Below are positions 1-55,134 of a DNA stretch of 55,134 nucleotides, one piece after another. Source of the DNA: a virus (taxonomy: Duplodnaviria; Heunggongvirae; Uroviricota; Caudoviricetes); the IMG/VR virus record IMGVR_UViG_2547132035_000002; one strand, given 5' to 3'. The notes beneath the pieces are model-generated. The model made no database searches and had not been told where the DNA came from. It worked only from the letters and a program-made list of their open reading frames with translations. How positions within the stretch are numbered: the stretch's first letter is position 1; every line of letters starts with the position of its first letter. The position numbers and the translations under genes are program-made.

Positions 1-267
1 GGAGTCATCTTTGCTGAGCAGTATGTATCTGAACTAGGAAATCAGATAGCACTTAACTATCCAGAATATGATGCAATTGCGATTATTGGAAGTAGGACTG
101 TTTCATTAAGAACTGTTAAAGAAGATATTGATGTCAGTGTTCTTGCAAAGAGATTTAATGGTGGAGGTCATAAGAAAGCTGCTGGGTTTCCCTTAACAGC
201 TGATGTTGTTTCAGATTATATAAATATCATTTTTAGGAAAAAGAGGTTGAGAAATGAGTTATTATAA
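1..267 (+). CDS. DHH/DHHA1 phosphoesterase, C-terminal part (5' truncated by window)
   Basis: Frame 1 reads ...DVSVLAKRFNGGGHKKAAGF..., the DHHA1 GGGH-x-x-AAG motif; stop at 265-267. Confidence 0.8.
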   Translation, partial: GVIFAEQYVSELGNQIALNYPEYDAIAIIGSRTVSLRTVKEDIDVSVLAKRFNGGGHKKAAGFPLTADVVSDYINIIFRKKRLRNELL

Positions 268-526
268 GAAAATATCTTCATTCACAAAAAAAGAACTTCT
301 TAAGGAAGCCAAAAGAAATATGGAGAAACTAGATAGTTTAAAAGTTTCTTACAAGAGAGGCGAAAATTATCAACAGCTAAAAAAGAATGCCCATATCAAA
401 AATCTAGATATTGAGGATATGAATGGAGACCAGCTGTATCTTCTCTGTGTTCAGTTGGATACGCTAATATGCAATAAGAAAATAAGTAGTGATAAAAGAA
501 AGATTTTAGATTTTATGATAAAATAA
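254..526 (+). CDS. hypothetical protein
   Basis: 90-aa ORF overlapping the upstream gene end, co-oriented. Confidence 0.7.
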   Translation: MSYYKKISSFTKKELLKEAKRNMEKLDSLKVSYKRGENYQQLKKNAHIKNLDIEDMNGDQLYLLCVQLDTLICNKKISSDKRKILDFMIK

Positions 527-584
527 AGATGTAACAATAAACGAGAAATAAGAGGTATATCATTATAGAGATATATCTCTTTTT
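516..584 (+). promoter_or_regulatory. cassette head 1 (extended -10, ACGA, hairpin, T-tract)
   Basis: TGaTAAAAT 516-524, GTAA 531, ACGA 541-544, stem aagaggtatatc/gatatatctctt. Confidence 0.8.
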
Positions 585-606
585 ATTTTCAAGTAGAAGA
601 GAAAGG

Positions 607-822
607 ATGATAGAAATGGAATTAACAATTGAATATGATTGGGACTTAGTAGCAAAAATGGCAAAAGAGGAACTGGCGTGTTTAAAGAATTTAGAAGTCT
701 TATATGGGCAGACCTTAACTCTGATGACAAGAGAGATTATTTTAGAAGATGCATTAAAGATGTTTCATAAAGGGTGCAGAGAAAAAGAATTGTATTCTTT
801 AATGCTTGGTGTTCATTCATAA
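607..822 (+). CDS. hypothetical protein
   Basis: ORF with AAAGGA RBS directly after head 1. Confidence 0.7.
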   Translation: MIEMELTIEYDWDLVAKMAKEELACLKNLEVLYGQTLTLMTREIILEDALKMFHKGCREKELYSLMLGVHS

Positions 823-844
823 TAAATTAGGTAGGAGGGATTAC

Positions 845-1054
845 ATGAAAAAAATAAGAGCAGAGGATATAAGGGGGTTGCCATTTGGAACGAAGATTGT
901 TGTCACATACCCTCAAAATAAGCATGGAGGACCAAGCTCATATATTGGTGTAAAGGTTGCTACTCAAATTGTTTATGAGAATGGCTTAGAAGATGATATT
1001 CAAACTATAGAAAATCAACTCGCAAACCATATTTGCTGCGTTTTTATTTTGTAG
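845..1054 (+). CDS. hypothetical protein
   Basis: AGGAGG RBS before ATG 845. Confidence 0.7.
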   Translation: MKKIRAEDIRGLPFGTKIVVTYPQNKHGGPSSYIGVKVATQIVYENGLEDDIQTIENQLANHICCVFIL

Positions 1055-1075
1055 TTTATCAGAGGAGGAAAGAGT

Positions 1076-1423
1076 ATGAGCCTGATTACTGAAAACACAT
1101 TGGTTATTGATTCAAATCATGATGAAAAATTGAAGAACTTATTATTTAAGGAAAGCAAATCTATCTGTTTGAGAAATCTGAAACAAGTCTATAATAAGAA
1201 TAATCTCATCATATATACGTTTAATTCAAATGGATTTCCACTGAAATTAACTGATTATATTGATTTTTTCATTATTGAAAATGTTTCTTCAGAGGGAAGA
1301 ATGACAATGAAAGGAAATCATCAAGAATCACATTTTAAAGCTGTAACATTGCTAAAGAAAATGATTCCAGCAAAAGACTATAGAGAGGTAAAAGAAAGTA
1401 TAGAGTATACTATCGGATACTAA
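1076..1423 (+). CDS. hypothetical protein
   Basis: GAGGAGG RBS, 115 aa. Confidence 0.75.
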   Translation: MSLITENTLVIDSNHDEKLKNLLFKESKSICLRNLKQVYNKNNLIIYTFNSNGFPLKLTDYIDFFIIENVSSEGRMTMKGNHQESHFKAVTLLKKMIPAKDYREVKESIEYTIGY

Positions 1424-1448
1424 ATATGCTTATAATTAGTGATATTTA

Positions 1449-1507
1449 TGATACAATAGAAGAGTAAAGTTAAACGACTGGATGTGCATAAACGTACATC
1501 CTTTTTT
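1449..1507 (+). promoter_or_regulatory. cassette head 2
   Basis: TGaTACAAT 1449-1457, ACGA 1474-1477, stem ggatgtgc/gtacatcc, T6, then GTTAC and AAGGAGG. Confidence 0.8.
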
Positions 1508-1530
1508 GTTACAAAGAAAGGAGGAAAGCC

Positions 1531-1836
1531 ATGAAAAAACTATTAATATTACTGAAAAATACCAAAAATCTTTTAGAGTACGGAGATTACGGGATATCAG
1601 GAAATACCACTTTCTTAGGTATATACACATCTTATGATAAGTTGCATGAGAGAGTATTAAGAGATGTGAAGAGTATTAACATCAGAGAAGAGGAAGATGC
1701 GTCAAATGATATCTTTGAGAGAACAATCTATAGAAGCATTATTACTGATGATGAAATAAGAGAATATGTTGTCATTGAAGCAAATGAAGATGAGGACTAT
1801 GAGAAACTGGTAGAAAGTTATTGTTATTTGGAATAG
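1531..1836 (+). CDS. hypothetical acidic protein
   Basis: AAGGAGG RBS, 101 aa. Confidence 0.75.
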   Translation: MKKLLILLKNTKNLLEYGDYGISGNTTFLGIYTSYDKLHERVLRDVKSINIREEEDASNDIFERTIYRSIITDDEIREYVVIEANEDEDYEKLVESYCYLE

Positions 1837-1845
1837 GAGGGAAAT

Positions 1846-2406
1846 ATGAAAGAAGCAAAATATACAGCATTAGAATTAGCATATTATATGGTAGATTATA
1901 CTCATAAAAAACAATTAGAATGCTATCTCTCGCCTTTAAAAATGAGCAAGCTGCTTTATGTAGCTCAAGGGCTTTCCTTAGCTATATACCACCAACCATT
2001 ATTTAAAGATGAAATAAAAAAATGCAAGTATGGAGTTAGAATTGAAGAAGTTGATAAAGCTTTTCTAAAGAGTTATGGTGGTAATACTATTCCATCAACT
2101 TATTTAGAAGTTAATTATATGTATTGGGCTGAGTTCATTTTTTGCAGTATTCCCTATTACAGGAGATACTTAGTACATCCTGATTGTCATGATACGTTTG
2201 CTTTGGCATATTACAAAAATGAAGAATTGGATGAAATAACAAGATTAATTCTTGAACAGACCATAAATAAACTCGTGATTATCAGCAATACTGAACTATT
2301 AAAATCAGTTATCTTTGATAGCTGGGCTTATCAAGTTTCAGGAGAAATAATTGATTTAGACTATTTGAAAATAGAATATATATCAAGATTGACACAAGGA
2401 GAGTGA
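1846..2406 (+). CDS. Panacea (DUF4065/SocA-like) antitoxin-domain protein
   Basis: A-x-Y...LSPLKMSKLLYVAQGLSLAIYHQPLFKDEI matches the Panacea pattern LKLQKLLYYAQG...PLF.E.I. Confidence 0.7.
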   Translation: MKEAKYTALELAYYMVDYTHKKQLECYLSPLKMSKLLYVAQGLSLAIYHQPLFKDEIKKCKYGVRIEEVDKAFLKSYGGNTIPSTYLEVNYMYWAEFIFCSIPYYRRYLVHPDCHDTFALAYYKNEELDEITRLILEQTINKLVIISNTELLKSVIFDSWAYQVSGEIIDLDYLKIEYISRLTQGE

Positions 2407-2410
2407 TAGA

Positions 2411-3013
2411 ATGTCAACAGTTGTACCAAATTTATTCAAATTGAATTCTGAAGAGTTGTTTAGAAGTTTGCTTACTGCTAAAAATGAATATCAAAAAAGA
2501 CTTGAAGATAGAATTCCAGAAGTCATTAAGAGCGAATTGAAGTTTTTCATGAAGTATGAAGAATTTGCAGATAGAAAGAAGCCACAAACATACCAGCAAT
2601 GGTGTAATTATTGTTTTCATATACTCCGAAAAGATGTTGCGAGACAAAAGGAAGTTGGATATAGAATTGATTCATGGTTTGTATGCTATCTAAATGATTT
2701 TTTAGTAGATATTGTATTATATCATCATGATATAGAAGGTTATTTTGTTCAGATATTTGGAAGTAGTTGGGCAGTAGATAATTTGAAAGAATTATTGAAC
2801 CTCACAAAAGATTATTCATTTGATGATAGGAGTGATTGGGGATATGAAGACGAAAATGGAATGGAAAGAATGGATAAAGATAGAAACTTCATCGAGGAAT
2901 TGATTCCAAGTGGTGTTTTTTCTGCTGATGGATTAGTTATTCATATTTCAGATAAAGTTCCTAATAATGATAGAGTGATTAAGAAAATAAATGAAATGGA
3001 GGAGAAAAAATAA
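2411..3013 (+). CDS. hypothetical protein
   Basis: 200-aa ORF with GGAG RBS, directly after the Panacea gene. Confidence 0.75.
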   Translation: MSTVVPNLFKLNSEELFRSLLTAKNEYQKRLEDRIPEVIKSELKFFMKYEEFADRKKPQTYQQWCNYCFHILRKDVARQKEVGYRIDSWFVCYLNDFLVDIVLYHHDIEGYFVQIFGSSWAVDNLKELLNLTKDYSFDDRSDWGYEDENGMERMDKDRNFIEELIPSGVFSADGLVIHISDKVPNNDRVIKKINEMEEKK

Positions 3014-3214
3014 ATGAAATATGATAAGAAAGAATTTTCTGAGAATTTACAAGGTTTTTATGATGAATTAATGAAACAAAGACAAATTGTAGAATGTCGC
3101 CAACCAATGGATATTTATGAAATGAATGAGAGGCTTGGTAAATTATTAATGGCTCTTACAATTTATATGGAAGTTACACACCCTGAAATTAAGAAGAATG
3201 AAAAGATTTGGTAA
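3014..3214 (+). CDS. hypothetical protein
   Basis: Translationally coupled (TAAATG) 66-aa ORF. Confidence 0.65.
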   Translation: MKYDKKEFSENLQGFYDELMKQRQIVECRQPMDIYEMNERLGKLLMALTIYMEVTHPEIKKNEKIW

Positions 3215-3266
3215 GGACTTTAATGAGAAAAGTGATTGCTATGAAATGTCAATTAAATATTTTTAT

Positions 3267-3314
3267 ACGAAAACAGTAATTTTACATTTGCGTGATGTGG
3301 TGGTTACTGTTTTT
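3267..3314 (+). terminator. ACGA-tagged hairpin with no downstream gene (empty or degenerate head)
   Basis: TTATACGA then stem aaaacagtaa/ttactgtttt, T-tract, GTTTTAC; no RBS/ORF before the next head. Confidence 0.65.
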
Positions 3315-3392
3315 GTTTTACATAAACATATACTGAGTGTATTAAAAACTTATTCTTTGCAATTCTAACCATCACTTTTACTACAAGAAATA

Positions 3393-3463
3393 TGCTATAC
3401 TAGAGTTGTAATATATACGAAGTAAGAGACTTTTTCTAGCAGGAATGAGTCTTTTTTATTACA
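3393..3463 (+). promoter_or_regulatory. cassette head 3
   Basis: TGcTATACT, TGTAATATATACGA 3407-3420, stem agact/agtct, T-tract, ATTACA, GGAGG. Confidence 0.75.
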
Positions 3464-3479
3464 GGAGGAAAATAATAAA

Positions 3480-3734
3480 ATGAATATACAAATTAATACA
3501 AAAGATGATATTACTGAAAATGAATTAAGATATGTTTATTATAATTTAAAAAGTATCAAAGAAGAATATGAGAATAGCTGGGAGTATCGGAGATACAAAG
3601 ATGGTGTAGATAGTTGGAATCCTTGGACTAAAGAGTTAAGCGGTATTGGTGGAATTGGTGCCAGAGTTGGACGCAAAATGTTGGTTAAAGGAAGAAAAGA
3701 TACGCTTTATTTTAAATTTAAAGGAGTAAACTAA
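3480..3734 (+). CDS. hypothetical protein
   Basis: AGGAGG RBS, 84 aa. Confidence 0.7.
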   Translation: MNIQINTKDDITENELRYVYYNLKSIKEEYENSWEYRRYKDGVDSWNPWTKELSGIGGIGARVGRKMLVKGRKDTLYFKFKGVN

Positions 3735-3735
3735 T

Positions 3736-4137
3736 ATGATAAAGTTAGCATCTGTAGAAGAATATCCACAATGGTTAAAAGACGAATTAAATAAAAAGGA
3801 ATTTTCTAATTGGGTCGAATCAAATTTATATATGACAAAACTTATTGAAGAAAAATATCCAATCAATACTGATAATTATGACAATATAAAGGAGAAGATG
3901 GAGAAATATGGGTATGTGAGAGCAAAAACAAGACCATTATCCATTCGTTTGAAAAGTGAAAACATAAAAGATGATAATTACTTTGCTTCTATTTATATTT
4001 ATGAGGTTGATGAGACAAGACCTTGGACAAAAATCGAAATGGAAGAGTATTCTCAAATACTTTATCTTGATAGTTTTGAATGTGTAGATGTTGTAAATAA
4101 TTATTATGAAATAAATAATGAAAAGAATAAATTATAA
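3736..4137 (+). CDS. hypothetical protein
   Basis: AAGGAG RBS, 133 aa. Confidence 0.75.
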   Translation: MIKLASVEEYPQWLKDELNKKEFSNWVESNLYMTKLIEEKYPINTDNYDNIKEKMEKYGYVRAKTRPLSIRLKSENIKDDNYFASIYIYEVDETRPWTKIEMEEYSQILYLDSFECVDVVNNYYEINNEKNKL

Positions 4138-4163
4138 GGTAACCAATATGAATTATCTAAATA

Positions 4164-4219
4164 TGATATAATTAATAAAACATACGAAAGTCTATTTTTA
4201 TATAGACTTTTTTGTATGT
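4164..4219 (+). promoter_or_regulatory. cassette head 4 (short variant)
   Basis: TGaTATAAT, ACATACGA 4180-4187, stem aaagtcta/tagacttt, TTGTATGT 4212-4219. Confidence 0.75.
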
Positions 4220-4253
4220 ATAAAGATATTAAAATTTAGTAGAGAGGAGTGAA

Positions 4254-5012
4254 ATGAATAAAGAATTTAGTTATTTTTATGGACTTGTTCTCACAGATGG
4301 AACAATAACAACATCAACACGCAATAGGGGTAAAATTCAGATAGAACTTTCGATTAGAGATAGAAATATTTTAGATAAATTACATATAATATTTCCAGAA
4401 AGCAAAATAAGTATTAGACAACGGAGTACAAACTTTTCTCAAAACCATGAAAGTTGTATATTTTCTTTGTTTTACAAAAAGTATAGAGATTATTTTTTTA
4501 AGCAAGGTTATCCCAAATGCCAAAAAGCAATAAATGCAAGACCACCTAACTGCGAGTATTCTAAATGTGATTTTTGGAGAGGAGTTATTGATGGTGATGG
4601 AAGTATAGGTCAAATAAAAAATGGTGACCCATATATATCATTAATAACAAAAAGTGAAGATTTAGCTAATTCATATTTAAGATTGCTGGAAGAAGAGTTT
4701 GGTATAATAAAAATATGTAATAAAAATAAGAGAGATGACTGTTACAATATAACTGTTAAAAATGAAGATGCAATTACGTTGGGAAATTTTCTATATGGTG
4801 ATAGTCATCTATATTTAGATAGAAAATATCAGAAATATCAAGAGAATTTATCTTGGAAACGCACAAAAAATAAAATTACTCGCAAATATTGGAGCAAAGA
4901 GGACGATAATTTTATCTTATCAAATTCAATTGACAATAGTATGATGAAACTAAATAGGAGTAGGTCATCAATTGCTTGTAGAAAGAACAGATTAATTAAA
5001 TTCAATAAATAA
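4254..5012 (+). CDS. LAGLIDADG homing endonuclease, free-standing
   Basis: Two motifs, SYFYGLVLTDGTI and DFWRGVIDGDGSI. Confidence 0.9.
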   Translation: MNKEFSYFYGLVLTDGTITTSTRNRGKIQIELSIRDRNILDKLHIIFPESKISIRQRSTNFSQNHESCIFSLFYKKYRDYFFKQGYPKCQKAINARPPNCEYSKCDFWRGVIDGDGSIGQIKNGDPYISLITKSEDLANSYLRLLEEEFGIIKICNKNKRDDCYNITVKNEDAITLGNFLYGDSHLYLDRKYQKYQENLSWKRTKNKITRKYWSKEDDNFILSNSIDNSMMKLNRSRSSIACRKNRLIKFNK

Positions 5013-5014
5013 TA

Positions 5015-5078
5015 TGATAAAATAAAGATGTAATTTATACGAGTGAAGACATATCTCAAACAGATATGTCTTTTTTTT
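5015..5078 (+). promoter_or_regulatory. cassette head 5
   Basis: TGaTAAAAT, TGTAATTTATACGA, stem aagacatatct/agatatgtctt, T8. Confidence 0.85.
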
Positions 5079-5106
5079 GCTTACAAAAAGAGGAGGAGTG
5101 AAAGGA

Positions 5107-5625
5107 ATGTTAAGAGTTTATCATGGAACAAGTTATGAGAATGGTTTAAGAATTTTAGATGAGGGATTTAAATGTGAAAAGAAGATATGGTACGTATCTG
5201 ATAATGATAGTGTTTATTTTCATTATGTATTGCCAGATAGTAAGTATGAAGATGAGCAGGATGCAAGACGAAGAGCCATAGACAGTGCTAGAATCTCATC
5301 AGCTATAAATCATTCAACATCACCACACATCTATCTGTTTTCTATTGAGGTAGATGAGGGAGATATTGAGGAATTTCTGGATTATTCCAGTGAGAATATG
5401 TCTGGTATAGCACTAGAAATACCTGTTGATATTGTCAACAAGACAATTATTCAATCAGAAGTTGTCGAGGATGTGTATATCCCTAGTCTAGGCTTAGTGT
5501 ATTTAGCGGGATTAAATTTAGATTATTTGAATACAGAAAACCTTATTGATGAAGAACTTTATTTGTTAAGGAATAAAAAGACTTTAGGAGAATTACAAGA
5601 AATTTATTGTGAGTTATTATTTTAA
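5107..5625 (+). CDS. hypothetical protein, possible ADP-ribosyltransferase-like fold
   Basis: N-terminal RVYHGTS...I-x-x-x-GF resembles the first ART/PARP strand; the rest is not recognised. Confidence 0.4.
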   Translation: MLRVYHGTSYENGLRILDEGFKCEKKIWYVSDNDSVYFHYVLPDSKYEDEQDARRRAIDSARISSAINHSTSPHIYLFSIEVDEGDIEEFLDYSSENMSGIALEIPVDIVNKTIIQSEVVEDVYIPSLGLVYLAGLNLDYLNTENLIDEELYLLRNKKTLGELQEIYCELLF

Positions 5626-5632
5626 TCTGATT

Positions 5633-5663
5633 ACGAACGAAGACTCATAATGAGTCTTTTTTT
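5633..5663 (+). terminator. promoterless ACGA-tagged terminator
   Basis: ACGAACGA then aagactca/tgagtctt and T-tract, 7 nt after the stop codon. Confidence 0.75.
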
Positions 5664-5733
5664 ATTACACTTAGGATATTGATAAAAAAAGCGCTTTCAT
5701 GTAAGATTATATTAAGGTAATAAGTTTGAAAGG

Positions 5734-6603
5734 ATGATTGAAATGAAAAAAGAGTCTATAGCCTATGGTAGAAGAGGTGATAAGTATATATTTATAAGTG
5801 ATTTGAAAGAGAATGAATTTCAAAGAAATTGCAATTGTATTTGTGATTACTGTAAATGTCCTTTAGAAGCAGTTAAAGGAAAAGAAAGAAGTTATTTTAG
5901 GCATCAAAGTAGCTATAACCACTGTCATTTTGAGACTAATGAGCAAATTCTTGAACTTGCATGGTATATATTGGAAGAATTAGGGGTTGTAGAGGGTCTG
6001 GAAATAATGCAGGATGACATAAGGTTTTTCACCATTTTACCAAATATAACAGATAGAATAAAAAAAGAGTCTATAACTGATTCCAAAACTTGTATGAAAA
6101 TCTGTAATGTAAATAAGGAAAATAAAACTTTTTCAATTTATATTAAGGATAAAGAATATAAGATTAAACTAGTCTTCAAGGATAAAAATAAACATATTAA
6201 TAAGGATATATTAGTTATAGATTTAGCAAAAACAAAAAATATTCAAGATATATTCACAACAAAAGAAAAAGTTCTTGAAAAGATATCAGAACAAATAACA
6301 GATATGGTTTTAGAAGAGTATAATAAAAGTTTACTGAAGGTACAACCAGTACAACCTGACATTTTAAACAAACCAATAGACGAGGAAATTAAAGAAGAAA
6401 GCAAAACCATCACCTTAGAAGAAATGCTTGATATTCCTATGAAAAAACCAACAGAAATTGTTAAATACTATCAAAAAAAATGTCCTGTTTGTGGTGCTTC
6501 AATATGTGCTATGAAGGCAAACTATGGAGATGTAATTGTGTGCTCAAATTATCCGTCATGTGGGATTACTGCTGTACATCTTATGAAAGGAAAATACAAA
6601 TAG
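5734..6603 (+). CDS. Zn-finger protein: CoiA-like N-terminus, topoisomerase-type C4 ribbon at C-terminus
   Basis: CDYCKCPL...YFRH and CPVCG...YG.VIVCSNYPSCG. Confidence 0.55.
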   Translation: MIEMKKESIAYGRRGDKYIFISDLKENEFQRNCNCICDYCKCPLEAVKGKERSYFRHQSSYNHCHFETNEQILELAWYILEELGVVEGLEIMQDDIRFFTILPNITDRIKKESITDSKTCMKICNVNKENKTFSIYIKDKEYKIKLVFKDKNKHINKDILVIDLAKTKNIQDIFTTKEKVLEKISEQITDMVLEEYNKSLLKVQPVQPDILNKPIDEEIKEESKTITLEEMLDIPMKKPTEIVKYYQKKCPVCGASICAMKANYGDVIVCSNYPSCGITAVHLMKGKYK

Positions 6604-6657
6604 AATGTTTTAGTTCACTACAAACAACAACTATCATAAGCAATTCTAGCTCTATTA

Positions 6658-6721
6658 TGATATAATATCTTCATAGAAGTTTTTAGTCTATATCCAGAAG
6701 TGATGAGGATATAGGCTTTTT
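6658..6721 (+). promoter_or_regulatory. head-like promoter plus terminator lacking ACGA
   Basis: TGaTATAAT 6658-6666, stem agtctatatcc/ggatataggct, T5. Confidence 0.55.
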
Positions 6722-6746
6722 ATTATTAAATATTTAAGGAGGGATA

Positions 6747-7586
6747 ATGAAAACAAAAATGATACAGACTATTAAAAAACATAAATATTTATCTTTGTTT
6801 ATATTGATAATATTTTTATTTCTTTTCGTAATGATAATTATAAGAGGATATCACAACTGTCAACCAATGCTTGTCCTAAAAAAAGATGTTTTCGAGGTAG
6901 AATATGGACACCCTATTTCTCAGAATCCACTGGATTATGTAAAGATTAATGAATATAAAGAAAAGAAAAAAGGACCACCCTTAAAAAAGACCAAATTAAA
7001 GTTGAATATATCCTTAGATGAGGAAAATGGTTATCCTCCAGTAGGAGAATATAATGCAACAATACAATATGATACTGAAGATAAGATATCTTTTAAGATT
7101 ATCGTGAAAGATTCAACTGCTCCAGAAATTATTTCCTATTATCAAGATGAAATAGAGTCCTATGAAGGAGAAAAAATCAACTATGAGGGTATGTTTATCA
7201 GTCAAGATTTATCTGAATCAGAATTGAAATTAGATGAAAACAATATCGATTATGACAACGCAGGTATATATCAATTATTGATTATAGCAAAAGATATATA
7301 TCAAAACGAAAGCAGAAAAGAATATCAGGTAAGGGTAAAAGCAAAGGAATTAAACTTAAGACTTCATAAACTACATGTATTGGAGACAGCAACAACAACA
7401 TTTCGTCCAGAAGTTAAAGGAAAAGCAGAAAAGATAGAATATTCTTCATCTGATGAAGATATTGTCTCTATAGATTCAAGGGGAAGATTAATAGCAAGAA
7501 AGGCAGGCCGTGCAACAATTACTGCAGCTATGGGGAAGTTGACGGATATGTGTGAAGTCACAGTGTCACAAAATCCATATAAATAG
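6747..7586 (+). CDS. membrane-anchored Ig-like domain surface protein
   Basis: N-terminal TM helix, DSTAPEI Ig-repeat motif, C-terminal Big_2-like YSSSDEDIVSIDSRGRLIARKAGRATITA. Confidence 0.75.
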   Translation: MKTKMIQTIKKHKYLSLFILIIFLFLFVMIIIRGYHNCQPMLVLKKDVFEVEYGHPISQNPLDYVKINEYKEKKKGPPLKKTKLKLNISLDEENGYPPVGEYNATIQYDTEDKISFKIIVKDSTAPEIISYYQDEIESYEGEKINYEGMFISQDLSESELKLDENNIDYDNAGIYQLLIIAKDIYQNESRKEYQVRVKAKELNLRLHKLHVLETATTTFRPEVKGKAEKIEYSSSDEDIVSIDSRGRLIARKAGRATITAAMGKLTDMCEVTVSQNPYK

Positions 7587-7627
7587 TTTTCTATAATGAC
7601 ACAAGAGCGTACATGGCTTTAGATATA

Positions 7628-7692
7628 TGATATAATATAAATGTATATTAACCGAAGAAGAGACTATTTTCTAAAGAGAAAATAGTTTTTTT
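7628..7692 (+). promoter_or_regulatory. cassette head 6 (CCGA variant)
   Basis: TGaTATAAT, TGTATATTAACCGA, stem actattttct/agaaaatagt, T7, GTT. Confidence 0.75.
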
Positions 7693-7726
7693 GTTGAGGA
7701 GAAAAATAAAACAGAAAGGAAATTTG

Positions 7727-7909
7727 GTGATAAGAATGAAACAATTTATTTACACATTTACGCCAGAAGTTGAAGGTACAATTACAGGGATTTTAGAATC
7801 TACAAAAAAGACAGAGGCTAAAAAATGTCTTAAAAATGAAATCAAAAAGGGATATCAAGGCTTAAAGTACAAAACAGCAATGAAAAGTCTTAGAATTATT
7901 GAAATTTAG
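7727..7909 (+). CDS. small basic hypothetical protein
   Basis: AAAGGA RBS before GTG; start uncertain. Confidence 0.5.
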   Translation: MIRMKQFIYTFTPEVEGTITGILESTKKTEAKKCLKNEIKKGYQGLKYKTAMKSLRIIEI

Positions 7910-7924
7910 GAGGATTTTATAAGT

Positions 7925-8074
7925 ATGAAAAAAGAACTAAATTTTAAAGATTTGCCATTAATGACAAAATGTGAATTTATAATTATGAACATTACTGGCT
8001 GTGATAGAAAAACAGCTAATCTAGTGGCTAATGCAATTCTTGATGAAACAGAAAAATGTGAAAGAAGGGATTAA
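7925..8074 (+). CDS. small hypothetical protein (49 aa, not in ORF track)
   Basis: AGGAGG RBS; MKKELNFKDLPLMTKCEFIIMNITGCDRKTANLVANAILDETEKCERRD. Confidence 0.6.
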   Translation: MKKELNFKDLPLMTKCEFIIMNITGCDRKTANLVANAILDETEKCERRD

Positions 8075-8077
8075 AAG

Positions 8078-8443
8078 ATGAAAAAATATATTATTGGAGC
8101 ACATTTTATTACAGCGTGTGAAAATGCATATTTCTTAGTAGATGAGAGCATTTATAATTTTATAACTGGAAGAGTCTTTAAAGAAGATATTCTTAGACAA
8201 TTGGCAGAATGTTTTGCTGACTATGAATCAGAGATTCCAGCTATTAAAGCAAAATTTCAAAAAGATTTTCATAATGAGAATCTGAGAAGTCTTGTTAATG
8301 CTTTTTCTTGGCCAAAAACAAGTGAAGTTTTTGGATATAAAATTCATGATAATATTTTGAGTCTTATAAATGAAATTGTCGATATGAAAATTAGTGTTTT
8401 AGCTTCAGACGTCGATGTCATTATTGGTGATGAAGTCTATTAA
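8078..8443 (+). CDS. hypothetical protein
   Basis: 121-aa co-oriented ORF. Confidence 0.7.
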   Translation: MKKYIIGAHFITACENAYFLVDESIYNFITGRVFKEDILRQLAECFADYESEIPAIKAKFQKDFHNENLRSLVNAFSWPKTSEVFGYKIHDNILSLINEIVDMKISVLASDVDVIIGDEVY

Positions 8444-8490
8444 AAAAGCCATTAAAATTGAAAAATATAAAGCTTAAGGAGAGAAAGATT

Positions 8491-8745
8491 ATGAAATATA
8501 AAATTGGAGATAAAGTAAGAATCATAAAGAAAGAAGCAAAAGAAGATGCCTTGGAAGAAGATATAATTAATTCAGCTTGGAATCAGGATATGGATAAATA
8601 TCTAGGAAAAATCATGACTATAAAAGGAGTTACTTCTATTTTAGATTGTAAAATTTATAACATGGAAGAAGATGAAAAAGAAAACTATGGAAGAGGTTGG
8701 GCTTGGACAGAAGAAATGATAGAGGAATTAGCATCAGTTTCTTAG
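8491..8745 (+). CDS. phage-type hypothetical protein
   Basis: AAGGAG RBS; MKYKIGDKVRI...MDKYLGKIMTI pattern common in phage accessory genes. Confidence 0.65.
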   Translation: MKYKIGDKVRIIKKEAKEDALEEDIINSAWNQDMDKYLGKIMTIKGVTSILDCKIYNMEEDEKENYGRGWAWTEEMIEELASVS

Positions 8746-8904
8746 AGTTTAAATTTTGCTTGAAAAATAAAGTAAAACACTTAATGAGGATAAAATTGGT
8801 TCAACATGCCATTATGAATGCTATGCAGAGTGTGGAGAGAGTTTGTTTTATAATAGTAGTGAGGTCATTTGAGCTATAAAAATAAGAATGAAGGAGAAAA
8901 GAAA

Positions 8905-9525
8905 ATGAAAAAATGTTTATATATATATGAAGGAAAAGAAGATATTTTTACAGAAAAAGTAGAGTTAAGTAATGATGAACTGAACGATAAAGGTGTAATG
9001 GCATTAGGAGTCATAACATCTAATGAAGATTTGGCAGCTTATCTTGAACAAAACGCTAATAAATTGTCTCCAGGTTCATTAGAGAAAACAATGAAACAAT
9101 GGAATCACTTGAAGGAAATTGAAAAGAATATTGATGAACTAAGACTTTCTGATATAGACAACTATGAAAAATATAGCAAACCTATGGATTTGATAGGGCA
9201 ACCTATTTACAACTACCATAATGATGAGGGAAATTCAATTATAAATTGTCCATTAAATAATATTATTATTCCATTGGCATTAAAACCAAATGGTAAAGTT
9301 TTAGTTATTAAATGTGATTTAGATATAGGATTTGATAAAAAAATATTCTTAGAAGAAATAGAAAACAAGCAAGAATATTTGTTGATTGACAATTATCTTC
9401 TTGATGCAATTGAATCTCAAGAGAGAGCCTGCCTAAGTTTTCGATGGAATAAAGTAGAAAATTATTTAGAGATGTATCCAGAAGCAGCAGAACATGCTAT
9501 TCATTATTTTTCTAATCTTGAGTAG
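8905..9525 (+). CDS. hypothetical protein
   Basis: AAGGAG RBS before ATG 8905. Confidence 0.75.
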   Translation: MKKCLYIYEGKEDIFTEKVELSNDELNDKGVMALGVITSNEDLAAYLEQNANKLSPGSLEKTMKQWNHLKEIEKNIDELRLSDIDNYEKYSKPMDLIGQPIYNYHNDEGNSIINCPLNNIIIPLALKPNGKVLVIKCDLDIGFDKKIFLEEIENKQEYLLIDNYLLDAIESQERACLSFRWNKVENYLEMYPEAAEHAIHYFSNLE

Positions 9526-9539
9526 AAATAAAAAATCTG

Positions 9540-9601
9540 TGATAGAATAAAAGAGTAAATATAAACGAAAAAAGTGTATCTCAGATGAGGTACGCTTTTT
9601 T
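9540..9601 (+). promoter_or_regulatory. cassette head 7
   Basis: TGaTAGAAT, GTAAATATAAACGA, stem aaagtgtatctc/gaggtacgcttt with G-T wobbles. Confidence 0.8.
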
Positions 9602-9618
9602 GATAAGAAGGAGGATTT

Positions 9619-9762
9619 ATGCCAAAACCAAATAAATACTATAAAAACTCCACAAGAGACCGTGGAATTAAAAACAAAATTTTTTATGGGAAGGAAAAGG
9701 TGGATTATTTAAAGTTTTTTAAAAAAGGAGAGACAAAAGATGGAATTAAAAGGAAAGTTTAA
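9619..9762 (+). CDS. small basic protein (47 aa, not in ORF track)
   Basis: AAGGAGG RBS after head 7; MPKPNKYYKNSTRDRGIKNKIFYGKEK... Confidence 0.55.
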   Translation: MPKPNKYYKNSTRDRGIKNKIFYGKEKVDYLKFFKKGETKDGIKRKV

Positions 9763-9988
9763 AATCAAGAAGATACTCAGAAAAACTCAAGCAAAACTCT
9801 TTAAAGACTTAAAAGTAGGTGATGAAATTGAGATTATTAAAGAGTTATGCAAGGAAGGAGGTGCATTTTCAGGACGTACAGCATCTTATATTATTGTTAA
9901 GGATAATAAAGGCAATCAAATTGATTCTACATTAAGAATTGTAGGAAATATCTTACCATGTTTTGAATGGGAGGAATTGAAAATATGA
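9740..9988 (+). CDS. hypothetical protein
   Basis: AAGGAG RBS, 82 aa. Confidence 0.7.
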   Translation: MELKGKFKIKKILRKTQAKLFKDLKVGDEIEIIKELCKEGGAFSGRTASYIIVKDNKGNQIDSTLRIVGNILPCFEWEELKI

Positions 9989-10431
9989 AAGAAATAAATT
10001 TTTATGAAGCATATAAACAAAGAAAAGAAAATCATATAGCCAAAAGTAGTTTTGTGGGTTTTGTGGTTATTATTTATATGATACTATTAACACTTTTAAC
10101 CCTTGTTAACAAAAGTATGGAGGTATATTCTTTCTTGGGATTTCTTGTAGGGATATCTATTTATCTTTTTTATAGTCTGTACGATAGCTACAAAATCAAT
10201 AAAATTGTTTCCTATATTGAGGATAAAGAATGCTGTTGTTTTATTGTTGAAAAAATCAGTATAAATGGACAAAATATTATATTTCAAATTGGGGATATCA
10301 AATATATTATTGATTCTCCATATATTATTCATTATCCACTGGAAAATAAAAACAAACCAGCAGTTCATATTAAGGTTGGAAAGAATTGCTATGGGGATAA
10401 AATTGTGTGTCGTGTTGATATATATTTATAA
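9985..10431 (+). CDS. membrane protein (2 TM)
   Basis: Two hydrophobic stretches; GGAGG RBS. Confidence 0.7.
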   Translation: MKEINFYEAYKQRKENHIAKSSFVGFVVIIYMILLTLLTLVNKSMEVYSFLGFLVGISIYLFYSLYDSYKINKIVSYIEDKECCCFIVEKISINGQNIIFQIGDIKYIIDSPYIIHYPLENKNKPAVHIKVGKNCYGDKIVCRVDIYL

Positions 10432-10492
10432 TCAATGGACAATATTGAAGAAAAACGATTTAATATCAAAGAAATAAGAAAAGGGGAAAATT

Positions 10493-10834
10493 ATGAAAAA
10501 TATATCTATATCATTTGTAGAAAAAAATGGGAAGGTTTATATATTATTGGATGCAATAAGCTATTCAGGAGATGAATATAAATATTCTTTAGTAGACATA
10601 AAATATTTACACTCTATTGAAAATGGATTTACAATTAAAGATAAATGTCTTTATGTCAATGATAAAAAATTAACGTCTATTCAAGAAGTTGAATTTAATG
10701 TATGGGCAAGCCCATTTAGAGATGTTAAAGTTAATGGTTTCAAAGAATTATGTTTTGAAAAAGAAATTATTCAAAATTATAAAGCGAAAAAACCATTGGC
10801 TAAAGATGATGGAATAAAAAATATTATTATTTAA
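10493..10834 (+). CDS. hypothetical protein
   Basis: AAGGGG RBS, 113 aa. Confidence 0.7.
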   Translation: MKNISISFVEKNGKVYILLDAISYSGDEYKYSLVDIKYLHSIENGFTIKDKCLYVNDKKLTSIQEVEFNVWASPFRDVKVNGFKELCFEKEIIQNYKAKKPLAKDDGIKNIII

Positions 10835-10855
10835 AACAATAAAAGGAGACAAACA

Positions 10856-11059
10856 GTGGAAAAAATTAAAGTTATTAAAGACAATAATGAATATCATTTT
10901 GAGAATAAAGTCAATAAGTACTTAGCAGATGGATGGACAGTTTCTTCTACAAGCAGTGCCATTCAAGTTGCTGGAAAATCAGCAAGTGGCTGTTATCTGG
11001 TAACAAATGATATTTATGTCGCAATTCTTGTAAAGAACAGTGAGGATAAAGATAAGTGA
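10856..11059 (+). CDS. hypothetical protein
   Basis: AAGGAG RBS, GTG start. Confidence 0.65.
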   Translation: MEKIKVIKDNNEYHFENKVNKYLADGWTVSSTSSAIQVAGKSASGCYLVTNDIYVAILVKNSEDKDK

Positions 11060-11133
11060 TGAAACTTTATGATAGTTTGGCTATTAGACGTATTAGACTG
11101 GAAATAAAATAATGAAATATAAGGAGAAAAATT

Positions 11134-11436
11134 ATGGAAAACAAAAATATATCAACAAGTGATTTTATGAAGTTAGGCAATAAACACCTTCAAAATACTC
11201 CCTACTCCCTTTATCAAACTGAAAAATATCATCTCTTACGAATCCATAAAAATACTCATCATAGAAAATATTCCTTAAGAAATGGGCCAGATGGTGATAT
11301 CTTTACAAACAAGGCAGCGATTATGCAGTTTGTGGAGTTAGCAAAAGAAAATGATAAGTCTGAGATGACATTAGAAGAAGAAAAGATGTTAAAGGATTAT
11401 TTGAAGAGTGCTGGAGTTACATATGATGGATTATAA
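11134..11436 (+). CDS. hypothetical protein
   Basis: AAGGAG RBS, 100 aa. Confidence 0.7.
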   Translation: MENKNISTSDFMKLGNKHLQNTPYSLYQTEKYHLLRIHKNTHHRKYSLRNGPDGDIFTNKAAIMQFVELAKENDKSEMTLEEEKMLKDYLKSAGVTYDGL

Positions 11437-11576
11437 AGAGATATTATGGGAGTTTAAGAGGAATTGTCTGTCATTGAAAGCCTCAGAAATTGACAAAAAA
11501 GCTTTAGCAAAGGATTTTGAGATTATTGGAAAGGATATTAAAAGCGTTCTTAAAGGAAGGAAGTTAAATAGAAATT

Positions 11577-11602
11577 AAAAGTCTCTGTTTATGAGGCTTT
11601 TT
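11577..11602 (+). terminator. intrinsic terminator
   Basis: aaaagtctc/gaggctttt followed by T-tract. Confidence 0.65.
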
Positions 11603-11722
11603 GTTTATAAAATTGGATATACAGAAATAAAAATGATATACTATAAAAAAGAAGTTGAAAAAGGAGTTAGAATAAGTATTGAATGCTAGTTATATATAAA
11701 TATAGTGAAAGGAGCTGGTACA

Positions 11723-12196
11723 ATGGATAAAATGATAGTTTATCATGGCAGTAAAGAAAAAGTCTCTGAACCAGAGATTAGAAAAACAAGATTTACCAAG
11801 GATTTTTCATGGGGATTCTACTGTACTATTTTAGATGAACAGGCAATTATTTGGGCAACAAGAATAGACGGTATGGGATACCTCAACTGCTTTGAGTATG
11901 TTCCCCGAGATGATTTGAATATTAAGAGATTTGATGAAATTTCCTATGAATGGCTTGATTTTATAGCTGATTGTAGAAGTGGGAAAACTCATAATTATGA
12001 TATTATAGAAGGGCCAATGGCTGATGATACAATCTATAACTATGTAGAAGATTATCTTGATGGAACAATTAGTAAGGAAGCTTTTATGGAATTAGCAAAA
12101 TTTAAGAAACCAACTCATCAAATAAGTTTTCATACAATTAAAGCGTTGTCTTGTCTAACATATCTGGAATCAAAAGAGGTGACAAGAGATGAATAG
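11723..12196 (+). CDS. DUF3990 family protein (ART-like HGS motif)
   Basis: IVYHGS...KDFSWGFYCT...W...YDIIEGPMADD...KPTHQISFHT. Confidence 0.85.
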   Translation: MDKMIVYHGSKEKVSEPEIRKTRFTKDFSWGFYCTILDEQAIIWATRIDGMGYLNCFEYVPRDDLNIKRFDEISYEWLDFIADCRSGKTHNYDIIEGPMADDTIYNYVEDYLDGTISKEAFMELAKFKKPTHQISFHTIKALSCLTYLESKEVTRDE

Positions 12197-12605
12197 AAAC
12201 AATCTTTTTTACATTTGTAGTTTACTCGAATCCATATCTAGAAAAACTGGTCTCAAGAAAAAGGAAATCATTGATAAAATTGGCTTAAAGCAACTTAAAC
12301 ATCTGTATAATTACGCTGATGTCAATCATTGCTTGCCTATTTTACAGGTAACTGAAGAAGTTATAGAAAGTAATCATCTTCCTGTAAAAGAAATTGGGAC
12401 TTCTCAAACCGTATCCGTGTGGGATAATGGGAAGGTTTATCAGAGACTGATTATTGATATTTCTGATGATTCCAACTGGTTTGATAAGCTAATAGAAGTC
12501 TATCATTCCTGGATTTGTGACTATCTTGATAATACAGAGCTGCCTATATACTGGCAGCCAAGAAGTTATATTAGGGAATGTTATTTAGAAAAGAAAATTT
12601 TATAG
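12189..12605 (+). CDS. conserved partner of DUF3990 (possible antitoxin)
   Basis: Overlapping start; LFYICSLLESISRKT...ADVNHC pattern recalled from genes downstream of DUF3990. Confidence 0.6.
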   Translation: MNRNNLFYICSLLESISRKTGLKKKEIIDKIGLKQLKHLYNYADVNHCLPILQVTEEVIESNHLPVKEIGTSQTVSVWDNGKVYQRLIIDISDDSNWFDKLIEVYHSWICDYLDNTELPIYWQPRSYIRECYLEKKIL

Positions 12606-12606
12606 A

Positions 12607-12643
12607 ACGATTAAAGACATGTCTTAAATGATATGTCTTTTTT
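12607..12643 (+). terminator. promoterless ACGA-tagged terminator
   Basis: ACGA right after the stop, stem aaagacatgtc/gatatgtcttt, T-tract. Confidence 0.75.
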
Positions 12644-12685
12644 AGGAATATGAATGATAGAAGGAGTTCTAAATACCTAAATCTA

Positions 12686-12754
12686 TGGTAAAATAGAAAT
12701 GTAAATATATACGAGCAATGAGAGACTACATGGAAATGTGGTCTTTTTTGTTGC
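12686..12754 (+). promoter_or_regulatory. cassette head 8
   Basis: TGgTAAAAT, TGTAAATATATACGA, stem agactacat/atgtggtct, T6, GTTGCA, AAGGAGG. Confidence 0.85.
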
Positions 12755-12768
12755 AGAAGGAGGACAAA

Positions 12769-13608
12769 ATGGAAAATATTAAAGATATGGCAGTATATAA
12801 TTCAAGAATGTCAGCAGGTATGGAAGATAAATTGTTTTTTCTTCCCTTTCTTAAAAAATCTACATTGCTTATTGATTATGGCTGTGCAGATGGTACTTTA
12901 GCTAAATATATTAAAGACATTTATCCTGATGCAGTTATCTATGGCTATGATATTGATGAAAACATGCTAGAATTAGCAAAACAAAAATTAGGAAATAATA
13001 ATGTTTATTTGTCTCATTCAAGAGTGTTTGAAATATTAAAATTGATTAAAGATAATGCTTTTAACATCTACCCATATACTCAAGAATATCAAACACATGA
13101 TGAAATCCTGAACTTATCCTCAGTCATCCATGAAGTTTATTCCTATGGAAGCAAAGAGGATATTGAGGAATTTTGGAAGAATGTTTTTGGTATAGGCTTT
13201 GACAAAATTGCTATCAGGAATATGTGTTTTGCAACAGACAGAGAATATCCGTTTCAATTTGAGAGTTTTCAGGAATTTGAGGAGAAATTCATGAGGGGGA
13301 TTGTAGCTAACAATCTTGAAAAGTTATGGAAAGATTATAGGAAGATTTACTCTGGAAACATCTCTTATCAAATTATTACACATTTCCTAATGAAATATCA
13401 TTATATTGAAAATTGGGATAGAGAATCAAAAGAAAATTATTTCCCCTTAAGTGTAGATGAGTTGAAGAGAGTTATTCCCGATTGTTATGATATTGTATAT
13501 GAAAATAGTTATCTTTTACCCTATATTAAAGAATATGTGAAGAATGAATTTGATATAGAATTAGACTGTTTCACACATATAAAAATCATATTGAAAAAAA
13601 GAGAATGA
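12769..13608 (+). CDS. class I SAM-dependent methyltransferase, substrate unknown
   Basis: LIDYGCADG motif I and GYDID motif II; AAGGAGG RBS before ATG 12769. Confidence 0.85.
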   Translation: MENIKDMAVYNSRMSAGMEDKLFFLPFLKKSTLLIDYGCADGTLAKYIKDIYPDAVIYGYDIDENMLELAKQKLGNNNVYLSHSRVFEILKLIKDNAFNIYPYTQEYQTHDEILNLSSVIHEVYSYGSKEDIEEFWKNVFGIGFDKIAIRNMCFATDREYPFQFESFQEFEEKFMRGIVANNLEKLWKDYRKIYSGNISYQIITHFLMKYHYIENWDRESKENYFPLSVDELKRVIPDCYDIVYENSYLLPYIKEYVKNEFDIELDCFTHIKIILKKRE

Positions 13609-13642
13609 AGATAGACTTATTCCAGTGAATATAAACAAATTA

Positions 13643-13712
13643 TGCTACAATATAAGTGTAATATTATAACGATAAGAAGACTATTTCCAAAAGGAAGTAG
13701 TTTTTTGTTGTA
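13643..13712 (+). promoter_or_regulatory. cassette head 9
   Basis: TGcTACAAT, TATAACGA 13665-13672, stem actatttcc/ggaagtagt, TTGTTGTA 13705-13712. Confidence 0.85.
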
Positions 13713-13728
13713 GAAGGAGGAAAATATT

Positions 13729-13953
13729 ATGAAATATTATGTGATAAAGACTTCAAATAGAGGAGAATCAGAAAAAAGTAAGCCATATTCAACAATGAAT
13801 GAAGCAGAACGATATGTTAAAAAGCAGCTTCATAATAAAAGACTAAAATCTTGGGGGCAGTGTACTATCAAGGGAACCACTCTTTTATATGATGATGGAC
13901 TTACGATTCACTACTCTATTTTTGAAGAACATGATTATGATACACTTTCATAA
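13729..13953 (+). CDS. hypothetical protein
   Basis: AAGGAGG RBS, 74 aa. Confidence 0.7.
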   Translation: MKYYVIKTSNRGESEKSKPYSTMNEAERYVKKQLHNKRLKSWGQCTIKGTTLLYDDGLTIHYSIFEEHDYDTLS

Positions 13954-14032
13954 TTTGACAATTGAAATATCTGACTATTTTATGTATGATGAAGTTAACA
14001 GACAAAGAATATTTCCAAATAAGGAGAATTTT

Positions 14033-14929
14033 ATGAGAAAGGTAATAAAAAAAGTAACGTTGTTAGTTGTTATTTGTTTCATAGCAACTTCACTATTTGG
14101 CTGCGAAAAACAGATGGGAAAACAGGAATCATTAGCAACAGGCAATATTCAAATTTCCTATATTGATGTGGGGCAGGCGGATGCAACACTTATTCAAGGC
14201 AATGACTTTAATATTCTCATTGATGCTGGGAATAAGGCAGATAGTCAGCTTATGATTGATTTTCTACAAAAGAAAAATGTAAATAAAATAGATATCGCTG
14301 TTGGGACACATGCCCATGAAGACCATGTTGGAGGATTTCCAGAGATATTAAAAGCTTTTGAATGTGATACTTTTTATATAAGCAATACAACTTCCTCTTC
14401 GAAGATATATGAAAGCTTATTGGATGTCTTAGATGATAGGAATATTAGTGTAAGGATTCCTGATGTAGGTGAAGAATTAACATTGGGAGATATTAATATC
14501 AAGTTTTATGGTCCTTTGAAAAAGTATAAGGATTTAAATGATTCTTCAATCATTTTAAAACTTACTCATGGAAATAATTCATATCTTTTTACTGGGGATG
14601 CTGAGTCTGGAGTTGAAAAGGAGTTAATTAAGAAGTGGGGAAACCAACTGAAGTCAACAGTCTATCAGGCAGGACATCATGGGTCATCAACAAGTAACTC
14701 TTCCCAATTTCTAAAGAAAATCTCTCCACAGACAGTGATTATTTCAAGCAATAAGGAGGATGCTCCACGTTATGGACACCCACATATAGAGACTTTGGAT
14801 TTACTTAAATCATTGAATATCCAGTTATATCGAACAGATAAGCAGGGTACAGTTATTTTAACTGATGATGGAAATCATTATACTATTCAAACTGAAAAAG
14901 AATATTCAGGGAATTTATATAAGAAGTAG
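14033..14929 (+). CDS. ComEC/Rec2-like MBL-fold hydrolase, lipoprotein
   Basis: Lipobox SLFGC; IDVGQAD, THAHEDHVGG, LFTGDAE, GHHGS, RTD..G motifs. Confidence 0.9.
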   Translation: MRKVIKKVTLLVVICFIATSLFGCEKQMGKQESLATGNIQISYIDVGQADATLIQGNDFNILIDAGNKADSQLMIDFLQKKNVNKIDIAVGTHAHEDHVGGFPEILKAFECDTFYISNTTSSSKIYESLLDVLDDRNISVRIPDVGEELTLGDINIKFYGPLKKYKDLNDSSIILKLTHGNNSYLFTGDAESGVEKELIKKWGNQLKSTVYQAGHHGSSTSNSSQFLKKISPQTVIISSNKEDAPRYGHPHIETLDLLKSLNIQLYRTDKQGTVILTDDGNHYTIQTEKEYSGNLYKK

Positions 14930-14941
14930 AAGGAGGATATT

Positions 14942-15271
14942 ATGAGCAAAGAAAAGATGTATGAAGAGAATCCTGATATAGCATGGCCATTAAGGGAATT
15001 CCAGAATTGTCAGAGAAATTTAGAGGATTTCAAGGTTCGTGAACATCCACAAAAATATATTGTTGAAGCTATTGAAGATGGCTATTTAAAATGTGAGGAT
15101 GAACATGGAGAATTTGAATATTATAAGCAGTCATTTATGCCAGATGTTCAAGAAAATGATGTCATTCTTATCTATCAAGGACGCTACACAAAACTTCAAG
15201 ATGAAACTGTAGAAAGAAAAAAAAGAATAGATGGAAAACTGGAAAGGTTATTAAATAAGAACAAGAAATAG
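14942..15271 (+). CDS. DUF3006-like protein
   Basis: YIVEAIEDGY.KCE...PDVQENDVI...DETVERKKRI..KLERL; usual neighbour of ComEC-like MBL genes. Confidence 0.6.
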   Translation: MSKEKMYEENPDIAWPLREFQNCQRNLEDFKVREHPQKYIVEAIEDGYLKCEDEHGEFEYYKQSFMPDVQENDVILIYQGRYTKLQDETVERKKRIDGKLERLLNKNKK

Positions 15272-15310
15272 AATCTAAAAAAAAGAAATCCATACAATAA
15301 GTTAATTGTA

Positions 15311-15367
15311 TGATAAAATAAATATATATGAAACGAAATGAAGGCTAGCTGTTGCTAGGCTTTTTTT
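15311..15367 (+). promoter_or_regulatory. cassette head 10
   Basis: TGaTAAAAT, AAACGA, stem gctagc/gctagg, T7. Confidence 0.65.
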
Positions 15368-15385
15368 CTTTATGGAGAATAGAAT

Positions 15386-15691
15386 ATGAAAAGAAAGAAG
15401 AAAGGGTGCAGATTTACAAGATTTACAAAAAAGATATTCATAGTTTCATCTATATTATTTGTTTTTGGCATGACTATAACAAATTCATATCTGGCTTCAA
15501 GCAATATACATAAACAAAAGCTAGAAGATGATATACATTTATTAGAAGCAGATATTGATGGACTCAATATGAAAAAGGCGGAGTTATCTAGTTTTCAGAA
15601 ACTTAGAGAAGTTGCATATAGCAATGGATATAAATATAAGACAGCAGCCACTTCATTTGCTGTTGTTGGCAAAAATAGAAATGGAGATTAA
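15386..15691 (+). CDS. ftsL: FtsL-like bitopic cell division protein
   Basis: Basic N-terminus, one TM, heptad coiled coil, L-S-S-F-x-x-L-x-x-V-A...G-Y tail typical of Bacillota FtsL. Confidence 0.6.
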   Translation: MKRKKKGCRFTRFTKKIFIVSSILFVFGMTITNSYLASSNIHKQKLEDDIHLLEADIDGLNMKKAELSSFQKLREVAYSNGYKYKTAATSFAVVGKNRNGD

Positions 15692-15777
15692 AATATAACT
15701 ATAAAATTTGGTGGTATTGGAAAGAATTATATTTTTACTCAATTCAATGAACTGCAAGCACAAATATAGGAGGATTT

Positions 15778-16455
15778 ATGAGAGAAAAAACATATAGTTA
15801 TGATGAATTAAATCACATATTAAATGCTTTGGACTTATATTCAAGAGTTTTATGTGGGCAATATGAAGAAACAATAAAAATTTATGGATACCAGTATTCA
15901 TTCTATGACCTTCGATGCTCATATCTTATAAAAAACTTGAAGAAGCTAAGAGATATTTGTATTCCACACTTAGCTAGAAGTGATTTTAACATTTCTTTAG
16001 GCATTTGGAATATAGATACTCCATTTATTGCAAAAAGAGCCTATGATATCTATCAGATTTTACGTTATCAAAAAGCTTATCATGATTATCCAGAGGGTGG
16101 AAATACTGTCAATTTCAATTCACCATTTATTCATGGGGAATGGAATATTAGAAAACCAACAATTGAAACCCTTAATAAACTCATTGAACCCTATCATTAT
16201 CCTGATTATTATCCTAGTGGGATGCAAAGAGGATGGGAGTGTCCATTAGTCGTTATAGAATTTGATGATGATAAGCAAACCTTGAAGGTATTAAGAGATG
16301 CTAAAAAGATTGATTCTATTATCCATGCTGCACTCAATTTTTATGAATTGATTCTTCAAAGAAACCTTAAGGAAGCTTTTATGATTCTTTATCCTGAAAA
16401 GGATGATGAGGAATTTATGGGGGTTTTAGAGGAAACTGAAAAAGAATTAAATTGA
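15778..16455 (+). CDS. hypothetical protein
   Basis: AGGAGG RBS, 225 aa. Confidence 0.8.
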   Translation: MREKTYSYDELNHILNALDLYSRVLCGQYEETIKIYGYQYSFYDLRCSYLIKNLKKLRDICIPHLARSDFNISLGIWNIDTPFIAKRAYDIYQILRYQKAYHDYPEGGNTVNFNSPFIHGEWNIRKPTIETLNKLIEPYHYPDYYPSGMQRGWECPLVVIEFDDDKQTLKVLRDAKKIDSIIHAALNFYELILQRNLKEAFMILYPEKDDEEFMGVLEETEKELN

Positions 16456-16473
16456 TATTTTAATTGTAAGGTA

Positions 16474-16545
16474 TGATATAATATAAATGTAAATATATAC
16501 GAAGAAAAAAACTGTATTTCATTCAGAAGTACAGTTTTTTTTGTT
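16474..16545 (+). promoter_or_regulatory. cassette head 11
   Basis: TGaTATAAT, TGTAAATATATACGA, stem aaactgtatttc/gaagtacagttt, T8, GTT. Confidence 0.85.
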
Positions 16546-16560
16546 GAAAGGAGACTAAAA

Positions 16561-16749
16561 ATGGAAAAAGAATACGCTTGCAAAAGTTATGTGTCAGGAG
16601 AACAAAAAGTAATGAAAGTGAAATGTGTTTGTGATTTATGCCGACATGGAGATAGCAATAATAAGGGATGTTATAAAAGAGGTATTACAAAATGTTATGT
16701 ACCGAATGGTTATTATAAGGACTTTGATTTAAAAGGAATTAAAAAATGA
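16561..16749 (+). CDS. small Cys-rich protein
   Basis: AAAGGAG RBS; six Cys including CVCDLC. Confidence 0.65.
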   Translation: MEKEYACKSYVSGEQKVMKVKCVCDLCRHGDSNNKGCYKRGITKCYVPNGYYKDFDLKGIKK

Positions 16750-16765
16750 TAGAAAGGAGAAAAAC

Positions 16766-17497
16766 ATGGAAAATGAATTAAAATATTTAGCAATGTATCT
16801 TGATTGGCTAGGACAAGGTTATGCAAATAAAGAGTTTATAGTCAATTATAAAAATTTATGCAACAACTATTACCTTTTAGAAATTATGGAAATTCCTATT
16901 ATTAACACATATGATAGCATATCCATACAGGATAGTAATATTATCATTTCACATATTGGAATTCAAACTAAAAATTTGGAGGTAACAGGAGAAATGTCAT
17001 GCAGCTATAATCCTATTAAAATTGAAATGAATCCACCTGAAATATTTTCATTATCTTCTTTTAAAGAATCAGATTATTTTGGTACAATGCTTAACCAAGT
17101 TTCTGACTCATATGAAAACGCATTAGAAAAGGGAAAAGAATTATATGAGAAATATCAGGCTTCACTCCAACCACTCACATATGACTCTACATATAAACTT
17201 GCTAAAACATTTGAAACAAGCAATGGGGAATATGTAGAAATGAGAGTGGATTTTATGGAGAATACAATTGAAATAGATTCAATTCATTTCTCTACTCATG
17301 GCGAAGTCGATTTTGATTCCATTACAATAGTAGATAAGGAAGAATATGAGAGATTGAAGGAATCTTCAGGGGTTCTTAATGTACTTATCCAGTCATTAGA
17401 TAAAGGTGCTGCTATTAAAAAGATAAAGAATGGATACATTATTGATGATATGTATTATGAGAGTTTAGAAGAATTTTTAGATATCAATGAAAAATAG
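16766..17497 (+). CDS. hypothetical acidic protein
   Basis: AAAGGAG RBS, 243 aa. Confidence 0.8.
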   Translation: MENELKYLAMYLDWLGQGYANKEFIVNYKNLCNNYYLLEIMEIPIINTYDSISIQDSNIIISHIGIQTKNLEVTGEMSCSYNPIKIEMNPPEIFSLSSFKESDYFGTMLNQVSDSYENALEKGKELYEKYQASLQPLTYDSTYKLAKTFETSNGEYVEMRVDFMENTIEIDSIHFSTHGEVDFDSITIVDKEEYERLKESSGVLNVLIQSLDKGAAIKKIKNGYIIDDMYYESLEEFLDINEK

Positions 17498-17520
17498 TTA
17501 AGATATCACGCGAAGATAAA

Positions 17521-18075
17521 TGGTGGCAAAAATGGTTAGATGAACAGTCATGGACAACATTGTTTGTTGATGGAAATCATGAGAATTTTGATTTACTGAA
17601 TTCATATCCAGTTGAAGAATGGAATGGTGGAAGAATTCATAAGATTAATGAGAGTATTTTTCATCTGATGCGAGGAGAAATCTTTAATATAGGTGGATAT
17701 TCATTCTTCACTTTTGGTGGAGTATTTTCTCATGATATATATAGAAGAAAAGAAGGCGTTTCCTGGTGGCAGAGTGAATTACCTGTACAAGATGAAATAG
17801 ATAATGCCCTGAATAATCTCACAAAACACCACAATAAGGTTGATTTTATTATTACACATGATGCTTCAAGGGAATTACAGGACTTATTGGGATATGATTG
17901 GGAAAACATGATGCCATATGACGGACAGTATCAGAATCTCTCAAAATTCCTTCAATATATACAGGATAATGTGGAATACAGGGAGTGGTTTCTGGGACAC
18001 TATCATATAGATAGACATATATCTAATTTCCATGTTATGTATGATGATGTGATAGAATTGGAAGGTATTTTATAA
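17521..18075 (+). pseudogene. 5'-truncated calcineurin-like metallophosphoesterase
   Basis: WWQKWLDEQSWTTLFVDGNHENF...IITHD...FLGHYH present; in-frame TGA at 17488 and no DxH or GD motifs upstream. Confidence 0.75.
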
Positions 18076-18120
18076 GAATCATATATTATTTAAATTATGA
18101 TATAATAGTTATAGAGCATG

Positions 18121-18140
18121 AAAAAAGGAGCTTTCGCTCC
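18121..18140 (-). terminator. terminator of the small minus-strand gene
   Basis: Minus strand GGAGC-GAAA-GCTCC-TTTTTT. Confidence 0.85.
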
Positions 18141-18148
18141 CATGCCTA

Positions 18149-18331
18149 TTATGGCTCATGTCTCCAAAAATATGAGACAACTTTGATAGTCACATCCACA
18201 ATGCTTGTGAAAACAATTGTAGTAATAAGTGACGTATTTTCTGTTGCCAAGCATTCAAGTACATCTACAAAAACAATGAATAGAATACTTGGTAACATTT
18301 TCTTTAAGGCAGGTTTTATCCTGCAAGCCAA
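18149..18331 (-). CDS. small hydrophobic protein, candidate type I toxin
   Basis: GAGGTG RBS, TTG start, two hydrophobic segments, own terminator. Confidence 0.6.
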   Translation of the reverse strand: MACRIKPALKKMLPSILFIVFVDVLECLATENTSLITTIVFTSIVDVTIKVVSYFWRHEP

Positions 18332-18692
18332 AGGCTAATTCACCTCTACGCAGAGTAATGACTTTTCTGCGTAGTTTTATTTTGTCATAAATCAGGTGTA
18401 AATTCAAGCATGACTTGAGTGTACACATAAAAAAAATATTTATTTTTTATTTCTGGAAAGCATAGGAATATATCATAAATTGAGGAGTTTCACTTTTCAA
18501 AAAGCGAAGCAATGCAGACTATGTTATAGATACTTTATCAGGACTATCAGTAGTTATTAGAGAAAACAGATTTATCTAGAATTTGATTTGTTTCAGCTTT
18601 TTTTATATTACTTAAAACAACATACCCAATTGAGTAGAAATGTATTTACATACTCAATTGGGTATGATAAAATGTTTGTAGGAGGATTTATT

Positions 18693-19436
18693 ATGAGTGA
18701 ATCAAGAAAAAAGATATTATTATTTAATCAGCACTTTGCATATATTAACAGAAGATTTTATGAACAGTTTCTTAATGAATTTGAAATGACAGACTTTACA
18801 GGATATATCAAATCATGTGCTAAAAAACAGTTTGGAATCATTCTTAATAATGTAGATGATGTAAAAGAACTTAATGAAGAGATTGAAGCTTATAATTATG
18901 ATAGTTCTTCAGACTGGCTAAGAGAAAAGATGAGAAACAGTTTGGGCATTTCAGGATATCGTTACTATATAGATGAATTGCTATGTTTGGATGATATCCA
19001 TAGTGATAACGATATTGCTGACTCAAGAACAAAAGGATACAACGTAATATGTACAGCAGAGCAGTGGATAAAGAAGTTTCCATTATTAGATACAAAAAAA
19101 GTATTCTATGATAAAACGATTCTTGGAAATACTTTCTATTATGATAAAGAAAAATATGCAATGGTAGAAGTCTATGGAGGCTATCCAACTGAAGTTAAAC
19201 AAGAATTTGAAAACTATACAATAATGCCTTTGGAAAGCAGCTGTGATGCCCAGCAAAGTATTCTGCATAAGATTGATTTTATATATGAAACTTTAAAAGA
19301 AGGCAATTATGAGTATTATACTTTTTTGAATGCAAGACTTTATCGAAATGAAATCATTGATAATCTCATTAGAAATACAACTGATAAAGAGGTTGTTATG
19401 AAACTGAGAAGATGTCAGCAAGATATATTTGATTAG
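18693..19436 (+). CDS. hypothetical protein
   Basis: TGaTAAAAT promoter and AGGAGG RBS before ATG 18693. Confidence 0.8.
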   Translation: MSESRKKILLFNQHFAYINRRFYEQFLNEFEMTDFTGYIKSCAKKQFGIILNNVDDVKELNEEIEAYNYDSSSDWLREKMRNSLGISGYRYYIDELLCLDDIHSDNDIADSRTKGYNVICTAEQWIKKFPLLDTKKVFYDKTILGNTFYYDKEKYAMVEVYGGYPTEVKQEFENYTIMPLESSCDAQQSILHKIDFIYETLKEGNYEYYTFLNARLYRNEIIDNLIRNTTDKEVVMKLRRCQQDIFD

Positions 19437-19577
19437 GAGATAGATGATGAATACTCTTAGTTTTCATGAAGAGATAAAGAGAGTATGTTGATAACAACAA
19501 ATGATATTTATGACAAAGGAAGAATGCACACTTATATTTTTGCTTTATGCGAGTCTTTTATGCATAATGGAAAAATA

Positions 19578-19644
19578 TGTTACAATAAAACTATGAAATT
19601 ATACGAGTGAAGAAGACTATCTATTGGTCTTCTTTTTTGTTGTG
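19578..19644 (+). promoter_or_regulatory. cassette head 12
   Basis: TGtTACAAT, TTATACGA, stem aagaagacta/tggtcttctt, T-tract, GTTGTG, AAGGAGG. Confidence 0.8.
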
Positions 19645-19658
19645 AAGGAGGAAATAAA

Positions 19659-20129
19659 ATGAATGTTCAATGTGACAGATTTTTTGGATGGATGATAGAT
19701 GTTCCTATAGGATTGTATAATCAGAATATCAGAGAGTATTATAAAAAATATTGTAATTTAACTTCATTAAGTGAATTCTATGTCTGGTGCAAGGATAGTT
19801 CTGCAAAAGTACTGTTAGAGAGTGGATTCATTGGCAGTGATTATCTTTATGATTATGATAAAGATGGTGATAATCAGATTACCTTGCTGATTGATAGCAA
19901 TAATGCGTATATTAAACTGATTTATATAGTGGAGTTAACAAGAAATTATGAGGATTTATTTGTAGGTGATAATGATGATAATAAGATTCTTAATCAATAC
20001 CTGAAACAAATTCCTGTTCCTGAAGTTGTCTGTAATCAAATAGAGAGAATTTATCAGGAGTTGTTTAAGACTGATAATATATATCCAATACATTTGCAGG
20101 AATTCTATCATTGGTACAACAAGGGTTAA
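19659..20129 (+). CDS. hypothetical protein
   Basis: AAGGAGG RBS, 156 aa. Confidence 0.8.
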   Translation: MNVQCDRFFGWMIDVPIGLYNQNIREYYKKYCNLTSLSEFYVWCKDSSAKVLLESGFIGSDYLYDYDKDGDNQITLLIDSNNAYIKLIYIVELTRNYEDLFVGDNDDNKILNQYLKQIPVPEVVCNQIERIYQELFKTDNIYPIHLQEFYHWYNKG

Positions 20130-20176
20130 CTTTATATAGTATAGTCGGAAATATTTCTCATTATTTAAAGAGAATA

Positions 20177-20243
20177 TGGTACAATTAAAGAGTAATATAA
20201 ACGAGATGAATCTGTTCACAAGGGGCAGATTCTTTTTTGTTTT
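20177..20243 (+). promoter_or_regulatory. cassette head 13
   Basis: TGgTACAAT, GTAATATAAACGA, stem gaatctgttc/gggcagattc, T6, GTTTT. Confidence 0.85.
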
Positions 20244-20265
20244 CAACAAAAGAAGGAGGAAAGAA

Positions 20266-20703
20266 ATGTCAGATTATAAATATGTAAAAGCAATAAGATA
20301 CAGAAACCCATTATTGCTAGGAGAGTTATTGCCAAATTATATTTATGGAGAAAATAACTATCAGGATTTGATTGATTATATTATGGAATCACATCCAGAA
20401 TACTCAGAAAATCCAATATATAAGCAGTTTATGCTAGGATTTGATAGAGACAATGATTATATTGATTTTGTATTGGAAGAATCTTATGGGAAAAAATGTG
20501 AGGAATGGTGTTCTACTGAAAAACTTGCAGATGAGGAATTTGATGAGTATCAGAAGTTGTTTTCTGAGTTTTTAGATATCCCTCAAGAATCCATTAAAAC
20601 ACTATGTAAAGTGGATTATTGCTATTATACAGGCTATGAACCAACCTTTATTACTTATAAGGAATATGATTATTCAATTAAAAAACAATCACGAGAAAGG
20701 TGA
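20266..20703 (+). CDS. hypothetical protein
   Basis: AAGGAGG RBS before ATG 20266. Confidence 0.8.
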   Translation: MSDYKYVKAIRYRNPLLLGELLPNYIYGENNYQDLIDYIMESHPEYSENPIYKQFMLGFDRDNDYIDFVLEESYGKKCEEWCSTEKLADEEFDEYQKLFSEFLDIPQESIKTLCKVDYCYYTGYEPTFITYKEYDYSIKKQSRER

Positions 20704-20710
20704 AAACTAT

Positions 20711-21043
20711 ATGAATAGGGTAAATACAGGAGCAGAATTTGGGACGTACAATCGTTACACTTATAGGATTTGTTATGGATTAACAAAAGAGGGGAAAATG
20801 GACTATTCCATTCCACACTATGAATTTATTAAACATTGTAGGTGTAAAAATTGTCAAAATCGTCTTAAATATGATAGATTTCCAACAAATAGTTTGACAA
20901 TAATAACTGATGATAAATCTAAGTTTCCAGAAATTGAGAGAATTTTAGATGAGTATGCTTGCAACGAGATTCATTATATTGGAGGACAGTATATATCTTT
21001 TGTGAATGGAAAAAGAAAAGGAGAATGCGTGTATATGGGTTGA
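20711..21043 (+). CDS. hypothetical protein with C-x-C-x-x-C
   Basis: AAAGGTG RBS; HCRCKNC. Confidence 0.7.
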   Translation: MNRVNTGAEFGTYNRYTYRICYGLTKEGKMDYSIPHYEFIKHCRCKNCQNRLKYDRFPTNSLTIITDDKSKFPEIERILDEYACNEIHYIGGQYISFVNGKRKGECVYMG

Positions 21044-21167
21044 GTTTTGGAAGAGAGATTCAATTAAAGGAAGGTTGTAAATTATATCTTTCTGGAAGGT
21101 AATATAGAAACACTAAGTCGTTTTTTGATAAAAAGGCTCCATAAGAAACATGAAAAAGAGGTGTATT

Positions 21168-21590
21168 ATGAATCAAGTTTATAAAGAAGATGCCAAAAAA
21201 TATGGTCCTAAAATGATTAACGAAGTAGATGATGTTAAGGATGTATTTTTAAAGAAATTAAAAATGAATGAAGAGCATAAAGAAGTAATGATGCTTTTCG
21301 CCTTAGATACAAGAAATAGAATTATTGAGGTGTTTGAAGTATTTGGAGGAGAATCAGATATTAAAATTGTTACTCCTAGGAAAATGTTTAAAAGTCTAGT
21401 TTTATGTAATGCATATCGTTTCATATGCGTTCATAATCATCTGAACGGTGATACTTGTCCTAGTGCGGAAGACAAACAATTAGCAAAGGAACTTCAAAAA
21501 TATGGTGAAATGTTACAGATTGAATTGCTTGATTTTTGTATTGTTGGAGATAACAATATTTTATCATTTCAAAATAAATCATTACTATAA
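21168..21590 (+). CDS. radC: RadC-like JAB/MPN domain protein
   Basis: Intact JAMM motif H-N-H-x7-S-x2-D (HNHLNGDTCPSAED) and LLDFCIVG. Confidence 0.85.
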   Translation: MNQVYKEDAKKYGPKMINEVDDVKDVFLKKLKMNEEHKEVMMLFALDTRNRIIEVFEVFGGESDIKIVTPRKMFKSLVLCNAYRFICVHNHLNGDTCPSAEDKQLAKELQKYGEMLQIELLDFCIVGDNNILSFQNKSLL

Positions 21591-21603
21591 AGGAGAAAAA
21601 ACA

Positions 21604-21861
21604 ATGAATAATAGTTTTTGGGATACAGTCAAAGGCCAACAGTTAGCAGATGTACTAATAGTAACATTACCTAAACTAGTTAAAGAAAAGTCGGTTAAAA
21701 AGACAAAACAATATATAAAGCAATATAAAAAGGATGATATGAGACCAAATTATTTTGTTGATGTTATCCAGCAAGAGATTGACTTTGGTAACAATATTAT
21801 TGCTATGACATATGATAATGATGATGCATATATTTATGTCGTTTATGAGAAGGAGGAATAA
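21604..21861 (+). CDS. hypothetical protein
   Basis: AAGGAG RBS before ATG 21604. Confidence 0.7.
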   Translation: MNNSFWDTVKGQQLADVLIVTLPKLVKEKSVKKTKQYIKQYKKDDMRPNYFVDVIQQEIDFGNNIIAMTYDNDDAYIYVVYEKEE

Positions 21862-21864
21862 GGA

Positions 21865-22569
21865 ATGGAAGATATGAGAAATAAAGTGATTTTTGGAGGG
21901 ATTTATGAAGCCAATCCGAGTAAAATCTGTTCATCAACAGATAGAATTAATGGATATGACCAGCATTATGGACTTTTTGTACCTGTATTTAATCAAAAGA
22001 CAGGCAAAGTTCATATGGTAGATACATATAAGATAGACATGTATTGCAACTATGAAAATGCGATTAAAAAACTCAAACAATTCTCAGAAAGTGGGGCTTA
22101 TACAATTAGTAAGGCATACAGTGAATATTACTATAATACATCACCTGTACTTGCTGAGAGTAATTTCCATTTATTTACATTCTTGGGAAATCTTGAGGAT
22201 TATCATGAGGTGTCCAAAAGGGACTATGTGGAATATGAAGATGCTGATAAAATAAACAATATCTATTTAGGATTTGAATGGAAATATCCAAGTGGTTCAT
22301 ATTTAGTAAAAAATGGAGCTAAAAAATCTCAATTAAGGATATTGCAAGGTTTAAATTATCTCATTTCAGGTAATTGTTCTTTCCATACATTTTGGGATTT
22401 AGAGGAATTTGAGAAAAATCTTAAAAAGTATGAGGAATCTGAATCAGTAGATGAAGAATCTATATCCAATTTCAAAAAGACACTTGAAAAAGCTAAAAAA
22501 TATTTAGAACTTAAAGAAGAATATAAAAGATTCTGTCAGGAATTAGATTCAAGGTCACGAAAGGGTTGA
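21865..22569 (+). CDS. hypothetical protein
   Basis: AAGGAGG RBS, 234 aa. Confidence 0.8.
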   Translation: MEDMRNKVIFGGIYEANPSKICSSTDRINGYDQHYGLFVPVFNQKTGKVHMVDTYKIDMYCNYENAIKKLKQFSESGAYTISKAYSEYYYNTSPVLAESNFHLFTFLGNLEDYHEVSKRDYVEYEDADKINNIYLGFEWKYPSGSYLVKNGAKKSQLRILQGLNYLISGNCSFHTFWDLEEFEKNLKKYEESESVDEESISNFKKTLEKAKKYLELKEEYKRFCQELDSRSRKG

Positions 22570-22575
22570 TGAAAT

Positions 22576-22749
22576 ATGAAGGATAATAAAAATATCCATA
22601 TAAAACCTCGTCAAAAACAATTAACAAAATATACTGATGAGGAAAAGTATGCTTTATTTGTGGAAGGGAAACATAGAATCCCTTCTCCACAAAAGAATAA
22701 AAAGAAATATATAAGAAAAAACAAATACAAAAAGGATGTGAATGTATGA
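22576..22749 (+). CDS. small very basic protein (57 aa, not in ORF track)
   Basis: MKDNKNIHIKPRQ...HRIPSPQKNKKKYIRKNKYKKDVNV fills the gap between flanking genes. Confidence 0.55.
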   Translation: MKDNKNIHIKPRQKQLTKYTDEEKYALFVEGKHRIPSPQKNKKKYIRKNKYKKDVNV

Positions 22750-23036
22750 TTGCAAGAGAAACCTCTTCAATTCAATCTTGGGAAAAAATAAAACAATATA
22801 TTCTTGATAATCAAATTGAAGAATTATATAATGACGTTCAAATTGTTTCTTATGATATCAACAATAATTTCGAACCAACAATATTAGATACAATTGATAT
22901 ATGTTTAGAATCTCTTCATGATTCAACCCAAGAAAGTAGTCAATGTAAAAAACTTTTAAATGAAGTTCGAAGTCATATTGTTGGCGATAAATATACTTAT
23001 TATCAAACACTTATATTAGATAAGGAGGACTTTTAA
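22746..23036 (+). CDS. hypothetical protein
   Basis: ATGA overlap with the upstream ORF. Confidence 0.7.
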   Translation: MIARETSSIQSWEKIKQYILDNQIEELYNDVQIVSYDINNNFEPTILDTIDICLESLHDSTQESSQCKKLLNEVRSHIVGDKYTYYQTLILDKEDF

Positions 23037-23533
23037 TGTCTGTAGATGTAAATTATATAAACCCACAATACGGGATAGCATTAAACAAAGAAGAAATGAG
23101 GTATTTTTTACTACATGTGAAATATTCAAAAGAATTATTTCCATATATTGATTTAAAAGAATTTGAGAATATGAATAAAAAAATATTTATTGGAAAAGAT
23201 GAACAAGAATACAGTATTGATGATTTTTTAAATAATATTGGAAATTCTTTATATGATTCAGATATTGTTGTTTATGAGGGACAATTTTCTCTATATGGAG
23301 ATAGAGATGAGGTAGTCTTTACAGCCATGAATGGAGAAGAAGATAATGAACATTATTATTTTTCATTATTTTTATTATATGAAAATAAAATTAACTACAA
23401 AAATCTATCTTTTGGCTATATTAATGAATCAGAAATGATTAATGAGATAAAAAATAAATACGCATATGCATTGCCGAATGATTTCGAGTGGGAATCTCAT
23501 TTAGGGTTTGTTGAAGGATTTTATTATGACTAA
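23036..23533 (+). CDS. hypothetical protein
   Basis: TAATG coupling, AAGGAGG RBS. Confidence 0.8.
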   Translation: MSVDVNYINPQYGIALNKEEMRYFLLHVKYSKELFPYIDLKEFENMNKKIFIGKDEQEYSIDDFLNNIGNSLYDSDIVVYEGQFSLYGDRDEVVFTAMNGEEDNEHYYFSLFLLYENKINYKNLSFGYINESEMINEIKNKYAYALPNDFEWESHLGFVEGFYYD

Positions 23534-23549
23534 GAAAAACCTTTAATAT

Positions 23550-23602
23550 ACGAGAAAGATAAAATATAGATAGTGTACATACATCATGTGCACTATTTTT
23601 TT
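23550..23602 (+). terminator. promoterless ACGA-tagged terminator
   Basis: TAATATACGA then atagtgtacat/atgtgcactat, T7. Confidence 0.7.
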
Positions 23603-23604
23603 AT

Positions 23605-23638
23605 TGTGATATACTGATATTAGCTTATACAGCTGGAG
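23605..23638 (+). promoter_or_regulatory. Ntn leader motif A with promoter
   Basis: TGaTATACT then AGC-ttataca-GCT-GGAG. Confidence 0.6.
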
Positions 23639-23646
23639 GGTGTTGT

Positions 23647-24315
23647 ATGTTAGAAATGACAAACAAGAAAGGGGATAGAAGAAACTTTATGTCATATATG
23701 GTTGTTATTAAGAATGTGAATGGAATTGTCATGGCTTCAGATTCATATAGTACATATCCTGATAGAACCCTAAAAGACTCCAATTACAAAAAAATCCACT
23801 GTTTAATACCAAATGTTTTATGCGTTGGAATCACAGGAATCAATCAGGTATATGTAGGGAAAGAATTGGTGGATATTAATGGGACATTATTGGAATATTT
23901 TAGGGCTGTATCAGATAAAAATATTGCTGATATTGTGAAAAAATACTCTGAATTCCTCAAAATTACCTGTGATAGAGAATGCAAGGATATGCGCCTGATG
24001 GTTGCCTACAAAAAGACATTGTATAGAGTAGATATCATTCACCATAAGATTCCATCTATTGAATTTTACAATGATAATGAATTGGATATTATCACTTCTG
24101 GCGAAGAGGAGCATATGATAAATGGCTTAAATAGTTTCACTCGCTCAGATATGTTTAATTCACTTGATATAGTCTTGGAGAAAGGGATTCAGTCTGTGGA
24201 AACTGAAATAAAACTAGAAAAAAACCTTTACTCTCAAGGCTATCTTGCAGTTGGAGGAAAGGTTCAGTATGCAGTGATGGATTATTCAAAATTTAATGAA
24301 AATTGTATCCAATAA
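23647..24315 (+). CDS. proteasome-beta/HslV-like Ntn hydrolase 1 (mature start Ser after Met 23689)
   Basis: S1...GIVMASD17...K33K34I; ITSGEE; C-terminal AVGGKVQY. Confidence 0.7.
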   Translation: MLEMTNKKGDRRNFMSYMVVIKNVNGIVMASDSYSTYPDRTLKDSNYKKIHCLIPNVLCVGITGINQVYVGKELVDINGTLLEYFRAVSDKNIADIVKKYSEFLKITCDRECKDMRLMVAYKKTLYRVDIIHHKIPSIEFYNDNELDIITSGEEEHMINGLNSFTRSDMFNSLDIVLEKGIQSVETEIKLEKNLYSQGYLAVGGKVQYAVMDYSKFNENCIQ

Positions 24316-24673
24316 CGCTTTCGCAAACATCTTTAAGAATTGTTTCTGGTATTTCAGCTATACTAATTAAGTAAATTTTTTGTAATCGTGGATTATAAAT
24401 TCCAAGATTCTGTATAGATTCAAAATAAATTGAGTTATCTGAATGTATTCCCATAAGATAATAAATCAGAATTTGAAGTGTATGGTCTTTGCTTGGATGA
24501 TGAATAGATACTTTAAAATCCCAAAGAGTTGTTTCTGTTAAGAAATCTCCATCGCCAGAATGAATATAATCAGTATAACCATTTTCAAAAGTAAAACCCT
24601 TCAAAACTATAGGACCGATATATCCTCCATAGGGTTGTTTAATCATTTTTATTCTCTTTGTTACTGATACCAT
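24293..24673 (-). CDS. PD-(D/E)xK nuclease-like protein, possibly internally deleted
   Basis: SGDGDFLT...LWDFKVS...HTLQILIYY (D, D-x-K, Q-x-x-x-Y). Confidence 0.55.
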   Translation of the reverse strand: MVSVTKRIKMIKQPYGGYIGPIVLKGFTFENGYTDYIHSGDGDFLTETTLWDFKVSIHHPSKDHTLQILIYYLMGIHSDNSIYFESIQNLGIYNPRLQKIYLISIAEIPETILKDVCESVIGYNFH

Positions 24674-24814
24674 TTTATATTTGCCCTTTAATCTCTTATT
24701 TTAATTGAGTATATATAAATAATTATATGACTTTATTCAACTTTTTTCAACATAACTCAATTAGCAAAAATGAATTGGCTAATAAGTTGGTAAAAACGCG
24801 AAATCCTTTAGTTA

Positions 24815-24885
24815 TGATATAATATAGTAGTAAACTATAACGATTATGGAACTCATATTTTTTTGGGTTCCATTTTTTGTTTTAC
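24815..24885 (+). promoter_or_regulatory. cassette head 14 (RBS without a start codon)
   Basis: TGaTATAAT, GTAAACTATAACGA, stem atggaactca/tgggttccat, TTGTTTTAC, AAGGAGG. Confidence 0.8.
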
Positions 24886-25055
24886 AAAAAAAGGAGGAAA
24901 GTATTATTTTCATAAGAATTATGAGTGTTTATCCAAAAAATTAGAAAAATCTATCAAAAGAGAAAAACTATATATAGGAGGATTTTATATTTCTAGTGTA
25001 GTTTTTTATTTTACAAAAAAGGAGGCGGGCTCCACAAAAAGCTGGAGAAATAATT

Positions 25056-26492
25056 GTGAAGGAAAAACAAAAGAATAAAGATATTATCAAAGAGAATAAA
25101 CTGAAAGCATTAAAAATAAGTCAATGTAGAGAAAAAGCAAAGGAAATTGCTAACCTTACAGACTTTAATTCTATGACAATATATAACCATGTTATTGAAG
25201 TTAACCTAAAAGGTAAAGATGTAGAGTATGAAAGGAATCTTAATCCAAGATATACAAAGCATAAAGATGAAATCTACAAAGATGATAGCCGATATAATCT
25301 TATTTGTAATAAAGCTAATAAGAATTTTTCTAGGCTTATGCAGATTGTCAATAATGCAAATAAAGATTTTATTGGAGACTCACAGTATATAGTCTTTCAT
25401 AAAGCGTTGGTAGAATCGATTCGTTCCTGGTTGGATAGCTTTTTAGCATTTAGCAGTCATTTAAAATATGGAAAGCTTGAAGATGATATTGTGGAATTTA
25501 AAAAGATTTTTCCAAGTATTGATAAAGAGTGGCTAGTTATTGATGGAAATAGCTATTTTTCAACAATTCATCAAATTTATTTGACGGAAAGAAGTATAAA
25601 AAAAGAGTCTGAAACATTAGATGTAAAATACTGGGCAAGGTTCTATGCTCAAAAATCTTCAAAAGGAAAGGGGTATACTAAAGATATTCTTTATCCGTCT
25701 GGCTATGAAAGAGACATTCAGATGCTTCAGCTCTTATCACTGGCATTAGAAAAGAACACATATTCATGGGATAATGAGGATATTAAACTATTCTATCAAA
25801 GATTAAATCGGTTACTGTTTGCAATTGTATGTAAGCAGGGATTCAGTCTTACAGCTAATGATTTATTTGTGACAATGCAAGCCATCAAATATCTTATATT
25901 GCCACATAAAAAGCCTATATTATTTCAGCAGTCAAAGAGAATGGATTTTATGACTTTTGTTTCATTATTTAAAAATGAAAATGAAGACTCTTATTCTCAA
26001 TTACAGGATACAACGTACAATATTAAGATTTTTAGGACTATTATTGAAGGAATTATTACAAAGAATTCTAATCATTTGAATTTGGATTATGTATTAGACT
26101 GTCTTAATGAAGTCTTTAAGGCTATGGTCAACTACCAGAATTTATCTTTAGAGCTTCTAAAAGATACTGAAGGCCAATCTGCAAGAGATAGATTAACTAA
26201 AATTGATACTTTATGTAAACAGAAACTTAGAGAAAATCACACATTAAAAGATGAGATTGTCAATGAGCAACTTCCTGTTTATCTTGTGCGAATTAAGCTA
26301 CATGAATTAGTTTCGATGATGGTGGAGACATACAAGGACTATTTAAGTCATAATATCCAAGTGATGATACAGAAAAATCCTAATCTAATGAAAAATATTC
26401 ATTCAATCTATAATATAGGGAATATCCAACAGCAAATGACAATAGAAGAATTTACAATCATTTTCATGGATAGCATTAAAATCAATAATTAA
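25056..26492 (+). CDS. hypothetical helical protein, 478 aa
   Basis: Long ORF, GGAG RBS 8 nt before GTG. Confidence 0.8.
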   Translation: MKEKQKNKDIIKENKLKALKISQCREKAKEIANLTDFNSMTIYNHVIEVNLKGKDVEYERNLNPRYTKHKDEIYKDDSRYNLICNKANKNFSRLMQIVNNANKDFIGDSQYIVFHKALVESIRSWLDSFLAFSSHLKYGKLEDDIVEFKKIFPSIDKEWLVIDGNSYFSTIHQIYLTERSIKKESETLDVKYWARFYAQKSSKGKGYTKDILYPSGYERDIQMLQLLSLALEKNTYSWDNEDIKLFYQRLNRLLFAIVCKQGFSLTANDLFVTMQAIKYLILPHKKPILFQQSKRMDFMTFVSLFKNENEDSYSQLQDTTYNIKIFRTIIEGIITKNSNHLNLDYVLDCLNEVFKAMVNYQNLSLELLKDTEGQSARDRLTKIDTLCKQKLRENHTLKDEIVNEQLPVYLVRIKLHELVSMMVETYKDYLSHNIQVMIQKNPNLMKNIHSIYNIGNIQQQMTIEEFTIIFMDSIKINN

Positions 26493-26521
26493 AATATTCA
26501 GAAAACAAGGATGGTGATAAA

Positions 26522-27118
26522 ATGTATAGACTAACAGAACAATTAGATTATATAAGAAAGAAAATAAATAAGGACAATTATGCAAATAAAAACTTTGAAG
26601 TTGCCTGTACTTACATAAAGATGATTGAGTTATTGATGAGAGACAAGGAAATTGGAGAAAATAATTATTATGAAATAAGTATGTGCCAGGAAAAAAGTCC
26701 TAATTTAGATGCATATATTATATGTACAACAAAGAAACATAATGATTATGGCATACAAGTTAAGTCTGGAAATATATATGATACAACAGTTAAGGAAAGA
26801 ATCTATTTTTCTCAGGACAAGTATCCAATCAATCCCAATCATTATATACTATTAACTTGGAATAAATTTAAGACATATAACAGCTTTCATTCTTTGGAGG
26901 ATGTCCAGGACGAGAGTATTTTAGATATATTAGATTATATTGAAGACAAAAAGGATAATTATAAGCAGGAATGTTGTTTTCTTTTTGAATGTTTAAACAC
27001 AATTGTGAAATATACGAAATGGCATACAGAAGTGAACTGGATTGTTTTAAGCAGACTTCAATCAGAGTTATTAAATAAAAAAAACTGTGAGAATTATTCT
27101 TATTCATTCGCCTGTTAG
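26522..27118 (+). CDS. hypothetical protein
   Basis: 198 aa, AGGATGGTG RBS. Confidence 0.75.
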   Translation: MYRLTEQLDYIRKKINKDNYANKNFEVACTYIKMIELLMRDKEIGENNYYEISMCQEKSPNLDAYIICTTKKHNDYGIQVKSGNIYDTTVKERIYFSQDKYPINPNHYILLTWNKFKTYNSFHSLEDVQDESILDILDYIEDKKDNYKQECCFLFECLNTIVKYTKWHTEVNWIVLSRLQSELLNKKNCENYSYSFAC

Positions 27119-27134
27119 ATTGTGATGAATATTA

Positions 27135-27195
27135 TGATATAATTGAGATGTAATATATACGAAACAAAGGAATCTGCATTTTTGTAGATTCTTTT
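27135..27195 (+). promoter_or_regulatory. cassette head 15
   Basis: TGaTATAAT, TGTAATATATACGA, stem aaggaatctgca/tgtagattcttt. Confidence 0.85.
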
Positions 27196-27221
27196 CTATG
27201 TCATGAAAAGGAGGAAAACAT

Positions 27222-27869
27222 ATGAAGTATAAAATTGGACAAGAAGTTATGACAGAAAGTGAAGGAAAGGGGACTATAGAGGCCATAGATGATTCTCAGC
27301 AAATTCCTCTCTATTTCGTTTATTTTCCACATCTTAAAAATAGCCCTGCTAAAGGATATAAGGTTTTTAATGAAAGACAGTTAAGACCATATATACCAAA
27401 AAAGGAAATTTATATCACTGTTCAAGATGATGAAGTACAGTCCTTTTTGAAGGAAGATGGTAAGGTTGTAAAATCTGCTACTAATAAATGTCATTTAAAG
27501 GATGAGTTTGATTTTGAAGCTGAGGCTAAGCTGGCTTTTGAGAGATTGTTTAAAGAAGACTTCAAACCTCATCTATTATGGGTTCATTATTTATTTGGAA
27601 TTATTGGGACTCCTACAAAAATGAAAGATAATAGAGGACAACAACTATTTGTTGGTGATATTGTTTTAGTTATTGAAAAAGATAGTGGAATAATAGATAC
27701 AAAAATAGTTTGTGAAAATGATGGTAAACAATTTATTATGGAAATAGATGATGATATTGAAGATGATGGAACGATTAATGGATGGTTTGTTATTAAAGAA
27801 AAATCGTATAAAGATTTATATCACAAAGAACGAGTTTGTAATGTTATTGCTATTTTAAAAGAGGATTAA
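27222..27869 (+). CDS. phage-type hypothetical protein
   Basis: MKYKIGQEV, C...DEFDFEAEAKLAFERL and KDNRG..LFVGDIV modules common in phage accessory proteins. Confidence 0.7.
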   Translation: MKYKIGQEVMTESEGKGTIEAIDDSQQIPLYFVYFPHLKNSPAKGYKVFNERQLRPYIPKKEIYITVQDDEVQSFLKEDGKVVKSATNKCHLKDEFDFEAEAKLAFERLFKEDFKPHLLWVHYLFGIIGTPTKMKDNRGQQLFVGDIVLVIEKDSGIIDTKIVCENDGKQFIMEIDDDIEDDGTINGWFVIKEKSYKDLYHKERVCNVIAILKED

Positions 27870-27951
27870 ATATTATTCAATTTATTTAACTATTCTTTGT
27901 TATTTCAAATCATTTTATTAAATTGGAAGGCATTATAAAACTATCAATATA

Positions 27952-28021
27952 TGATATAATGGAATAGTAAAGTTAAACGAGAAGAATCTGTTTCTAAGAA
28001 GCGGGTTCTTTTTTGTTTTAC
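27952..28021 (+). promoter_or_regulatory. cassette head 16
   Basis: TGaTATAAT, GTAAAGTTAAACGA, stem aagaatctgtttc/gaagcgggttctt, TTGTTTTAC. Confidence 0.85.
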
Positions 28022-28043
28022 ACAAAAGAAGGAGGAAGAATAA

Positions 28044-28442
28044 ATGCTTATTGGTTGGTTAGGGATTATTACAGGTATTATTGTATTAATCATTGGAGTT
28101 GGTTTTGGAATTTTGAATATAAAAGATGGAGAAAAAAGGGTTGGTACAATTTGTATAGTCATAGGAATTCTTTTGAGCATAAGTATCTCTATTGGCAGTG
28201 GTTACTGGCTATATGGAACAGAATCTGGAAAGCGTGCTCAAAAAGATTGGATATCAGAAACTTCTGGTGGTATTGAAAGAGTCGTTACTGTTTATGATAT
28301 CAATGGACAGGTGATTCAAACTTATGAAGGAAAATTTGATATTGAGACAAATGAACAGAATTATATTTTGTTTGAAGATGAAAATGGCGAACGTCATACC
28401 ATCTACTATACAACTGGAACAATTATTGTAGATGAAAAATAA
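28044..28442 (+). CDS. membrane protein, DUF5052-like C-terminus
   Basis: Two TM helices then GGIERVVTVYDING..I.TYEGKFDI. Confidence 0.6.
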   Translation: MLIGWLGIITGIIVLIIGVGFGILNIKDGEKRVGTICIVIGILLSISISIGSGYWLYGTESGKRAQKDWISETSGGIERVVTVYDINGQVIQTYEGKFDIETNEQNYILFEDENGERHTIYYTTGTIIVDEK

Positions 28443-28696
28443 AGAAAAATCATGATGAGCAATATAGACAATCTAAAAATAAATCAGGAAACTATCTCAA
28501 TACTTTTGATGTTATGGTTCTTAAAAAGAATAATAGATGGGTAGCAAGAAAAATATCGATTGAGTATGTTGAAGGTAGCTTATTTGATATAAAATCAATT
28601 GATGATAAACTTCCAATAGAGGAGTACCCATTTAAGGACGTATATAATCACTCTGGTAAGGTATCATTAATAGGATATGTTTATTAAAAATATTGA

Positions 28697-28729
28697 ATTA
28701 TGATAAAATTATGATAAAATTATGATAAA
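28697..28729 (+). repeat. three tandem 11-bp repeats ATTATGATAAA in the TA promoter
   Basis: Exact copies at 28697, 28708 and 28719. Confidence 0.9.
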
Positions 28730-28745
28730 TAAAGGAGTTGATATT

Positions 28746-29012
28746 ATGGAAATAAGACCAATATCAGATTTAAGGAATAAATTTACAGAAATTGAAGATG
28801 TTGTTAAGGAAGGACAGCCAGTATATTTGACTAAAAATGGCTATGGCTCTATGGTTGTCCTGAGCTTAGAAGAATACTCTCGCTTAACAGAGGATATTGA
28901 AGTGAAACTAGACGAAGCTGATAAAATGGCTTCATTAACAAAGAAACGTATATCCCATCAAGAACTTTTTGACAATGTAAGAGAGGGGCTTAAAGGAAAT
29001 AAAGATGAATAA
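28746..29012 (+). CDS. Phd/YefM family antitoxin
   Basis: IRPISDLRN...QPVYLTKNGYGSMVVLSLEEY. Confidence 0.9.
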   Translation: MEIRPISDLRNKFTEIEDVVKEGQPVYLTKNGYGSMVVLSLEEYSRLTEDIEVKLDEADKMASLTKKRISHQELFDNVREGLKGNKDE

Positions 29013-29316
29013 AGATTATGAAATTCATTATCTTCCTCTCTTTCAGGATGATTTAATGAAAACAGTTTATTATATCAGTAATATATTAGAAAATCCTGAT
29101 GCTGCTTTAAAATTAGTTGATGATGTTGAGAAAGTCATTCTAAAAAGAAGTCAAAATCCTCTTAGTTTTGAACCATTTCGTTCAAAACATAAAAGAAAAC
29201 ATTCTTACTATAGAATCTATATTAGAAATTATGTTATTTTTTATGTTGTTATAGGAAATGTAATGGAAGTCAGACGTTTTCTATATAACAAAAGAGATAT
29301 ATCAGAGTATTTATAA
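29005..29316 (+). CDS. RelE/ParE family toxin
   Basis: Overlaps the antitoxin; A.DDL...YI...NPDAA...YRIYIRNYVIFY.V...MEVRRFLY. Confidence 0.85.
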   Translation: MNKDYEIHYLPLFQDDLMKTVYYISNILENPDAALKLVDDVEKVILKRSQNPLSFEPFRSKHKRKHSYYRIYIRNYVIFYVVIGNVMEVRRFLYNKRDISEYL

Positions 29317-29350
29317 AGGATGATAATCTGCGCCATAACAAGTCTAAATA

Positions 29351-29420
29351 TGATATAATGGAATAGTAAAGTTAAACGAGAAGAATCTGTTTCTAAAGAG
29401 CAGATTCTTTTTTGTTTTAC
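29351..29420 (+). promoter_or_regulatory. cassette head 17 (49 bp identical to head 16)
   Basis: 29348-29396 is identical to 27949-27997; the right stem arm differs but still pairs. Confidence 0.9.
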
Positions 29421-29436
29421 AGAAAAGAATTAGAAT

Positions 29437-29943
29437 ATGGAGGTGTATTTAAATTTGGGAATGATTACAATGAATGATACTAGAAATAAAATTGTATTTT
29501 GGGATATTGATGGAACTTTGGCCAGTTACAGGTTTAATAATCATGTAGGGGACCCAAAGGGAAGTGAAAATGGCTATTCTTTAGATGAAGTCGAAGATGG
29601 AATTTTTTTGAAAAGGAATCCCTCTAGATTTATGCAAAAAGTTTTAAATGAATGTCAGGCAAAACAAAACATTATTATGGGGCACTGTTTCAATGAAAAA
29701 GAAAGGAAGGATAAATTTATTTGGTTAGAAAAACATTATCCAAATATGTCAGATATTATACTCACATTTCAAAATAAACCGAAATATTTAACAATTTTAG
29801 AATACTGTAAAGAGAAAAACATTGATTTAAAAAATATTATCTATGTTGATGATGTTTTGAGTTTTTTAAAAGAAGCAGAAAGAAATGGTATATGCAGTTA
29901 TCATATTAGCAGTTTTTTAGATTGGAATTATCAATTTATTTAA
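29437..29943 (+). CDS. HAD superfamily hydrolase
   Basis: IVFWDIDGTL motif I and YVDD motif IV; start uncertain (29437/29461/29470). Confidence 0.8.
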   Translation: MEVYLNLGMITMNDTRNKIVFWDIDGTLASYRFNNHVGDPKGSENGYSLDEVEDGIFLKRNPSRFMQKVLNECQAKQNIIMGHCFNEKERKDKFIWLEKHYPNMSDIILTFQNKPKYLTILEYCKEKNIDLKNIIYVDDVLSFLKEAERNGICSYHISSFLDWNYQFI

Positions 29944-29999
29944 ATGCTTTATAACAGAAGCAGAATTAGCATTTAGCAGATTGTATAATGAAGATTTCA

Positions 30000-30032
30000 T
30001 AAAAACCACTTGGTTAGTACAAGTGGTTTTTT
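30000..30032. terminator. bidirectional terminator between the HAD gene and the integrase
   Basis: aaaaaccactt/aagtggttttt. Confidence 0.8.
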
Positions 30033-30049
30033 CTTTGATTTAGAATTAT

Positions 30050-31033
30050 TCACGACTTTATATTTTGAAATTCACACTCCAAATGGTTAAGTATAGGAAA
30101 GAATTCTTCTTTTGAACTGATATAGATGTGGGCATATGTTTTATATAATTCGTTGACTGAATGACCTAAATGGTCTGCAATGAGATAATCTGGGACATTT
30201 GCATTAATTAACATAGATGCATGAGAATGCCTTAATCCGTGAATTGTGATACTTTTTACATGTGATTTGGAAATATATTTCATGAAATTAACACGTATAG
30301 TAGGGTATTTTAGAAAGCAACTATTTCCAAAAACAAAATTGCTCATTTTAAAGTTTGGATATGTTTCATATGTACAAAAAAGTTCATCCAATAAATTTAT
30401 GCATCCATCTGTTAATTCTATACACCGTTGACTTCTCCATGATTTTGGAGGACTAATTATATATCCTTTCTGTTTAGAAATATATCTCAAGGTTTTATTT
30501 ATATACAGTTTATTGCGACTGAAATCAATATCATTCCATTGCAATGATAATACTTCACCTATTCGCATCCCAGTAAAAAAGAGGATATAGAATAATGAAT
30601 AATATAACAAGTTATCAACAGTAGATAAAAAATTATTAAATTCATTAGAGGTCCAATAATTATTTTTATTCATATGAACTTCATTGGGGTTCTTATATTG
30701 AGGAATAAGAGACAATGGATTTTGTGCAATATACCCCATATTGACTGCAAAATTCATATATGCATTGAAAGTTCCTCTAATAGAGCAGTTTAATGTATTC
30801 GTGCTATAATTTTTATTGTTTCGGGATTTAAGACTGGTCATATCACTCCACCATTGAAGCAGCCTATCTAAGTTGATTGAACTGATAGCTGATGTTCCAA
30901 AATATGGCTGAATATATTGAATATATCTTCTTTTATAAGCAGTTAATGAAGCGAGCTTAAGAGTGTTTTTCATAATGTTTTCATGCTGTATAACAAGTTC
31001 ATCTAATGTTATATAATTTTTCATTAATATCAC
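30050..31033 (-). CDS. tyrosine recombinase (phage/Tn916-type integrase)
   Basis: GMRIGE (R), HGLRHSHAS (HxxR), LGH, YKTY (Y); N-terminal SAM-like domain. Confidence 0.92.
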   Translation of the reverse strand: MILMKNYITLDELVIQHENIMKNTLKLASLTAYKRRYIQYIQPYFGTSAISSINLDRLLQWWSDMTSLKSRNNKNYSTNTLNCSIRGTFNAYMNFAVNMGYIAQNPLSLIPQYKNPNEVHMNKNNYWTSNEFNNFLSTVDNLLYYSLFYILFFTGMRIGEVLSLQWNDIDFSRNKLYINKTLRYISKQKGYIISPPKSWRSQRCIELTDGCINLLDELFCTYETYPNFKMSNFVFGNSCFLKYPTIRVNFMKYISKSHVKSITIHGLRHSHASMLINANVPDYLIADHLGHSVNELYKTYAHIYISSKEEFFPILNHLECEFQNIKS

Positions 31034-31141
31034 CCTTTCATTTATATATGTAGTTACATTTATCAGTATAATGTGATTTATTTTACCATATATTGTCTCA
31101 ATAGGGAATATATTATGAGTGAATTTATAATAGAAAATCTA

Positions 31142-31212
31142 TGGTATAATTGAAATGTAATATTATACGAGAAGAAGGAATCTGCAATTTTGTAGATTCT
31201 TTTTTATTTAAC
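31142..31212 (+). promoter_or_regulatory. cassette head 18, divergent from the integrase
   Basis: TGgTATAAT, TGTAATATTATACGA, stem aaggaatctgcaa/ttgtagattcttt. Confidence 0.85.
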
Positions 31213-31225
31213 AAGGAGGAGAAAA

Positions 31226-31603
31226 ATGGAATTTATCATAAATAAGAAGAATTTTCATAGATTAAAAGAATATGGGTTTAAGTTGCCTGAAGAATGGCTT
31301 GCAAGTGGGGCTTTGGAGGGTACAAATGTAAATGAATATTGCATGATGGATGGCTGTTACTATATATATCTTATGGATGGTGAGAATCCTTCCAAAATTG
31401 CTGTAGAAGATTCAGGGAATCCTCTTTTAGAAGGCTGGGTTGATACAAGACCAGGAGAATATGGCATTTTATGGTTTGATGCAATTCCATATTGTACTTA
31501 TCATGTGGGAATGGATGATTTAGAAATGATGATGGATATTATTTATAGAATGACTAAAGAGGGGATTTTGGAAAGAATTGATATTAAATTGAAATTAATA
31601 TAG
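31226..31603 (+). CDS. hypothetical protein
   Basis: AAGGAGG RBS, 125 aa. Confidence 0.8.
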   Translation: MEFIINKKNFHRLKEYGFKLPEEWLASGALEGTNVNEYCMMDGCYYIYLMDGENPSKIAVEDSGNPLLEGWVDTRPGEYGILWFDAIPYCTYHVGMDDLEMMMDIIYRMTKEGILERIDIKLKLI

Positions 31604-31612
31604 ATAAATAAC

Positions 31613-31637
31613 AAAAAAGAGACCATTGGTCTCTTTT
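31613..31637. terminator. bidirectional terminator
   Basis: aaaagagacc/ggtctctttt between convergent genes. Confidence 0.8.
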
Positions 31638-31669
31638 GAATTTTATATAGGCATGATTTTTTATAATAA

Positions 31670-32695
31670 TTATTTAAGATAATCATTAATATTTGGATAT
31701 TCGTTTTTTTCTTGTAATTTCATACCATTTAAGCAATAGTCTAGATTTTCAAAAACGTTGTTATCGTATCTGTATTCTTCAACAACTTTCAACTTAAGTT
31801 TTAAAGTATCACCTTTTTTATATTGAGTTGTTAAGTTGCCAGCAAATGGCCAATGGATAGTAGAATCATCAGTATCAAAAGAAAATAATGTATAATTGTC
31901 TTCTTTATTGTACTGAATATCAGAAATAATATCACTGAATAAAATCTTATCATCAACATCATAATCCCTAAGTGCATTGACAAATACTTTTCTGTTTTCA
32001 TCATAGAATTGATTATTTAATTCCCCAGCACTCAATGATATGCTCTCTTTGCTTAAAGAAAATGGCTTTGAACTTAAATCCTTAGTAGGAAGGATATAGC
32101 TTTTTTGATTAGAAGCATTATAAACACTGTTTATCTCCAAGCCTTCCGTATTATAAATGTTCTGATACATATCTACTGACCTAGATGCTGATTTTGCATA
32201 GTCAACTAGTGTATAGTAGCAATCCCATTTACATTTATCAGTATCAGTAAATCGTAGATTATATATACCATATGGGCTTGCAGATTTATAATAAGAGTGC
32301 TGATTATGTGTTACAGACCTATTAATAACATCTTTCCCATTATTTGGTGCAGTAAGTGTAACTGCGATTTTATCAAGCCAATTTAGGAAATCAGTTTGAG
32401 CAAATGCGTCAACTTCCAACCTTGACTTTCCTAGATTAATATTTACTTTAACACTAGCTCCAATATCAGTATTAAATTTTAGAGAGCCTGTTCCACTTGT
32501 TATATAGTTTGGTCCCTTTTTGATAGTAGGTTTTCTATTGAAAAAAGCACTACTAGCTTTTTTTGCAATTTGCCATGCAACCGATTGAGCAATTCCTAAA
32601 TAATCAATAGCGTTTACAGGTCTCATACTCATGGAGAAAGTAGTGACTAATGATGCAAGCGTTATAAATAATATCCCTTTTTTTATTTTTTTCAT
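31670..32695 (-). CDS. secreted protein of unknown function
   Basis: Signal peptide MKKIKKGILFITLASLVTTFSMSMRPVNA. Confidence 0.8.
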   Translation of the reverse strand: MKKIKKGILFITLASLVTTFSMSMRPVNAIDYLGIAQSVAWQIAKKASSAFFNRKPTIKKGPNYITSGTGSLKFNTDIGASVKVNINLGKSRLEVDAFAQTDFLNWLDKIAVTLTAPNNGKDVINRSVTHNQHSYYKSASPYGIYNLRFTDTDKCKWDCYYTLVDYAKSASRSVDMYQNIYNTEGLEINSVYNASNQKSYILPTKDLSSKPFSLSKESISLSAGELNNQFYDENRKVFVNALRDYDVDDKILFSDIISDIQYNKEDNYTLFSFDTDDSTIHWPFAGNLTTQYKKGDTLKLKLKVVEEYRYDNNVFENLDYCLNGMKLQEKNEYPNINDYLK

Positions 32696-32715
32696 AATAT
32701 TTTCATCCTTTCTTG

Positions 32716-32919
32716 TTACTTGTTTAATTGCTTGAGTAAAACAAAAGTTAGGGGGAGTATTATACCTATATAAATAATGAAACTGATAATACCTAATATA
32801 TTCCCTTGTTGAACTGTAATTGAAAATGAATTTGAAATGACTTTAACTAAATAAAAGTAAGAAATTGAGATGAAAATAAATAATATAAACTTACATAATA
32901 ATAGAACTTTATTATTCAC
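32716..32919 (-). CDS. small 2-TM membrane protein
   Basis: GAGGGA RBS, two hydrophobic helices. Confidence 0.7.
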   Translation of the reverse strand: MNNKVLLLCKFILFIFISISYFYLVKVISNSFSITVQQGNILGIISFIIYIGIILPLTFVLLKQLNK

Positions 32920-33028
32920 ACTTTTCCCTCCATTTCATATTTATAATAATCTAATATTTATGAACTTGTTTTCTAACTATCAGTTTATTATAATTTTTAT
33001 ATAAAAGCGCTTTTATATCTTAATTAAA

Positions 33029-33057
33029 ATTTATCATATAAAGATGTAAATGTCAAC
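33029..33057 (-). promoter_or_regulatory. near-consensus sigma-A promoter for the 32919-31670 operon
   Basis: TTGACA-17 nt-TAAAAT with extended TG on the minus strand. Confidence 0.85.
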
Positions 33058-33063
33058 ATAACA

Positions 33064-33193
33064 ACTCTTGAAATAAGAGTTTTAGTATATTTTCGATTAT
33101 ATTCGCCTAAAATAGAGTTTTAAATATAATTTTTAAGGAAAACTATTTAATAAAATTGAAAAAAATATATATTTACTCTTGAAATAAGAGTTT
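33064..33193. repeat. two identical 19-bp palindromic sites ACTCTTGAAATAAGAGTTT
   Basis: Copies at 33064-33082 and 33175-33193; ACTCTT-N5-AAGAGT dyad. Confidence 0.85.
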
Positions 33194-33533
33194 GCTGTGT
33201 TGCTACATTAAGCTCGAACCTTTTTGGTTCTGTTGAAATTAGATTTTCTTTATTTTATGAAAGAAATCCAGAGATTAAATTAGTTGATTTAAGAAGAGAT
33301 AGACTAACCACATCTTGGTTGATTAAATTTAGCAATGATGAGCTGACTGAGGTTGCTTGTCCCAAAACAGAAACTCTCAATCACCTTTGTAAATCCCTAG
33401 AAAATATAAAATTAATAGATAAAAAAGAATTAAGTAAAAAAATGTTCAGAAATTAAATGAGCTTAAATAAGTTTCTAATAATCGATGAAACACTCATCAA
33501 ACAAGGAGCGTTTTTGTTATTCTATTATAGAAT

Positions 33534-33568
33534 ATGTTATACTTTTATATAGCAGGACATTGCTGGAG
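33534..33568 (+). promoter_or_regulatory. Ntn leader motif B with promoter
   Basis: TGtTATACT then AGCA-ggacat-TGCT-GGAG (33551-33568). Confidence 0.65.
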
Positions 33569-33577
33569 GTATAGGTA

Positions 33578-34231
33578 ATGTATCAGGAATTAGAAAGGAG
33601 ACGAAATTATATGTCTTTTATGGTTGCAATGAAAACAAATAATGGTGTTATAATTGCATCAGATTCTTATAGCACTTATCCAAGCAGAGGGTTGAAAGAT
33701 GGAAACTATAAGAAAATTCATTGTATGAAAGAAAATGAACTATATATTGGAATCGTAGGACTCAATCAAGTAATTAAGATAGAAGATAACAGTCAAGCAG
33801 ATGATATAAATGATATTCTTCCTCATTTCTTTAGTGATATTACATCATTTGAGGAACTGCAGCTACAAATTAATCAATTTGCTTATTATGTAAAACCAAC
33901 TTGTGATAATGAATGTAAAGATATTTCATGTGTATTCATATACAAAAAGATGATGACAAGTTTGGATGTATTACATGGAAAAGGATATTACTTGAAAATA
34001 TGGAATGATAACGAAAGTGACATATTATTTATGGGAGAAGAATACCATAAAATTATTGCAAGAAGTCAGTTTCATCAGGCTGATTTAAATTTATCATTAA
34101 AGGATTCATTAAATAAATGTATACAGACGATTGAAAATGCTATTCATGAAGAAGCAAAGCTTTTTGAAGAGAATAAAAGGGTTGTTGGTGGACCAATTCA
34201 ATATATGATATTGGATTATGGTCACTTATAA
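33578..34231 (+). CDS. proteasome-beta/HslV-like Ntn hydrolase 2 (mature Ser after Met 33611)
   Basis: S1...GVIIASD17...K33K34I; FMGEE; VVGGPIQY; clear paralog of 23647..24315. Confidence 0.7.
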   Translation: MYQELERRRNYMSFMVAMKTNNGVIIASDSYSTYPSRGLKDGNYKKIHCMKENELYIGIVGLNQVIKIEDNSQADDINDILPHFFSDITSFEELQLQINQFAYYVKPTCDNECKDISCVFIYKKMMTSLDVLHGKGYYLKIWNDNESDILFMGEEYHKIIARSQFHQADLNLSLKDSLNKCIQTIENAIHEEAKLFEENKRVVGGPIQYMILDYGHL

Positions 34232-34282
34232 TTGATAAATATATGGTAATGTGAAGCAGGATATTACATACTTATAGATATA

Positions 34283-34349
34283 TGATATACTATATATGTC
34301 AGTTAAAACGAGAACGATGTATCTTCGAGATGCCTCGTTTTTTTGTACA
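34283..34349 (+). promoter_or_regulatory. cassette head 19
   Basis: TGaTATACT, TTAAAACGA, stem aacga..atct/agat..tcgtt, T7, GTACA, AAGGAGG. Confidence 0.75.
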
Positions 34350-34472
34350 AAAGGAGGAAGTAAAATGACAAAAGTGAAAAACTAATCTGTTAACATCGCA
34401 ATGTAGGAGTGGTGATTTTAGAAGAAATAGATATTAAGCGCAAGAACGTGCGCGCATAAAGGAGAAGAAAAT

Positions 34473-34676
34473 ATGAAATATTATGTAGCTTATATTGAAA
34501 ATGGAAAATCTTTTAAGGATAATTATATTCATACAATAATTCTTGAATATCCTAAAGAAATTAAATCTGAACTAGATATAGAAAAATTAAGAGAAGAAAT
34601 AAGTAAAAATATATATCTTGCACCTTGTCATCATATGGGTGAGATTATTAGTTGGCAAAGATTGAGTGATGATTAA
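34473..34676 (+). CDS. hypothetical protein
   Basis: AAGGAG RBS, 67 aa. Confidence 0.65.
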   Translation: MKYYVAYIENGKSFKDNYIHTIILEYPKEIKSELDIEKLREEISKNIYLAPCHHMGEIISWQRLSDD

Positions 34677-34763
34677 GCGGTAAGCATTACAAAAAATTCT
34701 GGTATTGTTCTAGATAACTTAAGAAAAACTGAAAAGAATTAAAATATGTGTCAGGCTAAATTA

Positions 34764-34830
34764 TGATAAAATAGAGATGTAAACATAAACGAGTAAGTCT
34801 ATTCTTTTGAATAGACCTTTTTTGTTTAAC
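34764..34830 (+). promoter_or_regulatory. cassette head 20
   Basis: TGaTAAAAT, TGTAAACATAAACGA, stem gtctattc/gaatagac, TTGTTTAAC. Confidence 0.85.
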
Positions 34831-34850
34831 AAAAATAAGGAGGAATTAAA

Positions 34851-35195
34851 ATGTTTAAAAAAATAATGAAATTAGTTTTGAGACATAAAGGTATAAAACT
34901 TGCTTATACAAAAGAAATGAGAAAACAGGATGAATTATGGCAAACTTCAAAAGAAGATTTAAAAATGATGTATTTATTACAAAGCAGAATATTAGACGAA
35001 GCCAAACAGAAAGGGTGGCAAGGATATGCTGTCACTTATGAAGTAAATAATGAAGAAGTTGTTACAGATGTCTATTTAAATAAAGAAGATTATGATAATC
35101 AAACAGAGAATTTTGAGTCTTTTGGAAACTGCAAAGGTCTTATCAAGTGTCTAGAAGACATAATGAATTTGAAAAAGACAATTTTGAATTATTAA
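34851..35195 (+). CDS. hypothetical protein
   Basis: AAGGAGG RBS, 114 aa. Confidence 0.75.
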   Translation: MFKKIMKLVLRHKGIKLAYTKEMRKQDELWQTSKEDLKMMYLLQSRILDEAKQKGWQGYAVTYEVNNEEVVTDVYLNKEDYDNQTENFESFGNCKGLIKCLEDIMNLKKTILNY

Positions 35196-35232
35196 ATTAC
35201 AGTTCAAAGACAAAAAAGGAGGAAATTGAAAA

Positions 35233-35754
35233 ATGAAAGACATGAAAATGAGAGCATGGATAATTCCTACGCTTACAGACTCATATAGTGATGGGAAAAT
35301 TGTAAAAGTTAACACTATTCATTTGGGAAAAGAAAAAGTTCAGATTGGATATAAAAAAATATATGATGGTGACAAAGTAGGAGGAAATATAAGTATTCCT
35401 TTTAGCCATATAGAATTAATGCAATTCATTGGACTCAAAGATAGGAATAACAAAGATATCTATGAAGGCGATATTGTCAAAAGTTGGTATCCCTATAATG
35501 ATAACTATATAGAAAATACTGATATTGTTGAATGGAATGATGAAGAATGCTCTTTTATGCTTGGAAGTAAGAGACATTTTCATAAGGGATTAATGTTAGA
35601 AGTATTGGGAAATATTTATGAGAATCCAGAATTATTATTGATAGGAGAGGATGCAGGAAGTAAAGAGGTTAAAGCAAGAGAACTCGTGAAAAAAGGCTGT
35701 CAGATTCACATTGTGGATAACAAAGAGCAAATTCATAAACTCTTAGAATTATAA
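35233..35754 (+). CDS. YopX family protein with BRCT-like tail
   Basis: K.RAW, LMQFIGLKDRNNKDIYEGDIV, EVLGNIYENPELL; then IGEDAGSKEVKAREL. Confidence 0.85.
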   Translation: MKDMKMRAWIIPTLTDSYSDGKIVKVNTIHLGKEKVQIGYKKIYDGDKVGGNISIPFSHIELMQFIGLKDRNNKDIYEGDIVKSWYPYNDNYIENTDIVEWNDEECSFMLGSKRHFHKGLMLEVLGNIYENPELLLIGEDAGSKEVKARELVKKGCQIHIVDNKEQIHKLLEL

Positions 35755-35782
35755 ACGAAAGAGGACAAGAGCCTCTTTTTTT
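35755..35782 (+). terminator. promoterless ACGA-tagged terminator
   Basis: TAAACGA overlapping the stop codon, aaagagg/cctcttt, T7. Confidence 0.75.
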
Positions 35783-35807
35783 GCTATCAGACAACAAGTA
35801 AGCTCAC

Positions 35808-36188
35808 CTAATGGTGAGCTGTCGTAAGTCTGTCTTTTTTCTTTTTTAGATATCTTCCATTATGTGAAAAATAGTTTTGAGAAGGTTGATAAACTGTTGA
35901 TACAGAGAATTTACGACCTCCTAATGCAGAAACTTCTTCATAGATAACAATATGATAATATTTCTTGTTTTGATGACATTTGGCCAAAATGACATATGAT
36001 GGATGATTTGCCCCTTTATAATGTTCCTTATATTGAGCTATTGTATTGTTATTATCAGTTAGCATATCTAAAATCATAAGCTGAGAAAGTCCTCTTTCGA
36101 GACCTCTCTCGTGACAGTGTTTAGAAAATTGCACCAATCCAAACTTTGCAAATTTTCTAATTTCCTTCACTTTACTTGTTAAATCCAT
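35808..36188 (-). CDS. DUF4258 domain protein (RelE-like toxin fold candidate)
   Basis: FSKHCHERGLERGLS...Y......PSYVIL...YHIVI......STVYQP. Confidence 0.65.
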   Translation of the reverse strand: MDLTSKVKEIRKFAKFGLVQFSKHCHERGLERGLSQLMILDMLTDNNNTIAQYKEHYKGANHPSYVILAKCHQNKKYYHIVIYEEVSALGGRKFSVSTVYQPSQNYFSHNGRYLKKKKDRLTTAHH

Positions 36189-36339
36189 ATTATAGTCCTT
36201 TCATAATTTCTACATTGGTATTCGATGATGAATCCAATTGAGATAATTCTCATTTTAATCGTATATATACTCTTTAATTATACCACTAATCGCTAATTTC
36301 TTTTGTTAGTATACTTATAGCAAATAAAAAAGTGCTATA

Positions 36340-36603
36340 TTAATTAGCACTTGTTTGAATGTCTTCAGTTTTATCATCTTCTGGCATATTGTTTATTTTT
36401 TTAAAGGATTCTTCAACTATAAAGTTCTGTAAAGACGAAGCAACCTGAATTGGATGAACACCTGTATTCTGACTAAATAATTGAATCATATTTGATATCC
36501 CATAAAGAAGTTCTTCATAGCTAAATGGAGCTGTTGTATCCACTTGGCAATTGAAATTCTTTTTATCATCTAAAGAATAGCTTATTGTAATTTTTTTATC
36601 CAT
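36340..36603 (-). CDS. hypothetical protein
   Basis: AGGAGG RBS before ATG 36603 (MDKKITISY). Confidence 0.7.
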   Translation of the reverse strand: MDKKITISYSLDDKKNFNCQVDTTAPFSYEELLYGISNMIQLFSQNTGVHPIQVASSLQNFIVEESFKKINNMPEDDKTEDIQTSAN

Positions 36604-36611
36604 TATACCTC

Positions 36612-37313
36612 CTAAATATAGCGACATGACCAGGCATATGTACGTGACCAAAACGCTGAATAAATACTTGAGACTTTTACAACATCACCTGTTGTTGGAG
36701 CATGAACCATTTTTCCATCTCCTATATACATTCCTACATGACTAATTCTATTTGAACTTTTGTCTGTTCTAAAAAATAATAAGTCACCAGGTTGTAAATT
36801 TCTTTTTGAAACCTTTTGCCCATACTGAGCTTGACTTGCAGCAACTCTTGGAATATAAATTCCATTTTGTCTGTATGCCCACTGTGTTAAACCAGAACAA
36901 TCAAAAACGTTTGGTCCAGTTGCACCCCAAACATAATGACTTCCTTTCTTAGAAAGTGCTGTTTGAATAATGTTTTTGCACAATTTTCTTTTACGCTTTC
37001 TTTCCTTTTCAGCCTTTTTTGCCTGTACCTCTTTTTCATGTTTCACAATAGCGGCTTCCTGTTTAGATTCATTTGAATGTAGCTTATTTGCAAGTTTTTT
37101 ATATGAATCAGCAATATCATCTACAGAGACTTTTTCCTCAGCATTTTTCATCAAATCTTCATCATTTAATGTGATATCTTGTGTTGATGAAATTGCTGTG
37201 GAGTCTACTGCATAAACCGTTTTAATTTGAAAACCAGTGCATAGCATAAAACATACGATAAGTAATCCTACAAGCCAAATTTTTTGCTTCCATGTTGCAT
37301 AGATATTTGACAA
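36612..37313 (-). CDS. NlpC/P60 peptidoglycan endopeptidase with signal/TM
   Basis: YVWGATGPNVFDCSGL, HVGMYIGDGKMVHA; GGAGGTG RBS before TTG 37313. Confidence 0.92.
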   Translation of the reverse strand: MSNIYATWKQKIWLVGLLIVCFMLCTGFQIKTVYAVDSTAISSTQDITLNDEDLMKNAEEKVSVDDIADSYKKLANKLHSNESKQEAAIVKHEKEVQAKKAEKERKRKRKLCKNIIQTALSKKGSHYVWGATGPNVFDCSGLTQWAYRQNGIYIPRVAASQAQYGQKVSKRNLQPGDLLFFRTDKSSNRISHVGMYIGDGKMVHAPTTGDVVKVSSIYSAFWSRTYAWSCRYI

Positions 37314-37443
37314 TGTATTCACCTCCGATAAATTTATGTACTGGTCTATTATAACACATTCCTCTGTTTTTTGGTTGAAACGCAAGACTGTTATCAAGAC
37401 ACTGATAAATATGTAAACAGGACAGCACATCTTTAAAGATATG

Positions 37444-37519
37444 TGGTAAAATATATATGTAAGTATATACGAGACCTACAAAAGACAAAGTTATTGATTT
37501 GTCTTTTTTTGTGTCTATA
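37444..37519 (+). promoter_or_regulatory. cassette head 21
   Basis: TGgTAAAAT, TGTAAGTATATACGA, stem aaaagacaaa/tttgtctttt, TTGTGT, AAGGAGG. Confidence 0.8.
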
Positions 37520-37532
37520 AAGGAGGAGAATT

Positions 37533-37757
37533 ATGAGTTCTGATGGAAACACATTAGAAAATAAAAAACCGAATCAATTAAGACAGAGTTGTTTAACATG
37601 CAATTATTATAAGAAGAAAATGTGCATCTGCTTGAAACCAAAAGTTAAGAATAAGCCTTTTGGATTTCCATTTGCATACAAGCCTAATTCCATTCAATGT
37701 CAATCATGGGTTAGGGAAAATGTTGAGAAGTGGGCAACGTGGGAACATATGAATTAG
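37533..37757 (+). CDS. small Cys-rich protein
   Basis: SCLTCNYY...CIC...CQSW; RBS after head 21. Confidence 0.7.
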   Translation: MSSDGNTLENKKPNQLRQSCLTCNYYKKKMCICLKPKVKNKPFGFPFAYKPNSIQCQSWVRENVEKWATWEHMN

Positions 37758-37774
37758 TAAAAGGAGGACTGTCT

Positions 37775-38140
37775 ATGGACAAATGTGAAGAGAAGACGAT
37801 TGCAAAAAAATTCTTTGAAACAGAAATGGGAAAGCTGTTTCTCAATAAGGTCTTGGCATCTAGAAATCTAGAAAAACAAATTATTAAACTCAATCAGAAG
37901 GTCCATGAATTAGAATATCAAAATGAAATAATTAATAAAGAGATGATTCAGGAAGAAACTGAAAGAAAGGATATGGTCAATCATGCTTTAAGTCTCTATC
38001 ATGCAAATATGGCTCCAGAATATCTGTTTGATATATCTAAGGAGGATGGAACAGCGCAAGCATTCTATACAACAGATATAGATAAATCCTTAAAATCTAT
38101 TATTTCCGAAGACCTCATAGAATCAGTGGATTGTCAATAA
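37775..38140 (+). CDS. hypothetical coiled-coil protein
   Basis: AAGGAGG RBS before ATG 37775. Confidence 0.75.
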   Translation: MDKCEEKTIAKKFFETEMGKLFLNKVLASRNLEKQIIKLNQKVHELEYQNEIINKEMIQEETERKDMVNHALSLYHANMAPEYLFDISKEDGTAQAFYTTDIDKSLKSIISEDLIESVDCQ

Positions 38141-38162
38141 AATCAGAGAGAGGAGTGAAATT

Positions 38163-39188
38163 GTGGATATTAATGATGTTTTGAAAGAATTTAAGGCAAC
38201 ACAAAGTGGGGATTATTATATTTTATACTGTCCTCAATGTGGAAGAAAAGAGGCCTACTGTTACATAGAAGATATTAATCACTGGCTAGAGGATTCATCC
38301 TACAGAATTCCAATTCGATGCAATCGATTAAACAAATGTGGGGAAACATCTTATCTGAATGATTATTTAAAAGATATCAAAAAAACAAAGAATTTGAAAA
38401 TCAAAGAAAAAAGCAATATTCAAATGACACCTCAGGGGGTGGAACTTCTTCAGACTTATTGCCATTATATTACTTTTTCTGTGAAAGGAAATACTCATCA
38501 TTTTAATTTTGACATACGTGGTATTTCTAATGATATATTGAAAGAAAATGGCATCATTTATAATGATAAAACTTTTCAGCATCTTATTAATCAAGAAAAG
38601 ACAAAGCATCATTTTGGAAATAAATATAGGGGACGGAATTATCTAGATAGAGATATTATTATCCCTATAATGAATCTTGAGGGTTATCCTGAAAGACTTC
38701 TACTGAGAAGTACTTTTCATCAAGATACTAATGCTAAGAAGAAGTATAAAAAAGAAATTCAAGTCATGCTTATCAAAAAAGGTCTGGAAATATGGAATAT
38801 TAAAGATGCTTTTGATAAAGAAAAGAATATTATATTTGTCACGGAAGGCGTGTATGATGCCTTATCTATAAAGGAAGTATGTCAAGAATCTGAGGTAGGA
38901 TGTATTGCACTTCCAGGAGTCAAAAAATATAAGCAATTGCTCAGATTGATTAGGAATAATCCTGAATTAAAGGAAAAAACCTTTATCTTTGCACTTGATA
39001 ATGATACTGCTGGTAAAGAATATGTTTTAAAAATAGAAAGAGACTTTGCCAAGGAAAATATAGAATTCATGAATTTTAGTGTAGTTCCTTACAAGGATTG
39101 CAATCAGTTTTTGGAAAGTCATCCAAAAGCGATGAAATTTAGAATCTATAAAATGATTAAGAAAATACAAACATGTAAAATATCATGA
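38163..39188 (+). CDS. Toprim-domain primase-like protein with N-terminal Zn finger
   Basis: CPQCG...RCNRLNKCG; FVTEGVYDALS; FALDNDTAG. Confidence 0.85.
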   Translation: MDINDVLKEFKATQSGDYYILYCPQCGRKEAYCYIEDINHWLEDSSYRIPIRCNRLNKCGETSYLNDYLKDIKKTKNLKIKEKSNIQMTPQGVELLQTYCHYITFSVKGNTHHFNFDIRGISNDILKENGIIYNDKTFQHLINQEKTKHHFGNKYRGRNYLDRDIIIPIMNLEGYPERLLLRSTFHQDTNAKKKYKKEIQVMLIKKGLEIWNIKDAFDKEKNIIFVTEGVYDALSIKEVCQESEVGCIALPGVKKYKQLLRLIRNNPELKEKTFIFALDNDTAGKEYVLKIERDFAKENIEFMNFSVVPYKDCNQFLESHPKAMKFRIYKMIKKIQTCKIS

Positions 39189-39285
39189 AGCAATAGTCAT
39201 ATCATTCATTTCAGTATATTATGATTAGATTTAAAAAAATGAGTCCTTAACATTCCATAAGTTGAGGCAGAAGGGAGATTTATTT

Positions 39286-39777
39286 ATGGAACAAAATCAA
39301 TTAAATAAAGAACTACAAGAAAATACTATTATTACTGAGCAAAAGAATCACCAGTCTAAGAAAACTAAGAAACGTATAGCTATTGTTATGGGGTTTTGTG
39401 TTCTGATTTTATTCTTGGGTTTTGCTTATTGGGGTATTAATCAAACAATAGCAAATGCTTTGACCCAGCAGAAAGTAGAGCCAACTATACCAACTTTTGA
39501 TGATTTCCAGAAAAATTATCAGGATATGAAAAATGAAGTTGAAAAAAGAAATGCTGAATTTTCAGCCACAAAAGCAGAAATAGACACCAGAAGACAAGAA
39601 ATTGAAAATGAGATAGCTAAGCAGAAGGCGTCAACATCTTCTGTACAGCAAAAGTCAAAAGAAATAGAAAAAGAAATTAAAGAAACACAAGAGACTATTC
39701 GCTATGTGCACGATGAGATGAGCAGTGTCTTAGATGAACTGGAAGATTCTGTACAAGAACCAGGACTTAACGAGTAG
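39286..39777 (+). CDS. bitopic membrane protein with long coiled coil
   Basis: One TM (RIAIVMGFCVLILFLGFAYW) followed by heptad-rich region. Confidence 0.75.
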   Translation: MEQNQLNKELQENTIITEQKNHQSKKTKKRIAIVMGFCVLILFLGFAYWGINQTIANALTQQKVEPTIPTFDDFQKNYQDMKNEVEKRNAEFSATKAEIDTRRQEIENEIAKQKASTSSVQQKSKEIEKEIKETQETIRYVHDEMSSVLDELEDSVQEPGLNE

Positions 39778-39845
39778 ATAGTCTTTTCACTATTGAAAGG
39801 TTACAAGTCCTTTCTTTTTTGGAATTATAGAAAGGAGAAAAAACT

Positions 39846-40163
39846 ATGGAGTATAAAATAATTTCATCACAAGGTTATTTCAATTATTCTTCGTATATGA
39901 TGACTTTCTTCATTCAGGTAGGTCATAATATCTATGAATTTTATGAAGCTGAATTATTTCCTGATGAAATGGAAAAAGAATTAACAATTGCCAAAGCTGT
40001 GCCAAAGGGAATGGAAGTCAGTGAGACTCTTTGTGATACAAAAGCTTTTGAAATGATGTATGGAATTATGATTGCAGATGATTTAACGTTTGTAGATAAT
40101 GAAAATGTTCAAATGTATTTAAAACAGAGGTCATTATCAGATGAGTTTATGGAGGAAGAATAA
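39846..40163 (+). CDS. hypothetical protein
   Basis: AAAGGAG RBS, 105 aa. Confidence 0.75.
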   Translation: MEYKIISSQGYFNYSSYMMTFFIQVGHNIYEFYEAELFPDEMEKELTIAKAVPKGMEVSETLCDTKAFEMMYGIMIADDLTFVDNENVQMYLKQRSLSDEFMEEE

Positions 40164-40603
40164 TGAAAGAGAATAATGTAAAGATAATTGATAGTTTTCA
40201 TGGGGAATATGCATTCCTGAGCAATTATTACGATTCACCAATATTTTATGATGGCATACTCTATCCTACTGTTGAGCATGCTTTTCAGGCAGCTAAAACC
40301 ACAGTATTTATTCAGCGTATCATAATAGCAAACAAAAAAACGCCTGGCCAAGCAAAATGTGCAGGCAGAAAGGTTACGCTTAGAGATAACTGGGATGATA
40401 TTAAGTTATATATTATGAAGGAGTTAATTATTCTAAAGTTTACAAACCCAAAACTAAAGTCAGCACTTTTAAATACCAAAGATGCAGAGCTTATAGAGAG
40501 AAATACATGGAATGATACTTATTGGGGTATCTGTAATGGTATTGGAGAGAATCACTTAGGAAAGATTTTAATGGAAGTGAGAGAGATGTTAAGAGGTGAT
40601 TAA
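40163..40603 (+). CDS. NADAR (YbiA-like) family protein
   Basis: FLSNYY, YPTVEHAFQAAK, KF....LK..LL.T, NDTYWG, GENHLGKILMEVRE. Confidence 0.92.
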   Translation: MKENNVKIIDSFHGEYAFLSNYYDSPIFYDGILYPTVEHAFQAAKTTVFIQRIIIANKKTPGQAKCAGRKVTLRDNWDDIKLYIMKELIILKFTNPKLKSALLNTKDAELIERNTWNDTYWGICNGIGENHLGKILMEVREMLRGD

Positions 40604-40721
40604 TATTCTATATGAGAAGCATTAGCTGATAAAGGAACCCTCTACACATACATACAATAATATTTGGTGAATTGGACAAAAGGTGGTAGAATAAGATAGA
40701 TAGAGAAAGGAGTTGATTTTG

Positions 40722-41555
40722 ATGGAAAAATATAATGAATTCAAGTATAAAGTCATATCAGAAACCAAGGATGGAAAAACAAAACAACTATATTGGAATA
40801 TTGCTTTTGGACTCCAAGACGTAGATAATATCAAGCCTTCAGAATATATGTTGCAACTGGCAAAGGAAAATGTTGAAGGCAAGAAAACCTATACAGAAGT
40901 TTATAAACAGATTGATTCTTATTATAAGGAATCAACTCATATAAACTCTGATGAAAGGGAAGCAGATATTGTATCTGCTAGGATTGTTCAAATGTTGAGC
41001 AGTCCAACATTTAGATTTGATTACAATACTTTAAAACTCTATCATAAGCATTTATTCGATGGAGTGGATATTTTAGTTTCTCAGAAATATATTGGAAACT
41101 TCAGAGATTACAATATAACAAAGAGTGAGCCAATATTAGATGGAGATACTGTACTCTATTCAGATTTTTCAATGATTGAGGATACATTAAGATATGATTT
41201 TGAAGAAGAAAAGAATCAGGATTATACAGAAATGTCAAAAGAGGATATCTTAAAAAGATTAGCAACTTTCACTTCTCGAATTTGGCAAGTTCATCCCTTT
41301 GGAGAAGGGAATACAAGAACAACTGCATTGTTTATTCAGAAATATATCACATATCTAGGATTAAAGGATATGAACAATGAATTATTTAAGGATAATTCGA
41401 AGTATTTTAGAAATGCTCTTGTTCGTGCAAACTATATCAATATTCCTAAGAAAATTAATGAGAATGATGAGTATCTTATTAAATTCTTCTCAAATCTTCT
41501 CTATAAAACTGATTACCAGTTAGATAATGCGGACCTTGATATAAAAGAAAAGTAA
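40722..41555 (+). CDS. fic: Fic family protein with N-terminal VbhA-like segment
   Basis: HPFGEGNTRT Fic motif; GNFRDYNITKSEPIL; N-terminal AFGLQDVDNIKPSEY. Confidence 0.88.
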   Translation: MEKYNEFKYKVISETKDGKTKQLYWNIAFGLQDVDNIKPSEYMLQLAKENVEGKKTYTEVYKQIDSYYKESTHINSDEREADIVSARIVQMLSSPTFRFDYNTLKLYHKHLFDGVDILVSQKYIGNFRDYNITKSEPILDGDTVLYSDFSMIEDTLRYDFEEEKNQDYTEMSKEDILKRLATFTSRIWQVHPFGEGNTRTTALFIQKYITYLGLKDMNNELFKDNSKYFRNALVRANYINIPKKINENDEYLIKFFSNLLYKTDYQLDNADLDIKEK

Positions 41556-41619
41556 AGAGAAACAACAGAGATTGCAGCCTTGCAATCTTTTTTGCGTAAT
41601 GCAGAGGAAAGGATACAAT

Positions 41620-41913
41620 ATGTTAACAATTAAAGATTTATTTGAAAAATATGGAGATGTTCCATTAAATGAAGACGTAATGAAATTATTTGGAATCAAT
41701 GAACCAAAAGAGGTAGATTGTATGCTAAGGTTAAAGGATGTACAGAAAATACTTCGCATAAAAACAGCTTCTCAAATTATTAAAAGATTAAAATATAAAT
41801 ATAACTTAAAGTATAAAGAAGCTATTATTCCTGCAACAGTTCTAGCAAAGGAATATGGTTTAGAAACAACAGCTATGCTTCAGTATCTAAAGGAAGAAGA
41901 AAGTATAACTTGA
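41620..41913 (+). CDS. small putative DNA-binding protein
   Basis: AAAGGA RBS; MLRLKDVQKILRIKTASQI resembles an HTH. Confidence 0.55.
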   Translation: MLTIKDLFEKYGDVPLNEDVMKLFGINEPKEVDCMLRLKDVQKILRIKTASQIIKRLKYKYNLKYKEAIIPATVLAKEYGLETTAMLQYLKEEESIT

Positions 41914-41997
41914 TAGAGTAAACCAAGAGTGGGTAGCAGCTTATACTAAAAAATGTTAAAATATTCCTATAAATAAAATGAGAAAGGATAATTAACA

Positions 41998-44028
41998 ATG
42001 GATAATCATAAGCAATATTTATCAGATACCGAAATCATAGAAGTTATAAAATCCTACATTGCTGAGAAATTATATAATTATGCAGTTATGATTGATGGAG
42101 AGTGGGGTAGTGGGAAAACTTATTTTGTGAAGGAAATCTTGATTCCAAAATTAAAAGATTGGGAAAAAGAAAAAAGTAATAATCAAGACGATTATAAACC
42201 CAAAAAAATCATTTATATCTCTTTATATGGAGTGAAAAGGGTAGAAGATATAAGCAAATCCATTTATATGGAGAATTATTTAGACAGTGATAAAAAGAAA
42301 AAAGGGTATTCTTTTGGCTCATCAGCAGTGTCATTAGGGTTTGATATATTAAAAAATAAAGGTATTGATTTAGATAGGGAGGCTATTAAAGACCTGCTTA
42401 GTCAATTTATGTCATTAGAAAGCAGCATTCTTATTTTTGACGACTTGGAGAGATGCAATATACCAGTCAATGAAGTTTTAGGGTATATTAATGGATTTGT
42501 AGAGCATCAAGCTATGAAAGTTATTATTGTTGCGAATCAGAAAGAGTTATTGTTAGGTTTTGATGATAATAATATTGAATTGAAATATATGGTGGTATTA
42601 AATAATAATTTGCAGATTTCTAGTGATGCAGAAAATTCCGATAAAGAATCATTACCAGGTTTTATACAAAAATCTAATGATAATTCTACTCAAAACAATT
42701 GTATATTTAATGAATCTGAGTTAAAGGAACGAGCAGAGAAACTATTTGAACATAAAACAGACTATGAAAGAATGAGAGAGAAATTAATTGGTATATCTAT
42801 CTATTATCAACCTGATTTATATAAAACATTTAAAAATATAATTGAAAATTCTAACATTGATAATGAATTAAAGAAAATTATTAAAGAAAAAACACCTGAT
42901 TATATAGAAATAATTAACCTATTGAGACATTATAATATGAGAACATTTCAGTTTTATCTTTCTAAGATAAACTTCTTATATTCAGAAATAAAAAATTTAG
43001 ATAAAAAGTCAGAGGGGTTTTTAGATTATATGGTTGGATATTGCTTTGAAATTTGTTGTAGATTTAAAAGTGGAGAGATAGATTATAAGTGGGGAAAAGG
43101 ACTGATTAGTTATGAGCATGAACAGGTAACTATTAATTCAACATATCAAAAATTTTCATTCAGAATAAAGTTTGTTGATGATTATGTTATTTATTCTCAT
43201 TATAATCAATCAGTAATTTCAAATATCATAAAAGAGTATAATAGGAATTATGGTAAAAATGTGGCAGAAAGTAGTCAGTTACTGGTTGATATGGATTATG
43301 GATGGTTCTGTTATACCCAAAATAAAGTAGAAGATTCTTTAAATAGAATAAATCAATATCTTCAAGAGGATTTATATAACAAGGATGACTATCATAAAAT
43401 AATACATTTATTTTTAAAAACAGATAATATTGGTATTGACCCAAATTTTTTGGAAACTATGAAAAAACATATGTTAACTAATATAAAAAAATCAAAAAAT
43501 TATTATCGCTTTGATGAAGCTTATGCGTCAATAATCGATAACAAAAATATTAAGATGAGATTTAAAGATATAATTAAAACTTTGCAGAACACGATGGACG
43601 AAACAATCAATAATAATAAAGAAAATGATATACATTACATTATTTCTCATAATGAGGATTGGGCATATAAGATATATAAATTATCTCAAGATAAAAACAG
43701 TGTTTACTATGCACCTTATAGTGTTATTAATATTTTTGAATATGTAGATATTCACTTTTTAGTATCTAAAATTATAGTGTCAACATCCAAAAACTTATTT
43801 GATTTAAGAAGATTTTTTAGTGAATGGAAAGAGGTATATCATGAGTATAATCATGTCTGTCTACTACTTAAATTATATGATATTCTTAGTAGAATTGATA
43901 TTGATAAATTACCGGATGAGTTAAGACCAGATGATTTAATTATTAAAATGCAACTTAACTATCTCATAAATGATTTAAACCATTATGCTGGTATACCTTT
44001 TGAAAAACTAGAATCATTCCAAGAATAA
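41998..44028 (+). CDS. KAP family P-loop NTPase
   Basis: IDGEWGSGKTYF Walker A, ILIFDDLER Walker B, YERMREKLIG. Confidence 0.88.
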   Translation: MDNHKQYLSDTEIIEVIKSYIAEKLYNYAVMIDGEWGSGKTYFVKEILIPKLKDWEKEKSNNQDDYKPKKIIYISLYGVKRVEDISKSIYMENYLDSDKKKKGYSFGSSAVSLGFDILKNKGIDLDREAIKDLLSQFMSLESSILIFDDLERCNIPVNEVLGYINGFVEHQAMKVIIVANQKELLLGFDDNNIELKYMVVLNNNLQISSDAENSDKESLPGFIQKSNDNSTQNNCIFNESELKERAEKLFEHKTDYERMREKLIGISIYYQPDLYKTFKNIIENSNIDNELKKIIKEKTPDYIEIINLLRHYNMRTFQFYLSKINFLYSEIKNLDKKSEGFLDYMVGYCFEICCRFKSGEIDYKWGKGLISYEHEQVTINSTYQKFSFRIKFVDDYVIYSHYNQSVISNIIKEYNRNYGKNVAESSQLLVDMDYGWFCYTQNKVEDSLNRINQYLQEDLYNKDDYHKIIHLFLKTDNIGIDPNFLETMKKHMLTNIKKSKNYYRFDEAYASIIDNKNIKMRFKDIIKTLQNTMDETINNNKENDIHYIISHNEDWAYKIYKLSQDKNSVYYAPYSVINIFEYVDIHFLVSKIIVSTSKNLFDLRRFFSEWKEVYHEYNHVCLLLKLYDILSRIDIDKLPDELRPDDLIIKMQLNYLINDLNHYAGIPFEKLESFQE

Positions 44029-44034
44029 ACTATG

Positions 44035-44065
44035 ATATACTTTAATAAGTGATAACTCACTGGAG
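44035..44065 (+). promoter_or_regulatory. Ntn leader motif C with promoter
   Basis: TGaTATACT then AGTG-ataact-CACT-GGAG (44048-44065). Confidence 0.65.
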
Positions 44066-44072
44066 GGATAGA

Positions 44073-44765
44073 TTGACTGTTTTCAATTCAATAGGAGACT
44101 ATGCAATTCAAGGAATAACCTTTGGAGATTCCACAAAAATGCTCATGAAAGGAACTATTATGACAAGAGTATGTGCAGCAGCAAATGATAATATCTTGTG
44201 TGTTGGTAGTGATACTTTATATATACACGATAAGACGAGAGCCTCATCATGTTATGGAAAGAAGGTTTTTTCAAACAATAATATTATTGTGGCAGTATTA
44301 GGCACTTTGGATTTACAGAGCAGTATAGGAGATTTTCATATTCAGAAAGTTGTTGAAAAATGCTTAAAAATGAATTCTGATTTTTTAAGTCTTATAGATT
44401 CATTAAAAAAAGAAGTAGGGCAGATTTATTGTCATAATTTCTTTCATTATTTTACACAGTTTGCTGTTTTTGGCTTAGTTAACGAAAAGTTCTATATATA
44501 TTATTTTCAGATATCATCTGGGTTGAATTCATATGAATGTTCTTCTCCTTTTGGAAATATTTATGATGCAAATAAAGAAAACTTTAAATTCAATCATCAT
44601 ATGCTGACATTAGGTCAAGGTGTTTATAATAACTATGCAATTATTCAGGGCCATTATGAGAATCCAGTTGATGAAGTGAAATGCAATATTCATTCAGCCA
44701 TCTCTGATAAAGAACTTCAAACTGTTGGAGGTAAATGCCAATATCAAGTTATTAGTAGGCGATAA
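44073..44765 (+). CDS. Ntn hydrolase 3 (mature Thr after Met 44160)
   Basis: T1...ILCVGSD17...K33K34VF; TLGQG; QTVGGKCQY. Confidence 0.65.
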   Translation: MTVFNSIGDYAIQGITFGDSTKMLMKGTIMTRVCAAANDNILCVGSDTLYIHDKTRASSCYGKKVFSNNNIIVAVLGTLDLQSSIGDFHIQKVVEKCLKMNSDFLSLIDSLKKEVGQIYCHNFFHYFTQFAVFGLVNEKFYIYYFQISSGLNSYECSSPFGNIYDANKENFKFNHHMLTLGQGVYNNYAIIQGHYENPVDEVKCNIHSAISDKELQTVGGKCQYQVISRR

Positions 44766-44802
44766 TAATACAAATATAAAAATGTGATTTATAATATGAC
44801 AT

Positions 44803-44826
44803 ATAGCAGTCAACTGCTGGAGATGA
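44803..44826 (+). repeat. Ntn leader motif D, 24-bp direct repeat copy 1
   Basis: ATAGCAGTCAACTGCTGGAGATGA. Confidence 0.9.
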
Positions 44827-44831
44827 GAAAA

Positions 44832-45557
44832 GTGGAACCATTTTTAGACTGGAGTCAACTTATTTTTAGGAAGGAAAAAACAATGACAAGAGTAACGTCA
44901 GCAGCAAATGATGAAATTTTAGTTGTATCCGCAGATTCATTACTGACTAATAATATAACAAATAACAAAACATATAAGAAAAAAATTCTACACAACAAGA
45001 AAATAATTATTGCATTACTTGGACAAATAGAATTGATAACCTCTAATGGAATTATTGAATTTGATAAAGTTATAGAGAATATCATAAAACAGGAAATTAA
45101 TCCATATCTTGTAGAAAATCAAATAATTCAAACAGTAGAAAAATATTTTTCAAAATACTATAATAAAAACTTTTTACAAGTTTGTTTATTCTGGAGAGAG
45201 AATCAGCACTTTTTGCTACGTGCCTTTCAATTGAATGGAGATTATAAAATTATGCCTTTTTTAAATTATGCTTTTGGATATGATTATAAAACAAAAGATA
45301 ATGTTATTAAGGTTATGAATCATTATTATTTTGATACAGGAGAAGGAGCAGGAAATCATTTGTTAGGTTTTCTTAACACAAATCCTCTAGACTTCTCTAT
45401 ACAAACTGTTAGAAATGCTATAAATAATACTGACTTTCAAACAGTAGGAGGAGATGTTTTTACTGTCACACTCGATAAACATGGAATTATAGAAACATAT
45501 GTAAATGGAAGAAAAAACTCTTTTAATAGCAGTCAACTGCTGGAGATGATAAAGTGA
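44832..45557 (+). CDS. Ntn hydrolase 4 (mature Thr after Met 44883)
   Basis: T1...ILVVSAD17...K33I; DTGEG; QTVGGDVF. Confidence 0.65.
   Translation: MEPFLDWSQLIFRKEKTMTRVTSAANDEILVVSADSLLTNNITNNKTYKKKILHNKKIIIALLGQIELITSNGIIEFDKVIENIIKQEINPYLVENQIIQTVEKYFSKYYNKNFLQVCLFWRENQHFLLRAFQLNGDYKIMPFLNYAFGYDYKTKDNVIKVMNHYYFDTGEGAGNHLLGFLNTNPLDFSIQTVRNAINNTDFQTVGGDVFTVTLDKHGIIETYVNGRKNSFNSSQLLEMIK
45526..45549 (+). repeat. Ntn leader motif E, 24-bp direct repeat copy 2
   Basis: Identical to 44803-44826. Confidence 0.9.
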
Positions 45558-46252
45558 AAAGCAATTTAAATAACCTCAGTATACAGAAAGAAGTGAATAG
45601 AATGTCGAGAATTATGGCAGCAGCAAGGAATGACGTACTGGTTGTTGGTGCAGATACACAATTAACAAATTCATATAATCATACAAAACAATTTGATAGC
45701 AAGAAGATTTTCTATGACAAGAATATTGTTATTTGTATATTGGGAACGATAGAGATATTGACATCTGGCGGTAATATCATGTTAACGGATTATATTTTGG
45801 ATGCTATAAATGAGTATAAGACTAATGATATTTTCAGTGTTACAGAGAATCTTCTAAAGAAAATCGAGGAAGTATATGCAAAGTTAAGATTAACTGATAG
45901 CAATACAGATATTTTAATATTTTGGCAAGAAGAAGGATATTTTTATCTTAATACAGTAGAAGTGAATTTTAGGGGAAGACATTATCCATTTGGAAAAGTT
46001 ATGCAAGCAAATAAACATCTGTATATATTTAATAATCATTTTTTACAAACTGGAGAAGGTATTAAAAATCCAGATATTATAGTCAGTGAAATATATAATA
46101 TTGAACCAATAGATTTTGTGACAGCAGGAATACAGAGCGCTATTCATGATGAAACTCTAACTACTATAGGCGGTAGTGTCTATTCAGTTAAAATGGACAA
46201 AGAGGGAGAAGTAAAAATGCATGTTAATGGAATTTCAGAAGATAGTTTATAA
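45554..46252 (+). CDS. Ntn hydrolase 5 (mature Ser after Met 45602)
   Basis: S1...VLVVGAD17...K33K34IF; QTGEG; TTIGGSVY. Confidence 0.65.
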   Translation: MKSNLNNLSIQKEVNRMSRIMAAARNDVLVVGADTQLTNSYNHTKQFDSKKIFYDKNIVICILGTIEILTSGGNIMLTDYILDAINEYKTNDIFSVTENLLKKIEEVYAKLRLTDSNTDILIFWQEEGYFYLNTVEVNFRGRHYPFGKVMQANKHLYIFNNHFLQTGEGIKNPDIIVSEIYNIEPIDFVTAGIQSAIHDETLTTIGGSVYSVKMDKEGEVKMHVNGISEDSL

Positions 46253-46296
46253 AATATTAATACATTAGTTATTGATTCACATGAAAGGAGAGCAAT

Positions 46297-46653
46297 ATGA
46301 ATTTGGAAGATATTTTAGAGGATTATGATGTAGAATTTAGTGGAACTATTAAGTTTGTGAAAAAGCAGGATAAAATTGCTTTGCAGATTGAATCACTGAG
46401 AATAGAGGATAAAGTAGATGCATTTAAAAAACTCGAGATGCTTACTCAAGAGGAGGTTGCTACTCTTTTAAAGACCTCAAGACAAAATATTTCAATGCTT
46501 AGGGAGGTTGGTATACTTAAAGCAATTAAAGTTGGGCAAAGGTATTTATTTTCTATTGAGGAGTTACAGGAATTTCAACTGAAGTATAAGGGGTATGATG
46601 TGGGCAATAGAGTAAAAGCAACGGAAGCTTATAGAATTGTTGAGGGGAAATGA
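46297..46653 (+). CDS. excisionase-like HTH protein
   Basis: MLTQEEVATLLKTSRQNISMLREVGILKAIKVGQRYLFS. Confidence 0.75.
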   Translation: MNLEDILEDYDVEFSGTIKFVKKQDKIALQIESLRIEDKVDAFKKLEMLTQEEVATLLKTSRQNISMLREVGILKAIKVGQRYLFSIEELQEFQLKYKGYDVGNRVKATEAYRIVEGK

Positions 46654-46683
46654 TTTTCATATATAATATTATAATATATGTAT

Positions 46684-46701
46684 AGCAGTTGTCTGCTGGA
46701 G
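46684..46701 (+). promoter_or_regulatory. Ntn leader motif F
   Basis: AGCAG-ttgt-CTGCT-GGAG after TATAAT. Confidence 0.7.
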
Positions 46702-46715
46702 ATGAAACAAACATA

Positions 46716-47471
46716 ATGAAATCATCCATAAATAATCCTTATCCAATAACTGATTATAATAATATTTTTAAATATTTAGGAAGGACTGATAATCCAGTGT
46801 CACAGGGAATTCTTATAAAGAATAAAAAATATAGTATCTTATCTTCAGAAAGTTTAATGCAAAAACTAAAATATGATTCTATAAATGATAAATGGATAAG
46901 TGTAGATTTATTCTTTCATCAGAAAGTCTTTTATGATAAAGCAAAGAAAATGATTTGGTGCATTACAGGATTTGACATATATGATGAAATTAATATAAGA
47001 ATTAAAAATCTTACTGTTAATAATCTGGAACGACTGGAGAAAGAGCTGAAAGAATTACAGAAATATATCTCCAGATACTTACAAGAAGCTCAGTGGTGCA
47101 ATGATTTTTTAGATGTAAAAATATTATTAAGTCTTTCAATTAACAATCAAATATATAATTGCTTAATAACATGTTCATCAAATTCTGATATGAAATTTAA
47201 TCAGACAGTATTTCTTTATGATTTTCCATTATCATTATCTATCGGCTCATATGCTGACCAGACAAAGTTAATGATAGATAATCCATCTGAAGCTGATAAT
47301 AAATCCATCCTGCTACAAAGAGCAGAAAATTATATTAGTGACATCATTCAAATAGACACACAAATATTAAAATTTGGTTTTCCAGTTGTTGGTGGAGATA
47401 TATATTCAATTGTACTGGATAAAAATGGGAACATTGAAACTTATATTAATGGAATAAATACCAACTTTTAA
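46716..47471 (+). CDS. divergent Ntn paralog 6, no N-terminal nucleophile pattern
   Basis: KVFYDK..MIWCITG and PVVGGDIYSIVLDKNGNIETYING match paralogs 4 and 5. Confidence 0.55.
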   Translation: MKSSINNPYPITDYNNIFKYLGRTDNPVSQGILIKNKKYSILSSESLMQKLKYDSINDKWISVDLFFHQKVFYDKAKKMIWCITGFDIYDEINIRIKNLTVNNLERLEKELKELQKYISRYLQEAQWCNDFLDVKILLSLSINNQIYNCLITCSSNSDMKFNQTVFLYDFPLSLSIGSYADQTKLMIDNPSEADNKSILLQRAENYISDIIQIDTQILKFGFPVVGGDIYSIVLDKNGNIETYINGINTNF

Positions 47472-47626
47472 TCATGAAATAGCCTTGCTATTATAATCAT
47501 TTCTATATGCATGATGAAGAAGGAATGGTCATATATAATGCTTTAGTGAATACAAAATACTATGAAGAGGCTCTTAAAATTCCAGGATTTGAAGATTTTC
47601 CCCAAGGAATGAAAAATAGAGAATAG

Positions 47627-48493
47627 GTGCGAATTATGAAAAAATATACAGCAGTCGGTGCGATAGAAACACAAAACAAAATAATTGAAAATATGATGAA
47701 ACCGTATCAGTGTATGTTAAACAACTATGTTAATTCGTTTGCTGATGATATTCGTATAGGTACTGCAAACTTATTTAGTTCTTCTATTTCACAAGTAACT
47801 CAAAGTGCTTTTCAGCTAATGGAAACGCAGTCTGTAAGAGAAAGAATACTGCAGACAACTCATGACTTTCTCATAACAGGAATTTCAAGTTTAATTCCTC
47901 AATTAACTTCTATATCATCACAACTAGAAAATAATACGATGAGTGGGCAAATAGAGCAGTTAATAAATATAGTGAATTCATTATCTTTAAATGCTGAATT
48001 GAAAGAACTTTATAATCAAGTCTCATTTTCTGATATTCAGGAATTGATTGAAGAAGAATATTTATCTGAGGAATTTGTACTGAATCAGGAAAAGATTAAT
48101 AGATTATCGGATGATAATAAAAAGAAAATCACTCATAAGCTTCACTCATTATGGGTATTTGTTACTGTACTTCAATGCATTTTTGGTTTTCTTGATTCAG
48201 ATACAATGAATTATCTTACAAAAGAGGTTCCTATTATCAATCAGCTTTATGGTATCATTCATAATGATAATTCAAATATAACAGCAAATGGCTACATAAC
48301 AAAAGATACAGAGGTTTATTCTTATTCCTCAAATAATGCAGATATATGTGGTTATATTAAATATGGGTTACCTTTTGAGGTGATTGAATACCATAGCGGG
48401 TGGTTAAAAATAAGATACAAGAATACTCTAGACGAAATGAAAGAAGGATGGATAATAGAAGATAAGGCCGTTTGGAGTTTTATCAATGAATAG
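47627..48493 (+). CDS. protein with C-terminal SH3-like domain
   Basis: GYITKDTEVY...GYIKYG.PFEVIEYHSGWLKIRY...EGWI. Confidence 0.65.
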   Translation: MRIMKKYTAVGAIETQNKIIENMMKPYQCMLNNYVNSFADDIRIGTANLFSSSISQVTQSAFQLMETQSVRERILQTTHDFLITGISSLIPQLTSISSQLENNTMSGQIEQLINIVNSLSLNAELKELYNQVSFSDIQELIEEEYLSEEFVLNQEKINRLSDDNKKKITHKLHSLWVFVTVLQCIFGFLDSDTMNYLTKEVPIINQLYGIIHNDNSNITANGYITKDTEVYSYSSNNADICGYIKYGLPFEVIEYHSGWLKIRYKNTLDEMKEGWIIEDKAVWSFINE

Positions 48494-48607
48494 TTTTATT
48501 TAACTTTTTTTTGGTGGATGCTTAAGTATTTTTTGTCGAAAGATAATTTTCAATTGATTATTTTGTAATAAACTCTTATAATAAGAGTAAAGGGGGCGTG
48601 ATATTGG

Positions 48608-49291
48608 ATGAAAAACCCTGAGGATATCATAAATAAAATACAGCAGGCCAAAATAGATACAAGATATGTTTTAGATGGTGAAGTTCCTGTAAGAGGGGTA
48701 AAAAGAGTTCTGGGGGTATGGCTAATAAGTTATATTATAGCAAGTCTTATTATTTATTTTTCAACTCAGTATTTTATGTCACTTTACATAACAGATGGTT
48801 TTGATGGATTTGAAATAACTCGACTGATAACATTGGCTTTATTCACAGTTGTTATTGCAATTTATTATATATGCTTACTAAGAACAAGTATGACAATGAA
48901 GGAAAAGGATTTCTTAAAAGTATTTTCTATTTTTATAGTTCTTTTCTCATTATTAAGAATGCTGTTTCCTCTATCATATTATATGAATTTTACTGTTCTT
49001 TTACAGCTATACAATACTTTCCCATTTGATATTGTTATAAATATGATTGCACTTATTTTTCTATTTAATTATCTTAAGGATAAGACTGCTTTTATAAGTA
49101 TAGGGATGAATATTATTTTTGTTGCACTTATGACATATGTTTTTAGCATAATAATGAACAGTTCTGAATTATCAGGTACATTATTATCTTTAAATGATAT
49201 GTTAGTAGTACTAAGAGATAATGGGATTATTATAATTGTTTCTTTATTTACTATTATTTTATCAATGAAACATAGAAAGGTGGAGATATAA
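48608..49291 (+). CDS. multi-pass membrane protein
   Basis: About six hydrophobic helices. Confidence 0.8.
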   Translation: MKNPEDIINKIQQAKIDTRYVLDGEVPVRGVKRVLGVWLISYIIASLIIYFSTQYFMSLYITDGFDGFEITRLITLALFTVVIAIYYICLLRTSMTMKEKDFLKVFSIFIVLFSLLRMLFPLSYYMNFTVLLQLYNTFPFDIVINMIALIFLFNYLKDKTAFISIGMNIIFVALMTYVFSIIMNSSELSGTLLSLNDMLVVLRDNGIIIIVSLFTIILSMKHRKVEI

Positions 49292-49692
49292 TGGTTGAAA
49301 AAAATATTGCAAGTGTCCCTGATGTTTTTAACTCTGCTATACGTATTCAAATGCTAGCTAGTTTATCGGTCTCACCAATGAGTTATGCTAATCTTAAGAA
49401 GGTCTGTCAGTGTTCTGATGGGACTATGAGTCATAATACAAAGAAATTAAAAGAAGAAGGATACATTATTGATGTGAAATTTCATGTTAGTAAAGAAAAT
49501 AGAGATGCAGCTAGGATTTTAAGTGGTAGTAAAATAATTCCTAGAACTTTCTATGAAATCACAGATTTAGGGTTGCAAGAGTATAAAAATTTTATTAATT
49601 TGATACTTAAGGAATATAACAAGCAACAGATTACAGAAATGCAGGAAAAGGGAGAAAAGAATTATGAAAAAGATTTGCGTATTGCTGACTAG
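49291..49692 (+). CDS. winged-helix transcriptional regulator (ArsR/HTH_34-like)
   Basis: IRIQMLASL...Y.NLK....SDGTMSH..KKL.EEGYI...TFYEITDLG. Confidence 0.8.
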   Translation: MVEKNIASVPDVFNSAIRIQMLASLSVSPMSYANLKKVCQCSDGTMSHNTKKLKEEGYIIDVKFHVSKENRDAARILSGSKIIPRTFYEITDLGLQEYKNFINLILKEYNKQQITEMQEKGEKNYEKDLRIAD

Positions 49693-50251
49693 TTTTTTGA
49701 TTGTTTGCTTATTTACATTTAATGTAAAAGCTTTGGAGACTCCAAACTTGAGCAACTATGAAAATGCTTTAGCAGAAATCAATAAAGAATATCATACTCA
49801 TTTTATGATTTTAACGGAAGAACAGTATAAGACTGAGAATTACCAGTCTATATATAAAAAAACATATGATGAATATATTCAAAATATCTTAGATACTGAT
49901 GTTGAAATCTTTAAGAGTGAATTTATTAAAGCTATTTCTTATAATGACAATGCCGAAGTACAAATCAACACAAATGCAAGGTCAACTTTTGGAACAAAAT
50001 CTGTTAATTTCTATGAAAATAAAAATAGAATGACACTTTCATATAAATACAACGGAAGAACCTTTGATACAAGCTACAAGCCATCTGCTACTGTGCAGCG
50101 ATTAAATTCCAGTGTCTTCTTTCTTATGAGAAGTTATACAGGTTCATTTAAGAACTCAAACAGAACATATAGTGTTATAGCAAGTGGAGAAATTGTGACA
50201 GGATTTGGTGTTCAAAAAGGGCATAAATTTACAGTGAATTTTAATTTATAG
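49664..50251 (+). CDS. secreted protein of unknown function
   Basis: Signal peptide MKKICVLLTSFLIVCLFTFNVKA. Confidence 0.75.
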   Translation: MKKICVLLTSFLIVCLFTFNVKALETPNLSNYENALAEINKEYHTHFMILTEEQYKTENYQSIYKKTYDEYIQNILDTDVEIFKSEFIKAISYNDNAEVQINTNARSTFGTKSVNFYENKNRMTLSYKYNGRTFDTSYKPSATVQRLNSSVFFLMRSYTGSFKNSNRTYSVIASGEIVTGFGVQKGHKFTVNFNL

Positions 50252-50281
50252 AAGACTGAAAATTTGTTTCAGTCTTTTTTT
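50252..50281 (+). terminator. intrinsic terminator
   Basis: aagactgaaa/tttcagtctt plus T-tract. Confidence 0.8.
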
Positions 50282-50312
50282 CGTCAATGATAAGCACATA
50301 TATATAAATATA

Positions 50313-50380
50313 TGATAAAATAGATATGTAATTATATACGAGGCAGGGCTATCTTTATGAGGATGTAGCCCTTTTGTTAT
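50313..50380 (+). promoter_or_regulatory. cassette head 22
   Basis: TGaTAAAAT, TGTAATTATATACGA, stem agggcta/tagccct, TTTTGTTAT. Confidence 0.8.
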
Positions 50381-50409
50381 CTCTTAATGAAATGGGGAGG
50401 AGGAAAATC

Positions 50410-50646
50410 TTGAAACTCAATCAATTATTCCAAAAAAAAGAATTCATAGTTGTAAATATATGCTCAACTGATAAAGAAATGCTTATGTCCTTAAGAGAAT
50501 GGGTTGCTACCCCTAGCTGGGAAAGAGAAAAATACATTTATGTAAAAAAGCTAAAAGCCAGAAGAATAAAGCTGCTTTTACCAACTATTGAAGACTATTA
50601 CTCAATTAAGGAAGAACTGTTAAGAAAAGATGGATATTTAAATTAA
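50410..50646 (+). CDS. hypothetical protein
   Basis: GGAGGAGG RBS before TTG 50410. Confidence 0.65.
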   Translation: MKLNQLFQKKEFIVVNICSTDKEMLMSLREWVATPSWEREKYIYVKKLKARRIKLLLPTIEDYYSIKEELLRKDGYLN

Positions 50647-50687
50647 TGCATTTTCATAATTATATGGAGCATTCCCAAAGAATATAT

Positions 50688-50715
50688 ACGAAAAAAGAGA
50701 CTTAAGGTCTCTTTT
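50688..50715. terminator. promoterless ACGA-tagged bidirectional terminator
   Basis: TATATACGA then aaaagagac/gtctctttt. Confidence 0.75.
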
Positions 50716-50721
50716 ATTGCT

Positions 50722-51087
50722 CTAAACAAATATTTGATTCTGATAATTGACAATGATATCAAAAGTCTCCTTGAATGTCATTTTATCCATCTTCTGTATC
50801 AGTTCCTTTTTTCTGTCTTCTATGTCTTCGTCACTTAATGTAAATATATGCTTCTTTCCTGATAAGATATTTAGTGATTTAGGCTCAGCATTTTCAATGT
50901 TTTCATATTCATTAAAGTCCTGGATACCAAACCCTAAATATTCCGAATAAAAACTAAAAGCAACTTGACCATTACTAAATTTATGTAAGTATAATGACAA
51001 CATAAGACATATATGACTATCTTCAATCATTTTTGTATGAATTAATCTCAGTTGATTTGACAATCTATCCCTCCGCATATTTTGCAT
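50722..51087 (-). CDS. hypothetical protein
   Basis: 121-aa ORF ending at the shared terminator. Confidence 0.65.
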   Translation of the reverse strand: MQNMRRDRLSNQLRLIHTKMIEDSHICLMLSLYLHKFSNGQVAFSFYSEYLGFGIQDFNEYENIENAEPKSLNILSGKKHIFTLSDEDIEDRKKELIQKMDKMTFKETFDIIVNYQNQIFV

Positions 51088-51233
51088 AATTCATTATACC
51101 ATAATTCTAAATAAAAACATCTTAATTTAGTAAAATACTTAATTTATTATGTTATATTGCTAAATAATATGATATAATATCACTGTGTCTTAACTGACAA
51201 TGACTACATTTATAAAATAGAAAGGATGATATT

Positions 51234-51557
51234 ATGCCAATTGATACAGATATATCAAGACGATTAAAAGAGTATCGAAACTTCAAACATCTCACACAAA
51301 AAGAAGTCGCAAATATACTTCACATTCCGCACTCTGCAGTTTCAGATTTTGAAAATGGAAAAAGAGAAATCACAGTAAGTGAACTGAGTTTGCTTTCACA
51401 ATTATATGGAAGAAATATTGAAGAAATTATCAATGGCAAGAAATATGATTATTACAATATTGCAAATATTGCTCGTTTGTTGACAGAGCTTCCTAATGAA
51501 GACATAAAGGAAGTTATGCACCTTATTGAATACAAACGAAAAAGAATTCAAGGGTAA
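51234..51557 (+). CDS. XRE family HTH regulator
   Basis: RLKEYR...LTQKEVANILHIPHSAVSDFENGKREI. Confidence 0.9.
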   Translation: MPIDTDISRRLKEYRNFKHLTQKEVANILHIPHSAVSDFENGKREITVSELSLLSQLYGRNIEEIINGKKYDYYNIANIARLLTELPNEDIKEVMHLIEYKRKRIQG

Positions 51558-51596
51558 TTATCATAATTTATTATCTTTTCATAGGAGGAGGTAATA

Positions 51597-53252
51597 ATGC
51601 AGAAAAAGAATATAAGGATAAACTCAACTCCAAAAAGACTATGTATTCTCAATTATGAGGAATCTCAGAATATTTTTGGAGTTTTTTCTAATGCGGATTT
51701 AGAGGAGAGATATAAGACTTTGGTTAATCGCTGTGAATTAAGAGGTATTCATTTCGAACCACAGATAAAAGAGCGGTTTGTTGATATTTCACTGTTAAAA
51801 GAATTGGATGAGCAGTGTCAGTTATTTAAATCTGTTTTTTACTGGTTCAAGGATATCTATTTTGGTATAAGAATATCCAATTCTTCTCATTCTTTTTCAA
51901 CTCCCAAATTTATAGATGAAATGGAATATCCTATTGATGAATATACTTTGGTCTTTAACGATACTCCTGATTCACCATATGATTTGAACTCATACACAAA
52001 CTTTACAAATATCTATGAGTATCCTCAAAGAATCTTTAAGGTAAATGAGAACTTTCTTAGAGCAAATATAACTCGCATGATAGATATAGAAGTTCTTATG
52101 GCTGCTGGATATATCAGAGGTGGGGGAGATGAAGAGGATAAATCCTATGATAGATTATTGGAGGATTGCTTAGAAGGGAAACTCCAAAATGATTATTTTG
52201 AAATGGCTAGTCATGCATATCGCAATTATATTGAAGTCAAGAGATATATTGATTCTCAAAATTATGCGGATTCCAAGTTAAACAAGCTGGAGAACGAGTA
52301 CCTCATTATTAAAAATCAGCGTTTTAAGGGAAGTTATTTCAATCGAAGTGATTTTATCATTGATAGACTCATCTTAACTAAAAATGGCATTTTTGTTTGC
52401 AGTCTTATGAATTATGGAAAAAAGGGACAAACCTTACATATTACAAGCGACGGAAAGTGGATTTTACTTGATAATGATAAGAATAATCCTCAAGAATCAG
52501 ACTTGGCCATAGAAACATCTATTATTGAAGATTGTGCTCTGAATTGTATTGCTATCAAGCAAATATTAAGAAATGCATTTCACTCACTTTCAGATAATTT
52601 TCAGATTTATCCACTTATTCTGATTGCTAATGATGAGGTTTGCGTCCAAAACGATACAAATCATAATATTATTAGGGGTGGGGATATTTATGCAGCATTG
52701 GAAAGTAAAATAAAATCAATAGAACCTCAGCAACTACAAGATATTGCAAATGAAATTGTTAAATTTGAGATATCGCCAGAAAAGATTTCTTTGCCATTTT
52801 ATACACAGGAACTTAAAAGTATATATTCGGTCTACCAAGAGATATATTATGACCATTTGTATATTCTTTCGAGAATAACGGACATGCTCTGGGAGATAAA
52901 AAAAGCAGATTACTATTCTTCACAAATCAGATATAGAAAAATAACAACTTTTATTTTCTCATTGGGTTCTGTTGCGTGTCTCTTAAGAATTTTAATAGGA
53001 AATATTATAAACCCATATTTTGCTGAATCCTATACAACTCCAACTCTATGGATGTTTCTTATGCTTGTCTTTATTAGTGCTGGTCTATATGAATATCACA
53101 ATCTCTTATCATGGAAAGAGGGCAGAGATAAAGGTGAATGTTATGAGGTTAAGAGAGAATATTTTCTTTTTGGAGGATTTATTCCACATATCGCTGTGTC
53201 ATTGATTCTCACATTTTTGATAAAGTTTATACTCTTGAGATTTACTATGTAG
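51597..53252 (+). CDS. NERD-like domain protein with C-terminal TM helices
   Basis: IDRLILTKNGIFVCSLMNY resembles NERD ID...T..GIFVIE.KNY; three C-terminal hydrophobic segments. Confidence 0.6.
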   Translation: MQKKNIRINSTPKRLCILNYEESQNIFGVFSNADLEERYKTLVNRCELRGIHFEPQIKERFVDISLLKELDEQCQLFKSVFYWFKDIYFGIRISNSSHSFSTPKFIDEMEYPIDEYTLVFNDTPDSPYDLNSYTNFTNIYEYPQRIFKVNENFLRANITRMIDIEVLMAAGYIRGGGDEEDKSYDRLLEDCLEGKLQNDYFEMASHAYRNYIEVKRYIDSQNYADSKLNKLENEYLIIKNQRFKGSYFNRSDFIIDRLILTKNGIFVCSLMNYGKKGQTLHITSDGKWILLDNDKNNPQESDLAIETSIIEDCALNCIAIKQILRNAFHSLSDNFQIYPLILIANDEVCVQNDTNHNIIRGGDIYAALESKIKSIEPQQLQDIANEIVKFEISPEKISLPFYTQELKSIYSVYQEIYYDHLYILSRITDMLWEIKKADYYSSQIRYRKITTFIFSLGSVACLLRILIGNIINPYFAESYTTPTLWMFLMLVFISAGLYEYHNLLSWKEGRDKGECYEVKREYFLFGGFIPHIAVSLILTFLIKFILLRFTM

Positions 53253-53518
53253 TTTCCAAAATTTGAAACTATTTATATCACAAGAGTAATGAGTTTAAAT
53301 ATGAAATATGATATACTTAATATATAAAGAAAAGATAAAAAAGCAGGTGAACTTCTTCATGGATTTACCTCTTTTTTTACCTCTCAAATGCTTTTTCTCA
53401 TATTTATATATTAAAACAAGGAGGGATTTTTATCATAAATACAACCAATTGCATCTATCAAAGCCATGAACAGTTTCTTAATTCTTTACAAAACCCACCA
53501 ACACTCTCTCAATTTTTT

Positions 53519-53752
53519 ATGAGCATTGAAACACTTATTCACAATGGGGAATACAGCTATTCAAATTCCCTTTCTCTCTTTCAAAACATATTTCCAAAAA
53601 CAAAGACACCCAAAGGCGTAAGACATATTATTCGTATCAAATATGGAGATGATATCTTGGCTGAAACTATTTATAATCTTCTTATATCTTCACAAAAGAT
53701 TGATTGCCTATTTTTGCAGAAAATCGATAATATTATATATCCATTCCTATAG
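53519..53752 (+). pseudogene. possible degenerate TnpV-like remnant
   Basis: NGEYSY...GVRH...IYNLLISSQK resembles TnpV GDY.IP...GQRH...Y.NLLTSG. Confidence 0.3.
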
Positions 53753-53798
53753 AAAAAGACTGCTCATAGCAGTCTTTTCAATTTATAGATTATATAGA

Positions 53799-54410
53799 TT
53801 AAGTCCATTCCTGGATAACTATCTTATTTTCATGCTTCATACAATTCTTTTTGCATCTTAATATAATCTGTTCAATCTGTGAAGAATAGTGTCCAGAAAA
53901 TATTGTAATCACTTTATGAATATCAGAATTTGTTATTTTCACATCTTGAATTTGTTCATCAATAAATAGATTGATTTTAGCAATCTCAGATTGTGAGGGA
54001 TTTTTTAACAAGACTGACACAATTAGCGTTTTATCAGATTCCATTAACCCCATGACAATTTTAACATATTCTTTTCCTGTTAGGATATTTTCAATTGTTA
54101 AGGGAGTATTGAGAGTGTCTTTTATTGGAATTGGCCTTTGATACTCTAAAACTGCACTCTTTTTTCGTATAATTTCATCATTCTCATAATAATAGAAAGC
54201 AGGTGAATTGTAGCAATCATTGTTATAATAGGTATTTATCTGATTCTCAATAGAATTATGGAATATGATAGCATTAGATAAAACCATTGGATTACATAAA
54301 TCAAAACTCACTAAAATACCTCCTAGGATAGTAAGTACCCTATAGCATAGACATAACATATATAACTTCGTATAATATGCGTTATGTGAAAAATGTGTAA
54401 TCATTAACAT
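53799..54410 (-). CDS. hypothetical protein
   Basis: 203-aa ORF; true start probably the GTG after GGAGG. Confidence 0.65.
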   Translation of the reverse strand: MLMITHFSHNAYYTKLYMLCLCYRVLTILGGILVSFDLCNPMVLSNAIIFHNSIENQINTYYNNDCYNSPAFYYYENDEIIRKKSAVLEYQRPIPIKDTLNTPLTIENILTGKEYVKIVMGLMESDKTLIVSVLLKNPSQSEIAKINLFIDEQIQDVKITNSDIHKVITIFSGHYSSQIEQIILRCKKNCMKHENKIVIQEWT

Positions 54411-54499
54411 CTCTTTTTTTAATTATACCACAAATTTCTTTAGTACCTTGCCAATTGTAAAACCAAATAAAAAGAGGCTTATTGCCTCACTTTTATTTG

Positions 54500-54673
54500 C
54501 TATGCTCCAGGTAATGATGGAATAAAGTTACTAAAATTGCCTATCCATTCTTTAATAGTATCTAAAACTGTTTTGACAATACCTGAATCCTGATTGCCTA
54601 AGAACACAAATAGTATTGCAGCACATGCAATAACCAAAATAATTCCAATATTCTCTTCAAAAAACTGTTTCAT
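54500..54673 (-). CDS. small Flp/Tad pilin-like protein (57 aa, not in ORF track)
   Basis: MKQFFEENIGIILVIACAAILFVFLGNQDSGIVKTVLDTIKEWIGNFSNFIPSLPGA; GAGGA RBS; followed by a hairpin. Confidence 0.55.
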   Translation of the reverse strand: MKQFFEENIGIILVIACAAILFVFLGNQDSGIVKTVLDTIKEWIGNFSNFIPSLPGA

Positions 54674-54795
54674 TAAATCCTCATAAGTTTGTATTCCATT
54701 CTTATATTGTCATTTGATAAACCTTTTGCATTTTGATAGATGCACAACTATATTTATATATAACTTTTCATATGTAATTATATCACTTTTTTACC

Positions 54796-55134
54796 TTATC
54801 TAGCAAAACCAGTGATAGTTCTATAATCTCTATCTTCTATTAAAGGCAGTGGAGTTATCTTATACTTTAAAACTACTTTCATATCCTTTCTATCATCATA
54901 GACAGATACAGTTTTGACCTCTAATATCCATTCTGGATGCTGATTTGGTGCTGATTCAATAAGTTCATTAATAACTGACTCATCAAAATGAGAAGCTTGA
55001 ATTCTTTCTATTGCATTTGCATGAAATTCACGAGCCTGTGTAATTTCTAAATTAGCTGAAATCATACAGCTTCCAACAACAGCTATCATAGTAAGTAATA
55101 TAATCAATATCATATCTTCAAATACTTGCTTCAT
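54796..55134 (-). CDS. TadE-like pseudopilin
   Basis: MKQVFED + hydrophobic helix + AREFHANAIERI; C-terminal V.LKYKI.LP.I. Confidence 0.5.
   Translation of the reverse strand: MKQVFEDMILIILLTMIAVVGSCMISANLEITQAREFHANAIERIQASHFDESVINELIESAPNQHPEWILEVKTVSVYDDRKDMKVVLKYKITPLPLIEDRDYRTITGFAR

Follow-up and report, generated by a model that had tools for sequence, protein, structure and literature searches.

Several described systems resemble, each in part, the repeats reported here, and a start unit repeated along a plasmid is a design already known in outline. EGeRS2, a repeated and strong TGnTATAAT sigma-A promoter of the Reg576 regulon on the Gram-positive conjugative plasmid p576 (pLS20 family), lies before several small operons whose establishment genes vary, among them ArdC and unknowns (PMC6294495, PMC8708921), and at one p576 promoter stem-loops in the leader raise expression (PMC6294495). 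EGeRS1 of pLS20 is repeated directly upstream of the RBS in five establishment operons and blocks read-through from upstream (PMC8708921), and the CUP repeats of the IncN plasmids pKM101/R46, which are bound by ArdK, are linked to promoters and place leading-region genes under one plasmid regulator (Delver and Belogurov 1997, cited in PMC6289460). In the lambdoid PR'-qut-tR' arrangement the promoter is strong and constitutive and an intrinsic terminator lies close behind it, so that the RNA stays short unless a promoter-proximal signal, early in the transcribed region, allows the polymerase to be modified (Q). Firmicute conjugative plasmids also carry many intrinsic terminators in one-directional arrays, 23 of them in the pLS20 conjugation operon, which are overridden by the plasmid's conAn system (PMC8191782). 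Finally, at RNase Y sites such as that of cggR-gapA a G stands a few nucleotides ahead of a hairpin, within an AU-rich leader, and the hairpin ends up heading the downstream mRNA (PMC11321564).

The DNA analysed here, a stretch of 55,134 nt that we call the window, is part of a large gut-bacterial conjugative plasmid of more than 139 kb. It contains 22 repeated heads, all on the plus strand, and at least 22 small gene groups are thus headed. The typical head consists in this order of a -35-less TRTGnTAnAAT promoter, GTAA, a TAWACGA box, a variable hairpin, a T4-8 tract and a Shine-Dalgarno (SD) sequence, so that the unit from TG to T-tract is followed by an RBS and 1-7 cargo genes. The genes all point the same way; their products are small proteins of unknown kind, toxin-antitoxin pairs, a methyltransferase, an MBL nuclease-like protein, NADAR, Fic and a primase. 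Beyond the heads listed by an earlier, sequence-only reading, the window holds one minus-strand head that has no hairpin and six promoterless units of ACGA, hairpin and T-tract.

516 to 590, plus strand: head 1, with promoter, GTAA, TAAACGA box, hairpin and T5
1449 to 1512, plus strand: head 2
3393 to 3462, plus strand: head 3; a separate ACGA terminator (3264-3320) lies before it
4164 to 4218, plus strand: head 4, a short variant without GTAA, ACGA 11 nt past the -10
5015 to 5083, plus strand: head 5
7628 to 7697, plus strand: head 6, a GTAT/CCGA variant found also in L028, L152 and L153
9540 to 9606, plus strand: head 7
12686 to 12754, plus strand: head 8; a separate ACGA terminator (12604-12648) lies before it
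13643 to 13711, plus strand: head 9
15311 to 15372, plus strand: head 10, ACGA 13 nt past the -10
16474 to 16547, plus strand: head 11, the closest to consensus
19578 to 19643, plus strand: head 12, without GTAA
20177 to 20243, plus strand: head 13
24815 to 24883, plus strand: head 14, no start codon within range 3' of the RBS
27135 to 27200, plus strand: head 15, tract of only T4
27952 to 28019, plus strand: head 16, near-identical to head 17
29351 to 29418, plus strand: head 17, near-identical to head 16
31142 to 31210, plus strand: head 18, divergent from a recombinase gene, no co-directional unit upstream
34283 to 34349, plus strand: head 19, a GTCA variant with a 6-codon ORF behind it
34764 to 34826, plus strand: head 20
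37444 to 37515, plus strand: head 21, with the conserved primase operon behind it and NlpC/P60 in divergent orientation
50313 to 50382, plus strand: head 22; a separate terminator (T-tract at 50275) lies before it
36189 to 36287, minus strand: hairpin-less head (at 36285; promoter, GTAT, TATACGA, RBS) of a DUF4258 gene
3264 to 3320, plus strand: promoterless TATACGA, hairpin, T-tract at 3310
5630 to 5668, plus strand: promoterless, two ACGA, hairpin, T7 (tract at 5657)
12604 to 12648, plus strand: promoterless ACGA, hairpin, T6 (tract at 12638)
23547 to 23607, plus strand: promoterless TATACGA, hairpin, T7 (tract at 23596), then an ordinary TGTGATATACT promoter
35752 to 35787, plus strand: promoterless TAAACGA, hairpin, T7 (tract at 35776), directly 3' of a stop codon
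50685 to 50722, plus strand: promoterless TATACGA, hairpin, T-tract at 50712, at a unit end

The hairpin-less head and its DUF4258 gene recur in the same arrangement in the related loci L028, L152 and L153.

The sequence-only reading had described the heads as promoter, early tag, terminator-like hairpin and RBS, an anatomy which the sequence supports and which is conserved in related plasmids. TGnTAnnnT, claimed for every copy, was found on inspection at 22/22 positions, and GTAA, said usually to follow after about 6 nt, lies exactly 6 nt past the -10 in 17 heads, with a G at the same place in 19. The ACGA claimed at 15-17 nt past the -10 in 20 copies is there in 19; head 6 has CCGA (at 15 nt), and the distance is 11 nt in head 4 and 13 nt in head 10. 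The box occupies about +9 to +15 of the predicted transcript at a variable 5-7 nt from GTAA. A logo built from 48 heads of seven loci is conserved in TRTG, the -10, G-T-A-A at +1 to +4 and T-A-W-A-C-G-A, and contains no -35 element. The selection pattern forced the invariant columns TG, TA and final T and, in part, the G 7 nt past the -10 (46/48), but not the A at hexamer position 4 (48/48). T is found at -17 in 44/48 heads and A or G at -16 in all 48. By its TG, TR and hexamer the head promoter classes as the sigma-A extended -10 type of Gram-positive bacteria (TRTGnTATAAT), a type that starts transcription at a purine 6-8 nt past the -10. The strict pattern TATGNTANAAT-N6-GTAA-N5-7-ACGA has 14 matches in the window, all on the plus strand, as against 0.00 expected from 100 shuffles, and TAWACGA has 29 as against 6.5 expected. 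The promoter and GTAA part occurs only 2-5 times per genome in five whole Firmicute genomes (17 in 18.3 Mb), and its density in the window is more than 100-fold higher.

In their repetition the heads match EGeRS2, with 22 copies in the window and 3-8 per 18-21 kb locus of related plasmids as against four copies of EGeRS2. EGeRS2 however has a -35 and dual TTATCCC heptamers, which are bound by an RHH repressor and lie upstream of or within the promoter, whereas the heads lack a -35, have their conserved box in the predicted transcribed leader and carry a predicted terminator between start site and RBS. TTATCCC is not enriched in the window (6 matches, 8.2 expected), and none of the matches is at a head. 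EGeRS1, a GC-rich element of 420-750 bp with multiple hairpins, differs also in that no sigma-A promoter is detectable in it; CUP is proteobacterial and acts through a 13-nt ArdK DNA site, with no built-in terminator described in the accessible part of PMC6289460. The conAn2 element occurs only once, as a region of about 283 bp where the operon begins; it works with the ConAn1 protein and is not a 7-nt box at each promoter. RNase Y sites come without an invariant box, T-tract or linked promoter (PMC11321564). The lambdoid system, in turn, is present in one copy and relies on a DNA element to which Q binds, together with a sigma-dependent pause. A -10-like pause hexamer (A in position 2, T in position 6) can be read by eye at +3 to +8 in about 11 of the 17 GTAA heads; its T column is not conserved in the logo, and the pause element does not appear to be consistently present. 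A Pfam scan of the approximately 90 ORFs in the 55-kb window of the >139 kb plasmid (most at E<=0.01, 32 at E<=0.001) found no Q-family antiterminator of the kind that serves lambda Q-type late control, nor any other known antiterminator family, NusG-like and sigma proteins included. One weak NGN match was rejected.

The hairpins of the heads resemble terminators. A hairpin with T4-8 is present in 22/22 heads, with stems of 6-11 bp and core dG values of -4.4 to -12.1 kcal/mol (median -9.4); a discriminant score is above 0 in 16 of them, and in energy these hairpins are at least as strong as the window's stand-alone terminators. All 22 heads thus carry a predicted intrinsic terminator, a stable hairpin directly followed by a T run. 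The proposal of the sequence-only reading that the promoters fire into their own terminators is strengthened by five heads (31142, 37444, 3393, 12686 and 50313), which receive no unterminated co-directional transcription from upstream and have kept hairpin and T-tract nevertheless, so that the predicted terminator would have to act on the head's own transcript.

The ACGA box, by contrast, was not upheld as a part bound only to -10 spacing. It accompanies the six promoterless terminators, in which TAWACGA is intact and the -10 block scores like background, and in relatives it is found in hairpin-less promoters. The relatives are RepA_N/ParAB/ArdC/DnaE gut plasmids. Those with a 55% identical primase have the same heads with unrelated hairpins, and L028, L152 and L153 keep promoter, box, T-tract and SD but not the hairpin sequence, which differs even at orthologous positions such as the head before the primase operon. 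More distant plasmids (primase 42-48% identical) have kept promoter and box and mostly lack the hairpin; in L154, L155 and L029, likewise mostly without hairpin, the box lies 5-9 nt before the SD. Taken together, the promoterless terminators and the hairpin-less heads suggest that the box is a leader signal of its own, which would belong neither to the -10 nor to the terminator. Since the hairpin-less heads imply that it works without a terminator, it would not simply be an antitermination signal for the adjacent hairpin. The box is nevertheless tied to terminators in this plasmid clade: a hairpin with T-tract lies just 3' of 20 of the 21 sense-strand TAWACGA copies, and ACGA is found within 16 nt of 22/35 predicted terminators in the window and of 10/16, 7/16 and 5/10 in close relatives, as compared to 4/228 in unrelated low-GC DNA. 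An Rfam covariance-model search returned no family, be it riboswitch, nut, put or leader, at gathering score and none even at E<=1, in agreement with the earlier reading, which did not recognise the element from known riboswitch, nut or attC families.

Sequence and comparison with relatives support the parts of the head as predicted here, their order, their conservation and their modularity; the start site, termination itself, regulated read-through and a binder of the box are what we infer. We tentatively propose, with a probability of about 0.42, that the heads are a shared promoter-leader-attenuator module of a plasmid accessory or establishment regulon and that the ACGA box is its common control site. 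Host sigma-A RNA polymerase would start from the -35-less, near-consensus extended -10 at the G of GTAA and transcribe a conserved AU-rich leader of 14 nt which ends in TAWACGA and is followed about 5 nt on by the intrinsic terminator. With a terminator so close to the start most transcripts would be expected to end as RNAs of about 35-54 nt, and only the read-through fraction would reach the strong SD and the 1-7 cargo genes. The hairpin would also shield each unit from its upstream neighbour. The box would allow a plasmid- or host-encoded factor to set the fate of all head transcripts together, be it by altered termination, read-through or mRNA processing. With the same start unit before at least 22 gene groups, the accessory genes look like one co-ordinated, throttled set. 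A strong promoter that runs into a terminator is wasteful, which is a point against an attenuator, and the heads may also be unregulated, with constitutive leaky read-through.

But could GTAA...TAWACGA be a DNA site for a plasmid repressor, as are the sites of Reg576 at EGeRS2 and of ArdK at CUP? Heads would then be active when the plasmid enters a new cell and be switched off as repressor accumulates, the hairpins would be ordinary insulators and the promoterless ACGA terminators relics of decayed heads. A conserved box in every promoter of an establishment-type set is the EGeRS2/CUP design (PMC6294495, PMC8708921, PMC6289460), the hairpin-less promoters of the primase-ArdC and DnaE operons of relatives keep the box, and the window encodes three HTH or winged-helix proteins. 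However, the box has only 7 nt and no dyad or direct-repeat partner, its spacing from GTAA varies, and it always lies in the transcribed part, never over a -35 or -10. Neither promoterless terminators with an intact TAWACGA nor a hairpin adjoining nearly every sense-strand box would be expected of a promoter operator, and we regard this explanation as unlikely.

Somewhat less probable still is a role in RNA processing or stability, in which ACG|A with the hairpin about 5 nt on would be cut by RNase Y or by an endoribonuclease of the plasmid. After the cut the downstream mRNA would begin with a hairpin (or, in hairpin-less heads, with a bound ribosome) that blocks RNase J, and the upstream mRNA would lose its protective 3' hairpin. 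The heads do have the G before the cut and the hairpin a few nucleotides 3' of an RNase Y site, which is compatibility in sequence only: the median gap between box and stem is 5 nt, and the G precedes the stem by a median of about 5-6 nt, or the SD by 5-9 nt in hairpin-less heads. The box at promoterless terminators also fits, as does the finding that leader stem-loops about double the apparent strength of the p576 ardC promoter, probably via transcript stabilisation (PMC6294495). Then again, the B. subtilis RNase Y consensus is weak (bioRxiv 10.1101/2023.03.12.532304) whereas the head box is invariant, the obligatory T-tract is left unexplained and a transcript begun only 10 nt upstream would hardly need processing.

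The sequence-only reading had also considered the heads as cassette joints. On a recombination model they would mainly be crossover points, homologous or site-specific, at which cargo is swapped, and their expression signals would be secondary. Only in a weak sense does the term joint hold, in that heads are places where synteny among the relatives breaks: homology blocks between L028, L152 and L153 often start or stop 50-70 nt into a head, a ligase gene is headed in two relatives and without a head in a third, and the two heads around a toxin-antitoxin unit have 49 identical bases in common. The neighbouring tyrosine recombinase, on the other hand, is no integron integrase (38 bits as against the 265-bit cut-off of TIGR02249), the cassettes own their promoters, and hairpin sequences that differ among heads are unfavourable to exchange, so that we consider such joints quite improbable. 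Integron attC sites and gene cassettes were rejected as candidates by the same integrase score; promoterless cassettes with RYYYAAC...GTTRRRY hairpins were rejected too, as every head has a promoter and the AAC of the attC core is spelled by only about half of the boxes in the logo.

We give very little credence to a single-strand signal, by which TCGT beside the hairpin on the transferred strand would be a G4-type priming site for the plasmid primase and provide about 28 starts of complementary-strand synthesis after conjugation. Primases do initiate at short words of an SSB-coated template that adjoin hairpins, their primers often begin pppAC or pppAG, and a Toprim primase is the one protein common to every box-carrying relative; yet promoter and T-tract would be unexplained and hairpin-less heads keep the box. 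Least credible is that the heads serve to make the short terminated RNAs, a family of more than 20 sRNAs which would share a single-stranded 5' seed (GUAAAUAUAUACGA), differ in their terminator hairpins and act in trans on targets of the host or the plasmid: trans-acting small RNAs usually consist of a 5' seed and a terminator, and heads 24815, 34283 and L154:3397 have no usable ORF behind them, but a search of the window found no complementary target, a strong SD and a gene lie behind nearly every head, and in relatives the same leader is a plain mRNA 5' UTR.

All 22 positions listed in the sequence-only reading carry TGnTAnnnT, and downstream of this -10 each of the 22 heads, that is, the repeated gene-start units under study, shows an AT-rich conserved stretch and ACGA, then a hairpin with a T-run and lastly a strong ribosome site of the AGGAGG type. 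The window has a G+C content of 29% and is poor in CG (411 CG per 55 kb); the strict pattern TATGNTANAAT-N6-GTAA-N5-7-ACGA matches it 14 times, on the plus strand every time, as against 0.00 in 100 dinucleotide-preserving shuffles. A position weight matrix run on the window regained 21 of the 22 heads and missed that at 19578, which is without GTAA. It additionally matched a promoter with box on the minus strand (36285, without hairpin) and three ordinary promoters without box (28701, 51170 and 53309). The pattern scan gave 27 single matches in viral contigs, which is background level, and at least 120 in species genomes, where those listed were almost only single matches. No Rfam family matched at gathering score or at E<=1, in keeping with the earlier statement that the head is not recognisable from known riboswitch, nut or attC families.

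In a logo built from 48 heads of the window and six related plasmid loci (gut metagenome contigs) there is no conserved -35, whereas the -10 is near-consensus and the TG is preceded by T and then A or G, TRTG being the '-16 region' of Gram-positive promoters. G-T-A-A begins exactly 7 nt past the -10, its G being the probable transcription start, and T-A-W-A-C-G-A, the box, stands further on. In 43 of the 48 heads ACGA follows the -10 by 15-17 nt, the variation being located between GTAA and the box. The conserved block measures 35 nt, has an invariant CGA and is present in more than 20 copies per plasmid. The spacing would allow ACGA to be the -10 of a two-box alternative sigma promoter, but we rejected this idea since the upstream box matches the sigma-A extended -10 perfectly. 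On comparison by eye, neither a palindromic or Fur/Zur-like operator nor a Spo0A box, cre or LexA box fits.

The hairpins of the 22 heads comprise 6-11 bp with a core dG of -4.4 to -12.1 (median -9.4), are followed by T4-8 tracts and by energy are at least as strong as the window's stand-alone terminators. A terminator discriminant is positive in 16 of the 22, and the predicted RNA, counted from the G of GTAA through the T-run, is 35-54 nt long. In a MAFFT alignment of 32 heads RNAalifold found no consensus pairs, since the variable arms cannot be aligned, and the hairpins were therefore scored individually. But are they more than terminators of the preceding units? The heads at 31142 and 37444 lie back to back with genes on the minus strand, and those at 3393, 12686 and 50313 have a separate terminator less than 100 nt upstream. 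At these heads there is no remaining co-directional transcription to stop, and all five have kept hairpin and T-run. The hairpin therefore belongs to the head's own function, which supports the core claim of the sequence-only reading that the terminator acts on the RNA of the head itself. It would be an attenuation or leader structure and not merely the terminator of the preceding unit, and we infer that both termination and read-through take place at the heads. RNA-type sequencing runs contain only small shares of the words sampled from the window, and contigs of four such runs match it in short pieces. A 151-nt contig from a wastewater metatranscriptome run equals window 19539-19689 with zero differences and extends from 39 nt before the -10 of the head at 19578 across the terminator into the gene; if it is RNA it would represent read-through at this head, though it may also be DNA carry-over.

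The box also accompanies terminators that have no promoter. Six plus-strand terminators in the window carry TAWACGA or ACGA directly before the stem, with -10 block scores of -9 to -19 as compared to a head median of 22, and 20 of the 21 sense-strand copies of TAWACGA in the window adjoin a hairpin with a T-run. ACGA lies at most 16 nt from 22 of the 35 predicted plus-strand terminators of the window and from 10/16, 7/16 and 5/10 in the related loci L028, L152 and L153, respectively, as compared to 4/228 in unrelated low-GC genomic loci that stand in for the host chromosome. The purine-rich stretch after the box has greater complementarity to the T-run than its counterpart in control terminators (6.6 vs 4.6 of 10, p=2e-6), and this pairing lengthens the stem, often to a closing AC:GU pair. 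We discarded an outer stem AC...GU: covariation is not demonstrable because ACGA is invariant and the T-tract almost fixed in length, and hairpin-less heads still carry ACGA. One site on the element has the classical order:

23547-23625, plus strand: box, hairpin and T7, then the TGTGATATACT promoter of the first proteasome-like (Ntn) gene

The element thus has the two layouts side by side.

L028, L152 and L153, in which the primase is 55% identical, contain 5-8 heads apiece per 18-21 kb, with promoter, GTAA, box, T-run and SD as in the window and with unrelated hairpin sequences. The same holds at the orthologous head before the primase operon (window 37444, L028:9065, L152:8909, L153:9048); thus, the structure is kept while its sequence drifts. 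The rare GTAT...CCGA variant of the head at 7628 was found again in all three loci. In L154, L155 and L029, whose primases are 42-48% identical, TGATATACT-N6-GTAAAT-TATACGA is retained before MoxR/vWA, primase-ArdC and DnaE operons, and here the box is mostly followed by the SD directly after 5-9 nt, L154 having heads both with and without a hairpin. The hairpin is therefore an optional module, of which the box is independent. L154 contains, in addition, a head without an ORF, the next head following 200 nt on:

L154:3397-3470, plus strand: head with a hairpin loop, CCTCCTTTC, that is anti-Shine-Dalgarno-like

This head may drive a small RNA, which might base-pair with strong SD sites across the regulon.

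What, then, might the box do? We prefer to regard it as a leader signal that a putative factor would read to set termination or read-through, because at terminators, whether or not they have a promoter, it is 2-11 nt away from the stem. In its full form, a regulon-wide promoter-proximal attenuation to which we give about one chance in four, each of more than 20 consensus promoters on a single plasmid would be controlled by an intrinsic terminator of its own, and a dedicated factor would read the 7 nt of TAWACGA in RNA or in the transcription bubble and thereby switch termination, or translation in the hairpin-less heads, for the entire accessory or establishment set together. That one RNA-binding regulator can control terminators and ribosome sites alike is known from TRAP. 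Such a system would parallel Q/qut, RfaH/ops or TRAP in multi-copy form and yet stand outside those families. Alternatively, the box might be an RNase Y-type cleavage site, a G with a hairpin a few nt downstream being the form of such sites. It might also be the DNA operator of a plasmid repressor, for which the establishment regulons of p576 (Reg576, TTATCCC heptamers) and of IncN plasmids (ArdK at CUP) offer parallels; however, the box is small and asymmetric, its position is transcribed, and it survives at promoterless terminators.

As to the factor that attenuation through the box would require, no member of the Q, NusG-like, sigma or RHH families was found among about 90 ORFs of the window, which is a minor part of the plasmid, and the only DNA-binding candidates are HTH_3 (51234-51557), HTH_17 and HTH_34 (49291-49692) proteins. 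A weak Spt5-NGN match in the 101-aa protein after the head at 1449 (E=0.003, 33 residues) was dismissed, the sequence being acidic and unlike NGN; Atlas look-alikes of this protein are unnamed phage proteins. A trans-acting anti-leader RNA was dropped too, the sole plus-strand match with a TCGT core being the complement of the minus-strand head at 36285. Two small basic proteins are shared with L028, L152 and L153:

22576-22749, plus strand: very lysine-rich 57-aa protein, 61-68% identity in the three loci
37533-37757, plus strand: 74-aa Cys-rich protein (CxxC...CxC...C), 37-51% identity, first gene after the head at 37444 in the conserved primase operon

The former, which is better conserved than the primase, may be a small regulator that binds nucleic acid; the latter fits no Pfam family and is possibly a zinc ribbon.

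Among L028, L152 and L153, homology to one another often begins or ends 50-70 nt inside a head, two of the three have a head at their ligase gene, which in the remaining one is fused to its upstream neighbour, and the window heads at 27952 and 29351 are near-identical around a toxin-antitoxin unit. Thus, the heads mark units of gene turnover, as has been proposed for the CUP repeats. To this extent the earlier suggestion of cassette joints holds, but not in the integron sense: the tyrosine recombinase adjoining the head at 31142 was ruled out as an integron integrase, and the cassettes carry their own promoters.

Megablast of 17.7 kb of the window against phage and plasmid collections gave no match, and the relatives that tblastn with the primase turned up, on Listeria and Bacillus plasmids, were just 28% identical; no relative of the primase was found in viral contigs. 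Relatives of the primase occur on gut-metagenome contigs of up to 240 kb with RepA_N, ParA/ParB, ArdC and DnaE polymerase, and look-ups in sequencing runs led to mouse-gut metagenomes and to an isolate sequenced in 2009-2012. The window encodes a Toprim primase, an NlpC/P60 hydrolase, a tyrosine recombinase, KAP NTPase, Fic and NADAR proteins, a class I methyltransferase, an MBL protein like the ComEC nuclease domain, Phd/ParE and Panacea-type toxin-antitoxin pairs, a LAGLIDADG endonuclease, YopX, RadC and numerous small proteins without family; no tRNA gene was found in it, and no transfer origin or relaxase was seen. From this gene content we infer that it belongs to a large conjugative plasmid of a Firmicute, of which it forms the accessory or establishment section. 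Its cargo includes:

4254-5012, plus strand: free-standing LAGLIDADG homing endonuclease, sole cargo of the head at 4164 (short variant)
13889-15271, plus strand: MBL-fold protein like the ComEC/Rec2 C-terminal nuclease domain (139 bits, below cut-off), phage proteins being alike as well; followed by a DUF3006 gene behind the head at 13643
40163-44028, plus strand: NADAR, Fic and KAP P-loop NTPase genes, a head-free stretch downstream of the primase; Fic is 76% identical to that at the end of L028

The general design, in which a conjugative plasmid has one promoter-bearing element in front of each of many small operons, is already known from EGeRS1 and EGeRS2 of the pLS20 family and from CUP of IncN plasmids, and conAn is a plasmid system that overrides many internal terminators. 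New is the combination of a -35-less consensus promoter, an invariant 7-nt box within the first 15 nt of the transcript and a canonical terminator, the placement of this terminator between start site and ribosome site, and the scale of more than 20 copies, conserved across a family of uncharacterised gut plasmids. To our knowledge large conjugative plasmids of gut Firmicutes have hardly been studied, and the heads, a very clean cis-element kept across plasmids with proteins only 42-55% identical, bear on how such plasmids time or limit anti-defence and other cargo genes. Plasmid establishment is known to be controlled by repressor-operator systems (Reg576, ArdK) and by single-strand promoters; if a new factor for antitermination, termination or RNA processing acted through the box, a further mechanism would be added, and if the heads were only shared promoters with insulating terminators they would still be a compact natural expression cassette for low-GC bacteria.

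Two promoters of the window that are without the box stand out:

28696-28745, plus strand: Phd/ParE promoter made of three tandem TATGATAAA(A)T repeats
53309-53380, plus strand: consensus TATGATATACT promoter without GTAA, hairpin and T7 about 30 nt later

The repeats of the former are probably the operator array of the antitoxin, and the latter resembles a gene for a small RNA of about 55-60 nt or else a different kind of attenuator.

Follow-up and report, generated by a model that had tools for sequence, protein, structure and literature searches.

Paired in-frame starts and a covarying leader hairpin in proteasome-like protease genes from the mobile element of a gut bacterium and in their relatives

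The stretch of DNA analysed here (the window; 55,134 nt) carries six diverged genes for proteasome-like proteases, P1 to P6, within a mobile element from a low-GC gut bacterium. P3 to P6 form an array directly downstream of a gene for a KAP-family P-loop NTPase, and an HTH_17 protein is encoded inside this array. In the list below, an outer in-frame start (START1) lies behind a hairpin leader with its Shine-Dalgarno sequence (SD1), and an inner start (START2), with the Shine-Dalgarno sequence SD2, immediately precedes the Ser or Thr that opens the mature domain.

23571-23595, terminator-like hairpin with T-run, just upstream of the P1 extended -10 box
23607..23615, + strand, P1 extended -10 box (TGATATACT), ending 6 nt upstream of the hairpin
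23622..23639, + strand, P1 leader: hairpin AGCT-tatac-AGCT (23622-23634, 5-nt loop), then GGAGG (SD1)
23647..23688, + strand, P1 outer start ATG and 14-codon extension; SD2 (GAAAGGGGA) at ~23667-23675
23689..24315, + strand, P1 inner start ATG, then Ser1 and the mature proteasome-like domain with Asp17 and Lys33
33535..33543, + strand, P2 extended -10 box (TGTTATACT), ending 7 nt upstream of the hairpin
33551..33569, + strand, P2 leader: hairpin AGCAG-gaca-TTGCT (33551-33564, one G.U pair), then GGAGG
33578..33610, + strand, P2 outer start ATG and 11-codon extension; SD2 (AGAAAGGAGA) at 33592-33601
33611..34231, + strand, P2 inner start ATG, then Ser1 and the mature domain
41998..44028, + strand, KAP-family P-loop NTPase (Pfam KAP_NTPase; PADLOC PDC-S49, E = 3e-53)
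44033..44041, + strand, P3 extended -10 box (TGATATACT), directly 3' of the KAP NTPase stop codon
44048..44067, + strand, P3 leader: hairpin AGTGA-taac-TCACT (44048-44061), then GGAGGG
44073..44159, + strand, P3 outer start TTG and 29-codon extension; SD2 (GAAAGGAA) at 44147-44154
44160..44765, + strand, P3 inner start ATG, then Thr1 and the mature domain
44805..44826, + strand, P4 leader: hairpin AGCAG-tcaa-CTGCT (44805-44818), then GGAGATGA, one mismatch from the extended SD GGAGGUGA
44832..44882, + strand, P4 outer start GTG and 17-codon extension with the conserved Trp; SD2 (AGGAAGGA) at 44868-44875
44883..45557, + strand, P4 inner start ATG, then Thr1 and the mature domain
45528..45549, + strand, P5 leader: P4-type hairpin AGCAG/CTGCT (45528-45541) and GGAGATGA, in the 3'-terminal part of the P4 coding region and without a promoter of its own
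45554..45601, + strand, P5 outer start GTG, which overlaps the P4 stop codon (GTGA), and 16-codon extension
45602..46252, + strand, P5 inner start ATG, then Ser1 and the mature domain
46684..46705, + strand, P6 leader: hairpin AGCAG-ttgt-CTGCT (46684-46697), then GGAGATGA
46716..46796, + strand, P6 outer start ATG (14 nt 3' of GGAG) and 27-codon extension; SD2 (AGGAAGGA) at 46778-46785
46797..47471, + strand, P6 inner start GTG, then Ser1 and the mature domain, with Glu replacing Asp17

The six proteins are best explained, from their sequences, as uncharacterised N-terminal nucleophile (Ntn) hydrolases of Bacillota with the proteasome beta fold. An AlphaFold2 model of the 241-aa long form of P4 (from GTG 44832; pLDDT 89.7) was predicted to adopt the alpha-beta-beta-alpha sandwich of 20S beta subunits and HslV, and the best 50 Foldseek matches to it were all 20S subunits (probability 1.0, E ~1e-6, TM ~0.5). 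When numbering begins after the inner Met, Ser/Thr1, Asp17 and Lys33 fall in register in the alignment of P1 to P5, and P6 has Ser1, Glu17 and a shifted Lys; across 77 sequences the Lys is invariant and the Asp nearly so. Ntn hydrolases require a free first residue for activity. Sequence searches placed the family at the edge of what is annotated: P1 and P2 scored 18.8 and 22.0 bits against Pfam PF00227, both below the gathering cut-off of 22.4, P3 to P6 gave no match to PF00227, and none of the six matched NCBIfam, PHROG or PADLOC entries or any curated family. A tblastn search with P4 of phage and plasmid collections found no match, and in a protein atlas the family occupies unnamed clusters alone, one of which has 19% PF00227. 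The profile of alignment A5 found nothing in genome contigs and five loci in metagenome contigs, close orthologues for the most part; a search with the six-paralogue or T-type alignment found no relatives in viral contigs. By description, the family is like the clusters FC1-FC5, uncharacterised and Firmicute-restricted distant proteasome homologues reached by sensitive searches only (PMC8665760), for which Fuchs, Alva and Lupas (2021) mention neither leaders nor dual starts nor extensions (PMC8665760).

Apart from six sequences, the 114 aligned proteins all have Met as residue -1, and the two exceptions for which DNA was read are encoded by GTG (P6) and TTG (L061), the inner codon being a start codon in 29 of 29 genes with DNA. 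Since GTG and TTG are each one step away from ATG and specify conservative replacements, the argument from the codon is soft. The same 29 genes all have a Shine-Dalgarno sequence of their own at this position, with a mean duplex energy of -10.7 kcal/mol, whereas the remaining in-frame ATGs of these genes (n = 133) average -3.5 kcal/mol (Mann-Whitney p = 3e-16); that of P1, called weak in an earlier note on this DNA, is the weakest of the six in the window. The GG core of SD2 is spread over all three codon phases (13/10/6) and encodes EGE, RR or KED, which points to selection at the RNA level rather than on the peptide. Alternatively, the purine-rich segment before the Met could be a charged linker of a kind typical for AT-rich genomes. 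In two hairpin-less members the inner start is the only possible one: L008 has an in-frame TAG nine codons upstream with no start codon between, and L009 has a promoter, an SD and the inner ATG only. Thirteen gene calls open directly with Met-Ser/Thr. Gly at -1 before Thr1, the mark of a beta-type propeptide, is not a feature of the family, as it occurs among the 114 sequences only in P0080 and P0086, whose N-termini resemble signal peptides.

In P1 to P5 the GGAG of the leader lies 8, 9, 7, 9 and 8 nt before an in-frame outer start, and the resulting extensions are 14, 11, 29, 17 and 16 codons long, spacings and lengths that agree with those given in the earlier note. The chance of an in-frame, stop-free extension in all five genes, estimated from base composition, is ~3e-6. 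P6 had been taken for a broken copy; instead it has an ATG at 46716, a 27-codon extension and a GTG right before Ser, and it belongs to a conserved subfamily with P0014 and P0027. Both in-frame start codons carry a usable ribosome-binding signal. START1 is in frame, with an open frame, in ~25 of 26 genes, at lengths of 11-111 codons, and the extension measures at least 25 aa in about half of the gene calls. Frequent disruption of the upstream frame in homologues had been named beforehand as grounds for abandoning the two-start idea; the frame is broken only in L008 among the ~26 cases, which favours the idea. Against it, the GGAG at position 1489 of L011 has no canonical start at a workable distance. 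Close orthologues differ in the extension by five synonymous changes and one non-synonymous change (four and one in P1), extension identity is 54-64% compared to 40-57% for the mature domain, and among the 19 T-type proteins that bear an extension, 10 have a Trp between -9 and -14, compared to a Trp content of 0.6% in the mature domains. On these comparisons, the extension peptide itself is under selection.

All six leaders contain, at the places first reported, a 4-5 bp hairpin that ends in CU and is followed without a gap by GGAG; the hairpins are slightly longer than had been written. The SD directly 3' of the stem is GGAGG or GGAGAUGA, with duplex energies of -8.5 to -11.8 kcal/mol, and RNAfold of the whole leaders places the hairpin in each minimum-free-energy structure (-1.5 to -5.2 kcal/mol, which is weak). 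CTGGAG occurs 20 times in the window, compared to ~10 expected, and only six of these copies, the P1-P6 sites, have both a hairpin and a start codon at a suitable distance. The covariation noticed in the window extends to 14 distinct leaders on 7 contigs, where 70 of 70 pair cells are paired (four as G.U), with compensatory changes at three of the five stem pairs; this score was reached by none of 500 shuffles, and slid controls were 6-56% paired. The P1 leader is kept in L002 and L004, with a different loop in L004, and the P2 orthologue in L001 retains the stem with an altered loop. An extended -10 box ends 6-8 nt upstream of the hairpin in P1 to P3 and in the L010 and L011 copies, and the hairpin is intercistronic, away from the 5' end, in P5 and in copies in L064 and L010.

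On unrelated contigs, too, the hairpin lies upstream of distant homologues. Across 153 kb of related DNA, hairpins of this kind precede family genes, except for five sites within unrelated coding sequences, and among the loci examined the hairpin is linked to this gene family only, with none at many other genes of the same elements. Two members that the first profile had overlooked were flagged by their hairpins, so that the compact covarying motif can serve as a marker of the family. Several homologues, in L063 and L064, lack the hairpin yet keep both starts; the two-start design therefore does not depend on the hairpin, which on this comparison is an add-on to it rather than its basis. Whole-leader folds gave no paralogue-conserved alternative pairing joining the hairpin to SD2, and the whole window had no Rfam match at the gathering threshold. 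An exact-motif scan for AGCAG-N4-CTGCTGGAGATGA returned 44 matches in genome contigs and 3 in viral contigs, all of them chance matches in GC-rich coding sequence that is not followed by a family gene; they are uninformative on motif specificity. A consensus promoter scan of 43900-47700 was likewise uninformative in this AT-rich DNA, with 34 hits, not above the 26 in shuffles. An intrinsic terminator was set aside for want of a T-run, an attC-like or IS200-type DNA hairpin given the short stems and the constant fusion to a sense-strand SD, and T4 RegB-type cleavage at GGAG as having no supporting evidence.

The two ribosome-binding signals, the two open frames, the covariation and the family restriction of the hairpin can be read directly from the DNA. 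Taken together, the inner-start, extension and hairpin evidence makes dual initiation the best reading, and on balance we favour, with modest confidence, a conserved two-start translation unit to which a hairpin abutting SD1 has been added in part of the family. Each gene would then probably yield two products, a long one that is blocked and a short one whose catalytic N-terminus is free, the core of what the earlier note had proposed and what the comparative evidence supports. Initiation at SD1/START1 would produce a protein with an 11-111 residue extension, in which the alpha-amino group of the catalytic Ser/Thr is blocked. Initiation at SD2/START2 (ATG, GTG or TTG), right before the Ser/Thr, would produce a Met-Ser/Thr polypeptide from which methionine aminopeptidase may remove the Met and expose the nucleophile, as in HslV. 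A large subset, with all six window genes in it, has SD1 joined to an RNA hairpin of 4-6 bp, 5'-AG...CU-3', which in promoter-proximal copies begins 6-8 nt past the -10 box and would sit at or beside the 5' end of the transcript. Its most likely role would be to protect that end and to fix the presentation of SD1, and hence the long:short ratio. We infer the use of both starts in vivo, the inactive or pro-form nature of the long form and this action of the hairpin. Ribosomes from START1 would, while elongating, tend to occlude START2. Being conserved family-wide, at protein identities as low as 15-30%, the signal is no quirk of one locus.

The extension could instead be a true propeptide, made from the outer start alone and removed autocatalytically between Met(-1) and Ser/Thr1, with the conserved Met and purine-rich stretch acting as a cleavage-site motif and charged linker in place of a start and its SD. 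Such processing would account for the conserved peptide, the often retained Trp and an aromatic residue at -2 in many members; it has a precedent in proteasome beta propeptides (PMC8665760), and in P1 SD1 is the stronger or better spaced signal. We nonetheless consider it unlikely, given that proteasome-type autolysis uses a Gly at -1, found only in the two secreted-looking homologues, that the SD2 core encodes different peptides in all three codon phases, that extension-free homologues begin at the inner Met and that SD2 has the strength of a normal gene's SD in all 29 genes.

Conversely, the inner start alone might give the working enzyme, with the hairpin, SD1 and START1 forming a leader of aprE or STAB-SD type that stabilises the mRNA and loads ribosomes, and the long product a tolerated by-product. 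The hairpin does begin with AG, and its second-position G would otherwise invite attack by RppH (PMC3997798). In L008 an upstream GGAGG-ATG reading frame is out of frame while the gene is apparently intact. A leader of this kind is quite improbable with the frame held in ~25 of 26 genes despite large changes in length, with an extension that changes mainly synonymously, matches the catalytic domain in identity and conserves a Trp, and with a hairpin absent from the other genes of the elements in the loci examined. Least probable, to the point of being very unlikely, is that the inverted repeat works as DNA, either as a repressor operator overlapping +1 or as a recombination joint for growth and shrinkage of the array. 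An exact 24-bp repeat does flank P4 on both sides although the flanking proteins are only ~30% identical, and the array includes the HTH_17 gene. A protein reading the sequence would not tolerate the compensatory stem substitutions, however, and the G.U cells (4 of 70) would be mismatched as DNA and would fail to pair on the opposite strand; the zero-nt junction with a sense-strand SD is fixed in every copy, and known folded-DNA recombination sites are much longer than these stems.

The nucleophile is exposed in HslV by removal of Met and in proteasome beta subunits by removal of a propeptide. The P1-P6 family resembles both in its fold, its Thr/Ser1-Asp17-Lys33 geometry and its need for a free N-terminal nucleophile, but seemingly combines both routes in one gene and has Met, not Gly, at -1. 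Among proteasome-like families, propeptides are described only in proteasome beta and HslV (Fuchs et al. 2021; PMC8665760). Two in-frame starts on one mRNA that give a functional and a longer protein are known from lambda S105/S107 and phage 21 S68/S71 (PMC9636201), and two in-frame starts are likewise what the present family shares with lambda S105/S107. The lambda starts are two codons apart with a shared SD region and their products differ in membrane topology, whereas those of the present family are 11-111 codons apart with separate SDs and would differ in a blocked catalytic N-terminus, the antagonism of the long form being putative. An RNA stem-loop beside the lambda initiation region is said, by Blasi et al., to influence the partition between the two starts; here a covarying hairpin abuts SD1, and homologues without it still have both starts.

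In Bacillus subtilis, the stabilisers of aprE, cryIIIA (STAB-SD), ermC and hbs combine a stem-loop at the extreme 5' end with a strong SD against RppH and RNase J1 (PMC3997798, PMC5737220). The likeness lies in a strong SD adjoining a stem-loop, which in P1 to P3 and several homologues starts 6-8 nt after the -10 box; the B. subtilis elements, however, are not family-specific and have no second in-frame start, and some copies in the present family are intercistronic. Bacterial in-frame internal initiation, as in ClpB, IF2 and others, uses an internal SD and start to make two N-terminal proteoforms (retapamulin Ribo-seq survey, bioRxiv 10.1101/520783). In the P1-P6 family, unlike ClpB and IF2, the internal start falls exactly at the catalytic residue, and the choice of start would therefore decide whether the enzyme is born active. 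No description of start choice at the catalytic residue was found for Ntn hydrolases in the literature searched. If the reading holds, this choice would be a purely translational control over whether a protease is born active or blocked.

A more specific proposal, a long shot on present evidence, is that the two-start unit serves as the built-in safety switch of a toxic protease, the setting being an island for defence or competition beside the KAP NTPase (PADLOC PDC-S49). At rest, the hairpin-protected SD1 would direct synthesis of the blocked long form, whose Trp-bearing propeptide might cap or poison the ring; when triggered, perhaps by cleavage or melting of the leader, a change in ribosome state or phage takeover, initiation would move to START2 and give an enzyme active from birth. 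The family represents a branch of the proteasome superfamily carried by a mobile element in gut Bacillota, for which a testable model is now offered. Gene callers are inconsistent on where these genes begin, sometimes choosing the outer start and sometimes the inner one, and annotators should treat start placement in the family with caution.

The six proteasome-like Ntn hydrolase paralogues of the window (P1-P6, + strand, 23622-47471) are predicted, with a structural model of P4, to be proteasome-β-fold enzymes of an uncurated family. This assignment is based on catalytic residues in register, the AlphaFold2 model and Foldseek matches. With numbering that starts just after the inner Met, Ser/Thr1, Asp17 and Lys33 are present in P1-P5, and P6 has Ser1 and Glu17, counted likewise from the residue after its inner start codon. 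The P4 model, built from a 77-sequence alignment, has a pLDDT of 89.7 with low confidence confined to the N-terminal extension, and among the 50 Foldseek matches listed all were 20S proteasome subunits, each at a probability of 1.0. Pfam returned Proteasome matches below threshold for P1 and P2 only, and NCBIfam, PADLOC and PHROGs gave no match for the six proteins. P1-P6 may belong to the Firmicute proteasome-like clusters described from sequence alone by Fuchs et al. (PMC8665760).

Word-based searching recovered close relatives only, all from assembled read sets, and a full HMMER profile search yielded 110 proteins. Relatives sought in viral and genome contig collections, and by tblastn in phage and plasmid collections, gave nothing usable. 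Of the ~110 homologues, about 30 genes, located on unrelated contigs, were read at the DNA level. Residue -1 is Met in all but 6 of 114 profile-aligned sequences and 13 gene calls begin exactly at Met-Ser/Thr, while about half of the family gene calls carry an in-frame extension of at least 25 residues (maximum 118). Two distant homologues (P0080 and P0086) have Gly at -1, as in classical proteasome propeptides, and their hydrophobic, signal-peptide-like N-termini suggest a secreted branch of the family. The hairpin leader and the extension are intact in a P1-like copy at L001:3330-4000, whose frame shifts before the mature domain; this copy is apparently a pseudogene or assembly error. At L005:700-760, unrelated GC-rich DNA is joined to the middle of a P1 extension, so that this contig is probably chimeric.

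The AT-rich window (about 29% GC) carries almost all of its genes on the + strand. Reading of its DNA showed, at all six sites, a small inverted repeat with CT as its last two bases and GGAG, the outer Shine-Dalgarno (SD) sequence, immediately after it. A strict pattern search recovered the P2, P4, P5 and P6 copies, a count reached by no shuffle, and a stem-finder additionally recovered P1 and P3; the hairpin-then-GGAG arrangement proposed for every paralogue in the earlier note was thus borne out. The P1 stem has 4 bp and those of P2-P6 have 5 bp, including one G.U pair in P2, and the RNAfold minimum free energy structure of the whole leader retains the hairpin at each site (-1.5 to -5.2 kcal/mol). 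In P1-P5 the GGAG lies 7-9 nt before the outer start, giving extensions of 14, 11, 29, 17 and 16 codons, in exact agreement with that note. P1, P2 and P3 have an extended -10 box, TGnTATACT, whose end is 6-7 nt upstream of the hairpin; in these mRNAs the hairpin should lie at the extreme 5' end. The P5 copy is embedded in the 3' end of the P4 coding sequence, whose stop codon is overlapped by the outer GTG of P5. Remaining CTGGAG copies in the window are intragenic or lack a hairpin, and an Rfam search of the window gave no usable match. An exact 24-bp leader repeat flanks P4 (44803-44826 and 45526-45549), its second copy encoding the P4 C-terminus, SSQLLEM. As the flanking proteins share only about 30% identity, the repeat suggests that the leader was converted or duplicated recently.

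The same design (5'-AG, a variable stem, a loop of 3-7 nt, CU-3', then GGAG(AUGA), GGAGG or AGAGGUG) precedes distant homologues at loci L010 (three genes), L011 (four), L062 (two) and L064, with a variant in L061. Across 14 distinct leaders all 70 of 70 pair cells are paired, four of them as G.U. Compensatory changes occur at three of the five pairs (C:G to U:A; A:U to G:C; G:C to A:U or U:A), upholding the earlier claim of co-varying stems. None of 500 shuffles reached the covariation score, and slid registers were just 6-56% paired. Together these observations fit an RNA structure of the sense strand, rather than a DNA palindrome read by protein. Within 153 kb comprising the window and homologue loci, hairpins precede family genes, except for five sites inside unrelated coding sequence. 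Hairpins also flagged two members overlooked by the first profile, which a broader profile confirmed (5e-18 and 9e-33). Since many other genes of the element carry a leader of another type, the hairpin is specific to the Ntn gene family in the loci examined. Exact-motif scans of genome and viral contig collections returned chance matches only. Both SD-start pairs also occur without the hairpin, in L063 and in three genes of L064, and the hairpin is therefore dispensable for the two-start design.

A start codon occupies position -1 in each of the 29 genes for which DNA was read (27 ATG, GTG in P6 and TTG in L061), a count to be read knowing that GTG and TTG are one step from ATG and encode similar residues. 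The SD preceding it has a mean anti-SD duplex energy of -10.7 kcal/mol over the 29 genes, against -3.5 for 133 other in-frame ATGs within these genes (p = 3e-16). Its GG core is spread over all three codon phases (13/10/6), and the segment encodes Glu-Gly-Glu, Arg-Arg or Lys-Glu-Asp depending on subfamily, so that the conserved object is the RNA signal rather than a peptide motif. The inner Met is the sole possible start in two genes: in L008 an in-frame stop lies nine codons upstream with no start codon in between, and in L009 a promoter, SD and inner ATG alone stand upstream of the mature domain. A genuine initiation site is the best-supported interpretation of the inner start.

Upstream, every recognisable SD-start pair but that of L008 is in frame with an open frame, so the frame conservation that the earlier note wished to see checked in homologues holds outside L008, with extensions of 11-111 codons. 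At L008:2400-2530 the hairpin-less homologue has an upstream ORF (GGAGG-ATG, about 30 codons) that is out of frame and overlaps the inner start, the sole such case found. Among close P1 and P2 orthologues, extension substitutions were five synonymous to one non-synonymous, and moderately diverged pairs were 54-64% identical in the extension versus 40-57% in the catalytic domain. Trp is found at -9 to -14 in 10 of 19 extension-bearing T-type proteins, while contributing 0.6% of their mature domains. Taken together with in-frame retention, these features are best read as an extension under selection and a long product that is made.

Methionine removal in HslV exposes the active N-terminal residue. 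We infer the functional roles of the two starts and the hairpin throughout from sequence, and dual initiation is the reading with the best support. The outer start would give a long form, either blocked or a pro-form, and the inner start a Met-Ser/Thr product that Met removal would activate in the manner of HslV. The hairpin would most plausibly shield the mRNA 5' end, and by fixing presentation of the outer SD would also affect the long-form share. In B. subtilis, RppH needs a 5' end that is not base-paired and favours G as the second nucleotide, and an occluded 5' end with a strong SD leads to mRNA stabilisation (PMC3997798).

A leader acting purely as such a stabiliser, with the long product incidental, is improbable. 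It is also unlikely, if less so, that the extension is purely a propeptide self-cleaved between Met and Ser/Thr, and an element acting at the DNA level can be given very little credence. Each of the three leaves at least one conserved feature unexplained, and for the last the compensatory stem changes and G.U pairs are a misfit with a palindrome read by protein. Dual initiation has precedents, in that in-frame internal starts are already known in bacteria (bioRxiv 10.1101/520783) and lambda S is the classical case of dual-start regulation (PMC9636201). What is new, in the literature searched, is a family-wide internal start located precisely at the catalytic first residue of an Ntn hydrolase and associated, in many members, with a co-varying hairpin in the leader. 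As Fuchs et al. restrict propeptides among proteasome-like families to proteasome beta and HslV (PMC8665760), the conserved extension is likewise new for this branch.

A KAP NTPase gene precedes the P3-P6 array, with no terminator separating them, and a consensus promoter scan of 43900-47700 gave nothing usable, matches in this AT-rich DNA not exceeding shuffles. The neighbouring genes, and the -10 boxes of a different common leader, are:

41998-44028, +, KAP-family P-loop NTPase (PADLOC candidate defence system PDC-S49, E = 3e-53; PHROG 4740)
46297-46653, HTH_17 gene, downstream of the KAP NTPase, with the P3-P6 array
47627-48493, SH3-domain gene, downstream of the KAP NTPase, with the P3-P6 array
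1449, 3393, 6658, 7628, 13643, 16474, 19578, 20177, 24815, 27135, 27952, 29351, 31142, 34283, +, common-leader -10 boxes

The common leader, shared by at least 14 other window genes, consists of TGnTAtAAT, a conserved (G)TAA..T.A.ACGA box 6-7 nt on, a hairpin with a T-run that resembles a terminator, and finally an RBS. It looks like a promoter-proximal-terminator regulon of the antitermination type. An ACGA box and terminator hairpin without a -10 box of its own (23545-23606) immediately precedes the P1 promoter, and a decayed copy (33470-33530), intact in the L001 orthologue, lies upstream of P2, so these Ntn promoters follow closely on a general-type terminator. Two family members in L061 lie a few kb from a gene (L061:6469-7749) for a Clp_N-domain AAA+ protein, conceivably an unfoldase partner of a proteasome-like protease.
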